The notes under the pieces are model-generated. The model did no database searches and was not told where the DNA came from. It was given only the letters and a program-made list of their open reading frames with translations. A stretch of DNA of 64,000 bases from Eledone cirrhosa. Its lineage: Eukaryota. A program made the translations under genes and the position numbers. Location: NCBI GenBank assembly GCA_964016885.1, contig OZ024743.1, forward strand, positions 151,776,001-151,840,000. The letters are read 5' to 3'. Below, piece by piece: positions 1 through 64,000 of this stretch (position 1 is its first letter; every line of letters starts with the position of its first letter).

Positions 1-2
1 CG

Positions 3-904
3 AAACCCACAGTAAAAAAATGCGATAGACCCAACTGTGGCATATGCATTAACCTAATAGAGGGTTCGGAATTCTATTTCAAAGAAAGACAACGTTTTAT
101 AGTAAAACACAATTTCACATGCGCATCAGAAAATCTGATATATGTATTAACTTGCTCAGGTTGTCGAGAACAATACATAGGCCAGACCAAAAACAGCCTC
201 CGCCAACGCATGACTGTCCATAGATCCCAAATTAAAATATGGGAATACAGGAAAATACCACTGAGTGGACACATTGATACCTGTGCCGCCAAAAATCATC
301 CCAACTTTAGAATCTTTCCCCTCTACAAATTTAAAGATAATGCCACCCACACCCAGCGCATCAGCAAGGAATCTCACTTTATTAACAAATACGGACCCCG
401 TCTAAACACTTCTCCCTAAGACGAACCCACAACATACACACGTCAACATACATACCTACATCAGCATACATCCTACATACATCTCTATCCACATATAAAT
501 ACAATGACATACGTAAACACACATGTTCTATGGTGCAACACAAATATACACAAATTTGCATACCTTTTGATGTCTATAGATATAAACGTGCCGACACACA
601 CTCATACATATACGCACACATGCATTGCACACTGATGGGCACATACATATTTGTACACAAGTATTCCAATACGGCAGGGCCTAATGGATTCCCGTTGCAG
701 TACGTACAATATGGACACTCACACACACCTTGGTGTTATGACAGTACTATATATCATTTCACACCGCTTATTATTAATGTTTTTAATGTTCTCTTGAGAG
801 AATCGTTTTTGCTGAAAATATCGAATAATGTACACCGTTTTTACCAGTATCACAAAAGTACTGGTGTCCCCCCCTCCCACACACACATACACTAACATAC
901 AACG

Positions 905-939
<35 letters not shown>

Positions 940-1430
940 TCTCCGTATAAGACAAGAGCTGAAAAATATATTTCAACATGTTAAAATATCCCCCACACAC
1001 GTACAGACACATTCCTACTGACCGATTCCTCTACCACGAATTATTTTTCAGTGACTTCTCAATCAGGCGAAAAAGGACACTCTTAGACAAATCTACATTT
1101 GGCGCAAAATCAATTTTTAACATTCACGTGACCTCTACCGACCAATAAAAATTGTTTTGACCACAAGAATTTTTGCAACACGAATTGGTGCGAAACTTAT
1201 TTTAATGCCTCTGGAGCCACTTTTTTCACATAAAACAGGTAGAATTTCCAAAACTGATCAGATTAGAGCAAACATCACGGGCACTCTATCTCAAAATTAT
1301 TTTTGAAAAGCATTAGAAATGCACAACCGGTAAAAACTTAAACTAAAACTGAATACTAACCAATACTTATTACTAATTAAACTATTTTTCACTGGGAACA
1401 ATTTGTCAGCATTTTCTTTTCCTTTTACCA
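3..1430 (+). mobile_element. Penelope-like element (PLE), 3' part: GIY-YIG endonuclease (3-419) plus A/C-rich 3' UTR/pLTR
   Basis: Open frame from base 3 reads KKCDRPNCGIC...NFTCASENLIYVLTCSGCREQYIGQTKNSLRQRMTVHRSQI...KESHFINKYGPRLN*, i.e. a Cys knuckle plus GIY-YIG motif. The element is cut by the window edge. The downstream A/C-rich UTR ends at (TA)n near 1430; this 3' boundary is approximate. Confidence 0.85.
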
Positions 1431-2139
1431 ATATATATATATATGTATATACGTATATATATACATGTGTGTATACTTATGTGTGTGTGTGTAAAGGCAT
1501 ACATATATACATGTGTGTATACTTATGTGTGTAAAGGCATACATACTTCCTGGGGAATGACCTGATTTGACCACCTACAAAGACCTACATTTTCACTTTC
1601 TTAGAATCTAGGCATCATACATTGTTTAAATCCACCCATTCCATATGCCAAAACTCCCTTCTCCATAGTTGAAGGCAATTACTTATGATACATAGTTAAC
1701 TGGTTTTATGAATTTTATGAATGATTCTTAATTACAATGCTACTCGTCTTATATCCTACCCCTCAGGATACGTGTGAGGTGGTTTATTTATTTTTTTATG
1801 TGTGTGTGTTTGAGTGTAAATTTGTGTATCATCAAACTGATATTTCCAAATCAATATGTGTATGTAGGCACTTTTCTGTATGTGTGTTTCAATATGTGCA
1901 TATAACTACATATATATTTGTATGTATGACTGAAAAATATGTATCAAATTATTAGTACTAGGATGAGTGTGTGTGTGTGTATGTATTAGGATTTTTTTGA
2001 CCAACCTGTAACATTATTTTCTCTGACCCACTTCAGCCTGTTCAACATGCTTTGGCTCCTTACACTTCCAAACCCCATCTAACCCACACATGAGCATCCC
2101 CAACTCACACATGATGGCCAAAGGAAGTATAACCTTCAT

Positions 2140-2303
2140 AGGGTCGGACGCCATGCTTTCCAGCATAGTTACGTCCCTTTACGATCTGAGTTCAAATCCC
2201 GCCGAGGTTGACTTTGCCTTTCATCCTTGCGGGGTCGATAAAATAAAGTACCAGTAATGCACTGGGTAATTGCTGGCCTTGTGCCTAAAGTAGAAACAAT
2301 TAT
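2140..2303 (+). mobile_element. tRNA-derived SINE with Meta-type core (5'-truncated)
   Basis: B box GAGTTCAAATCCC followed by GCCTTTCATCCTT.CGGGGTCGATAAAATAAAGTACCAG and an ATT tail; more than 10 similar copies in the window. Confidence 0.85.
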
Positions 2304-2569
2304 ATACCTACACTGAACCTCACCACTTTCTACTTCCCCATCCCACATGTAATAAGAATATATATATCTCCTTTAATTAAGATATTAAACAAGTCAGGAT
2401 CAGATTCACTCTGGTTCAAAACAAAATTAACTCAGTAAAGTAGATACATTATGGAGAATATAGCAAACTCTACTTCATGGAGAGTTAAGCTGTTTATTTT
2501 GTATTTGTAAGCCTCATTATCATGAACACACATTACAACAACAAACAACAAGAGTTTTGCCATTTCCCC

Positions 2570-2820
2570 TGCCAGTCATCTCATTCTATTTGTCTACTTA
2601 ACATTCATCACTAGCTATATTTCCTTCATCTTCTGCAATTCACTGTTGGCTCTGATATTCATCTCATCCATCAGACCATTCTCATTTCCAGCCTTCTCTG
2701 CTGCCCCATGTCCATCATCCATGTCTCACTTCTGTAAATCATGGCACTTCTCACTAATACAGCATACACCTTTCCTTCCCTTTCAATTTCAACAACACTC
2801 AACTCCTCATTAGCACACCA
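2570..2820 (-). mobile_element. Degenerate RTE LINE ORF2 C-terminal fragment
   Basis: Minus strand reads ...KVYAVLVRSAMIYRSETW...RRLEMRMV*WM, matching the RTE motif K..Y...R..MLYGSETW. Confidence 0.6.
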
Positions 2821-3023
2821 CTATGATATATATATATATATATATACATATATATAGAGAGAGAGAAAGAGAGAGGAAGAGAGCGATAGGGAGAAAGAGA
2901 GAGAGAAAAGGTAAGGGGTTAACAGAACAGGGATGTGCAGATCATACCATGGTCTGTCAGTTGTGAAGCAGATAAAAAGACGCGCTCAACGACCTGTATA
3001 AATAGTACAAGACAGAACATTAT

Positions 3024-3349
3024 ATATTAATAAAAGATCAGAGGCTATATTCAGTTGATTGAAGTTTATTTAAGACTACATTACACATATTTCACTGAGG
3101 ACTATCGCTGTCGAATAAACAACACCACGTGTTCGACTAGCCCCATGTATCATGAAGAGTCTTTTTTGGGGGAAGTTGTTGGTTTTTTCCACGTTTGAAG
3201 GTTTCTTAGGAACTTTCTATGTTTATTTTAGGTTTTGCCATCTGAAGAGCTCAGGCTATCATAATTAATAGTCCTCAATGAAATATGTATAACAGAAATT
3301 TAAATAAACCTGAATCAACTGAATATGGGCTCCGATCTTTTATTAATAT
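3024..3349. repeat. ORF-less fold-back element (arms 3024-3104 and 3268-3349), probable PLE pLTR remnant
   Basis: About 80-bp imperfect inverted arms (ATATTAATAAAAGATC...GAGGACTAT and its reverse complement); degenerate hammerhead-like CTGAAGA...GAAATATGTA at 3242-3289. Confidence 0.65.
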
Positions 3350-3429
3350 TGCCTTTCATCCTTACGGGGTCGATAAAATAAAGTACCAGTAATGCACTGG
3401 GTAATTGCTGGCCTTGTGCCTAAAGTAGA

Positions 3430-3435
<6 letters not shown>
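3348..3435 (+). mobile_element. Meta-type SINE, 3' half
   Basis: GCCTTTCATCCTTACGGGGTCGATAAAATAAAGTACCAG...GTAGAAACAA. Confidence 0.85.
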
Positions 3436-3462
<27 letters not shown>

Positions 3463-3655
3463 CTTCTTCTTCTTTGGCTGAGTTTACACTTGCAAAGATT
3501 CAGCACACTTTCTCCAATCATCCCAGTTGAGCATGAGATTTCTCAGTTCATCGATGTTTTCAATGTTGGCATCTCTCAGCAGGGTATCAATGAACAAGAT
3601 GGCCTGTCTTCTCACACTTCTTCGTCCGAGCGCTGGTTTCCAGAGCACAAGTTTA
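3463..3655 (-). mobile_element. RTE-clade LINE 3' end fragment
   Basis: KLVLWKPALGRRSVRRQAILFIDTLLRD...ELRNLMLNWDDWRK followed by a (GAA)n tail. Confidence 0.65.
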
Positions 3656-3747
3656 TATATATATATATATATAAAGAAACCATTAATATACATATACAGT
3701 TGAATGAATGAAGCAGTTACAAGCCGTTAAAACAAGTTCTTTATATA

Positions 3748-3790
3748 AATCTTACATAATGTTTCACCCACATGGGCTCATCAGAGAAAT
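3748..3790 (-). ncRNA. Type I hammerhead ribozyme motif
   Basis: Reverse complement: TCT-CTGATGA-GCCC(ATGT)GGGT-GAAAC-ATTAT-GTA-AGA. Complete core, stems I/II/III and a GUA cleavage triplet. Confidence 0.85.
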
Positions 3791-4608
3791 GTTTGTTAAA
3801 ATAATATCATCAATAAATATAAGTACAGTCAGAGCAGGTTGAAGATTTTCCCATTAGATTTATGTCAGCGTGCATGGTAGACGAACATATTAATAGCGTC
3901 AGTGAAAGGGGCATAATCACCCAAGTGAGGCAACTGCATGGTGTAAAGGCAGAAAGGCACCTTAGAACATTTTGTATATCCCAGCTAAAGGGATGGTTTA
4001 GCAGAGTGGGTCTAACTCAGTAGGTGATGGGCAGTGCTTAGGCAAAAGTTGGGTGGCTGGTTAATTAAATACTGTATTTAGGCCTACCTATCGTAGGAAG
4101 GATTTAATGGTGGTGTGATATAGATAGCTGTGGGGATAGGGGGTTATGCCTGATCTAGAAACCAGTTGTAGAACGAGTGTTTTAGTCTGTGTTTGCAATT
4201 TATTACCATCTCAGCTCTACTATTAATGAGCTCATGGGGTGAGCTAACTATATAATATGTTTCCATTAGGCACAGCTGACAATTCTTCCTAAAGTTGTAT
4301 GGCATTACTTGGCCTACCACTGTGTTGTGTAGCTAGTGTTAGAATTCTATTAATAGTGTAATATAATTAGCAAGGGAGGTAGTGAACCTGAGTTTCCTAT
4401 TCCTAAAAGAGTGGAGATGCGATCTAAATCTAGTCTTGAACTCACTAGAAATGGCGCCTAAATAAATCCTAGTGCTATTTTTAGTTCTTACTGTGTGTTG
4501 TTATTTCTAATGTGGCGAGGGCCGTTGCTATCATTACTACTATCATTACCACTATCACCACTATCATTATTACCACTCTGATGGTATTTATATTTATTGA
4601 TGACATTA

Positions 4609-4715
4609 TCCCGCCGAGGTTAACTTTGCCTTTCATCCTTACGGGGTCGATAAAATAAAGTAGCAGTAATACACTGGGTAATTGCTGGCCTTGTGCCTAA
4701 CGTAGAAACAATTAT
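4609..4715 (+). mobile_element. Meta-type SINE 3' half inserted into the right PLE arm
   Basis: Present only in the right arm; the left arm is uninterrupted at the equivalent site. Confidence 0.85.
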
Positions 4716-4725
4716 TTTAACAAAC

Positions 4726-4769
4726 ATTTCTCTGATGAGTCCATGTGGGTGAAACATTATGTAAGATGT
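4726..4769 (+). ncRNA. Type I hammerhead ribozyme motif (inverted copy)
   Basis: TCT-CTGATGA-GTCC(ATGT)GGGT-GAAAC-ATTAT-GTA-AGA. Confidence 0.85.
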
Positions 4770-5013
4770 ATATATAAAGAACTTGTTTTAACGGCTTATA
4801 ACTCCTTCATTCATTCATTTGTTTATACCTGCTCTGCTTGAACAATCTACTAAATATTAAACCCTCTCTAATATTTAACTCTGCCAACCCAAGCATTGAG
4901 CACATTTCGCTTTGGCTATTGGCATTTAGTAATCTGTATCTCTCTATCTCCTCCTCTCCTACGATACATATTTCCTATTATTACATATATATATATATGA
5001 ATATATGTATAGT

Positions 5014-5342
5014 ATCATCATCATTTTACGTCCCCTTTTCCCTGCATGCAAGGGTGGGACAGGAACTGATTCTGGCTTGACTTCTACAGCTGGATGCCCT
5101 TCCTAACACCAACCTCATTTATAGTGAGTGCTGGGTGCTTTTTTGCCGTGGCACCTCCATGACCACTTTGCAGTGGAATGATAGGGAACCCAGTCCCTAT
5201 CATCTCATTTCTACAGCTGAGTAAACTGGAGCAATGTGAAATAAAGTGTCTTGCTGAAGGAAACAACACATCACCCGGTCTGAGAATTGACCTCACAACC
5301 TTTCGATTGCAAGGCCAATGCTCTAACCACTAACCCATGTGC
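5014..5342 (-). mobile_element. CORE-type tRNA SINE with RTE-derived 3' tail
   Basis: A/B box head, CORE-like CAAGACACTTTATTTCACATTGCTCCAGTTTACTCAGCTGTAGAAATGAG, AGGAAGGGCATCC module and (GAT)n tail. Confidence 0.85.
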
Positions 5343-5345
5343 TAT

Positions 5346-5750
5346 ATATTTGATAATATAGTGTATGTTTATTTTAAAACATTTTGAAGAGCATTCGCTA
5401 TGAATTTCAATGTCACATACATAGTCACATACGTAGTCTCAGCAAAAGCAAAGAGGGTCACTGTTTCTCACTCATAAGCGGTTGTCAAGACTACATACCC
5501 CTTTGCTTCTGCCAAGAGTTATAGAAGCTGGATTCTTATAGAATTTCAGTTATGTTTATGAGCTGTTTAAACAGGGCGGTTGCCACCCCAGCAAAAATTA
5601 GGAATTAGTATTGGTGCTCTGAAATAGTGATGTATATATAAGAATGTAAGTATAGTATATTTGATAATATACTGTATGTTTATTTAAAAACATTTTGAAG
5701 ACCATTCGCTATGAATTTTGAAGTAGTGACTACGTCACATACGTAGTCAT
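5346..5750 (+). repeat. Unclassified repeat; direct partial duplication (5346-5440 vs 5655-5750), homologous to 20825-21190
   Basis: Shared TATATTTGATAATATA..GTATGTTTATTT.AAAACATTTTGAAGA.CATTCGCTATG. Confidence 0.6.
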
Positions 5751-5869
5751 CATCATCATCGTTGGTTTTATGTTCACTTTTTCATGCTTGCATGGGTTGG
5801 ATGCATACCATGCTGTGAAGGATCTCAGCATGGCATGCATCCACTCACCGTGTTCCTTCTTCATCTCCT

Positions 5870-6045
5870 CTTTGAGACTGACAGAAAAGGTAGACTTTGC
5901 ATGTGGCAGATGCATAGGAATAGTATGTAGTAAGAGCAGCAGTGAAATGAATCTTTTCCAATCACAGGAAGGTACCAAAAAAGCAGATCATAGTTTCTGT
6001 TACTTAAGTGACTTAATTAGAAATGGAGTATGTTGCTCTGAAAGA
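5870..6045 (+). mobile_element. RTE ORF2 fragment (end of PHD-like finger and following region)
   Basis: RLTEKVDFACGRCIG...HSFCYLSDLIRNGVCCSE. Confidence 0.7.
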
Positions 6046-6354
6046 CCTACACTTGAGTGACAATTTTCTATTCAGCGACTGCATTTGAAGATGCTCTCCC
6101 CCAGTGTTACTGTGTTGTCTTTTCTTCGAGCATGCTTTTCCTTGGCAGCAAGCTTCAGATTCTCCTTCCCCTCACTTCATTCCTTGTACATGCTGTAAAA
6201 TGATTGGCATTAGAAAGAGTAATCAGCCAAAAGAGGAATCTATAAGTATGATATGGTCACCTGACTAGTCTAGCCACGGAGCATCACAACCGGTCTTACC
6301 CATGCAAGAATGAAAAATAGACACTAAGCTGTGATGATAATGATATATATATAT

Positions 6355-6480
6355 AATTTGGGAGGGTCATGCTGCCAATAATGTTTATTGGCGGAGTGAC
6401 CCTCCCAAAGTATAACAATATCTGTATCAACACACGTTTTCACAAAAAATCTAGCAAAACAAATACAAAAACAATATATA
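6355..6480. repeat. Miniature fold-back copy of the 3' tail of the 22485-24140 PLE family
   Basis: TTTGGGAGGGTCATGCTGCCAATAA-tgt-TTATTGGCGGAGTGACCCTCCCAAAGTATAACAATATC..CAACACACGTTTTCA; matches the reverse complement of 22490-22580. Confidence 0.75.
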
Positions 6481-6646
6481 TATATATATATATGAAGGAA
6501 TTGGTAGTTTACTTAAAGCATTGTGTAGTGAGGTATAAACGTTTGAAGTTAGAAGGCCAGAACAATGCAGGTTTGGATATAGAATATAAATTCAAATGCA
6601 AAAGAAAACGCTGACAATTAGTCTTTTACCTTAATTTATTTATATA

Positions 6647-6683
6647 TCCTGATATTTCGAGATAATATCTCTTCATCTGAGGA
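6647..6683 (-). ncRNA. Minimal hammerhead-like motif with variant core CAGAUGA
   Basis: Reverse complement: TCCT-CAGATGA-A-GAGAT(ATT)ATCTC-GAAATATC-AGGA. Confidence 0.6.
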
Positions 6684-8839
6684 AAGTAAAGGGGTTAATC
6701 CAGTGTTCCGAGTGGGTTGCTAAGTCATGCTGATCGGAAGTAATATAAAATTCTATTATACTTCTAATGTCAAAGAGTGCAGGTTAAGTGGATAAAGAGT
6801 TGTCTCCCTTTAAAGGGTTTGGACATGTATGTCTAAGTGTGTGTGTGAGAGAATTACATAAAGGTGTAAGCATGTGTGTGTGTGTGTGTGTGAGGATACG
6901 TGGAGATGTAAATATGGGGGCTAGATGCTCTATCATGTTAAAAATTGGGTGTTGAGTTCTAATCTATTATTGATTGATGGTTGCGTTTTGTCTATAATTA
7001 ATGCTTCTTTAATTCTAAGATTGCCGAGGTTTCTTTCCTTAGCTTCTATCCTAACTATTATGTTTTTGTTGGTGTTTTTACATTTCTCCAGGTGTTTCTT
7101 ACATGAGGAAGCATTAGTGTTGAGCTGTTCTTTTATTCTATTGTGAAGTTGTCTGGTGGTACTACCTATGTAGAAACTGCTACATTTATCACACTCTAAT
7201 CTGTAGACGATGTATGCCTGGTGGCATAGGTCTGTGTCATCGATGGGGCAGTTGGCCAGCATGCAGCGGCTGTCTTGTCTGGTGGAGTGTCTCTTGGCTA
7301 GCTGTCCGTGTAGGAAAGGTCCTGAGTGGGCTAGCTGGATATCTAGTCCCTCTCGTCTGATAGCCCTGCGGATGGCTGTTGTAGTTTCGTCACTGAAGTG
7401 TAGGAGTTTCAGGAAGCAGGTGTTAGTGCTTCAGGTAAGGTGTCTTCTGTTGTTTCTGGCACGGTTCGCGGCGGACGTCGGGTATCCGTTCAGTTTAAGT
7501 ACTTCCAGGAAGTGTGTGGTGTGTGTGTCTCATTCTCTTGTGTCGGTGCATTTGTTCTGGATATGTGTCAGTTCGTTCCTTATGTATCCAAACTTAGCAC
7601 TGAGTAGGAGGGTTGACCTGAAATGGACGAACAGCTCCCTGCTGGTGGCTTTTTTTATAGAAGCAGGTGTGGATGTCACCTTCCTCTGTTACTCTGAGTT
7701 GGAAGTCTAATAGGGATAGGGATCCATGGTATCGGGGTGTTCCATGCTGAACTTTATATTGGCGTCCATGCTGGAGAATGTCATGTATATTTTATTCGCT
7801 TCTTCACGGGATGATGTAAGGATGAGTATGTCATCTACATATCGGGTGAAGAAGGTTTAGGAATGGCAAGTGTTGAGGGCTCAGCATTCCAGCTGGTTCA
7901 TATAAGTGATGGCCAGCAGGCCCAATAGGCTGGATCCCATGGGTAATCTTGTTGTCTGTCTATATGTGTGGTGGTGGAAGGTGAAGTATGTGTTGTCCAC
8001 CGTGATGGACAAAAGCTGGTGTATGTCTGTTGGATGGAGGCCGTAGCAGTGGACGTCTTTGGCGATCACGCAGTCCGTCAAGAAATTGACAGCTGGATGA
8101 GCAGGTACTGTAGTGTAGAGGGAGACAACGTCGAGGCTAAAGGCATATCTATTGAGTTTAAGTTGTTCTGGCTGGAGTTGGTGTAGTCTATGTATAACCT
8201 CGTCGGAGCTACTGATATGCTGGGAAAAGTGGAGAGTAAAGGCTTGAGGACCTGGGAGAGGAGCCAGGGAATTTTGTATAGGGGCGCTTCTAGAGATGAT
8301 GGGTCTTATTTGTGTCTTAGTACTATTCTTGTGGGTCTTGATGAGGTGATAGAAAGTTTCAGTCTGCTATTTCTAGTGATGAAATTAGAATTTAATTCAT
8401 TTGGGAGCTGTCTTCTACTACAGATGTCGGACCAGATGGAGTTGGCCTGTTTTTCGATCTGGGCTGCAGTTATATCCTGGACCTCTGTATACAGTTTGTT
8501 GTCGCTTAAGTGTTCAAAAGCTAGGTTGTTATATGTGGCTTGAGAGATGACACAAAATTATTTCCCTTTGTCGGATGGTAAGTATATGAGTTCCCTTTTC
8601 CGCAGGTTCTTCAGGGTGAGTTGTTGCATCCAGGAGAGGTTTGGGCTATCTTCCTCTGTTTCCGTAAAATGTTAAATATGGAATGTTTTAGCCTTGAGAG
8701 TTTTTCTTCCAGCTCGCAGTTGGCAGGCGGTGGACTTAACCTGCACTCTTTGACATTAGAAGTAGAATAGAATTTTATACTACTTCCGGTCAGCATGACT
8801 TAGCAACCCACTCGGAACACTGGATTAACCCCTTTACTT

Positions 8840-8876
8840 TCCTCAGATGAAGAGATATTATCTCGAAATATCAGGA
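8840..8876 (+). ncRNA. Minimal hammerhead-like motif with variant core CAGAUGA (inverted copy)
   Basis: TCCT-CAGATGA-A-GAGAT(ATT)ATCTC-GAAATATC-AGGA, identical to the other arm. Confidence 0.6.
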
Positions 8877-8993
8877 TATATAAATAAATTAAGGTAAAAG
8901 ACTAATTGTCAGCGTTTTCTTTTGCATTTGTATTTATATTCTATATCCAAACCTGCATTGTTCTGGCCTTCTAACTTCAAACAGACACACACA

Positions 8994-8997
<4 letters not shown>

Positions 8998-9064
<67 letters not shown>
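8998..9064. repeat. (TA)n microsatellite
   Basis: Direct reading; similar tracts at 16925-17010, 49357-49415, 49948-50110 and 50920-50978. Confidence 0.95.
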
Positions 9065-9067
<3 letters not shown>

Positions 9068-9280
9068 GGTCATTATGGTGACATGACAAAAAGACTTAAC
9101 CCACACTGTAAATGAAGTTGGTGTTAGGAAAGGCATCTATCCATAGAAATTAAACCAGAAACAGTTCTGTGTGAGCAAGACATGGTCATCTGACCCAACT
9201 TGCCTGAAACAAGACAACCCACCTAACCCATGCTAGCATGAAAAAATGAATGTTAAACAGTGATGACGATGATGATGATA
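9065..9280 (+). mobile_element. Solo RTE/SINE 3' tail module
   Basis: CCCACACTGTAAAT..GTTGGTGTTAGGAAAGGCATC...CCCATGCTAGCATG...(GAT)n. Confidence 0.7.
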
Positions 9281-9367
9281 TATATATATATATATATCAT
9301 CATCATTTTACGTCCGCTTTTCCCTGCTTGCAAGGGTGGGACTATATATATATATATATATATATAT

Positions 9368-11284
9368 ACATGGTCACCCGCATAGTTAACCAAGTCGTAC
9401 AGAATGGGGTTGTTCCGAAGGACTGGCATAGCAGCATCATCGTTAACTGTTATAAGGGTAAAGGAGATGCCCTAGATAGGAGTAACTATAGAGGCATTAA
9501 ATTAATCGACCAGGTCATGAAGGTCACGGAAAAAGTAATAGCACAACTAATCAGAGAGAGAATTGACCTAGATGAAATGCAGTTCGGGTTTGTGTCAGGC
9601 AAAAGTACCACAGACGCTCTTTTCATTGTACGACAACTACAGGAGAAGTACCTAGCTAAAGGTAAACCCCTCTACTTAGCTTTTGTCGACTTGGAGAAAG
9701 CCTTCGACAGAGTCCCCCGCTCCATTATCTGGTGGGCTCTTAGAAAACTAGGCGTTGACGAATGGCTTGTGAGATCTATACAAGCCATGTATAAAGAAAC
9801 AGTCAGCAAGGTTAGAATTAACAATGAATATAGTGAAGAGTTTAGCGTAAAAGTTGGCGTCCATCAGGGCTCTGTTCTCAGCCCCCTACTATTTATTATT
9901 GCCCTTCAGGCTATAACAGAGGAGTTCAAGACCGGCTGCCCATGGGAACTCCTATACGCAGACGACCTGACACTCATAGCGGAATCAATGGCCGAGCTAG
10001 AGAAGAAATTCCAAACATGGAAGCACGGCCTAGAATCAAAAGGACTTAAAATTAACCTGGCTAAGACTAAAGTTCTAGTCTGTAGGAAAGAAAATAAGGC
10101 GACGGTCCCTTCTGGGAAATGGTTGTGTTCGGTGTGTAGGAAAGGCGTAGGTAGAAACTCCATTTTATGTCCTAAATGCAAAGTATGAGTGCATAAAAGA
10201 TGTAGTGGGATCACAGGTAAGCTAACTAAGAACATAGATTTTACATGTGGCCGGTGCTCTGGTGCAATAAGTAGCAGCAAGTGCCCACAAAATACTAGCT
10301 CTTTCAATTGCGCAGAGGGTTCTATAGAAATAGTGGACAGCTTCCGTTACCTGGGTGATAAAATCAGCAGTGGGGGAGGGTGCTCTGAAAGTACAGTAGC
10401 TAGAGTCAGAACTGGAAAAAGTTGGAAAAAGTTGGAAAAAGTTCAGAGAGCTTATACCACTATTAGCTGCTAAAGGGTTCTCCCTAAAAATGAAAGGCAG
10501 GTTGTACGATGCCTGCATACGAACAGCAATGTTGCATGGCAGTGAGACCTGGGCATTGTGTGCAGAGGATATACGCAGACTAGAGAGGAACGAAGCTTGC
10601 ATGCTCCGCTGGATGTGTAACAGTAATATACGTGAACGGCAAAGCATAAACGAACTAAGGAAAAAATTAGAAATAAGAGGGATCAGATGTTGTTTACTCG
10701 AGAGAAGGCTACGTTGGTATGGACACGTGATGCGCATGAAAGTCGATAGCTGTATAACAAAGTGCAGGGCAATAAAGATAGACGGTAGCCACGGAATAGG
10801 CAGACCTAGAAAAACCTGGGACGAGCTGATAAACTCCGACCTCACACACTTACACCTCTCCAAGACAATGTCACTGGACCGAGACCTTTGGCGGTACTCA
10901 GTAACAGAGAAGACCCGCCTTACCTAAATACATAGTAAAACCTACTACAGCCAGTAGGCATCTCTAACAAAATACCCCCCCCCCCCCATCCACACCACCC
11001 CGTTCTATGTAAAGTTATGTTGGTGCCACACCATCCAGGCCGAAACAAATGAGATCGTGTAGGTGTCACGACAAAAAAACACACAGTCCACGCTGTAATG
11101 TGGCCGTGTAGACCCACACTGTAAATGTGGTTGGTGTTAGGAAGGGCATCCAACTGTAGAAAACCTGCCAGACAGTCCTATGCGAGCAAGACAATCACTC
11201 TTGCCTCAAGTGGGACTACCCCCGTCCAAACCCATGCAAGCGTGGAACACGGACGTTAAACGTTGATGATGATGATGATGATGA
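9368..11284 (+). mobile_element. RTE-clade LINE, 5'-truncated (RT, PHD-like finger, C-terminus, 3' UTR)
   Basis: NYRGIKL, QFGF, FVDLEKAFDRV, GVHQGSVLSPLLF, LLYADD; one TGA at 10186 (W expected) and a frameshift from a duplicated GTTGGAAAAA near 10421-10440; C-terminal LRWYGHVMRM..GRPRKTW; (GAT)n tail. Confidence 0.95.
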
Positions 11285-12129
11285 TATGTGTGTGTGTGTG
11301 TGTGTGTGTGTGTAATGTGTATAAAGGAAAATCATTTCCACAACTTTTGATGACAATGCTGTTTTACTGGGGAAAGTGCTTATCAATAGAAAAATAAATC
11401 ATGTTTTATGTATGAATATATACACATGTGTACACATAGATATGAGAATATAAAATCACCATTTCTACATGTACATGTGTATTTGTATGTCTGTGTGCGA
11501 AAAATGTTTAAATGTAAACAATAGGAGCTTCATAAAAAAATGAAACAAAAATGGAAAGAATTTAGTTTTAAGAAATGCAATAGAATATACTGAATTTTAA
11601 AAAGAAAAAAAAACATTACCTTACACAAAAGCTCCATGAAAAAATTCAGTATGTTAAAAATAATAGATCAGATAGACACACATAAGGAAAGAAATGTGAA
11701 TGAGTTGTATTTAAACCCCTGCAAGGTGAAAAAATACTGACTTCCAACAAGACAGGTCAAAGCTTGCCTATGTTGATTCTATACTTATTACTACTACTAC
11801 TACTACTACTACTAGTACTCCTACTACTACTACTACTAGTAGTAGTAGTAGTAGTAGTAACTGTGAAATTTGAAAGACAAATATATTACACAAGATAAAA
11901 ACTGTATAAAGAATGTTGTCAAACATTAGACAACCATTTAGAGAACCTCATAAACATCAACTTTTCTCAATGCCAGGTGAAACTAGAGGCTCCCAATTGA
12001 AACTCTCATATATCTTTACTGAAATTTTCTAGGATATGTGTGTCTGTGGGGCTGGGGGTTGCATGTATGTGTGTGTGGTGGGGGTGAGAGAGATGGGGGC
12101 GGGGGCAAGAGATGAAGATTTCCTCCATT

Positions 12130-12521
12130 TCGGTAGAGAGTCGGACGCCATGCTTTCCAGCATAGTTACGTCCCTTTGCGGTCTGAGTTCAAATCCCGCC
12201 GAGGTTAACTTTGCCTTTCATCCTTACGGGGTCGATAAAATAAAGTACCAGTAATGTACTGGGTAATTGCTGGCCTTGTGCCAAAAGTAGAAACAATTAT
12301 TATCTCCCATACATAGGGCGGTGGATTGGCAGTATCGGTAGAGAGTCGGACGCCATGCTTTGCAGCAAAGAGTTCCGGCCCTTTATGGTCTGAGTTCAAA
12401 TCCCGCCGAGGTTAAACTTTGCCTTTCATCCTTACGGGGTCGATAAAATAAAGTACCAGTAATGCACTGGGATAATTGCTGGCCTTGTGCCAAAAGTAGA
12501 AACAATTATTATCTCCCATAC
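12130..12521 (+). mobile_element. Two tandem Meta-type SINEs (12130-12300, 12317-12510)
   Basis: Second copy is full length (GGCGGTGGATTGGCAGTATCGG A box, GAGTTCAAATCCC B box) and is flanked by an ATTATTATCTCCCATAC duplication. Confidence 0.9.
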
Positions 12522-12606
12522 TGCTTTAAGAAAATACTTTATATGGCATATCAATTACATATTTCTCCATGGTAACTTTACAATAAGTGGACATTCTACT
12601 TAATAC

Positions 12607-12774
12607 CTGTTGAACAATTTAGGTGGTAAATTTAATATAGCTTCCAGTTTAAAACCATCACCTGACCCTGGGACACCATTAGTATAATCTACTTTATTAC
12701 AAGCATTCCAGACCAAGTCTCTAATCTGAGGATAACTTGATAGTTTACCAAGCCACCTGGAACTGCTTATAATT
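12607..12774 (-). CDS. Putative internal coding exon of an unidentified host gene
   Basis: Acceptor ttttt-catcatag, 168 nt open in phase 2/2 (IISSSRWLGKLSSYPQIRDLVWNACNKVDYTNGVPGSGDGFKLEAILNLPPKLFN), donor gtatta. Non-repetitive; no homolog recognised. Confidence 0.4.
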
Positions 12775-14049
12775 CTATGATGAAAAACTATTTATTTTAA
12801 AATAGTCACATTTAAGCCTTCCGTTATAATTTTCTTAAGTTGCTCTAAACACAAACTTAATAATGAGGAAGTATGTTATATTGCTAAATCCCTCCAAATT
12901 TGGGATTATTTAAAAAATTAATTGAAAATCATAGTCAGTATATTTCATTAGAAATCTAGTAAAGAAATGGTCAAGTTGCCACCTACTGCAACAAACCATG
13001 AATCATATATCTTTTTATTCCTTTCCACTTACTAGTCTCAAAAGTCCTTTAAAAGACATGAAATATAGCAGAAATTGCCTAAGAATATTTGAGAAAAAAA
13101 CCTTTTGATTCTTATCGTATCAAAACACTAAAAAAAAAAAAAAAATAGCAATAGGAAAAACAAATTTCACCGCCAAAGTAAAACCGATGTAATATACATC
13201 TCCAAAGTGAAAATACTTTAGCACCTTACTTATGTAGAATTTGAAGTTGGTGAAAATTGGCAAAACATTGACCAAGAATATAAGCTAACTCTCTAATTTG
13301 CCATCAATGTTTCTCAGCTTATATACAAGTATATACAAATGCTATCATGTATTCAAGATGTTCTATTATTAATTTTTTTTTAATATTTAACATTTTTTAT
13401 ATCATATTGTTTTATGTTACTATACCAAAGAAAAAAGTTGAACAGTAAGCCAAATTATTTGAAGACATTCTGCCTGAAAATTAACCAACTCTCTTTAAAA
13501 AACAAAGACATATTGGATAATGTAGTTACTGATATACGAGATTGGGTGGTTATGAAATCTGGAAAAAAAGTTGTTTTTTTAATGAGACATTATTAAATTT
13601 GAATAAAATTGTCTCCCTCTTTCCTTGATGCACTATGCGTGTGCTTATTTTACTTAATTGTTAATCCAGCCCTGAGTTCAGCAGATAACTAAATGAATCA
13701 TAATTGAGAGCAACTTGGTGAGAATATTCAGACTTAAGCTGTATTAGGCCATATGACAAGAAGTTATAAAAATAGCAAAATTGATGTATTCAGATTTACC
13801 ACCAAAAAGTATCTGATAACTCCCAAAGGAAAACAGATGGGGAGATTGGGGCAGCACTACTCTGATCTCACCCTCAACTCATAAAACAATGAAATACCCA
13901 CCTATCATGGTTGAAGTAAAGGCAGAGCTAAGCATAAGATATTGATAACCTATCCTCTGGAAAATAACCTGGTAATGGTGGGATCATTCAAAGTAACATC
14001 TTTAGTGAATTATATACTATTTTTTTAAAGATTTCCAGAGACTTTTAAT

Positions 14050-14215
14050 AAATAATTGTTTCTACTTTAGGCACAAGGCCAGCAATTACCCAGTAATCGA
14101 CCCCGTAAGGATGAAAGGCAAAGTCAACCTCGGCGGGATTTGAACTCAGATCGTAGAGGGACGTAACTATGCTGGAAAGCATGGTGTCCGACCCTCTACC
14201 GATACTGCCGATCCA
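14050..14215 (-). mobile_element. Meta-type SINE with internal deletion
   Basis: Family match that lacks the TAAAATAAAGTACCAGTAATGC segment. Confidence 0.85.
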
Positions 14216-16219
14216 CAATAAATAATAAGCATAAAAGAGGCACATTTTGGGCATGGATAGAAATATTCCATCATTTATTATCACTGGCAAGTATGCAAGT
14301 AAACATATGTGCTTCTACTGACTTTAAAAAATGTAGGCACATTGGATAATGTAGTCTTTGATATGTAAAAGGATAGGACAGTCATGGCTAGAACACTTTT
14401 GAAGCTGTATCTGCTCGAATAGGGCTGATCTGGGACTACATAACAACTACCTATCTGTTTATAGCAAAATTAGAAACTTCATTTAGAAGATTGATTTCAG
14501 CCCTAGGGCTTTTATCACCTGTGTCTGGGATAACTAAAACTTTAAAGTCAGTGCACAATGCTTGCATCAACACCTGCCTCGATTTATATATAGTATAAAA
14601 ACATGGAAAACATATACTAAACAAGAGCAAAAAGAACAACTTTCTCATACTCTACTGTTGTTACATCCTTGACATTGGAAAGATAAAGTACCAAACATCG
14701 ATATTCTATCCCCTGATGGCACTCTAGCTATGTAAACATTGTTTAGATATTATATGCAGAACTGGCTTAATGACACCTACTGGCAAGGTCAATATGAGGA
14801 TGGCATTTTCTATTCCTTCTCAGAGTTAGCTGTATCCTAAAAGATATATTTCATGCTGAACTTGAATTGAGCAAAAGATTTTCTCCATGAACACATCATG
14901 AAAATATAACATTGAATCCTCAAAGGCGATCATTGCTAATTACAATAGATAGTGATAGTTATTTTTCCAAGTACCAGCTTAGACAGATTCAAAATTTAGT
15001 TTAAGAAAGGAAAGCTAAACAAAAGTTATACTACTATTCAGATTACTAATCGACTAGTTGTGGCAGATACTCTAGAGACTGTGCCAACATATTGACCTAG
15101 TCAGCAACATATGAGACTGTTTCAACTGTGGAATGACAGACAACTACAGTGCATCATTCATAATGTACCTTGACTTATATCTTCTGCACAAATATATACT
15201 TATATACATGTTAAGGGAAACCATATATATATATCAACATATTTAGGTGTAATTACAGCCTATTAACTATTTAAGTTAGTTAACAGCATGTGTCTCACTA
15301 TCTCGCAGGTGCTGAGTAAAACTGAATATTTTTATTACATAAATATATTCAGAACACACTGTGTCACTACTTTCTCAGGAGATAAAGAGTTTATACATTA
15401 GGCTACCAACAGACACACATATTGCTAGAAACTAAGGTAAATATAGTTAAGTATATAGCAAAAATAGATAATTCCAATTATTAATCAACAGCAATGGAAC
15501 ACTTATGTATGCATGTACATATTCACCCACACATACATAAAGAAATACATATCAATGCCAAACACTGCCCCTAACTAATTCATCTAATCACACTTCATTC
15601 TAAATATATCTTCCTTTGAAACAAGAATAATACAACGCGAGTAGAGAATGTAAAACCTTGGTCCCTAAGTTCACCAATGTTGTAACTTATAATTTACAAT
15701 GTGTATCACCAAAACAGTAATTGAAAATAAATATTAAGCTATCAGATGAATTGATATAAATCAAATCTAATAATGTGATCTTAAAAAATTACATATGTAT
15801 CTTTTATATTTTTTAATTAAAGGGAATACATGATCTCATGACTTATATAGTATGAAAAAAATAATCTCTAGTGATTTTTAAGGCCACATTTCCCAGTTAC
15901 TGGCATCAAGTATAATTAATTTGAGGTTGCATGCTTTTGATTTCTAAAATACAAACATATTTTTCATTCAATTAGATAATATTTCAAAAATATAAATTTA
16001 AATTAATTTTCATCTAGAATTTGCCCATAGTTTGGATGGTATTTTTACTTTTCTTGTTTTTACAAATGAAGAAGGATTGGAGAGGTTTTGCTATGATAAT
16101 TCTATATTCAATATTTGTATTTTGAATATTTTAATATTCTGTCAAGGAAGAGAAGTAATTAATTTTGTGCAACAATATGGCAAATATTGGTCAAATTCAG
16201 TTGCCTTCTTTTACTTGCA

Positions 16220-16583
16220 TAATAATTGTTTCTACTTTTTGGCACAAGGCCAGCAATTACCCAGTGCATTACTGGTACTTTATTTTATCGACCCCGTAAG
16301 GATGAAAGGCAAAGTCAACCTCGGCGGGATTTGAACTCAGATCATTAAGGGACGTAACTATGCTGGAAAGCATGGCATCCGACCCTCTACCGATACTACC
16401 AAAATAATTGTTTCTACTTTTGGCGCAAGGCCAGCAATTACCCAGTGCATTACTGGTACTTTATTTTATCGACCCCGTAAGGATGAAAGGCAAGTAAACC
16501 TCGGCGGGATTTGAACTCAGAATGGCAAGGACCATAACTCTATGCGTCAAAGCATGGCGTCCAACCCTCTACCGATACTGCCA
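16220..16583 (-). mobile_element. Two tandem Meta-type SINEs of different subfamilies
   Basis: Two consecutive family matches with different middle segments. Confidence 0.88.
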
Positions 16584-16724
16584 AAATAATGAGGGTTAAC
16601 AGTTTACCATACATTCTCAGAAAATAGGTATTTAGTTTTTATTTATCTGACCAATGCCTTGTGAGAGAAATTTGGTAGATAGAAACTATGCAGAAGTCTA
16701 TCATGTGTGTGTGTATATATATAT

Positions 16725-16920
16725 ATCATCATCATTCTCATCACCGTTTTACGTCCATTCTTCCACGCTAGCATGGGTTAGATGAGTTGTCCTGTTGTGG
16801 GAAATAGCAAATCAGGTGACCATGTCTTGCTCATACAGAACTGATTTTGGGTTGATTTCTACAGCCCTTCCTAACACCAACCTCATTTACAATGAGTACT
16901 GGGTGCTTTTTATCATAGTG
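16725..16920 (-). mobile_element. Solo RTE/SINE 3' tail module
   Basis: (CAT)n, CGTCCATTCTTCCACGCTAGCATGGG, CCCTTCCTAACACCAACC. Confidence 0.75.
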
Positions 16921-17015
<95 letters not shown>

Positions 17016-17090
17016 AGTCAGCATATGTAGACGATTATTTACTAGGTGTCTTTCAGGTCAATGTAATGATAGGATCATGCAGTGCTGTTA

Positions 17091-17282
17091 TATAGTTACA
17101 ATTTGTTCACAAAGAATTTAAGAGTTCAAGGCATTTAATTATTGACACCCATGGTCTATACTCACTAATGGAAAATTGTTAAATAAGATGATTTGCTATA
17201 TGTGGCATATCATCGTGGAAAGAAATAATTGTGTGTAATTAAATGCCTTGAACTCTCAAATTCTTTGGTTTGTAAAAAATTG

Positions 17283-17290
<8 letters not shown>
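17091..17290. repeat. Small fold-back element (arms 17091-17141 and 17236-17290)
   Basis: TATAGTTACAATTT..AAAGAATTT.AGAGTTCAAGGCATTTAATTA and its reverse complement; ends in TA. Confidence 0.7.
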
Positions 17291-17314
<24 letters not shown>

Positions 17315-17317
<3 letters not shown>

Positions 17318-17551
17318 GGGGTGGTATCAAAAAGTTCAGACTGGTTCTGTAGCATGCCAACAGATGGCAACACATGGTTGCATGCACAGTGAGAGCTAGC
17401 AGTGACCTTGATATACCAGTGTGCTGAGTGACATTGCTGTGTTCACTTTGCAAGTTGTGAAATTTGTGTTTTTCTGATCATGTGTATGCTGTAGCCTGTG
17501 ATTTTGTCATGAACAAGAACTTGGGAAGTCTGCTACAGAGACATTGAGCAT
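17315..17551 (+). mobile_element. Mariner transposon 5' end remnant
   Basis: TA + CGGGGTGGTATCAAAAAGTT TIR-like start; LGKSATETLS matches the mariner transposase N-terminus. Confidence 0.7.
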
Positions 17552-20500
17552 ATGTATGTATAATTATCACATAAAATTGTCACATTTGACATTAGAGAAA
17601 AACCCCTGAAGGTTAGAATTAGATTAACAAACAGAAAATGAGAATCAGATCATACTAGGACTTATGGTAATAATCAGCTGGCCAATTATGTAGCTGTACA
17701 CCTGAACAATGATGAATAGAAATTAGGAGTACGTCAATCAGAGAACTGACCATGTAGTCTAATGTTAAATGCATAAGCATATAATAACATTTGAACAGAA
17801 AAATGTAAATGGAAGTTTCAAATCTATAACAATTTTCAAAACTTTATAAAACCAATTGAAGCAACATGGGTACAGGCATATCAATGTGGTGAAGATGATT
17901 GCTTGAGACCCAAGAAATATTAGGTTTAATCCCCTGTGTAGAATCTTGTGTGAGTGCCTTCAACTATAACTTTTGAATGACAAATGTATTGAAGGTAATT
18001 TGAAAACTGGAAATCATGAAGAAGCCAAACATATATATATGTGTGTGTGTGTTGGCAAGAGGCTGAACCATAAATTGATGCACTGAGCAAATATACCTTG
18101 CATATACCAAGTAACATATCTTAGATGGACATGGCAATTCAATAAATACATTTTGATAAAATAAGTAATTCATAAAGTAGTAAAACCCTTGAATGTAGTG
18201 CCCCAACATAATCACATCCTGGTGACTGAAACCAGTAAAAGAATAAAAGAATTGCATATTTTAAAGCAATTTTAGTGCAAACAGGTTTCTTTTTTTCTCT
18301 TTATTTTGTTTGATATATCAAAATAATACATAATCCAGAAAGATGAGATGAGATGAGAAAAATTATATACGACAAACTGACAATACCGAGTAAGAAAATT
18401 AGATGAAATAACTCCAGAATCCTTGAGAGGATATTTGGTTAAAAACTTACAGAAGAGAACTGAAAATAACATGAAAAAAAGAGAACATGTATAAAAAAAA
18501 AATATGAACACCACACATGATCTAGTATGATTGTAAGAATGAGTCATAATAGCTTGGAGTGAAGAAAATTTTTTCCCACACTGAGTAAGAAAAGGAAATA
18601 TATTATGTAAAGTTACATAAACTCTTAACAATGAACAAAAAAAAAATAACTAATGGAAACAAAAGAAATAAACTACATCTCAGTAAATGTGCTTCTAATG
18701 TAGGGTTCTTTTATTTTAGATTAAAAAGAAATTGGAATGGATGTGTGTGTTGAATAAAGCAGGGGAAATTGCTGTGAATTATGTTTTTTGTCTTCTGGTT
18801 CCTTATTTTATGTTTTATGAATTTTGTTGTACATATAAACTTGAATCTATTCAAGCCATGCATTTATACTGTCCATAGATATGTAAGAAAATACATGTCT
18901 GTATGTGCACATAAATATATATATTTAGGAAAGAGAAGTTTTGAAAAGAATAACAAGCATAATATGTTATAGTAGATAAATCTGTGCCCTTTTATGCTAG
19001 GTGGTTATGTTGTAGAAGTAGAAGACACAAGAACAGAAATAGGATATGTTTAGATCATCATCTTTTTAGGAGTTGCATTTTAAGGAACAATACTTAAAAT
19101 TTCTAACTTTATGTATTCTTATTGTAATTTTTCTACTTTGGTAAGAAATTTTTTCAATATGAAGAACAACTAAAATTTGGACAAAATAGAAGTGTAACAA
19201 AACAAAAAAAAAAGAAGAAAAGAAGAAATGGAAAATTTAAATGGAAAAAAAAATGATAAAATGATTTGAAAATTTATTGAAAAATAGAAAGAAATCATGC
19301 AGAGAAGAGAAAAAAACATACGTCAAAGAATAATTGAAATACAAAAGTTAAAATAGGTTTGAATCATGGTATACAATGAACTAAACTATGAAGATATAAT
19401 TATGTAACAATAAAAAAAAAACCGATAGTTTTATCATCATTAGTTAGACACATTTTCTGATGGAAATGTGGTAAGGTAAGCTATCTATTTTAGCCATATT
19501 GGAAATATAATTTTCAATAATATATATATATATATACATGTATGTATATATATATCAATCTGTTCCCCTCCCTATCACCCCCATAATTATACATTTTTCT
19601 TTTTAGTCACTATTTTCCTTCTATTCACATTCTTGAACATTCATGATAAATGAAACTACAGTTAGTAGAGAGAACACTTTAGCCTTGCAGGGGGCAAGAT
19701 AATTTGTTTAGTGTTGGTGCCAGGATAAAATGTACCAAGTACACCCTGTAAAGTGCCTGATGCAAAAACTGACTTTGTGGAAAGTGCTATAATTGATAAG
19801 TTTATGTGGTCAGTGTAAAATAAATTTAGTAAATGTAGTTGTTTTTTATAGCACAAGAACAACACAAACCACAGTATATACTGAACTGAATGTCCATATA
19901 TATCTGTTGGTGACATAATTAAATAAAGAGATGCCCATCAATTTTGATGATGAGTGTACCAGTTGTTCAGTCAATGGGACAGCCTACTCATTAAATCACC
20001 ATGTGATTACATATTCCAAAGATACTGTTACCTTTAACAGCATTCTCAAGTAGATAGATGACTGTGTGAAAAAACTGGCTCCTTGAATTACAGATATGGT
20101 TCATCTGACGAGCTTCTAAACAGCTTTCATCAACCAAATTTCACCCAGAAGGCCTAGGTCAACCCAAAGTGAATGTAAGGAAACATTTACCAAAGATGAA
20201 CATTTACCAAACATACCATACAGTAGGAGAACATCTCAATTGTGAAGTAAATGTTCTAACCATTTGGTCATGTTAACTTGAAGCTAGAATTGATTACATA
20301 AGCTCCACTCAGCTAACTTAATCAATAATAACTAATTCCATCTAGAAAACTTAATGAAGTAACTCATAGAAACAATATGTGCTAGTTATAGATATGTAAT
20401 TATTTATAATGCCCATTTGAAAAAGATAAATAAATAAAGTAAAATGCACTCATCATTCCAGCAAATTTGAATAGTTTGTTGGCAGAAAGAATGATAAATT

Positions 20501-20852
20501 AGGAGAAAAAAAATAAAAATTACAAATTGTAAAATTATACCAAACTATTTTGACAGTAACTAGATTGCTGTTAATCTTTACTTAGAAATTTATCAAGAAT
20601 GTAGAAAATGAGCAATGATGTTGTGAATGGTGTGTTACTAGGAATTACTCTATCTAAAAAAATAAAAAAATAACAGAATCAAACTAAATGGATTACAAAG
20701 AAGTATAACTTTAAAGAATCTATGCCCCTTAGTTCATCTGAGCACTGTAAACAATAATTTTCATTATTATTATATTGTTGATTGATTGCATATAGATGCA
20801 TCTTGAATATATATATATATAGGTATTAGGATTGGTGCTCTGAAATAGCGAT

Positions 20853-21190
20853 GTATACATGAATATATGTATAGTATATTTGGCAATATACCGTATGTTT
20901 AATTTAAAACATTTAGAAGACCATACGCTATCAGTTTAATGTAGTAACTATTTCACCATAATTGCTTTATAAGCAATTTATCTTCTGCAATATATATATA
21001 TACATAAAACACACACATATATATATTATATATATATATATATATGCATACTGTTAACTTCTCTCCCTTCTTTCGTTGAAAAGAAGTAAGTGACACAGTC
21101 ACTACATTAAACCGATAGTGTATGGTCTTCTAAATTTTTTTAATTAAACATACGGTATATTGCCAAATATACTATACATACATTTATATA
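20853..21190. repeat. Inverted pair of an unclassified repeat (20853-20956 vs 21090-21190) around (TA)n
   Basis: TATGTATAGTATATTTGGCAATATACCGTATGTTTAATT..AGAAGACCATAC.CTATC.GTTTAATGTAGT on both strands. Confidence 0.75.
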
Positions 21191-21434
21191 TAAGATAATT
21201 TTCAATTATATACAATGTTTTTTTCTGTGTTGCAGCTCAAGTGTCATCTTTTATATTTCCAAGTCTGATGCAAGATACATTTGTATTGTTTTACCACAAA
21301 ATTTCAGCATGCCAACCTTTCATTGAACTAGTAAGAAGTTATGGGTAGACAAAGCTGGAAATTGAATATTTCATATTTCAGAAAGCATCAATTCGATTGG
21401 TCAGTTGATCACTATGAAGTCAATTCTTAAAGCT

Positions 21435-21738
21435 ATATTTTGTGAGTTCAATTCTCAGACCAGGTGATGTGTTGTTTCCTTGAGCAAGACACTTTATTTC
21501 ACATTGCTCCAGTTTACTCAGCTGTAGAAATGAGATGATAGGAACTGGGGTCCATATCATTCCACTGCAAAGTGGTCGTGGAGGTGCCATGGCATAAAAG
21601 CACCCAGCACTCACTGTAAATGAGGTTGGTGTTAGGAAGGGCATCCAGCTGTAGAAATCAAGCCAGAACCAGTTCCCGTCTCACCCTTGCAAGCAGGGAA
21701 AAAGTGGACGTAAAATGAAATGATGATGATGAAATGAT
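21435..21738 (+). mobile_element. CORE-type SINE, 5'-truncated
   Basis: GAGTTCAATTCTC B box, CORE-like block, AGGAAGGGCATCC, (GAT)n. Confidence 0.85.
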
Positions 21739-22692
21739 ATATATATATATATATATACATGTACGTATACATACACACACATACATGCAAGATACATGTT
21801 CAAAGTATACATTTTAAACATATAGTATACATAAAAATGTTAAACATATGTTAAAAACATCTATAATTATGTTTAGACTATATTCAATAACCTGTGAAAC
21901 TAATTCTATGTATATTTAAATTAAGTCTACAGTTAGAGATGAAGGGGATGGGATAATCTCTGTGGATATTATTATATTACATATGATCCACAGAAAACGT
22001 GTAATGATATATGAGAGAAACCTGATGTGAGAGCATTTTGTGCTACATGTTCATATTCATAAATACATAAACAATATGCATAATTGATGATGATGATGAA
22101 GGCGATGATAATGAAATCAATTTCATAATATAGTCTTGGGATAAATTTAATGCATAAACATCAAAAACAGTATACAATTTTAAGTCTTATTGTTTCAAGT
22201 AATAAGAATAGATAGGTAATCTATGGCAAGATGAAAAAGTTAATGAGCATTTTAATTAGTACATATATTCCCAAACACACACGCACACACTATATATATA
22301 TATATATTTATTAAAATAACAGATTAGAGTTTAAGCAAAGAATCGCTGCTTTCACGCTTAACGGGATCTTCTGAATATTATATATATTTGATATATATTT
22401 ATTTGATATATATTCTGAATTTGATATATATTTATCCTCTTTAGATTTTAGTCTTCAAATTTATTATTATTACTATATATATATATATTTCGTTTCTGAA
22501 TTTGTTTAGCAAGATTCTTTATCTGAAAACGTGTGTTGAAACCGATATTGTTATACTTTGGGAGGGTCATATTGCGTAAGAAACACACGCACCAGTTGCT
22601 TTCACTTCAATTTATTATAATAAATTTATGAATTTATAAATTTCCGGTTGGTTGGTTGGTTGGTTCCACAACCAGATGATTGTTCATATATT

Positions 22693-22735
22693 GTCAAAGT
22701 TCTTTCGTCACACATTCTGTGACCTCTTCAGTGAC
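22693..22735 (-). ncRNA. Minimal type I hammerhead ribozyme motif
   Basis: Reverse complement: GTCA-CTGAAGA-G-GTCACA(GAATG)TGTGAC-GAAAG-AA-CTT-TGAC; perfect stems I and II. Confidence 0.85.
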
Positions 22736-23943
22736 TGGGGATTATTTTCTTTGTTTTTGTGCCTCTCCTTTGTTCTGTCCTACGCCATCTTGTTTTTGTG
22801 TGTGTTGTGCGCATGTGTTACATCCGGGTGTCTGTGTGTGTTTATATTTGTTTATTTATTTGTTTGTTTATTTACATATTACTGGTTGGTTGTTTGTTCT
22901 ATGTGTGTGTGTGTTTTCTTTTTGTCCTTAATTGTAAGTTGGGATGTTGCTGTTCCATTCATGTTTTCTATTTAATTTTGGTTGGAGTTCATTTATGTTT
23001 ATTGCCTCTGTGATTTGTCTAAACATTGCGTCTTTTCTGTGTGTAGATTCTATTTTTATTTCTATATTCTCTAATTTACCCTTATGTTCTATTTTAGCAT
23101 GTTGGTAGAGTATAGATGATTCTTTACTATCTTGAAGCTCTCGCCAGTGTTCATTTATCCATTCCCCTATACTACGAACTGTCTCACCTATGTACACTAT
23201 ATTCTTATCTCTACATTGTCCTTCAGTACATCTTATGCTATATACTACATTTCTAGTTTTACAGTTAATATGGGGGCTTAATTTACAGGTTATACATTTC
23301 TTATCTATACAGGGAGGTCTTTGAAAAGGGTATGTATTGCTAATAAGTGTTTTTATGGAGGTACCTGGTCTTTCTACTATCTTAATATTGAGTTTATGTT
23401 TATCTAGGGCCCTTCTAAATTTGTAAGCTAATTCACCTCTAGGGGTTGTATCGATGAACATTACACTCTGGTATTTATTGCTATCATACCATGAGTTTAT
23501 TCTATTAACCTTATTCCTAGTTCTTTCTATTCTATTCCAAAATTTGCTCCTATACAAGGGGCAGGTCCTATTTGTGTCATTATTTACCAGAACCAAATGG
23601 GAAAAAATAGTAAATAATGACACAAATGGGACCTGCCCCTTGTATAGGAGCACATTTTGGAATAGAATAGAAAGAACTAGGAATAAGGTTAATAGAATAA
23701 ACTGATGGTATGATAGCAATAAATACCAGAGTGTAATGTTCATCGATACAACCCCTAGAGGTGAATTAGCTTACAAATTTAGAAAACCAGTAACATGTAA
23801 ATAAACAAATAAATAAACAAATATAAACACACACAGACACCCGGATGTAACACATGCGCAAACTAAGCACACAACACACACAAAAACAAGATGGCGTAGG
23901 ACAGAACAAAGGAGAGGCACAAAAACAAAGAAAAGAATCTCCA

Positions 23944-23986
23944 GTCACTGAAGAGGTCAAAGAATCTGTGACGAAAGAACTTTGAC
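23944..23986 (+). ncRNA. Minimal type I hammerhead ribozyme motif (inverted copy)
   Basis: GTCA-CTGAAGA-G-GTCAAAGAATCTGTGAC-GAAAG-AA-CTT-TGAC. Confidence 0.8.
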
Positions 23987-24147
23987 AATATATGAACAAT
24001 CATCTGGTTGTGGAACCAACCAACCAACCGGAAATTTATAAATTCCTAAATTTATAAATTTATTATAATAAATTGAAGTGAAAGCAACTGGTGCGTGTGT
24101 TTCTTATTGGCAACATGACCCTCCCAAAGTATAACAATATATATATA

Positions 24148-24496
24148 TCATCATTCATCATTTCATCATTTCATTTTACGTCCGCTTTTCCCTGCTTGCA
24201 AGGGTGGGACGGGAACTGATTCTGGCTTGATTTCTACAGCTGGATGCCCTTCCTAACACCAACCTCATTTACAGTGAGTGCTGGGTGCTTTTTTGGCGTG
24301 GCGCCTACACGTCCACTTTGCAGTGGAATGATAGGGAACCCAGTCCCTATCATCTCATTTCTACAGCTGAGTAAACTGGAGCAATGTGAAATAAAGTGTC
24401 TTGCTCAAGGAAACAACACATCACCCGATCTGAGAATTGAACTCACAACCTTTCGATTGCAAGGTCAATGCTCTAACCACTAAGCCATGTGCCTCC
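24148..24496 (-). mobile_element. Full-length CORE-type SINE
   Basis: Head GGAGGCACATGGCTTAGTGGTTAGAGC (A box), B box, CORE-like block and RTE-like tail. Confidence 0.88.
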
Positions 24497-24519
24497 ATAT
24501 GCATATGTTAAACACAAGA

Positions 24520-26410
24520 CACACAGGAAAATATGAAAAAGTTTGGAAGCTAAAGGACCTTTCAATTAAACATAGGTTTAGGGGTGATGAATTAGGTACA
24601 TATATAGCAGAGTGGGCAACTGGAAATTTCTGCATGACAACCTTTTGCAAACCACTGACAAGACTTGTGGCTGGAGTAAAGTACCAGCCAGACAGAGGGT
24701 CACCTGGTGGTGGAACAGCACAGTGGATAGAGCTAGTAAAGCCAAGAGACAGGCATGGATAGACTGGAAAAATAGGGGTAGCAGAGATGAGTAACAGGAA
24801 GCTAAGAAAGAAGCTAGACTGCAGGTATACACAGCTCGGAGTGAGGCTGAAAAACAAAAATTTGCCAATGTCTTAAGACTTGAGAACCACATTTCAAGGC
24901 AATGTGTTTGTGATAATTGATATTTTGGGGGAAAATGTTCTAGAAATGACACTGGTACACTTAGCACTACTGATTCCCAAAAGAAAGAGGCCTGCGAATG
25001 TTACTTATGAGAGGTTGCTGAATGTAGAGAACGGATGGGTGAAAGAGAAACAACCCCTAACTTACCCAACAGAAGGATCAGCTATTGAAATTTATAGGGT
25101 CAAAGAAGCAATCAAACAGATGGTAAGTCTGTGAGACCATCAGAGATAGTTGCTGAGATGCTAAAAACATTGTGAGGAGTAGAAGTCAAACTAGTAACCC
25201 ACATAGTCAATCAGGTAATATATGATGGAGTCATATCCAATGACTAGTACAGCAGTACACTCGTAAATTGCTACAAAGGCAAAGGTGATGTCTTAGAGAG
25301 GAGCAACTATAGAGGAATAAAACTAATGGATCAAGTTATGAAAGTGACAGAAAGTGTTATAGTGTAGCTAATTAGGAAAAGAGATAAATTAGATTAAATG
25401 CAATTTGGTTTCATACCTGGGAAAAGTACTAAAGATGCCCTCTTCATAGTGAGACAACTGTAGGAGAAGTTCCTAGCCAAGAATAAACAACTATACTTAG
25501 CTTTTGTTGATCTAGAAAAAGCCTTAGACAGAGTACCCCAATTTATTATCTGGTGGTCCTTGAGGAAATTAGGTATAGAAGAATGGCTTGTGAGAGCAGT
25601 GCAAGCTTTGTACAGGGGAGCTGTCAGTAAAGTGAGAGTAGGAACTGAGTTAAGTGAGGAATTCAAGGTACAGGTAGGAGTTTGTCAAGGTTCAGTTTTT
25701 AGCCCACTGATGTTCATCATAGTGCTCCAGGCCATAACAGAGGAGTTTGAAAACTGGCTGTCTATGGCTACTTCTCTATCCAGATGATTGGGCCCTTATA
25801 GCCGAATCCATAAAAGAACTAGAAAATAAGTTCTGTCAATGGAGACAGAATTTGGAATCAAAAGTCTGAGCTTAAACTTAGCTAAAACTAGTGCTCATGT
25901 GTAGGAAAGGAGATAGAACCCTGATCCCTTCGAGGAAGAGGCCTTCCTCCATATGTAGAAATGAAGTAGGCATAAACTCCATATGGTGTACACAATATAA
26001 ATCTTGGGTACACAAGAGATGTAGTGGGATAACGAGTAGATGAACAGGAAAGGAAGTCTTTGTATGTAGAAGATGCACAGGAGTAATTGATGGAAAGAGC
26101 AGCAATGATAGAAACCTCTTCAAATCACAGGAAGGATACATTGAAGTGGTTGATAGCCTCTGCTATCTAGGTAACCTAATTAGCAGTGGGAGAGGGTACT
26201 CTGAGAGAATAATAGCTAGAATAAGGATAATATGGAAGCAGTTTAGAGAGCTATTCTCACTGTTGACAACAAAAGGTTTCTCCCTACATACAAAAGAATG
26301 ACTGTATGATCCCTGTGTATGAAGTGCAATGGTCATGATAGAGAAACATGGGTAGTGACTGCAGAAGACATGCGTAGACTGGAGAGAAATGAAACAGCCA
26401 TGCACATCAC
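24520..26410 (+). mobile_element. Degraded RTE LINE ORF2
   Basis: KVWKLKD, TWWWN, NYRGIKLMDQV, QFGF, AFVDLEKA, GV.QGSV.SPL; many stops and frameshifts; decayed PHD-like finger near 25940-26080. Confidence 0.9.
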
Positions 26411-26617
26411 TTGTCCATACCAACACAGTCTTCTCTCCTGCACATCACCTCAAATTCCTCTAAACAACACCAATTTTTAACATCAATTTTTGTATGAGTT
26501 ATAAAGATCCTCTTTATATAATTACCAGGTGCACTTTTCAATTCCTTTTTTAAAATCCTTTTCCTTATATAACGCGATCTGTATAGAGCATTTTCTAATG
26601 TCCACACATTTTTTCAC

Positions 26618-26650
<33 letters not shown>

Positions 26651-26916
26651 TATGATCGTTGGCAAATCACTGATGAGGGACTCATTTTATAACATGTTAT
26701 CCATGTGCAACCTGCAGTATTCTTCTCCCCATTTTTTCATATATATATATATATATATTAACTGATATTGAGGATAATGTATGAAATTCTGAAAATAAGC
26801 AGGTTAACCTCTTTTTTCTGGTTGCAGAGAGCATAATATATGGTTTGACCACAGTGACTACTTCAAATCTGTGTGTGTGGAACACACATACACTCATATA
26901 TGTATGTATGTGTTTG

Positions 26917-26953
<37 letters not shown>

Positions 26954-27692
26954 TTTTTGATGATGCATAATAATAGTTTCCTTTGATCAAGCACAAGAAT
27001 AATTTTGTTTGAGAGCATTTCTTTTCTTTCTTTCTCTAGTAAATGAATCTACACCAAAGAAGCAACAAAAAATACATATTAGAATATAATTGGTATTTAT
27101 TTGATTAATTCCAAAGAAATGAAAATCACAGACAATATGATTTGGATGAAAAAAGTGAAGCATCTAACTAGACACTGTTGATTATTTAGTTTGGCGTTTC
27201 ACCATTTCTATTTTTGTTAATATCCCCATTTTTGGTTAACTCTTGCCATACACACAATATTTTACTTTAACTATCACAAATAAGCTTTTTTAGAACTATA
27301 TTCCTGAAGTAATTAAACCCATTTCATTTCTCAGGCTTATGTTATTTCATCCTACGCTGTTGTTTTCTTTTTAAAAAAAGTATCATTATGAATTATCGAA
27401 GGGCTGTATGATTTGAAATTTGAAAGTGAGGGAATCCTAAATGCAGAAAATAACTGTAACAACAGTCAATCACTATAAATAGATTTATAAATTACTAAGA
27501 AAATTGGATATTCGAGAGATGCAGACTTTGATTCTCCGTAGCAGCTACTGCTGAGTGGGTTTTTTTCTGTCTATAGAGGTATTTTATTTGATTTTCTAAG
27601 CTATTATTTATATTGAATGACTGTTGTTTCAGTTATTTTCTGTACTTGGAATTCCCAGTTTCAAAAAATTCATTAATTGTTTTTATTATATA

Positions 27693-29072
27693 CTAGCAGA
27701 TTTACCCGGCATTGCTTGAGGTTTGAAATTATGCTAAGAATATACAGCTAGGAAGTAAAAGAAGAACATTATTTGTCCCCAACCTGTCAAAGTAAGCAGA
27801 AGTCTTCAATAATTAATGCAAACGAATATTTAGTGCAATCTTTAGTATATTTAGTACACATAAAACTATGCTGATAATGAAGGAAAACACTGAACAGGAT
27901 GTAGTTATACAAATGATTAAAGACAATACACATTGCAAATCTGTAAAAAAACAGGCAGTTTTTCTAAAGTACAAAAAGTTGTAATGAAAGCAGAGTTGTA
28001 TACAAACACAAAAAGTTGTAATGAAAGCAGAGTTGTATACAAACAAAAAAACAATGAGAGTAGAATAAGAGAAAATCTATTCTTTGAGAGCATCCTTTGC
28101 TGTGTATGGTTAAATGTTGAACTTATTATCCAAAATATCCTCCATGACATATTCATTGGTATATTTTGTAATGAGTAAGGTGAAGTCAAGGCAGAGCTGT
28201 AATAAGTTTTTTTGTTAACACTAAAGCACTTCAGGATAGACGATATTCTGTGTTTTTCTTTTCGGAACAAACACAAATAGATTATCTTGACTGCTAACTC
28301 GTGAGCAGGCAATGTAGAATTGTCCGTGCGAAAAGCAAGGTTCATCCAAGAGAATTCCAGCGACGGACAGAGTTTGACCTTGCAACTTGTTTATGGACAT
28401 TGCAAAAGCAGCATGAAGGGGAAATTGGGTTCGGCGAAAGGAGAAGGGAGTATCCACGCCTGATGTAGTCAGGCTAACTTTTGTTATTATCAAATCCTCG
28501 CCTTCTCCACATCCGAATAGAATGGTAGCCTCAATACTAAGTGGAGACAGTTTTTTAACCACAAGGCGTGTACCATTCCATAGTTTTGGAGGAGTGATAT
28601 TTCTCAGCAAAATAACTGGTGTTCCCTCTTTTAGAACCAATGTATTAGGAGGTAAACCAGGAGGATTTAAAGAATCACTTAATATAGTGAAACAAGTTAA
28701 AACAACAAATGTTTTTTTAACTTTGAAAGTGCAACAAAGAATAAACAAGAAACAAACGATAATATTAGTGATTTATCTTGAAATGAATGTGATGTTTATA
28801 TTTCTGAAAATTTGGTTATCTCCCTTTTTTATAAGGATTGTCAATAAAGTTTCTTATCTCCCTTACATCAATTTTTCTACCGATAATTTTGATGTCGATT
28901 TTTTATTGCTCAACGTGGGTCGATTTGAAAAATGTTTGTGATGTGACAATCTTAGCGACGTGTGCAACGTGCACAGAAAATTTGGTCAAATTCAGTTGGT
29001 AATTGTGAAAGCCTTAAGCATGCAAATTTGTACACAGACACACACACATCCTCACTTTTATATATATAAAGA
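27693..29072 (-). mobile_element. Non-autonomous Helitron carrying a PIF1/RepHel helicase C-terminal fragment (28221-~28680)
   Basis: Minus-strand 5' end A|TCTTTATATATATAAAAGTGAG plus (GT)n; 3' end is a decayed GC hairpin then CTAG|T. Internal SLNPPGLPP..LKEGTPVILLRN..NGTRL..RRTQFPL..AFAMSINKLQGQTL..FSHGQFYIACSRV..TQNIVYPEVL. Confidence 0.9.
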
Positions 29073-31151
29073 TATAGGTGAAGGCATGACCAAGGAGTTC
29101 AGAGGTTCACTTGAAGGAGTTCAGAGGTTCACTTCCCAACAATGTAGTTCAGGGAAAAATACCACCACACTGTATCTTGAGCAAGTATCTTCTGCCCTAG
29201 TTGTGGGATAACTAATGCCTTGGGGTGGCAATCTGTTAGACAGAAACTGTATATAAGCCCATCATGTGTGTATGTGTGTATAAATATATGTATATATATA
29301 TGTGCATGAAAATGTATGTTTGCATATACCAGTGTAAATACTGTGTTTTTCCACACCTAAAGGAATGTAACTCAATAAGTTAATTTAGCCCTTGATAAAT
29401 AGTAATTGATAAAATGAGTATCAAACAAAATACTAGATTCAGCATATTTGACTAAAGCCTTGGTCAATGACTGAAACAATTAGAAGAATAAAAGAATCTA
29501 ATTAGCAGTACGAACAATTGAGTTTTAATTTAAAGATAATAAAGTTTCACAAAAGGTCAGGCATATATAGCCGAACAATTAAATGGAAGATAGCATCTTT
29601 AAATTAAACATACAATAATATAAGTAATTTTTAGACCATTTCCTCTGCCAAAGCAAGGGTTAACTTCATGAGTCCCATGACATGCCTCATACACATGATG
29701 GGGTTTTCATTATTAGCAAATAATAAATTGTCATTACAACTTAATATTGTTATATTTTGGGGAGGGTCATATTGTCTCAATATTGCCAGAAAAATAATAG
29801 TAAAACACATTGTTTGGTTAGGCTTAAAATTATTGTTATTACTACCTAACACAGCCACAACTCTGCAGTTTCTCAGTCTGCTAGCAATAACAACCAAATG
29901 TCCCTCAAATCACACTCTACTCTTTAAAAAAAAGGCCACATTGGATATTGTAGTCCTAGATACATTATGTCTGAATAAAAGACAGGATAGTCATGACTGG
30001 AATATCTTGGATGATAGGTTTGCTTGATAAAAGCAACTACTACCACCACCTTTATCTTTACCAGTCACTAACAACATTGTTATTACTATGACAACCACTC
30101 CTTTGTTGCAATAGTTATAATCATCATCATCATTTAATCCTATCCAATACAATTATATTAACACCACAATTACTTTAAGCTTTCATACAGATATGAGTTA
30201 CGTTTTCTGACCACATTTGGCACCAACCCAAATATGTAGAATATTGCCATTAGATATCTCATTTCTGATCATATAGTAGGTGTGTAAACATTTTGTGTGC
30301 CAGGATATATGTAGCTGGAGAAAATAGTTTAATACTTCCAAATGTCAACCACTCTGAGTGCAGACAGGGATAATATATTATCTAAATAAACATGTTTGTG
30401 TCATTTTGTATGTATATTTTCATTCTCATTCTCCTCTATTGACATATTTCTTCTAGAAACTTCCACTGTAGTGAAACTTGTGCTTAATTATCTCTTTTTT
30501 TTTTTCTTTCCTTCTTTTCAATTACTTATATAAAACCTAAACATTGTACAGTGGTTATAAAATATAGTGATTTACTTCATGCATAAAAGGTCATATTAAG
30601 ATGTTTTCAATTAACCATATGAGATCATATCTGTTAACTATTACATGTGAATTGACCAAATGTACTGCTCTGGTTGCTACTCTCTGAGACCTCTCCTGAA
30701 TATATTTTAAACCTTGCATATACCCAATAGCTTTAGTATCAGTGCATATGGTTATACGCATGATCACTAAGCACTAAAATCCTTTTATATTGAACCAACT
30801 GACGATTTATGCCCAATTAAAAATAGCCAAATTTCCCTCAAACTACACATTGACTTTAAAAAGGTAGGACACACTGAAGAAAAAGAATAAGATAAACGTA
30901 TCCAAAATATTATTTGTTTGCTGTTTAGTTTTGAGGGAATAACAGTGCTCCTAACCCTTTTCAGGAGTTCCAAGTCTAGCGAGAGGGGAGGGGAAGAATG
31001 TATCTTTAAACCCAGAAACCAGGGACATGGCCAGAATGTTTGCATCCAAGAACAAGGTAGTGGCATTAAATCAAGTGAAATATTAAGTCTACCACCCAAT
31101 AAGGCTACATACAGTGGGATTTGAACTAAAAATGCAAAGAGCTGGAGCAAT

Positions 31152-31325
31152 TAATTGTTTCTACATTTGGCACAAAGTGCATCACTGGTACTTTATTTTA
31201 TCGACATTGTAAGGAAGAAAGGCAAAGTTAACCTTGGCGGGATTTGAACTCAGTTCATAAAGGGCCGTAACTCTATGCTGCAAAGCATGGCATCCAACCC
31301 TCTACTGATACTGCCAATCCACCGT
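31152..31325 (-). mobile_element. Meta-type SINE
   Basis: Family match; a further decayed copy lies at ~31390-31500. Confidence 0.8.
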
Positions 31326-31589
31326 ATGCGGAACAAATAATGCAAAGCAGCTCATTCAAAACTCTAACAATTCTAATAGTCCATCACCATGGACTGATAT
31401 TTTATATCAATTCTGAAATTCTGAAAAGTAAATTTGACCTTGCTGGGATTTGAACTCAGAGAACCAGAAAAATACTACAAGGCATTTTGTCTTACACTCT
31501 AATTTGATGTTTATATGTTTACTAAATAAGGACTAATCTAGGGCTAAATAATGCAACCATTGCAATCATTCTATATCTTCATGTTAAAT

Positions 31590-31980
31590 GCACACTTGTG
31601 TTGAAATGTGGTAGTACTGTGTCGATAATAAAATACACTCAGTACTCAGCCCACACTGAAATGTGGAAGTGTTGGTGCCCTGACAAAATGCATCTGGCCT
31701 ACACTGTAAAGTGGTAATACCAGTGCCATAAAAGAAAATCATTCAGTCCACCCTGTCAGGTGGTTGTGGTGGCACCACAAGAAAATAAACCGGGTACATG
31801 CTGTGAAGTGTTAGGGCATCAACTGTAGAAACCATGTCCAAATGGAACATGTGAACAAGACCTAGCCATCTGACCTGCCTGTCAAGCTTCATCTAACCCA
31901 CACAAGTATAGAAAATACATGTGAAACAGTGATGTTGATGATAATGATGATCATCATCATGATCATGATCATCGTAATGA
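31590..31980 (+). repeat. RTE 3' UTR-derived ~40-bp minisatellite module with (GAT)n tail
   Basis: Several degenerate CCACACTG(T)AAAGTGG units followed by AGGGCATCAACTGTAGAAACC and GATGAT. Confidence 0.7.
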
Positions 31981-32859
31981 TACAAGTCATTATAAAGAAA
32001 AACCAACAAAATGGATGCTGTGTGCTATTTCAAAATTAAAAATAATATATAATTTTCTCAAAATATCTATAATTTCATTCCTGAAACAGCCTTAATAGCA
32101 TTCATAAGCCAACCTCCTAACTGTAAAAAATCTTGAGATTATATTGGACAAATAAATAGTTTTCACTCAACATATTAACCAAACAGTTAGTTGTTTCTAT
32201 AAATAACCTAAGAATTCTCAGGAAATTGTTTATCTAAATTCTTGTTAATTTTATTTTCCACACACTACATTTGCTTCAATAACCCAGCAGAATAGATATT
32301 TTTAAAACAAGTTAGCTAATACTGGAATCAATGTCCTATAATATAGTCTCTAACCTCGCTACACTGTGTGCTCACCTCTTAAATGAGGTAGAGCCCAATA
32401 AAATAATTACCAGAAATACATTGAAATTGAATTAATCAGCTAAATTTGTTTCTAATTATGATAAAAGAATAATAGATAATGTATTCTGTTATTCTTTTTT
32501 GGTTTCAGTCATTAGCCTGAGACGATGCTAGACACTCCTTTTAAAGGTTTTAGTCAATTATATCAAGTCCAATACATATTTTGTCGATCTCTATTTGTCA
32601 AAATGCTAAGATATCTGACATAAACAAACAGCACGGACAAAAACACATATACGTGTGTGAGAGTGTGTGTATGTACAAGTTTTTGTACAGATTTTCTCCA
32701 TTAAATTTCCCTCACAATGCATTCCACAACCTGATGCTAGTAGAACACACTTGCCCAACGTGCCATATAATGGGACTAAACCTGAAACCACATGGTTACA
32801 AAGCAAACGCCATAACTACAGAACCATGCCTGTGCTTATATACATAATTATATACTGAA

Positions 32860-33110
32860 ACAGAGAAATGGGTAGATAAACTAATCAAGGTAGTCAGAGT
32901 ATGTGATCAGATAACTAAACTTGGACTTCTGGATAATATGATTACTACTATTCTTTCTGTATAAGCACCACGAGATTTCATTACAGATGAACAAAAAAAC
33001 CACTTGTATGAGGTCTTTTGCAGACAACATGGATGACAAATAATACTGATATAATGATCTTGGCCGGTGACAATAATGATCATGTTGGGTGACACCAGGA
33101 AAGTGTTGTT
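32860..33110 (+). mobile_element. Decayed RTE AP-endonuclease fragment
   Basis: VDKLIKVVRVCDQI..ILSV*APRD..DEQKNHLYE..ILAGDNNDHVG resembles YAPQ..DEEK..AGDFNGHVG. Confidence 0.65.
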
Positions 33111-34989
33111 GCCAGAGTGAGAACAGGGAGCTGTTACCCCTGCTTATATTAGTATAAGACTGAAATAAGTATTGAAGGAAAGGTGGATGAGATGATCTGC
33201 TGTCCAATGACTAAAATCAGCCAAGAATGAAAAAATAGGTTTGAAGGACAGAATTGTTATCAAGGTTAAAAGCACAACAATTATACCATATAACAGACAT
33301 TCCAACACCAAATTAAAATAGTTAATTATTTTAAGTTATTTTCTTCTACATTGTATTCAGTTAATAAACAAATCATTGAGAAATGTTTTCATGTGTACAG
33401 TAAATAAAAACCAAGCTTAGAACAAATTTTAATTAAATCAGGTGTTGAGTATGAATTAATCTGAAATATAGTGGTGGACAAGTTATATAAAATGTTATCA
33501 AACCTACAAAATATTATTAATTCAAAATGTTTATGAATATCAGAAAATTTTATTCACTAGTAACAAATCTCTGAGTAGTTTTGTTTTGAAAATATAGCAG
33601 GTTCACCCCTTTTAATATAATAAACCCATAAAGGTGAAATAATGTTATGTGAGTATTTAAAAGGTTTTTCAACATACTTTCTATTTTTACTAGTGATATA
33701 TTGATCAGAAAGACTCCTTAAAGGATGTGGTGAAAGGAAAACGACTGGCTGTGAAATAACCAATATCTTATTAACAAGTTGGATGTCGGAAGTATTAGAA
33801 AATGAAATCTTGTGGTAGAAATGGGGGGAAAATGCAAATTTCAATAAAACCGGTTGGATTCAATGATTTTAATATTTAAGTGGCCAGTATGAAAAATATT
33901 GACATTTATTGAACAAAGAATATATAAAGTAAATTTCAAGAAATGGAATAAAAGACTTGAAATATGGAACAACATATTAATCATTCAATGATTTCATTTA
34001 CTTTTTTTAGAAATGTTCTAATTATTGATAAAACCATTATGTCATCATATAAAGAAAGAAGTATTGATAAAATCTTGATAGAAAATCAAAAGCTGTCACC
34101 AGTTTATAAGCATGTTGAGAAGAATAAATGGTAGAATGAATCAACGACAAGTGTTATTCAGTTTCATATTGTAAAGAGAAATGTCTCCAGAGAAAATTCT
34201 TCATTAAGTAATGAATATGAAGAAAAAGAGAACAAGTACAGTATTTCTGTATCAAATATAACCTTTCTCAAGCAGTTTGTTTACTAGATAGATCAAATAT
34301 CAAAATATTTATTCTATAAATGGTAATCTAAAAGTAATCAGAAATAAAACAATTGAGTTTTTAAGTTTAACCTTTAGGATGCTGAATTTTTTATGAATTG
34401 CTTTCCTCGACACTGTATTATGTATTATGTATTAAGGGGAGATTACTCTCTTGTTGGAATTTGTTGCCAATAGTGTGCTGAAGGTTAAAATCAGGTTGGA
34501 TGGAAATGATTAAAATTTTAGCTTTTTACTTTGATATAATAAACCCATATATAATGTGTTTATGAATAATATACATACATTTAGTCATGCAGTGAGTATT
34601 TGAAGTAGTGGTCATATCAAAAATAGTGTGCATCGCAGTATTAGGAGAGGAACAGCATATAGATGTATTTCATAATTGTCACTGTTCATCAGCACTTGCT
34701 TAATTAGGCCTAAATGCTAGGTATAAAGGTTAGATATCATCTCAGATTTTTTATACTTGCTATCAGCCATTTGTGAATGTTTGTATGTCTTCCAAAGTTG
34801 AGCTAGATACACATGCACACAGTATTTTCATATATATATAGACTTGTCTCTATGTTTTTATCTGTCATGGCCAATATCATGTATTATGAGAGCTGTTACA
34901 TGTTTTACTTCTCATAAAAGTTGTTTGATTATTGAATATGCCTTTTTTCATGTAAAGTAAAGAATCATATGAAGAAGTGTAATATATAT

Positions 34990-37900
34990 TACACTGCCTT
35001 GCTAAAGAATCTCCCTGTACCTCTTGCCGTATCTAGGCACACTGAGAAGACTGCGGAATCTGCTACCCATGAAGTAATTGCCATTGGGGGTACCAGAGGA
35101 CAAGGCTGATCTTCAGGCATTTGCTGCCAGCTCAACCACAGACCTAGGCTGTGTTCCCCCAAAGGGTGCTCTCCGCCTTGGTCGACCTGGTCCAAAACCC
35201 AGACTCATCAGGCTGTCTTTTTCGGACCCCGCTGAGGCAATCTCATACCATCTGGCCTCTGTTAAAGCTGGGCGTGAAAATCGGATTACCTTCCGAACAC
35301 GCCCAGGCCTACCACCCCATGTACGTCCAAAGCTACATGCTGCAGCTTCCTTGAATCGGAACTCAGCACAACATGAAAGTTTTAGTCTGCGTGATAATGG
35401 AAAGATCTGGAGGTTTGTTAAGGCTGGTGAAACGTGGAAGAGAGATACCAGCTGGTCTGAGTGTGCTCTACCCACAATAACTGGCAATGAAAAAACTGCA
35501 TCAACTCTGGGAAACTAAACCAGAACAACCTGCCACCCTCTACACACCACCATAAACTGCAAGCAGGGTACAAATTGTTGTCCTTAAATGCTCGCAGTTT
35601 ATGCAACAAGATACATCTGTTTGACTCCTACGTCAGAAGCATCGACCTCGACTTCATCACAGTCACGGAAACATGGGCACATTCCTTACTCTGTGATGGG
35701 GTTTTCAGCATTACTGGATACAACCTTTTCCGCAAGGACCGCATTAATCGCCGTGGTGGTGGTGTGATGGTCTACGTCCGTTCAAACTTTTCGGTAATTC
35801 CTTGCGTTGATTTGAACGAATCACAAGAAGAAGTTTTTTTTTTGTGACATACGTATGACTATGTCAATACTTCTGCTTGGTGTTGTTTATCGCCCCCCCA
35901 AACTACCATCAGGACACACAGCTTTGCGATATCCTCAGAGTTGCTGCTAAGAAAACAGCCACTTATGTGTTTATTGCAGGTGACTTCAATCATCCTGAGA
36001 TCGATTGGGAAACCGTTCATTGGCCACAAGGTGCAAACGATTTCCTTGAACTAGTGCTGGACTCAAACTGGTCACAAGTAGTCACCTCTCCAACAAGAGG
36101 TGACAACACTTTGGACCTGATCTTCACCACTACTCCTGAAGTGGTTATCAGTTGTACTACTGAGGAACCTCTAGGTGACTCTGATCATGCTATGATAATT
36201 GCCAATTTGGCTCTTGCGGGCAGCAACAAAGACCAGAGCCATCTCCAATCTGCTTGCTTTGATTGGAAGAAAGCAGATTGGAACTTGTACTGCACTGAGC
36301 TACAGCGCCCAAACTGGCATGAGATGTATAACTCTGGAGATGTGAACACTATACTCCGGAGCATCCTGGACTCAATATGGATAGTGTGTGCAGCATCGGT
36401 GCCATGTAAGCAGAAAAAAAAACCACCCCAAAAGTGCAATTTGGGAAACTTCAGCAGTCCGACTTGCCAGGAAAGAACATCGGAACGCTGAACGGGAATA
36501 TAAACTGCATAAATCAGATGCCAACAGAAAAAAGCGGAATAAATCTTCTAACCAACTCAAGCAAGTGACAAAGAAGGCAGTGCTTGAATTTGAACAGTGC
36601 ATAGCAACCAATCCTGACAGTAAGGTGTTCTGGAAATATGTTCATTCAAAGCAGAGACCTCACTCTCCAATTGGTCCTCTTCGCAATCCCCACGCAAGCC
36701 AGATCACTGACGATCCCAAAGAATACGCAGAACTCATTGCTGAGTGCTATGCAAGTATTTTTACTGTTGAAAACCAGAATGTACCATCTCCACCATCTCT
36801 AACATCAAATTCCATAACAACTATGGAATTTACACCTGCAATGTTGCGACGTCACCTTAAGAATAAATGCAACTATGCCTCCCCTGGTCTTGATGGTGTT
36901 ACATACCTGCTTCTCAAACGTGGTGGGTATTTCCTTTTGCACCAGCTTTCTTTCTTCTTTCAATACTGTCTCAAAAATGGTGCTACTCCGGAGCAGTGGA
37001 AAACTGCCAGTGTCATTCCCCTGTTCAAAAAGGGCAACCGCATGTCACCTGTCAACTATCGTCCAGTCAGTCTTACTAGCTGTATGGCCAAACTGATGGA
37101 ATCCTGTGTCAGAGAAACACTTTGGAAATTCTGGAGCTCTCACAGCCTCATCCGGCCCTCACAGTTTGGATTTATCCCTAATTCCAGCTGCTGTGATCAG
37201 CTTATCGAGTTTCTTGAAGACATCACCCGGATCACTGACAGCGGCTCATGGGTGGATGTTGTTTACCTTGACTTTGCTAAGGCTTTTAATTCTGTGCCAC
37301 ACAAAAGGCTTATGGTGAAACTCTCTGCAATGGGTGTGAGGGATGATCTTTTTGATTGGTTGAAATCCTTCATTCTCAGCCGAAAAGAAGTAGTCACGGT
37401 TCTAGGACAGCATTCTTCACCATATGAGATGTCATCTGGTGTACCACAGGGATCTGTTCTTGGTCCCCTTTTGTTTGTGGCATATATTAATGACATAGAT
37501 GCCAACTTACAGAATGCCACGGTACTGAAATATGCAGATGACATCAAGCTGTACCTTGAAATCAAAAGGACTGATCCAGAAATCTACAACTCTTACCTAC
37601 AATCAGACCTGGACACAATGCAGCAATGGATCACAGACTGGCAACTGAAGCTGGCTGTGGACAAGTGTACCACCATGCATTTTGGGAGGAAAAATCCAGC
37701 GTCCACATACTCCCTCCACAACACTGATATCAAGAAGTCCTCTTGTGAATGTGACCTAGGTATTACTGTCAGCAGCGATTTGCGTTGGACAAAGCATGTC
37801 TCTAGGATTGTCAAGAAGGCCGAGGGTGTCTTGGTATCACTCAGCAAGACCTTTGTTAGCCGCTCTCCAGCCATCTATTTAAAACTGTATACAGCTATGG

Positions 37901-38485
37901 TACGACCACACTTGGAATTCGCATCATCAGTCTGGAACCCCTATCTTGCTCAGAACATTGACCTCCTGGAAACTGTTCAGAGATGTGCAACCAAGCGCAT
38001 ACCCTCCATCAGACACCTACCATACTCTGAACGCCTTGCTTCCCTGGGCATGGATTCATTGAAGCTCCGACGTCTGGCAATGGACTTGGTAAATACCCAC
38101 AAAGTTATTAACCATCTCGCCAATTGCAACCCTGAGCACCTTTTTGATCTCTATGTGTCTAACACTCATGGACATGCCTACAAAATCAGAAAACAGCACA
38201 GCTCCCATGACTTTCGTAAACATTTTTTCACACTCAGAGTTGCTGAAGCATGGAACAAACTGCCTGCGTCATTTGTTAGCTGCCGAGACACTGCATCCTT
38301 TAAGACACTCATGCTTCCCGAAATACACCAAAACTACACCTGATGTACCCCTTCCATACACATGCACACATGTGTGTATCATGACTCATGCACTGTTCAT
38401 TTTCCTGACGTTTGTACATTACCCTATGTACTATACATACACTTTTTGATGAGTTGTAGTGCACCTGAGCACTGTACACAATATT

Positions 38486-38520
<35 letters not shown>
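34990..38520 (+). mobile_element. CR1-type LINE: ORF1 C-terminus, AP endonuclease, RT, 3' UTR and (ATT)n tail
   Basis: ORF1 GVPED..RLGRPGPKPRLI (35078-35518); EN LNARSL..VTETW..FRKDR..RGGGV..GDFN..PTRGDNTLDLIF..LGDSDH; RT NYRPVSLTS, QFGF, YLDFAKAFNSVPH, SGVPQGSVLGPLLF, YADD, VRPHLEFA..VWNP (36388-38343). Frameshifts at homopolymers. Confidence 0.95.
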
Positions 38521-38521
<1 letters not shown>

Positions 38522-38665
38522 TATATATATATATATAGTGTAGGTAGTACAGTGAAATACTGGTGTTGGTACCAAATCAGGCACTCTATGCACAGGCAGA
38601 GTGTATATAATAGAAAAAAATGAGGAAGTTTCGTTTACATATGAAAAATATTTATTGCGTATCGA

Positions 38666-38755
38666 CCTGTTACGCGTGTTTTGCAGCGGATTGGCTCAAG
38701 GTGACCCATAGGAGTTATGGACCTGACTCCAGTATTGGTCTGCTCGTCAGACTGG
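38666..38755 (-). ncRNA. Hammerhead motif with long branched stem II (G12 mutated)
   Basis: Reverse complement: CCAGT-CTGACGA-GCAG[~55 nt]CTGC-AAAAC-ACGC-GTA-ACAGG. Confidence 0.65.
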
Positions 38756-38821
38756 TGATATGACAAATATATATACCTCCTTAGCCCACATGCCACAACA
38801 GAAATATATTTTGTGTCCATC

Positions 38822-38913
38822 ACCAGTCTGACGAGCAGATTGATACTGGAGTCAGATACATAACTCCTATGGGTCACCTTGAGCCAATTCTCTGTGAAAC
38901 GCGCATAACAGGT
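38822..38913 (+). ncRNA. Hammerhead motif with long branched stem II
   Basis: ACCAGT-CTGACGA-GCAGA[~50 nt]TCTGT-GAAAC-GCGC-ATA-ACAGGT. Confidence 0.7.
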
Positions 38914-39052
38914 CGATATGCAATAAATATTTTTCATATGCAAACGAAGCGTCCTCATTATTTTCTATTCAAACATTAAACTACTATATATCATCGTTGT
39001 ATTGTATTGTTCTCCAGAGTTGTTTTTCTCCACTGACATTTTGCACACACAC

Positions 39053-39181
<129 letters not shown>

Positions 39182-40315
39182 CAATTGACTCTAAACATCA
39201 TGTTTATTTACTAATACTTGATGATTGAAACCAGTAAAAGAAGAATATCGTTTTGCCCTCAGGACTACAATATGAGATGTGATTCTTCTTTTTTTTTAAG
39301 ACATTAGGGTATGATATGACAAATATTGGCTGATATTTCTAGCAGGTTGTTGGTTTGACATTAAGTTTTGTGATTACAACTGGTACTTTTCCAACTGAAT
39401 TACATTCCTTTCAGAAGAATATTATCAGAATAGTTGGATATGTACCAAGTTTCTCACCAACTCAACAATTGATATTAATATTTATATTATATATTATATA
39501 AGATTTTAACATCTTGACAATGTTTTATATAGCAAAACATGATGCTCTGCAAGAAATAAATTCTTAAAAAGAATTAACATGGACTTCTTTCTTGGTTATA
39601 ACTAACAATTTAGCCTGAAACAAATACAAACTACATGTAGTGTGTAAACAAGCTTGTACAAATATATGCTAACATAGTATACATAATATGCTTTAGTAAT
39701 AGGAAAATAAATATCAAAACGAAAGGTTGCTGTCAAGTAAAAATACCACATCCTTGAAACACTTCTGAGATAGGCAGATGTGAAAGAAAAAATATGTCTA
39801 CGTGAGAATGGGTGAGTGGGCAGGGGAAATAAAAACAAACAAGATTACTTTTCTAAGACATGAAAATATCACCAGGAACATTGCTATTCTCTTGTTGTCC
39901 TTGTAATATAATTGTGTTTCACAATTTCCCTCTACACTAACAATGTAGTGCCCTTCCTTCTCTTAAAAAAATAATTGGTGCTTTAATGTAAATGTTACTC
40001 TAGTGCCCTGTGAATAAATGTTAAACAACTGCAGTGTATACTGATTTCTTTAGTTACACCTAGGTAAGTAAATTGTTCCAGAGCTCCATCACTTAGGTAA
40101 CTAGAAATGCAGTAATAAATACAGCAGTGTGTGAGAAAGTATGTGTGTGTATATGAACTGTTTATGAATGTTGTTTAACCTCAATTCAGACTTAATTGAG
40201 AAAACCTAAGGTCAAAAGTATTCTAGTCATAGTCATGTTTCTTCAGATCTGGTATATCTAAGACTACACTGTGTAACATGTCCTTTTCTTTTTTCCAAAA
40301 CAATATTTTATTATA

Positions 40316-40685
40316 CTAGGATTTTTTTCAACACACTGTTGCATATGTGTATATGTGTGTATGTGTGTATGTGTGTATGTGCATATGCATACATTTATAC
40401 ATATGAGTATATAAATATAAACCCGCAAACAGAGACACGAAAATACGCACTTACAGACATACACATACATTCACACGAACACACGCACATTCACACATAC
40501 ACACTTACACAAACACATGCATACACATGCACTCACACAGCATAGCAAATGGAACGCCAGCTGCTGTTTTACTATAATCTTTTCACCATCCCCTTCCTTC
40601 CTTTTACACACACATACGTTCACACAAACACACACACATTGTGTGATGAATGGATGGACAGAAGTCGCTCAAATTTGTATATAGA
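40316..40685 (-). mobile_element. Short non-autonomous Helitron
   Basis: Minus-strand A|TCTATATACAAATTTGAGCGACTTC start and CTAG|T end; homologous to 51728-52039. Confidence 0.8.
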
Positions 40686-43600
40686 TGAAAGAGATTTGGC
40701 TGCTATAACCTGTAGGTTGAGCAACTATATGGAAACCCTTTCGTTGGCTCAATAGGTTGCTGTGGGAGGTAGAAAGAGTGACAGAATGTGAGTTTATGAG
40801 GATATTTATGCATGATGAGGAGAAATGAAATTTTGAGTTATCTGAAGCTCTTATACATGTTTGATATTTCTGTTCATGAGACAGCTTTTATATATAAATG
40901 TAAATGAAATCCCATGCATATCTAAAAGCTTTCAAAATCTCCATGGTGAGAGAATATATAGAGAGAATACAGAAGAAATCTGAAGAATTCTGCACATCAG
41001 CTAATATAGCATGGCTTATATGCATGTAAATAACTGTCAAAATATCAAAACTGGTTTGCAGGGTTTTTTCATCTAATATGATAATTGATGAATTTATACC
41101 TGATATGAAGAATGGCATGCCACTAGAGAAATATTCTATTTGGTGTCTCATACTTGTAAATTTATATTCTATAGGAGCCATTTAATGTATGGGTTTTTAT
41201 AGATGCTATTAAATAATGACTTTGAATATTACAGGAATGAAAAATAAAGTTCATGAGATGATGTCCATGCAAGACCTGACAGTGCCAATGCAATAAAAAT
41301 AAACTAATCGTGTCCATACATTTAATATTAGTATAATCATTTTGTGTTTATCTTTATAAACATAAGTGCATCTTTATCAACATTGGTGCAATGAAAATAT
41401 ACAGATGTATTCATGTAGTCAACCTTACATCAAGGTAATCAACATAAGTACTTACCTTTTACTATTTTGTCATGGAGGTAATAACAGTATCTATTACACT
41501 TTGCTAGGCCTCAAAGTTCAGTTGGAGGGTGGATGGTGCCCTCAATCTTAAGACCTAGCCCAAATGCTTGGAGCAAAGAAGTTTCTGCTAAAGGCACTAA
41601 TGGCCAGATGGTAGCATTAAACCAGGCAATAGATTAAGTCTACAACCCAAATAGTCCATAGTGGAATTTGAACTAAGAATGAAAAGAGATAGAACAGTTA
41701 GTGCAATATCTTGTATGATGTTCTAAAACTTCACTAATCTATAGCTATTGACTGGCAAATTATTTTATCAACTCTAAAACTATGTAAGCCAAAGTTGAAC
41801 TTAGTAGGATTTGAATTCTTAGAACTGGAAAAGTATTGACTCCAAATTGCATCCATGTAGCTAACATATGCATATTGCCCCATAGAAACAACAGAATCAC
41901 ATTGCATCCATGAGGTTAACAAATAAACACATTGCTCTGTATCATCAATATATGTATATTCTATTTGTACTGTTGAAATATACACTTTCTGTCCATAATC
42001 AACCTATGTCCTTTCAAGATAGACTTCATTGTAGAAAACATATCTTTATTTTCCTTTAAATTTTATATTATGCCCATAAATATTTAACAATTTATTGTGA
42101 AAATCATTAAAATTAGATCATAATTAAATATTGAGTTTTCTTTAAATTATTTTTATGGTGAAAGTGTAAAACTTATCTTGTTTACACAGACAACATCAAT
42201 TTTAAAATGAATTAAACATTGCTGCTTCGTTTGGAGAGAATTGATGCTAAAATCTATTTTTTTCAAAAATTGTCACATGGAAAATTGGAAGAGACAGAAA
42301 TAAATGGGTTTAGAATTTTATAACAGATTATCAAATATAAGAATCATGTTTACTGATCTTGAAGTAATAAATCCAATATTCCTAATTATCAGAATATAGA
42401 AACAACATAATATGCTTGTGTATACTGTTTCTTATTCTTACGTATAATCATACATATGTATACATACAATATTGTTATTTATATCTTTAAGAATATATTT
42501 CTTATAAAGAATAAAAAAATGTTCACTGTATTATGATATTTGTCATGCTTATAAAGCTATTGTCTTCAGCATTTTATTTTTCCCATTCTAGAAAATTACA
42601 TGGAAACTGAAATATATGATAGAATGTATTTTTAAAAAGGGTTATAAAAAAGCAACCAGTTGATTGAACAAGCTATAATTTTATCAGAACTTTGAATGAC
42701 AAAGTTTTATATAAATATTTTGATACATATTCCTATGAGCTTTCTTTTTATGTGTTTTCCCATAAATATAAAACTTGAAAATATATTCATGCTAATAATG
42801 AACTTCAATATTTATTGAAATTCTTCTGGGAAGAATTATTATTGGCCTATGAAAAAGATGAAATTTCATTTATTTGGCATAAGAACAGAACATGTGTTTG
42901 AAGTTATTTTAAGATGTGAAATAAATATTTCAAATTGTCCATAACAGAATATTATCTTTAAAAGTCTAGTAACACCATCGTTTTGAATTTGCAACACTTT
43001 TCTGATTTACAAAATCTCTGAAATAATGAATTTTCTTTTAAATTACTTTGTACATGTTTTATTTCAATATAAAATTCAATGAAGAGAGGCAGAGCCCACA
43101 GATTTTGCATGCACACCACCTTATCTCTAGACTATCAAATAGACATATGGTCAGATGTTGTCCAGCCTTTTATAAAGGCATAGAGCATGTAGGGTTCGAT
43201 CATCTAACATCATTTTTTTTAAAGATAGCCAGTAGTAATCTGAAGCTGATTTGTCCATTGATTCTATAAATAGACATATTTATCACAAATGAACTTAGAT
43301 GATTTTTCTTATGTTCACTAATATCTCAAAAATAAAATGTACTCCTCATTAGCAGTAAATTAAAATATATTCTTTATCACTTTCATAAATGATTAAGATA
43401 TAAAGGAATACTTCTTGAAAACAATATCAAGATAGAACATACACTCTTTGATAACCATATGAAATTCATGGGCTGCTAGGGATAGTACCCAAGTCTCCTT
43501 CAAATGCCAGTTTGCCATCTTAAAAAATGAGACACTGATTACAATATAGGCCTGGATATTCAAAAATGTTGGTTGCTTATGGCTGAAACATATTTTAACC

Positions 43601-43705
43601 TAGGTCAGTTAAATCAACAACTTAAAATTTCAATTGTACTTACATTACACACACACACACAGACACATATATGTGTGTGTATGTGTGTGTGTGTCTGTGC
43701 ATGGA

Positions 43706-44080
43706 ATAATTGTTTCTACTTTAGGCACAAGGCCAGCAATTACCCAGTGCATTACTGGTACTTTATTTTATCGACCCCCGTAAGGATGAAAGGCAAAGTC
43801 AACCTCGGCGCGATTTGAACTCAGATCGTAAAGGGATGTAACTATGCCGGAAAGCATGGTGTCCGACCCTCTACTGATACTGCCAAATAATAATGGTTCT
43901 GATTGAGGCACAAGGCCAACAATTTTGGGGAAAGGACAAATCAATTAAATCGACCCCAGTGCATTATGGTGCTTTATTTTATTGACCTCATAAGGATGAA
44001 ATGCAAAGTTAATATCAACAGGATTTGAACACAGAACGTAAAGGGATACAACTCTATGCTGCGAAGCATGGTGCCCGATT
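43706..44080 (-). mobile_element. Meta-type SINE plus an adjacent older copy
   Basis: Family matches at 43706-43884 and ~43890-44080. Confidence 0.82.
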
Positions 44081-44082
44081 TG

Positions 44083-44450
44083 CTTTAGGATGTAAAGCTC
44101 CATACAATGTCATTAACTTTATCGTCTTTCTATCTAACTTTGCTATTTCTTCATTAGTCAACCTAAGAATGGATGCACTATATCCAACCACTGCAACTGC
44201 CTAGATATTCATTGCAGTGACTAGATTTCTTACACTGAAGTTGGATTTTAAAATCATTTTTACTCTTTTTAAATAAGTCTCTCTAAACTTTTCTTTCATT
44301 TCTGCATGTAAAATATCATCCAGTTCTACAGTCCCCAAATACTTGTATCCACTATCTTCCAGCTTCCCTATGGTTTCTCCAGATGACAGCATTAATCCAC
44401 TATAGGTTGCCTTTTCCCCTCATTTCATATTGAGCACAAAGCATTCGGCT
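44083..44450 (-). mobile_element. R4/Dong-like (RLE) LINE fragment
   Basis: GYKYLG..DILHAEMKEK..YLKRVKMILKS..RNLVTAMNI*AVAVVGYS..EEIAKLDRKTIKLMTLYGALHPK. Confidence 0.75.
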
Positions 44451-44490
44451 GTTAAGTCATAAATATAGATACAAAGTAATAGAGAATTGA

Positions 44491-44544
44491 TTAGGATTGC
44501 TGGGTTTCACCCAGGCGGCCTGGGTTCAATTCCCGGCATGGGAA
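44491..44544 (+). pseudogene. 5'-truncated tRNA-Glu(TTC) pseudogene
   Basis: TTAGGATTGCTGGGTTTCACCCAGGCGGCCTGGGTTCAATTCCCGGCATGGGAA closely follows the eukaryotic tRNA-Glu(UUC) from the D loop to the discriminator base; the 5' acceptor strand is missing. Confidence 0.8.
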
Positions 44545-44558
44545 CTCTAATTGTTTAT

Positions 44559-44953
44559 GGAGGCACATGGCTTAGTGGTTAGAGCATTGGCCATGCAATC
44601 GAAAAGTTATGAGTTCAATTCTCAGACCGGGTGATGTGTTGTTTCCTTGAGCAAGACACTTTATTTCACATTGCTCCAGTTTACTCAGCTGTAGAAATGA
44701 GATGATAGGGACTGGGGTCTGTATCATTCCACTGCAAAGTGGTCATGGAGGTGCCATGGCAAAAGAGCACCCAGCCCACACTGTAAAGTGGTCGTGTAGG
44801 CGCCACGGAAAAAAAGAACCCAGCACTCACTGTAAATGATGTTGGTGCTAGGAAGGGCATCCAGCTGTAAAAATCAAGCCAGAATCAGTTCCCGTCCCAC
44901 TCTTGCAAGCAGGGAAAAGCGGATGTAAAATGATGATGGTGATGATGATGATG
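44559..44953 (+). mobile_element. Full-length CORE-type SINE with RTE-derived tail
   Basis: GGAGGCACATGGCTTAGTGGTTAGAGC, GAGTTCAATTCTC, CORE-like block, two ~40-bp units, AGGAAGGGCATCC, (GAT)n. Confidence 0.9.
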
Positions 44954-45057
44954 TGCCTTGTAAAGTAATGCAAAGGGACAGGAGAACAACAATATTCTGG
45001 GATTATGATTTTCAAACTGATAGAGTAATTAAGCATTGTGTGACAAAAAAAAACAAA

Positions 45058-45425
45058 AATAATAATAATAATGGTTTCTTAGCTACACAGAGCTTACATT
45101 AAGAGGACAATAACGACAGTAAAGGATAGTACAGTGTGGGTTTTTTGTGTGAGAGAAAGATTTTTATTGAAGACTAAAAAAAAATAACCATTAAAAAAAG
45201 TCAAAACGTAACAAATTCCCCCAAGGGCCACGCATAGAGAAAACTCATAAAAAGCCACAGTAACCTTGACCACTAAGGCAAGTGCCCTTTCTCAGTTGTC
45301 CTCCTTCAATATTCAGGTGCATATTCAGAGCAAGCCATTCATTTAAATTATGCTTGCCTCTCTCACCCAACTTTCAACAAACTGGTTGGATGGCAGCATT
45401 TCCCTCTCCACCTTCATTTTGTAAT
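45058..45425 (-). mobile_element. L1/Tx1-like LINE 3' end fragment
   Basis: KMKVEREMLPSNQFVESWVREA C-terminus plus (TTA)n tail; homologous to 60245-60506. Clade assignment is by recognition only. Confidence 0.6.
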
Positions 45426-45834
45426 TAGTATGGGTGTGGCTGATGTGAGAAGTGACTGAAGTTATATTGATCACCTCCTTGTATTGATACTTTGTGCCAT
45501 AATATCAATATTTGGCTTCAGAAGGAAATTACAAAGGGATGATGTTTGTAGCTACAGAAAAAAAAATCACTGATTCTTATCATAGGTAGCAGACATGACA
45601 TTTTCATTAGAATGTTTAGTTTTCTGAGCTTCATCTTCTGATATTATGGTTTTTATTGAATATCCACTGTTGCCATACAAGTCATTATTTGGTTAAATTC
45701 AAAGACACATGCTTAATCATAGGCAGATTTCCATTTCAAAGTTATGTTTACAAAAAGATGTAATTGGATGTGCTAAACTGCTAGATCACTAATAAAAACA
45801 TCCATAATTGTTTCTGTGCATTGCTGATCATCAA

Positions 45835-46171
45835 TGGGGGTAGCGTCCTTTGGTTAAAAATGACCATGGGATTTACGACTAGAAAGTTCCCCTCTGAGGT
45901 ACAAGTCCAGATAAGGTTATTTATGGAAGACCAGCAGTCACGCATACATATCAGACTCCCTCGCCATGCCACCGATGTTGTCCAAGGGAAAGGCAAAGGC
46001 CAGATAAACCCAACATCAGTGACGTTGCAAATCAATTCTACAGCTGAGTAAACTGGAGCAATGTGAAATAAAGTGTCTTGCTCAAGGACACTATGCACCA
46101 CCTGGTCTGAGAATCAAATTCACACCGTCATGATTGCAAGCCCAGTGCTCTAACCACTAAGGCATACTGCC
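45835..46171 (-). mobile_element. CORE-type SINE with a different 3' tail
   Basis: Same head and CORE-like block as 44559; sequence after CTCAGCTGTAGAA is unrelated. Confidence 0.8.
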
Positions 46172-46249
46172 AGTTGATTTTGCCTGTAAAATCTGTCCAG
46201 TGATTCTTTCCTAAGACATTCTGATTGCATGCTCACAGTATTAAAAGCA

Positions 46250-46400
46250 AGAGAGATTGCTCCAATTGTAGAGGGATCCTTGGTAAGCCTCCCTTGTAAA
46301 GTCTATGCTAAGTGTCTGGCAAAGAGATGTAGGGAGATTGTAAAGTCCAAGCTAATGGTTTTTGACTCCGGATGCAATACAGCTGAGCAAATATTACTTG
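46250..46400 (+). mobile_element. RTE/Expander-like RT fragment
   Basis: CSNCRG..SLPCKVYAKCLAKRCREIV resembles CSNYRGI.LLSLPGKVYA. Confidence 0.55.
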
Positions 46401-46555
46401 GCACCTGCCTGTCAAAATATGGTGTGCAGGAACATTATTAGATGGTTTCATACAATGTCTGAAGTATTTGAATTACAGTATTAATGTCAGTGATGTTAGT
46501 AATTTAGTTAATATCTTTTTGGGGGGGGGGCTAGATAATTTGATAAGAGTGTCAA

Positions 46556-46976
46556 GTCTGCCTGGAAAATAATTGCTTCTACTTTTGGCACAAGGACAGC
46601 AATTACTCAGTGCATTACTGGTACTTTATTTTATCTACCCCGTAAGGATGAAAGGTAAAGTTAACGTTGGCGGGATTTGAACTCAGACTGTAAAGGGACG
46701 TAACTATGCTGGAAAGCATGGCGTCCGACCCTCTACCGATACTGTCAATCCCCCGTCTGCTTGGAAAATAATTGTTTCTACTTTTTGGCACAAGGCCAGC
46801 AATTAATACCAGTGCATTACTGGTACTTTATTTTATCGACCCCATAAGGATGAAAGGCAAAGTTAACCTTGGCAGGATTTGAACTCAGAATGGCAAGGGC
46901 TGTAACTCTATACGTCAAAGCATGTTGTCCGACCCTCTACCGATACTGCTAATCCACCGTCTGCTTGGAAAATAAT
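46556..46976 (-). mobile_element. Two tandem Meta-type SINEs bracketed by three copies of one 18-bp target duplication
   Basis: GTCTGC(C/T)TGGAAAATAAT at 46556, 46755 and 46959. Confidence 0.9.
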
Positions 46977-48479
46977 GAATACAAGAAATGTCCCAAATGT
47001 TCAGTTAATGAAATTAGCCACAATTTATTATACTACTATGTTGTAGTTTTCCTGTTGCTTTTAAGTTGCCTTTTTTAATGTAAGTTAACTAAAATGGTAT
47101 TATTAGTTTTCAGTTTATTAACTTTATCATTAAAGATGAAAATTTGTTTACTACATTCCAATTAGTTTAATAGTTCTAATCATCATCAGATATCATATTT
47201 GTAGATATTGTAGATAGTGTCAGATTGACTTTGAACTGGAAAACCTTTAACTAAGAGTAGTAACGCTCTTAACCATTATGCAAAAATGTAACGAATTGTA
47301 AACATGTTTGTAGCCTAGTAGACAAGAACACTATTAACATTAGTTTAGAAATAATGGTTCTCAGTTCAAAATTCTGTCTGGTACTATGTATGCATCCAAA
47401 ATACAGTGTTAATGTAAACAGAAAATAATGTAAATATAGAAAAATCTTTCATCTTTCATGTTAATCTTCTGAAAAACTCCTCTCATGTATTTAGTAAGAC
47501 TATATTTTCATGTACACCTACTGCTACTCTCTTTTGTAGTTAAAACTCATATTTCACTGAAGATTTAACTAAAAATTAATGAATGCAAACAAGAGAATAT
47601 CAGTATTTGAATATATGCATCAATATTTCAAAGAAATCGGTTTGCTATGTAATTATGTGTGTAAACATAATCAATTGAATTTCATTTTTAGGGGAAATTT
47701 ATTTAATTTTTATATAACCTGAGCTCATTCAGCAAATATGACAAAAAGAAAAAAATGACAACATTTTTGAAAATTTGATAACAAAACAAATTCTTTTTGT
47801 TTTTAGTTTAGTAAAATATTCAGAATTTCATGCTTCGATATTTTCTGAAGCAATATATCTGAATCTAGATTGTCAGTCAAAATAACTAGTGATATTTAAT
47901 TACCTTTATATTCTAAGTTCAAATATTGCCTAGATCCACTTGACTTTTCAACTTTTCAAGGTGAATATAATGAATATTAGAGTTAATATGATAGCTTAAT
48001 GCTGATTGAAAGCTGTGCCCAGTATAGCTACAGTCCAAAGAATAAAAAAAATCAGAAAAGTAAACAAATGCATAAGCTGGATAAAAAGAGTTGAGTCAAA
48101 TTTCTTGGTGAGTTGATACACTAAATGATGAGGGAAAATAATTGTTCTTGTGTACAAAAACTCTTTGTATATTTCCTTCAGAATTTTTGTTGTATCCAAC
48201 ACATTTCACTTCAGCCCTAAATTTATACCATTCTTTTAAAAGAAAAATTAAAAAAACTATGAAAATATTCTATTTTAAATAAGCAATTTGGTAGCTCTCA
48301 ACTTTCTTCCTTCCCAGTTCTTATATACTAGCTTTGACCAAAGCAGACTTGTGAGGTGAACAATTCAAGAGTCACTGGCTATCTTCTTTGTAGGACTAAC
48401 TTCCATACTATCCATTTTTTCCTGTCTGAGGAATTGACCACATGTCGAGGAAACTCCAGTGAAATAGCATAAATAAACA

Positions 48480-48760
48480 ACTACACTCAACTATAGTGCT
48501 GAACCACATTTACAGTGAGTACTGGCACTCAACTATAGTGCCAACCACATTTACAGTGAGTACTGGCTGTGTTTTTGTTGTGAGACCTCCATGACCACTT
48601 TAAGGTGTGGGTTGGGTGCTTTTTGTCATGACACATACGTGACCACTTTACAGTGTGGACTAGATACATTTTGTCATGACATTTGAATGACCACTTTACT
48701 GTTTGGGCTGAATGCTTTTTGTCGTGTTGTCATCATGACTACTTTATAGTGTGAGAGGTG
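48480..48760 (-). repeat. RTE 3' UTR-derived ~40-bp minisatellite module
   Basis: Repeated GACCACTTTA(C)AGTGTGG..GC/TTTT..GTCATG units. Confidence 0.7.
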
Positions 48761-48880
48761 TGTGGGGATTAGGGAGGTAGGTATTTGGATGTGTGTGAAG
48801 GTGGAATGTTAGGATGTGGGAGGTATCAGTTCTTCATTTGATGATTTCAAACTGACGTGCAATAGCCTTTGACGAACTGG

Positions 48881-50067
<1,187 letters not shown>

Positions 50068-50071
50068 CATT

Positions 50072-50115
<44 letters not shown>

Positions 50116-50919
50116 AATGTTTTTTTTAAGATCCAAATTCAATAAACAAACCAGGATTTTTTCATTCTGAGGATTGAAAGCAAAACCTTTTGCTTTTAAG
50201 AAACCACTGGTAAATGGATTAATTGCCTTATGTTGTTTATTACATAATAATATATATATATATATATACATTTAAAAACAACAGAGGACTTGACTGAAAC
50301 ATTCTTTTAAAGTTTTAATGTTGCAAAAACACTATATGTATTTCAATGGTCTAGTTACATCATCTGATTATGATGCAAGACTAAGGAGATTTCATCAGTT
50401 CTACCCATTGGTAAACCACATAACATAAATGGTGTTTATATATATATGTTTTCAGATTGATGAAGTAATTTCCTGTTCGGTGGTGTTGCCCCCCCCCCCC
50501 CCAATCAGTCTATCACTTCAAGGATGCATTATTGGATAAAAGAAGGGAGGGTCATGCTTGAGTCTATGACTGCTGGCAACTGCATGGGCACCTAAAATCT
50601 TTATTGAAAGCCTACTACATACCCAAAAGTCATACTATATTTCAAGTGATGAGTTGTAGGGAAAATGGATGTAAAATGAAGATGATGGCTATATACAAAC
50701 ACACACACACTCACAGATATATATATGTGGCTGGTGTTAGGAATGGCATCCAGCTGTAATACATCCAGCCAAAATACAATTCGATTTGAGCAAGCTATGG
50801 CACAGCCAAATGGCCAGACTTGTCTCATAATTAGGATGACCTGTCTAACCCATGCAAACGTGGGAAAATAAACATTATACGCTGATGATGATGATGGTGA
50901 TATATATATAGTATATACA

Positions 50920-50982
<63 letters not shown>

Positions 50983-51560
50983 TCTAATCATTAATTCAGT
51001 TAGAAACATAAAATAGATAATGCACTTAAGTCGAAATTTCTAACAAATATTTAGGATAAAGACACTTTCTGAATATGTATATTTATTCACAAAAAATAAT
51101 AATTGAATGATGAAACCATAAATTATATGCACACTGTTAAATATTTCTTTTAATATGTTTTTCGTAAAATAATATCTTTTTGTTAGTTTGGTGAATACAT
51201 TTTCATTTTTACTTGCAGGGGTATCAGATTAACAATAGATTTTATAACTCTACAGTTATTGATGTACAGGTTTTATAAACCAATGGTGATAAATCTTTGT
51301 CATATGAATATAAATATTATAAAGTATTTTTAGTACTGTTATAGTTTGCTAGAGTATACAATGATGATGTGTTATTATTTAAATGTTTACCCAATAGACT
51401 TTATCTATATTTTATAACCTAGAAACATAATCCCAATATACTTTACATATACTGAATTATAAATGAATAGAGTCCTAAAACTTAACAACTATTTCATGAT
51501 TTCTGGTAGTTATGTCTCTTGAAATATTGAAGTTGAAGTCACATTTCTGTCAAACAACTA

Positions 51561-52039
51561 TCTATATATAAATTTGAGCGACTTCCATCTGTCTGTCTGA
51601 CTGACTGGCTCGATGATTGAGGAAAGAAGAGGTGATGATGTCACACACAGGAGATGACTGAGGAAGGAAGGGGTGATGACAAACTACAGAAAACAGCATT
51701 TAGCATTCACTACACTTGTATGAATAATCTATATATAAATTTGAGCGACTTCCATCTGTCACACAATGTATGTGTGTGTGTGTGAATATATGTATGTGTA
51801 AAAGGAAGGAAGGGGATGGTGAAAAAACTATAGCAAAACAGCAGCTGGCGTTCCATTTGCTATGCTGTGTATGTGTGTGTAAATGTATGTGTGAATGTAT
51901 GTCTGTGAGTGTGAAATTTTGTGTGTCTGTGTTTGCGTGTTTATATGTATATAATCATACATATAAATGTATGCATATGCACATACACACATGCACACAC
52001 ATATACACATACGCGTCAGCGTGTTGAAAAAGATTCTAG
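51561..52039 (+). mobile_element. Two adjacent short non-autonomous Helitrons (51561-~51718, 51728-52039)
   Basis: Both start A|TCTATATATAAATTTGAGCGACTTCCATCTGTC; the second ends with an ACGC/GCGT hairpin and CTAG|T. Confidence 0.8.
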
Positions 52040-52529
52040 TAACTAAAATTAACATGATGTGTGGATGTCATAAGTGGTGGCATGTTAAACAAATTATCCT
52101 ATGGTATTTGTTTACATGCCTTTGCAATCTGATTTCAAATTTTGACCAGGTTCAGGTTCACTTTCATCTTTTCATGGTCAATAAAATATGTTCATTGTTC
52201 AATATTATCTACTATACACTAGAAAGTGACACCCCAGCATGGCTTCTGATGTTCAATGACTGAAACCAGGAAAATAAATTTAAAAATACAGAATATATAC
52301 CACAAGCAATGCAATTATATTGAAAACATAGAAACAAATTATAGTCGTAATTGAGTATCTTAGTGAGAGAATTAGAGAGTGTGTTAAACAAAGCATGAAT
52401 CTAGATGTTAAGTGGCAACTCACATGCATTTAATAATCCTATTCAAAATTATATGAACTCAGCATCATTGAGTTGTATCTGGAAATAATTCCATAGTGCA
52501 GAAATAATTATGAACTAAACCCTATTTCC

Positions 52530-52834
52530 GTCCACTGTAAAGTGGTCATGTAGGTGACATGCAAAAAGCACCCAGTCCACACTGTAAGGTGGACGTGTAG
52601 GAGATATGGTAAAAAGGCTCCCAGACCCCACTATAAAGCGGTTGTGTGGGAGACACGACAAAAAGCACCCAGTCGACACTGTAGAGTGGTTGGTGTTAGG
52701 AAGGGCATCCAGCCATAGAAAACCTGCCAGAAACAGTTCTGTATGAGCGAGACATGGTCTCCCGACCAATCTCACATCAAGTGGGACAAAACCATCCAAC
52801 CCATGCTAACGTGGAAGATGGATGTTAAATGATA

Positions 52835-52866
<32 letters not shown>

Positions 52867-53215
52867 CCTACAACAGAATTTTACAAGGGACACTTTGGAT
52901 AGGAGAGGACTCTCCCAGTCTAGTCTAGTATGTGACAAACTATCTAGTTTTGGTACCACAATAAAATGCACCAAGTACACTTTGTAAAATGTTAGTGTTG
53001 ATACCGTGATAAAATGTACTAAATCCACACAGTAAAGTGGTTGTGCTGGTGTCACGAAAAACACACTCTGATGGTGTTGTGGTGGAAAAAATGCATCTAA
53101 CACCCTCTCCCCCCCCCCCGTATAAAGTGGTTGGTATTAGGAAAGGCATCCAACTATAGAAAACATGACAAATATAGAATATAGTAAGCAAGTCTGGTCA
53201 TTCGGATCTGTCTAG
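52530..53215 (+). repeat. Two RTE 3' UTR/minisatellite modules (52530-52865, 52950-53215)
   Basis: AAAAGCACCCAGTCCACACTGTAA units, AGGAAGGGCATCC, (GAT)n. Confidence 0.75.
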
Positions 53216-55569
53216 TCTTGAACTGTGACAACCCATCCAACTCATGCCAGTTTGAAAGAAAGAAAGAAAGAAGGCATTATTTATTTATCTATTTATTGTT
53301 TGATAATATTTATAGTGAAGGGAATCAAAAATGTCCAAGTTAAGTTTATAAATAACTAAAGAATATGAATGTAACTTCTAACTTCTAGTCTGTAGAAGCA
53401 TATTGAAGAATCGATGGTATTGGTCAATTAAATTTGCTATAACATTGAAAACTAACACATATTAGGTTCCCATTTCTGATGTAGTATTAACAAAAATGTA
53501 ATATGATTCAATATAATTACTGAGTTAGAATGGATCCTTGTAAATTAATCAAATCAATTCAAAAACCACTGAGGGATCCTGTATGTGATTGTTTGACATG
53601 TTAGTAATCGTAGTATATTCCTTTCAAACTATGCCTTACCATATTTAAAAAAGCAAAGATACATTGGATAATGTACCCTGGATACATTGTCTGAAAACAA
53701 GATAAGACGATCATAGCTGGCCTAGGTTAAACAATAATTATCCAGATTGGTTTGCAGAATTACTAAAACTAAACAATTTGACTATAAAATTCAATGGCTA
53801 TTTCAAAATTGGCTTCAAATAGGATTTGGTTGAAGAATCTATCACACTATTTTTATTATTGCTGTGTAATCCATTCTTTGTTTACAAAGAAAAAGAAAAA
53901 TATTAAAATCTTCTGCTATCAACAGGTACAGTAGTTTCAATAGACTTCTTTAATCCACCTCATATATTTTGTTTTAATTCTATTTCTTGTTTGAATTTAT
54001 CTATTAAATATTCAGTTGTTGCAGCCCGAGGAAATGTATTCAAGTTTCTAATATTAAAATAGAAAACATTTCTTTGTAAACTTCATAGAATTTTATTTAC
54101 TTCATACTCCTTATTGTTATGGTTTACCTTCATGTCAGCTTCAATCAAGCAAACCTATGATCAAAGACACACCACCCATGGCCATCAAATCTTTAAGGGA
54201 TATTCAAGTTTATTTAATTTAATTATTTAATGCATATTTTCCTTATTTAAAACAGTATGATTAATTTAAGAAAGCTTTAGCTGATATTTCTAGTATGTTG
54301 AACGACCATTTGTGGTAATAAACTTTTTTCAGAAATTTGGCTATTTTCTCCCATCTTTCCCTACTCAAAACCTTTCAGCATCTATCAATTTATAATGGTA
54401 TTATTACACATCCATACAAAGATCAGATGTTGAATTTGAAAACAGCATGAATAACAATATGTCCCATTTGATACAGAAAGGAGAATCAAGAGAAAAGGCA
54501 CTACTTCTGTAAATAAACTAGTATGTAGGTGCTGGAAGGAAAATGAATAAAATATAAAGATTTGTAGAAAAATGTAAAGACATTGGGGACTAGAAAAGCA
54601 ACAAATATGAGGTAGAATTTGGAATTATAGTCAGAAGCCTGGCGAACTGGGATATTGATCATTCATCACTGAGAACACTGTGACATTTTGACAGTATAAG
54701 TAGATGACAAATTAGAAGTTCCAGAGAAACCACTGCTCTCTGCGGATTGTTAAAAATAGAACACTTTAATTGGTTAGCTTCCCTCAATATCTTGTCAACA
54801 TACAACTGTAGGCGATCATCTCAACAGATAGCAAACAGAAAAGGAGAATTTTGATCACATTCTGGAAGATGTGTGTTGTTATCAGTAAGTATGCATCAAA
54901 TGAAGACACCCATTAAACTTATTGGATCTAAAATGCTTCTCATTTGATATTGTTACTCTGTTAGAGATAAAGTAGTTGAGAAAGTTTCTGGATAAATGTT
55001 AAGAGCAGATTATTAAAATAGGACCGAAGACAACATAGAGTTTCTTTTGTTGACTGCTTTCTTTCTTAAACAAAGGGGGAAAAATTATATTTAATTGAGA
55101 AGTTTTGCTAAATGTCATTCACTATATCACTCCTTAATTTAATCATCTAAATTTATGTCATTGATCCTCTTGAATTATTTACTTTGGTTCCATTTATCTT
55201 TTCATTAATTCTGTATATAATACAGGTGCAATTTCTATGTGTTTCCAATTTAAAATAGGTACACCATATCCCTGCATGTCATTGGTGCCAGAAAGGACAT
55301 CTCAAATAATTGTTTAAAAAAAGACCCCATAGTGACTATGAAGTCTATCATGGGGCCCACAAAGCTAATCATGGCTTTAGCAAAGAAAATGGCCTAACAA
55401 TATACTTGTTCAGTTGTACATGCACAACATTTTCAGAAATGTTTGGTATATGTAAAGATTAAATCGGAAGCTAATGAGATAAAATTAGACTGAAACACAT
55501 TCAGAGCTGACTCTTGCTTTCAAATGAAGATCATTTTTTTTTTTTCAAAGTATGTAAATGAATTTTGTG

Positions 55570-56205
55570 AAATGGAGTTCCCCTGAAGCAGGTGGAGAAG
55601 TTTAAGTATGTCAGGGTCATGTTTACGAGTGAAAGAAGGTAGGAGGCTGAATCAAGTGCAAGAATTGCAAGAGCCAGTGCAATAATGCGCCAGCTTCAGC
55701 ATTCAATAATCACAAAAAGAAATGTAGCTGTAAAAGCCAAACTCGCTATCTTCAATACAGTGTTCATGCCAACCCTTAACTATGGTCATGAATTTTAGGT
55801 AATAACTAAAAGAATGCAATTGTGAATAATAGCAACCAAAATGGGGTTCCTCTAAAGGGTCTTTGGAGTAACATTATTCAATAGAGTGCGGAGACCAAAG
55901 TGTCACTCCAGGTAGAGCTGCTACTTTTCTGAATTGAGAGATCACAGCTCCGATACTATGCCGTGGTTAGAATGTCTCAGGAAAGAATCGCTGGACAGAT
56001 TTTACAGGCAAAACCAGCCAGCAAGAGACCCAAGTGTAGACCCCAAGCAAGATGGTTGGATAACATCCATGATCTTTGCTGGTTTCACTTGGGAATTCAA
56101 CCTGATCAACTGGAGACAGTTGCTTCTGACAGGACCTGCTGGAAGGAGTGTTTGAGGACTGCCTCCATGACCCTCTCAGGAATAAGTAGGCAAAGAAGAA
56201 GATTC
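55570..56205 (+). mobile_element. Decayed RTE/Expander-like LINE 3' part
   Basis: LKQVEKFKY..RIARASAIMRQL..KAKLAIFNTVFMPTLNYGHE..VRMSQERI..GKRP-like..WLD; (GAA)n tail. Confidence 0.8.
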
Positions 56206-56489
56206 TTAATTTCTTAAAATTATCTCCTGTTTTCTTTGAGAGTCACTAATAATTACTATAGCTTTTTTGTTTTCTTTCTCAAACTAACAAGTGAATTTCA
56301 ATTAATTGAGAATTATTTTTTGCATATGTCATTCAATAGATACATCTCTCCTTAACTTATTTAAATTAATGCCACTGACCTATTTGATTTATTTCTATTA
56401 ACTTATTTTACTTTTTAGAGTAGTAATTCAGATTGTTAGAATAGTTACTAAAAAGCAGTTCAAGAATCTACTTCCTTCTATCTCCTTCA

Positions 56490-56720
56490 CTCACTTATTC
56501 CCAGTTGGAACCAGGAACATCACAACCTTCACAGGTAAGGAGCAGGAACTAATGGAGGAGGCTAGATGCTACCAACTAGATATAGTCAAGGTTTCTTCAA
56601 CAAAGTTCCATGGCTTTGATACTGTAGATTTGGATGGAGGATGGAAACTCCACTATTCTGGTGTAGTGCCAGAAATGACTGCACAGGCAGGAATGGGGAA
56701 ACTCACAAGCCCCTGGTAGT
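56490..56720 (+). mobile_element. RTE/Expander-like AP-endonuclease N-terminus
   Basis: VGTRNITTFTGKEQELMEEARCYQLDIV..LDGGWKLHYSGV..AQAGMG. Confidence 0.75.
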
Positions 56721-59126
56721 CAGAATGTGAACAAATCTACTCCCAGTTAACAAAACAAACTGTTTTACAGTGCTTAGTACATATGATCTTATGATTATGA
56801 ATGATAGGTTAGGAAAATAAAAAAAATATGTCTACACTGATCTTTTTACAAAATTACCTATACATCAAAAGAAAACATGTCTTTCAACTTGATCTGTGTT
56901 ATGGTTTGAGTGGAATATGATTATGTAGCTTCACCTAACACTATTTTAGACCGTACTATATAGTCTCTTTCAGTGAAAATGTTTCCTAATACAACCATTA
57001 ATTCTCATATACACCTTTCATTCCTAAATTCCTCTTTCTGAGCACCAGTTTTGTTCAACACAATACGATATTCACCATGCAGTGGTTTGCATGCATATAG
57101 TCATATAGTTAAAATGGAAAGATGCCATATATTCATACAAACAAAAGACAATATTAGACACAGCATCACAGAATCTCTCTCACAAATGCAAAAATAAATA
57201 TTTATAGTTACATACAAAACTAAAAATACAGAAAATACTGTATATTTGGACATACATAAATATATTTATCACCCCCCCCCCCATATATAGGTAACAAAAT
57301 ACAAACTTTCTACACACATATATACATCCTTAAATATTAAAATAAAATCTGTGTTTTCAAGCAAATTGATTATCAATAAAAGAAATCTACAATATGGAAT
57401 TGCTGAAGGACAGTAAATATGTAATTTTGAATAAAACTATTCTTATCAATAGATGTAGTTGATATACATTCAGTTGTAGATGCAACATTAAGGATATCTG
57501 CTTCATTAACCAAGTATAATTTTACTCTTCAAAACAAAAAAACTTCTATAGATAATAAAACCTTTTATTTATTATATTTGCTTGTATGTTTTCAACGAAA
57601 AATCCAGAGACATGAGGGGGAAAATGCATGAATAAAACTCACATTTCCCCTTGTACAAAGATGTTAATGTAAATCAACTTGCTTGAGTGGGGTTTCTTCT
57701 CTGAAAACCACCTTCTGCTGTCCAGCTCTCCTGATAGTTTCTTACCACTGACAGCAGCAATTGCAGTTGTTTGAACTTATTCTTGCTACATTCACTGTTT
57801 ATGGATTATCAAAAGGCCACTTCAGAATACAAAGATATTGTTGACAAACAGAAGAGCATTTTTGGAGATTCAGACATTATGAGAGTAATGTGTGTGTGTG
57901 TGGGATAGTCAAGTATTTGGAAATTAGTTTTGTTAACATTACAGTGGAATAGCAGAAAGTACTTTTTAAAGTGATTATCAAAAAACATTATGGCTCAGCC
58001 CTTGCTGCACCACCAGAAATGGTCTGCTCAAACAGGTCTGACTGACTAAACTACAATATTAAGAATGACATATCCAAAATAATAGTTTTCTGTACTAACT
58101 TTATTACGATCCTTCAACTACTCTCATCAGTTTTACATTTCTGTAATGGTTCCTCTATAGTGCATCTCTTTTGCCCTTGTGGTAGTTTATGATGACATTG
58201 TGTCATGAGTTATTGTAGTTACTATCTCATTGCTTTGATTAACTATGAAGTAGCCTCAACATTGCCACTCTACCTGCTTGAAATAGCAACTAGATTTCAC
58301 TCAAATTACACAGTACCATATAACACAAGAAAAGGCATGTTTGGGAAAATACAGACTGGTCAATAGCTGAAACACTTTTGAACATAAGTCTTTTTCAACA
58401 AGTCTAACCGATGGGCTAAAAACACAAGCTGAACAAGTATGTAATCTCTAAGATAAGCTCTTGCTATTCCTCACATTTAACAACTTCTTATTGGTAGTAA
58501 GTGCACCAGTTTTGTTTCAGATACACAACTTACCAATGAGATTTCAATATGAAATCAATAATTTATTTTGGCAAACAAATAGGAAGGAAAGAAGTTTTTT
58601 TTATGTATTCACAATAGAATAGTATGACATTAAAGAAATAACAAAATTAATATGTAATAAGCTATTTTAAATTCAACGACAACCATATGTTTTGAATTGT
58701 CAAAAGAGATGATCTTTTCAAATATCAATTTATTGAAATACAATGTGTTCAAACTTTCAGGCAATATTTCAGATATGCTCTGATAAACCTTTTGCTATAT
58801 TTTTTAGTGAAAAGAAATATAATAATAATAATTTGAAAAGTCATAACTAATTCATTTGAAAATATATTGCCTTGTTTAAAATTCTTCTGAATGAAGGAAG
58901 AAAAAGTGATTTTGTATTATAAAAAGAATTTATATTTTCTTTTTATTCTGAACTCTTAAAGAAAAAAATATATTTATCAGACTAAACTTATAACTTTAGC
59001 AAAAGTTTTATATATAAATTTATTTTACTTGAGATGGAATATCGGCAACAATAATCATTTATAACTTATGCAGAAGGTCAGAAATTTGGAGAAAGGGCTA
59101 GGTAGAATATTCAACCCCAATTCTTA

Positions 59127-60245
59127 AAATAATAGTGATGAAATTATTGTGTACAGTGCTCAGGTGCACTACAACCCATGAAAGGTGCATGTATAGTACA
59201 CAGAATAATGTACAAATGTCAGGAAAGTGAATAGTGTATGAGTCCTGATATACACGCGTGCATGTGTATGGAGTGAGGATATCAGGTGTAACGTTGGCGA
59301 ATTTCAGGAAGCATGGAGGTTTTAAAGGATGCAGTGTCTCGGCAGCTAACAACTGATGCAGGTAGTTTGTTCCATGCTTCAGCAACTCTGAGCATGAAAA
59401 CATGTTCCCAAGCCATGGGAGTTGTGCTGTTTTCTGACTTTGTAGGCATGCCCATGTGTGTTAGACACATGGAATTGTTGTTGGCAAGATAGATAATAAT
59501 TTTGTGGGTGTTTACCAAGTCTGTTGCCAGACGTCGGTGCTTCAATGTATCTATCCCCAGGGAAGCAAGGCAGAGTATGGTAGATGTCTGATGGAGGGTA
59601 TTCGCTTGGTTGCATGTCTCTGAACAGTTTCCAGGAGGTCAATATTCTGAGCAAGATAGGGGTTCCAGACTGGTGATGCAAATTCTAAATGTGGCCGCCC
59701 CATAGCTATAAACAGCTTTAAATAGATGCTGGAGAGCAGCTGACAAAGGCCTTACTGAGTGATGCTAAGACACCCTCAGCCTTCTTGACAATTTTAGAGA
59801 TGTGCTTTGTCCAACATAAATTGCTACTGATAGTAATGCCCAGGTCACGTTCACAAGAAGACTTGTTGAGATTAGTGTTGTGGAGGGAGTATGTGTACGT
59901 TGGGATTTTCCTCCCGAAATGCATAGTGGTACACTTGTTCACAGTCTGCTTGAGTTGTCAGTCCATGATCCATTGCTGCATTGTGTTCAGGTCTGATAGC
60001 AGAAAAGATCTATAGTGTTTAGGATCTGTCCTTTTTATCTCAAGGTACAGCTTTATGTCATTTGCATATTGCAACACTGTGGCATTCTTTAACTTGGCAT
60101 CTATGTCATTAATATATGCAACAAACAAAAGGGGACCAAGAACAGATCCCTGCAGTACACCAGATGACATCTCATAGGGTGAAGAATGCTGTCCTAGAAC
60201 CATGACTACCTCTTTTTTGACTGAGAATGAAAGACTTCAACCAAA
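59127..60245 (-). mobile_element. Decayed CR1-type LINE 3' portion, same family as 34990-38520
   Basis: SSGVLQGSVLGPLLF..YANDIK; its 3' UTR matches 38340-38490. Confidence 0.9.
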
Positions 60246-60506
60246 TCCCACAAAATTCTGAAAATGTGAAGGGCAGTAATCCCACAAAAGCCGCGGTCAC
60301 CTTGTCTGCTAGGGCAAAGTGCCTTCTCCTAGTCTTTCTACTCCAATCTACAGGTGTATGCTCAATGCAGGCCAATTCACATGGACCATGCCTGCCTCTC
60401 TCACCCACCTTTCAACAAACTGGTTGAAAGGCACCACTTCCCTCTCCACCCTGATTTTCCTCTTCAAGTGAAATCTAAAAAAGTTAATCAAGGCTTCGCC
60501 AAAGAC
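60245..60506 (-). mobile_element. L1/Tx1-like LINE 3' fragment
   Basis: GEALINFFRFHLKRKIRVEREVVPFNQFVERWVREA; homologous to 45058-45425. Confidence 0.6.
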
Positions 60507-60538
60507 TATTAGTAGTGGCGGTGGTGGTGTTGGTGTTG

Positions 60539-60573
<35 letters not shown>

Positions 60574-60778
60574 TGTAGTAGTAGTTATTGTTATTATTAC
60601 TATTCACACTCAGTTCATTTCTGGATGATGACTCTCCTGGTTTGAGAAGTAAGTGGGTTTATGGCATCATGAAGCAAATGGAACAACAAGATCAAACATA
60701 TATTGAAAGGGTCCGTAGAAAAATTATTTGGTCTACTTAGGGTGTTAAACCTTTTGTTAGTATATTTATAATGAAAGA

Positions 60779-63512
60779 CATCATCATCATCATCATCATC
60801 ATCATCACCGTTTTACGTTCGTTCTTCCATGCTAGCATTGGTTAGACGGGTTGTCCTGTTGTGGGCAGTGTCCGATCGGCTGACCATACCTTGCTCATAC
60901 GGGAACTGATTCTGGTTTGATTTCTACAGCTGGATACCCTTCCTAACAACAACCTCATTTACAGTCAGTGCTGGGTGCTTTTTTTCTGTGGCACCTACAC
61001 GTCCACTTTACAGTGTGGGCTGGGTGCTTTTTTTCCGTGGCACCTCCACGATCACTTTGCAGTGGGAAGGTGTGGGGGCATATTGTCTATATGCTTCAGC
61101 TTCGGTTTGTACCCATGGGGGGTCGGGTCTTCTATATTACTGCGTGACGCCAGAGGTCACGGTCATGTGTCATCACCTTTGAGAGGTGTAATTTGGTAAG
61201 GTCGGCTTTTATCACCTCATCCAAGGTCTTCTTGGGTCTCCCCACTCCGCAGTTTCCATTGACTTCTAGTGCTCTGCACCTTTTTATGCAGCTGTCATCC
61301 TTCATACGCATCACATGTCCATACCAACGCAACTGCATCTCCTGCACACAGCATTTGATTCCTGTTATGCTCAGTCTCTCTCTCAATTCATTTATGCTTT
61401 GCTGTTTGCGTATATTACTTTTACACATCCATCGGAGCATGCATGCTTCGTTTTTTTCTAATCTACGCAAGTCTTCCACATTCAGCACCCAGGTCTCACT
61501 ACCATGTAACATTGCTGTTCGTATACACACACCATACAGTCTGCCTTTAATTTTGAGGGAAAAACCTTTTGCAGCTAGCAGTGGCAGTAGTTCCCTGAAC
61601 TTCTTCCATCCTGTTCTTACCCTAGTTATTGTACTTTCTGAAAACCCACCTCCGCTGCTAATTTGGTCACCTAAGTAGCAGAAGCTGTCTACTGTTTCTA
61701 CAGAGCCCTCTCAGAGATTGGTGGTACTTGTTTCCTGTGGCTGTTTGCTGCTTGCTGTCCCAGCACAGCTGCTACATCTGAAGCCTACATTCTTGATTAA
61801 GCTTCCTGAGATCCCACTACATCTCTTGTGTACCCATTGTTTGCATTTGGGACAGAGAATGGAGTTCCTACATACTGAGCAAGGCCATTTCCCTGAGGGG
61901 ATCTAGGTTCTGTTTTCTCGTCTACTTACAAGGACCTTAGTCTTTGTCAGCTTGACTTTGAGACTCTTTTTTTCTAGTCCCTGCTTCCAAGTTTGGAATT
62001 TCTTCTCATGTTCTACCATAGATTCAGCTATAAATGCGAAGTCATCTGCATACAGGAGTTCCCATGGGCATCTGGTCTTAAACTCCTCCGTTATTGCCTG
62101 CAGGACTATGATGAACAGGAGAGGGCTAAGAACAGAGCCCTGGTGGACACAGACCTGTACGCTAAATTCCTTGCTATACTCATTGCTAATCCTGACTTTG
62201 CTGACTGCTCCCCTATACAGGGCTTGTACAGCTTTCACAAGCCATTCATCTACTCCTAGTTTTCTAAGAGCCCACCAGATTATAGCACATTGAAATCTGT
62301 CAAAGGCTTTCTCGAGATCAACGAATGCCAGGTAAAGTGGCTTACTTTTAGCTCGGTACTTTTCCTGTAACTGCCTCACAAGGAAGAGGGCATCAGTGGT
62401 GCCTCTTCCTGGCACAAACCCAAATTGCATCTCATCTAGTTTCACCCGTTCCCTAATCAACTGTGCTCTTTCTGTTACTTTCATGACCTGGTCCATCAGC
62501 TTTATACCTCTATAGTTTCCTCTATCTAGTGCATCACCTTTACCTTTGTGGCAGTTGACATTGATGCTACTGCACCAATCCTTTGGTATGACACCTTCTA
62601 GTATTACCTGGTTAACAATACGTGTGGTTATAGTGTGACCTACTGACCCAGATGCCTTCAGCATCTCGGCAGCTATACCTGATGGACCAGTTGCCTTCCC
62701 CGTCTTCATATCTTTGATTGCCTTACTTACTACGCTGCTGCTGACTTGTACTGCTGGACCCTCTATAGGGTCTACTTGGGGTAGGGTCTCTTCTTCCCAT
62801 GCATTCTCCTCATTTAGTAATCTATCATAATGGCTCTTCCACACATCTTTCTTCTCAGCAGTTGTGAGGGCAAGCTCACCTTTATCATTCCGGATACACT
62901 TCTCTCCAATGACATCACAATTCTCTCTGACACACTGCCTCGCAATCTTGAACACCTCCTATTTCTGGTCCTCACATTGCAAAACATGCTTGAATTTTCT
63001 ATCCTCTGCTTCCCTCCTAGCTAAGTATACTTGTCGCCTAGCTTCCCTCCTGGTCTCTATGTAATGTACCCTGCTTCCCCCGTTCTTCCATTCTTTCCAT
63101 GCCTGTCTCTTGGCCTTAACTGCCTCATCTACCTTATTGTTCCACCAGCAAGTCACTCTTCTCCTGCCTGTGGTCTTACTCCAGCCACAGATCTCATCCG
63201 TCGCCCCTCTAGTAAGATATTTTTTAGGAACTCCCAGTGCTCTTCTACATTGAATGTCTCTATCTGTTTTTCTTTACTGTTGTAGGCGTTGAGTAAAATA
63301 TCTTTAAATCTGTTACTGGCTGAGGGGTCTTTCAGCTTCCAGATCTTTCTTCTCCAAGTTGGCCTCTGTTTCCAGGTTCGTCTAGTTCTGACCGTGAGGT
63401 TGCTGACAACTAAGCCATGTTGGGAGGTACATTCCTCACTAGGGAAGGCTTTTGTGTTTACGACCGTCCATCTGTCACGTCCTCTGATGAGGATAAAAAT
63501 CTATCTGACTGT
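60779..63512 (-). mobile_element. RTE LINE, 5'-truncated inside the endonuclease, with full 3' UTR
   Basis: SQID..EECTSQH, KIWKLKD, TCWWN, NYRGIKL, FVDLEKAFD, HQGSVLSPLLF, LLYADD, partial PHD-like finger, LRWYGHVMRM; 3' UTR with ~40-bp units, an AGGAAGGG(T)ATCC module and (GAT)n. Confidence 0.95.
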
Positions 63513-64000
63513 ATATCATTTTTAAATAATTGTAAAAATAATTAAAACAATGTGGAGGAAATTAGTAACATAACTAATTTCTCATTATTAACTTAGTGTT
63601 TAGGACATGTAACAAAGATTATTACATAAAATTATGATGGACTGTTTTTAGATAAATGCAAACATTTCAAAACAGTTTTTATCACAGAACCAAGGCAGGC
63701 AGTTTCAGACAGTTTGCTATCGAAAGGGTTAAGCCGTTACATTTCAGAGAATTGTGAAGATAAAAGTAGAATAAGATACATAAAAAATTATTAGTATGAA
63801 TGGACATCAGTTTAGATATGTTTATATAATGAGATATGTGCTTAGAAGTCCTATAACCTGATGAGACAAGATGCCCCATAACCTGCTCCAGTGAAAGAAA
63901 ATTTTGCTATATATTATATTGAACCTTCAGTTACGTATTGTCATTTATTTGTTATATAAAACATTCCTTGTCAAACTATTTATTGTTATTTCTTTGTGAA

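What the first reader, a model, noticed from the sequence alone, without database searches (positions are those of the whole stretch)
3..38969. Recurring architecture: divergent Penelope-like and ORF-less fold-back elements with paired hammerhead ribozymes
Seen: three PLEs with dissimilar GIY-YIG domains (3698-4985, 6493-8982, 22485-24140) and ORF-less elements (3024-3349, 38609-38969) have inverted arms near (TA)n. Each carries its own hammerhead motif: same core, unrelated stems, one per strand (3024-3349 has only one, degenerate). A fourth PLE (3-1430) is cut by the window edge. Established: PLE pLTRs often carry minimal type I hammerheads and can have inverted 5' pLTRs. Inference: here fold-back insertion appears to be the rule across families, giving bidirectionally self-cleaving, long-dsRNA-forming cassettes, and ORF-less hammerhead hairpins may be mobilised in trans (retrozyme-like).
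Basis: partly seen in the sequence, partly recalled or inferred. Interest (0 to 1): 0.75.

Follow-up and report, generated by a model that had tools for sequence, protein, structure and literature searches.

The report
Two-armed Penelope retrotransposon insertions
These hairpin-shaped repeats are cut-off ends of Penelope-type jumping genes in TA repeats, a pattern already in print; about half of the sampled copies have a second, inverted arm, nearly always with the short 'tail' on just one arm, which likely means the element's RNA is copied from both sides of one DNA break rather than the hairpins being working two-way ribozymes.

Summary
The arms and hammerhead (HHR) motifs are real, but the reading needs correcting. 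All six elements belong to Penelope-like (PLE) families. Inversion is common, not the rule: 36 clean cases in 80 sampled copies of four coding families, and the window's fourth PLE has none. 38539-38969 is not an ORF-less family but the 3' end of a Hydra-clade PLE. 2911-3349 derives from a 1.87-kb ORF-less unit with PLE ends, likely moved in trans; the hairpins themselves form anew at each insertion. In 47 of 51 inverted pairs, and 5 of 5 here, only one arm carries the PLE 'tail'; this favours priming on both nicked strands at two RT start sites over fold-back. Only 4 of the 9 arm HHRs are canonical and intact, and in read-through RNA the arms are predicted to bury them (60-72 kcal/mol), so 'bidirectional self-cleavage' is not supported. 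Inverted pLTRs, one-sided tails, (TA)n targets and opposite-strand HHR pairs are published, and this scan found the same architecture on other DNA of this genome.

The parts
3..1430 (+). E0: 3' part of a 5'-truncated PLE (RT, CX4CxxC linker, GIY-YIG, CA-rich 3' UTR); starts about 1.7 kb upstream of the window; no inverted arm; tail-less end, then (TA)n
1299..1336 (+). E0 variant HHR: family has U3-A8 core and C13, 5-bp stem II, palindromic stem III; this copy has lost G12
2911..3106 (-). E1 inverted arm: last 85 nt of the body plus the 113-nt tail; truncated inside HHR stem II, so no core
3107..3349 (+). E1 sense arm: 3' 247 nt of a 1.87-kb ORF-less PLE-type unit, tail-less end; HHR 3238-3295 with stem I broken
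3701..4575 (-). E2 body: broken Hydra-type GIY-YIG and 3' UTR, tail-less end; intact minimal HHR 3750-3787 (predicted cut after 3753)
4576..4981 (+). E2 inverted arm with tail (about 4820-4981), split by a short interspersed repeat at 4608-4713; intact HHR 4729-4766
6493..8733 (-). E3 body: broken RT and GIY-YIG, 3' UTR, tail 6493-6540; HHR with A4 at 6647-6683
8734..8982 (+). E3 inverted arm, tail-less, 98% like the body end; HHR with A4 at 8840-8876
22485..23589 (-). E4 body: RT thumb, CX4CxxC linker, GIY-YIG, 3' UTR, tail 22485-22544; HHR 22693-22735 (extra base after A9, U17)
23590..24140 (+). E4 inverted arm: starts within about 20 nt of the same 5' point as the body, lacks about 520 nt internally, tail-less; HHR 23944-23986
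38539..38775 (-). E5 arm with 66-nt tail; HHR 38661-38759 broken (G12 lost)
38767..38969 (+). E5 tail-less arm: 3' end of a Hydra-clade PLE with a 1.3-kb 3' UTR; HHR 38819-38917 with long branched stem II, stem III broken

Best explanation
The elements are 5'-truncated copies of several Penelope-like retroelement families inserted in (TA)n, and the inverted arm is likely a second cDNA made in the same insertion, when the element's RT-endonuclease is predicted to nick both strands and prime one strand at each of its two reverse-transcription start sites. Shown here: family membership, two alternative 3' ends per family, inverted arms in about 45% of sampled copies, the tail on one arm only, and variable junctions. 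Inferred: both cDNAs are primed by one complex, probably on one RNA; each stops at its own point and the two are joined head to head. The paired HHRs are a by-product, because each family's single HHR lies 50-180 nt before the 3' end and is copied twice; they are dimer-type motifs that would be buried in duplex RNA when a transcript reads through both arms. E1 is a non-autonomous 1.87-kb unit that likely borrows Hydra-clade enzymes.
For: Two 3' ends (with or without a 35-160-nt tail), then (TA)n, in all six families. Tail on exactly one arm in 47 of 51 inverted pairs with both ends reached, p=1.2e-10 against 0.5; 5 of 5 in the window. Own arm is the closest of 20 copies in 11 of 27 pairs, about 1.4 expected. 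Hairpin junctions differ and the tailed arm switches sides. In vitro, a PLE protein cuts and extends both strands, starts RT at two sites that bound the tail, and is predicted to be a dimer (PMC11167929). E5 links to an EN with CxCX5C, CxxC and CxH motifs and a YRDD RT. E1's tail runs straight into the unit start in 10 of 30 loci, with no RT/EN similarity: best tblastn E 0.08 for the unit, against 4e-28 for a decayed-EN control. A bulged hairpin follows both E1 ends and the first end of Hydra family E2.
Against: No insertion intermediate or enzyme was tested. Four of 51 pairs do not fit (2 with both tails, at least one a tandem locus; 2 with none), and 8 more pairs were set aside because one arm did not reach an end. 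In 16 of 27 pairs the own arm is not the closest copy. E4 in the window is symmetric at its 5' junction, as self-priming would also give; PMC3846280 favours self-priming for junction palindromes. The samples are the best matches to the window copies, not random draws. One real E1 copy gave tblastn E 0.001 on the antisense strand, so a very old ORF remnant is not excluded.
Confidence: 0.72

Rival explanations
1. Fold-back or self-priming: the first cDNA (or an antisense template) snaps back and copies itself, giving the inverted arm.
For: E4's two arms begin within about 20 nt of the same 5' point; several E5 hairpins are near-symmetric; proposed for rotifer PLEs in PMC3846280.
Against: A mirror copy should repeat the same 3' end, but the tail is on one arm in 47 of 51 pairs, and is sometimes on the short arm; most inverted arms are 3'-anchored pieces that do not mirror the junction.
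Confidence: 0.13
2. The two-armed cassettes are functional: selected to self-cleave on both strands or to form long dsRNA for editing or silencing.
For: E2 and E4 keep intact HHRs on both arms; read-through RNA would form long duplexes.
Against: 5 of 9 arm HHRs in the window are variant or broken; intact fractions among copies are 27/76, 11/29, 38/60 and 26/70 for E1, E2, E4, E5, with variation concentrated at CpG sites. Forcing the HHR fold costs 60-72 kcal/mol in all 6 read-through RNAs tested. Many arms stop before the HHR. Minimal PLE HHRs did not cleave as monomers (PMC4209133).
Confidence: 0.07
3. The arms are independent insertions of the same family into one (TA)n, or assembly artefacts.
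For: (TA)n runs collect nested insertions here; a few distant or tail-to-tail pairs occur (L348, L412). Contigs laid on the window did not bridge an arm junction.
Against: Arms differ by 2-16% and in their ends, unlike mirrored assembly errors. Upstream inverted arms occur in 36-40 of 80 copies with a strict tail pattern, and own arms rank first far above chance.
Confidence: 0.08

Closest known systems
Canonical C-terminal EN+ PLE insertion structure (PMC8557442 Fig. 2 legend and passages; PMC3846280 passages)
   Same: 5' truncation, partial tandems, inverted 5'-truncated copy, tail often at one end only, (TA)n targets, HHR near the 3' end.
   Different: Here the one-sided tail is counted (47 of 51) across six families; tails reach 113-160 nt against the 30-40 bp described.
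Hydra-clade PLEs (PMC8557442 section 11; its supplement lists a cephalopod family)
   Same: E2 and E5 families: C-terminal GIY-YIG, CxCX5C linker, CxxC and CxH motifs, HHR, (TA)n insertion.
   Different: E5 has a 1.3-kb 3' UTR and an HHR with a 51-nt insert in stem II; no tree against reference Hydra proteins was made.
Minimal HHRs of metazoan PLEs (PMC4209133, parts 1-2 of 4 read)
   Same: Short stem I, extra base after A9, palindromic stem III; the paper already reports pairs 100-700 bp apart on opposite strands and a U3-A8 core.
   Different: E3 subfamilies carry U, C or A at position 4; E0 combines U3-A8 with C13.
Animal non-LTR retrozymes (PMC7229834 passages; bioRxiv 10.64898/2026.07.22.740005, parts 1 and 3 of 5)
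   Same: E1: non-coding, type I HHR, head-to-tail joins, proposed mobilisation by PLE enzymes.
   Different: E1's unit is 1.87 kb (retrozymes 170-400 nt), mostly dispersed and 5'-truncated, with a dimer-type HHR; no circular RNA shown.
PAc Poseidon element in vitro (PMC11167929, parts 1-2 of 4)
   Same: Two RT start sites bounding the tail; both strands cut and extended; AT-rich target.
   Different: The parts read do not link the two start sites to the two arms of inverted insertions.
Twin priming of LINE-1 (recalled, no call)
   Same: Two primers in one insertion give an inversion.
   Different: In LINE-1 the inverted part is not a duplicate of the 3' end; here both arms copy the same 3' region.

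Membership tests
EN+ Penelope-like elements (E0, E2, E3, E4, E5) | RT followed by C-terminal GIY-YIG endonuclease | tested here: met
   Pfam RVT_1 and GIY-YIG for E0 and E3, weak GIY-YIG for E4; E2 and E5 by translation and motifs in relatives. Pfam gave no hit for the E5-family fragments.
EN+ Penelope-like elements (all six families) | Optional 3' tail, inverted 5'-truncated copy, microsatellite target | tested here: met
EN+ Penelope-like elements | RT phylogeny within PLEs | not tested
   No reference RT set was in hand; no tree was built.
Hydra clade (E2, E5) | CxCX5C linker, CxxC and CxH around the EN end | tested here: met
   the two ENs are 33% alike (E 4e-25) and barely similar to the others
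Hydra clade (E2, E5) | RWK and DKT motifs, placement in the Hydra clade | not tested
   N-terminal RT region not recovered
Neptune-type linker (E0, E4) | CX2-5CxxC zinc finger before GIY-YIG | tested here: met
   E3 matched neither linker pattern, so its clade is open
Type I minimal hammerhead | CUGANGA/GAAA/NUH core with stems I-III | tested here: met
   Met in family majorities of E1, E2, E4, E5 and in 4 window arms; E3 (position 4) and E0 (U3-A8, C13) deviate
Type I minimal hammerhead | Covariation of stems | tested here: met
   Unrelated stems pair in all six families; E3 subfamilies swap 15.2-16.2 (U-A/A-U); E0 and a relative swap a stem II pair; E2 shows G-U/G-C. Counts are small and not corrected for relatedness.
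Type I minimal hammerhead | Self-cleavage | not testable with these tools
   needs an in vitro assay
Non-LTR retrozymes (E1) | Non-coding, HHR-bearing, head-to-tail units | tested here: met
   joins are partial tandems, not long arrays
Non-LTR retrozymes (E1) | Monomer of about 170-450 nt | tested here: not met
   unit is 1871 nt
Non-LTR retrozymes (E1) | Expression as linear and circular RNA | not testable with these tools
   no RNA run listed
Non-LTR retrozymes (E5) | No coding capacity in the family | tested here: not met
   EN and RT found upstream in family copies

The most novel reading that the evidence does not exclude
One PLE RT-endonuclease dimer grips a single RNA at two fixed sites, marked in Hydra-type elements by twin bulged hairpins, and primes both strands of a cut (TA)n at once. 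This gives the near-absolute rule of one tailed and one tail-less arm and explains the inverted pLTR of all PLE clades. A 1.87-kb ORF-less parasite (E1) keeps both hairpins and an HHR to hijack this machine, and E0 carries a working hammerhead with an unusual U3-A8/C13 core.
Probability: 0.45. Interest if true: 0.6.

Novelty: new member of a known kind. Interest (0 to 1): 0.32.

Why it matters
How PLEs make their tandem and inverted insertions is named as an open question in PMC8557442. The tail-on-one-arm count turns it into a testable prediction for the existing in vitro system: two start sites, one per strand, in one event. It also warns annotators that such hairpins are retroelement footprints, not MITEs, miRNA precursors or two-way ribozymes. 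The architecture itself is published, and this scan has reported it on other DNA of this genome, so the gain here is numbers from six families, one large non-autonomous family and two HHR core variants.

Tried and rejected
Rfam: no HHR family hit, only microsatellite noise. My first HHR scan was too strict and found only 50161. One walking search for E5 returned simple repeats and was useless; a neighbouring query worked. Pfam did not recognise the Hydra-type RT and EN fragments. Sequencing runs: no RNA holder listed, which says nothing on expression. Contigs of 4 runs laid on 2400-9100 cover unique parts without mismatch, but no listed piece bridges an arm junction, so the artefact test by reads is undecided. 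A PLE-like endonuclease next to E5 copies L149 and L167 proved to be a separate insertion. Rejected: MITE or DNA transposon (variable 5' ends, one-sided tail, RT/EN upstream); hairpins moving as units. Searches for a printed link between PLE inversion and twin priming: 'Penelope'+'twin priming'+'inverted'+'tail' gave one human-TE review, seen as a listing only. Older subscription papers on Penelope, bioRxiv supplements and the alignments in the Craig et al. supplement were not seen and may state the rule. No report of the A13C or U4A variant turned up or in the passages read of PMC3088659, which do report U3-A8 and U4C; its supplements were not read.
Full report
Setting. The window lies at G000:C4:151776001-151840000 in a 3.0-Gb genome, rich in (TA)n, other retroelements and short repeats. 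I label the elements E0 (3-1430), E1 (2911-3349), E2 (3701-4981), E3 (6493-8982), E4 (22485-24140) and E5 (38539-38969).

Observation. Self-comparison confirms inverted arms for E1-E5 at 84-98% identity. GIY-YIG domains are found for E0 and E3, weakly for E4; E2's is broken but clear in relatives. The endonucleases are mutually distant (22-35% over short alignments). A strict type I hammerhead test gives 5 hits in the window against 0.1 in shuffles: both arms of E2, both arms of E4, and an unlisted single motif at 50161. Both E3 arms have A at core position 4. Both E5 arms and the one E1 motif are broken by changes of the CpG-decay type, while their family majorities are intact. E0 continues 1.7 kb upstream with an RT and has no inverted arm within 9 kb.

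Families. Each element has hundreds to thousands of first-look candidates in the genome (492-3063; 40 scored per search). Every family has two alternative 3' ends, with or without a tail of about 35-160 nt, followed by (TA)n. That is the PLE hallmark, explained in vitro by two RT start sites (PMC11167929).

E5 is not ORF-less. Walking upstream gives a 1.3-kb CA-rich 3' UTR and then an endonuclease with the CxCX5C, CxxC and CxH motifs that define the Hydra clade (PMC8557442 section 11), with a YRDD RT in L288. Locus L236 holds the endonuclease end and the E5 end in one piece. E2 is Hydra-type too; E0 and E4 have a CX4CxxC linker; E3 matched neither pattern.

E1 is ORF-less. Its family closes on itself: in 10 of 30 loci found with the first 300 nt, the tail runs directly into the unit start, giving a 1871-nt unit. 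Against 147 PLE protein fragments from this genome the unit's best tblastn E is 0.08; four real copies give 0.001-0.17; a decayed-endonuclease control gives 4e-28. A bulged hairpin (GCUCY...UUGAGC) follows each of E1's two ends by a few bases, and follows the first end of Hydra family E2; E5 has a similar hairpin there. I took this lead from earlier scan notes. It suggests, without proof, that Hydra-clade enzymes move E1.

How common is inversion. For the 20 best matches of each coding family, with 6 kb upstream, an upstream inverted 3' piece is present in 12 E4 (8 clean; L348, L350, L358 and L365 ambiguous), 7 E3, 10 E2 and 11 E0 copies: 36 of 80 clean. For E1 and E5, chosen by internal queries and mostly with only 1.5 kb upstream, the counts are 12 of 27 and 7 of 27, after dropping 2 loci each that lacked a 3' end. 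Arms under 28 nt were not scored, so these are lower bounds on a non-random sample.

The informative pattern. Among 51 pairs in which both arms reach a defined end, 47 have the tail on exactly one arm, 2 on both and 2 on neither; 8 pairs were set aside (p=1.2e-10 against 0.5). All five window elements obey. The tail can be on the long or the short arm, and junctions differ among 10 E1 and 12 E5 hairpin copies, so hairpins form anew and do not move as units. A copy's own inverted arm is the closest of 20 in 11 of 27 cases, about 1.4 expected. A cDNA that folds back and copies itself should repeat its own 3' end, and two independent events should agree half the time. The simplest fit is one complex priming both nicked strands, one at each start site. 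The published enzyme cuts and extends both strands and is predicted to dimerise. This step is inference. The symmetric junction of E4 fits both cDNAs running to one RNA 5' end, but also the self-priming proposed in PMC3846280.

The hammerheads. Stems are unrelated between families yet pair, with palindromic stem III and often an extra base after A9, as described for dimer-type PLE HHRs. That paper also reports pairs on opposite strands 100-700 bp apart and no monomer cleavage (PMC4209133). E3 subfamilies swap the 15.2-16.2 pair and carry U, C or A at position 4. E0's family has a U3-A8 core with C13 (38 of 55 copies pass that test); a diverged relative keeps U3-A8 and the palindrome, has the normal GAAA and a compensated stem II pair. 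In any RNA reading through both arms only one HHR is in sense, and it is predicted to be paired with the other arm (37-41 of 37-43 nt); forcing the ribozyme fold costs 60-72 kcal/mol in 6 of 6 cases. Long dsRNA is plausible if these loci are transcribed, which I could not test.

Known versus new. Inverted 5' copies, one-sided tails and (TA)n targets are in PMC8557442 and PMC3846280 (passages); retrozymes as non-autonomous PLE derivatives are in bioRxiv 10.64898/2026.07.22.740005 (parts 1 and 3). Eight earlier notes of this scan describe the same architecture elsewhere in this genome, several with the two-start-site reading; I had written that reading down before seeing them, but they are not independent support. 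Verdict: real, mostly known PLE biology; new families, a countable mechanistic rule, one large non-autonomous unit and two core variants. Interest 0.32.

Noticed in passing
window 50115-50250: A single, non-inverted element between (TA)n runs with an intact canonical type I HHR at 50161-50218 (11-bp stem II); 20 hits in 14 fetched loci, with an optional tail in relatives.
   Followed up: partly
window 20821-21192, relatives at 5345-5413 and 5600-5738: Another two-armed element with a tail on the left arm only; both arms stop short of the family's HHR, which is visible in L123.
   Followed up: partly
window 17011-17296: Diverged two-armed element between (TA)n runs with an apparent tail on the left; no relatives in the fetched loci.
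   Followed up: no
window 6330-6480: Tiny two-armed remnant of an E4-related family (81-86% alike), tail on the right arm, abutting E3.
   Followed up: partly
window 48881-49931: Inverted duplication (96%) of about 275 bp with a short repeat inserted in one arm and a (TA)n run inside; no HHR core seen.
   Followed up: no
window 27419-27665: Weak inverted pair (63 bp, 84%).
   Followed up: no
window 1299-1336; L407, L052, L259: HHR with U3-A8 and C13 in the young E0 family; a relative has U3-A8 with the normal GAAA.
   Followed up: partly
L386, L387, L393, L401 (E2 family): Asparagine-rich insert between RT thumb and endonuclease, like those described for rotifer PLEs in PMC3846280.
   Followed up: no
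window 28221-28772 (-): Pif1 helicase fragment (Pfam E 7e-11), probably a Helitron remnant.
   Followed up: no
window 35491-38343 (+) and 9250-10927, 61132-62958: LINE-type elements; the first has a 652-aa open RT frame.
   Followed up: no
L001, L002, L004-L007, L020: E5 hairpin arms often stop within a narrow zone about 170 nt before the tail-less end; partly selection by my query, but possibly a truncation hot spot.
   Followed up: partly
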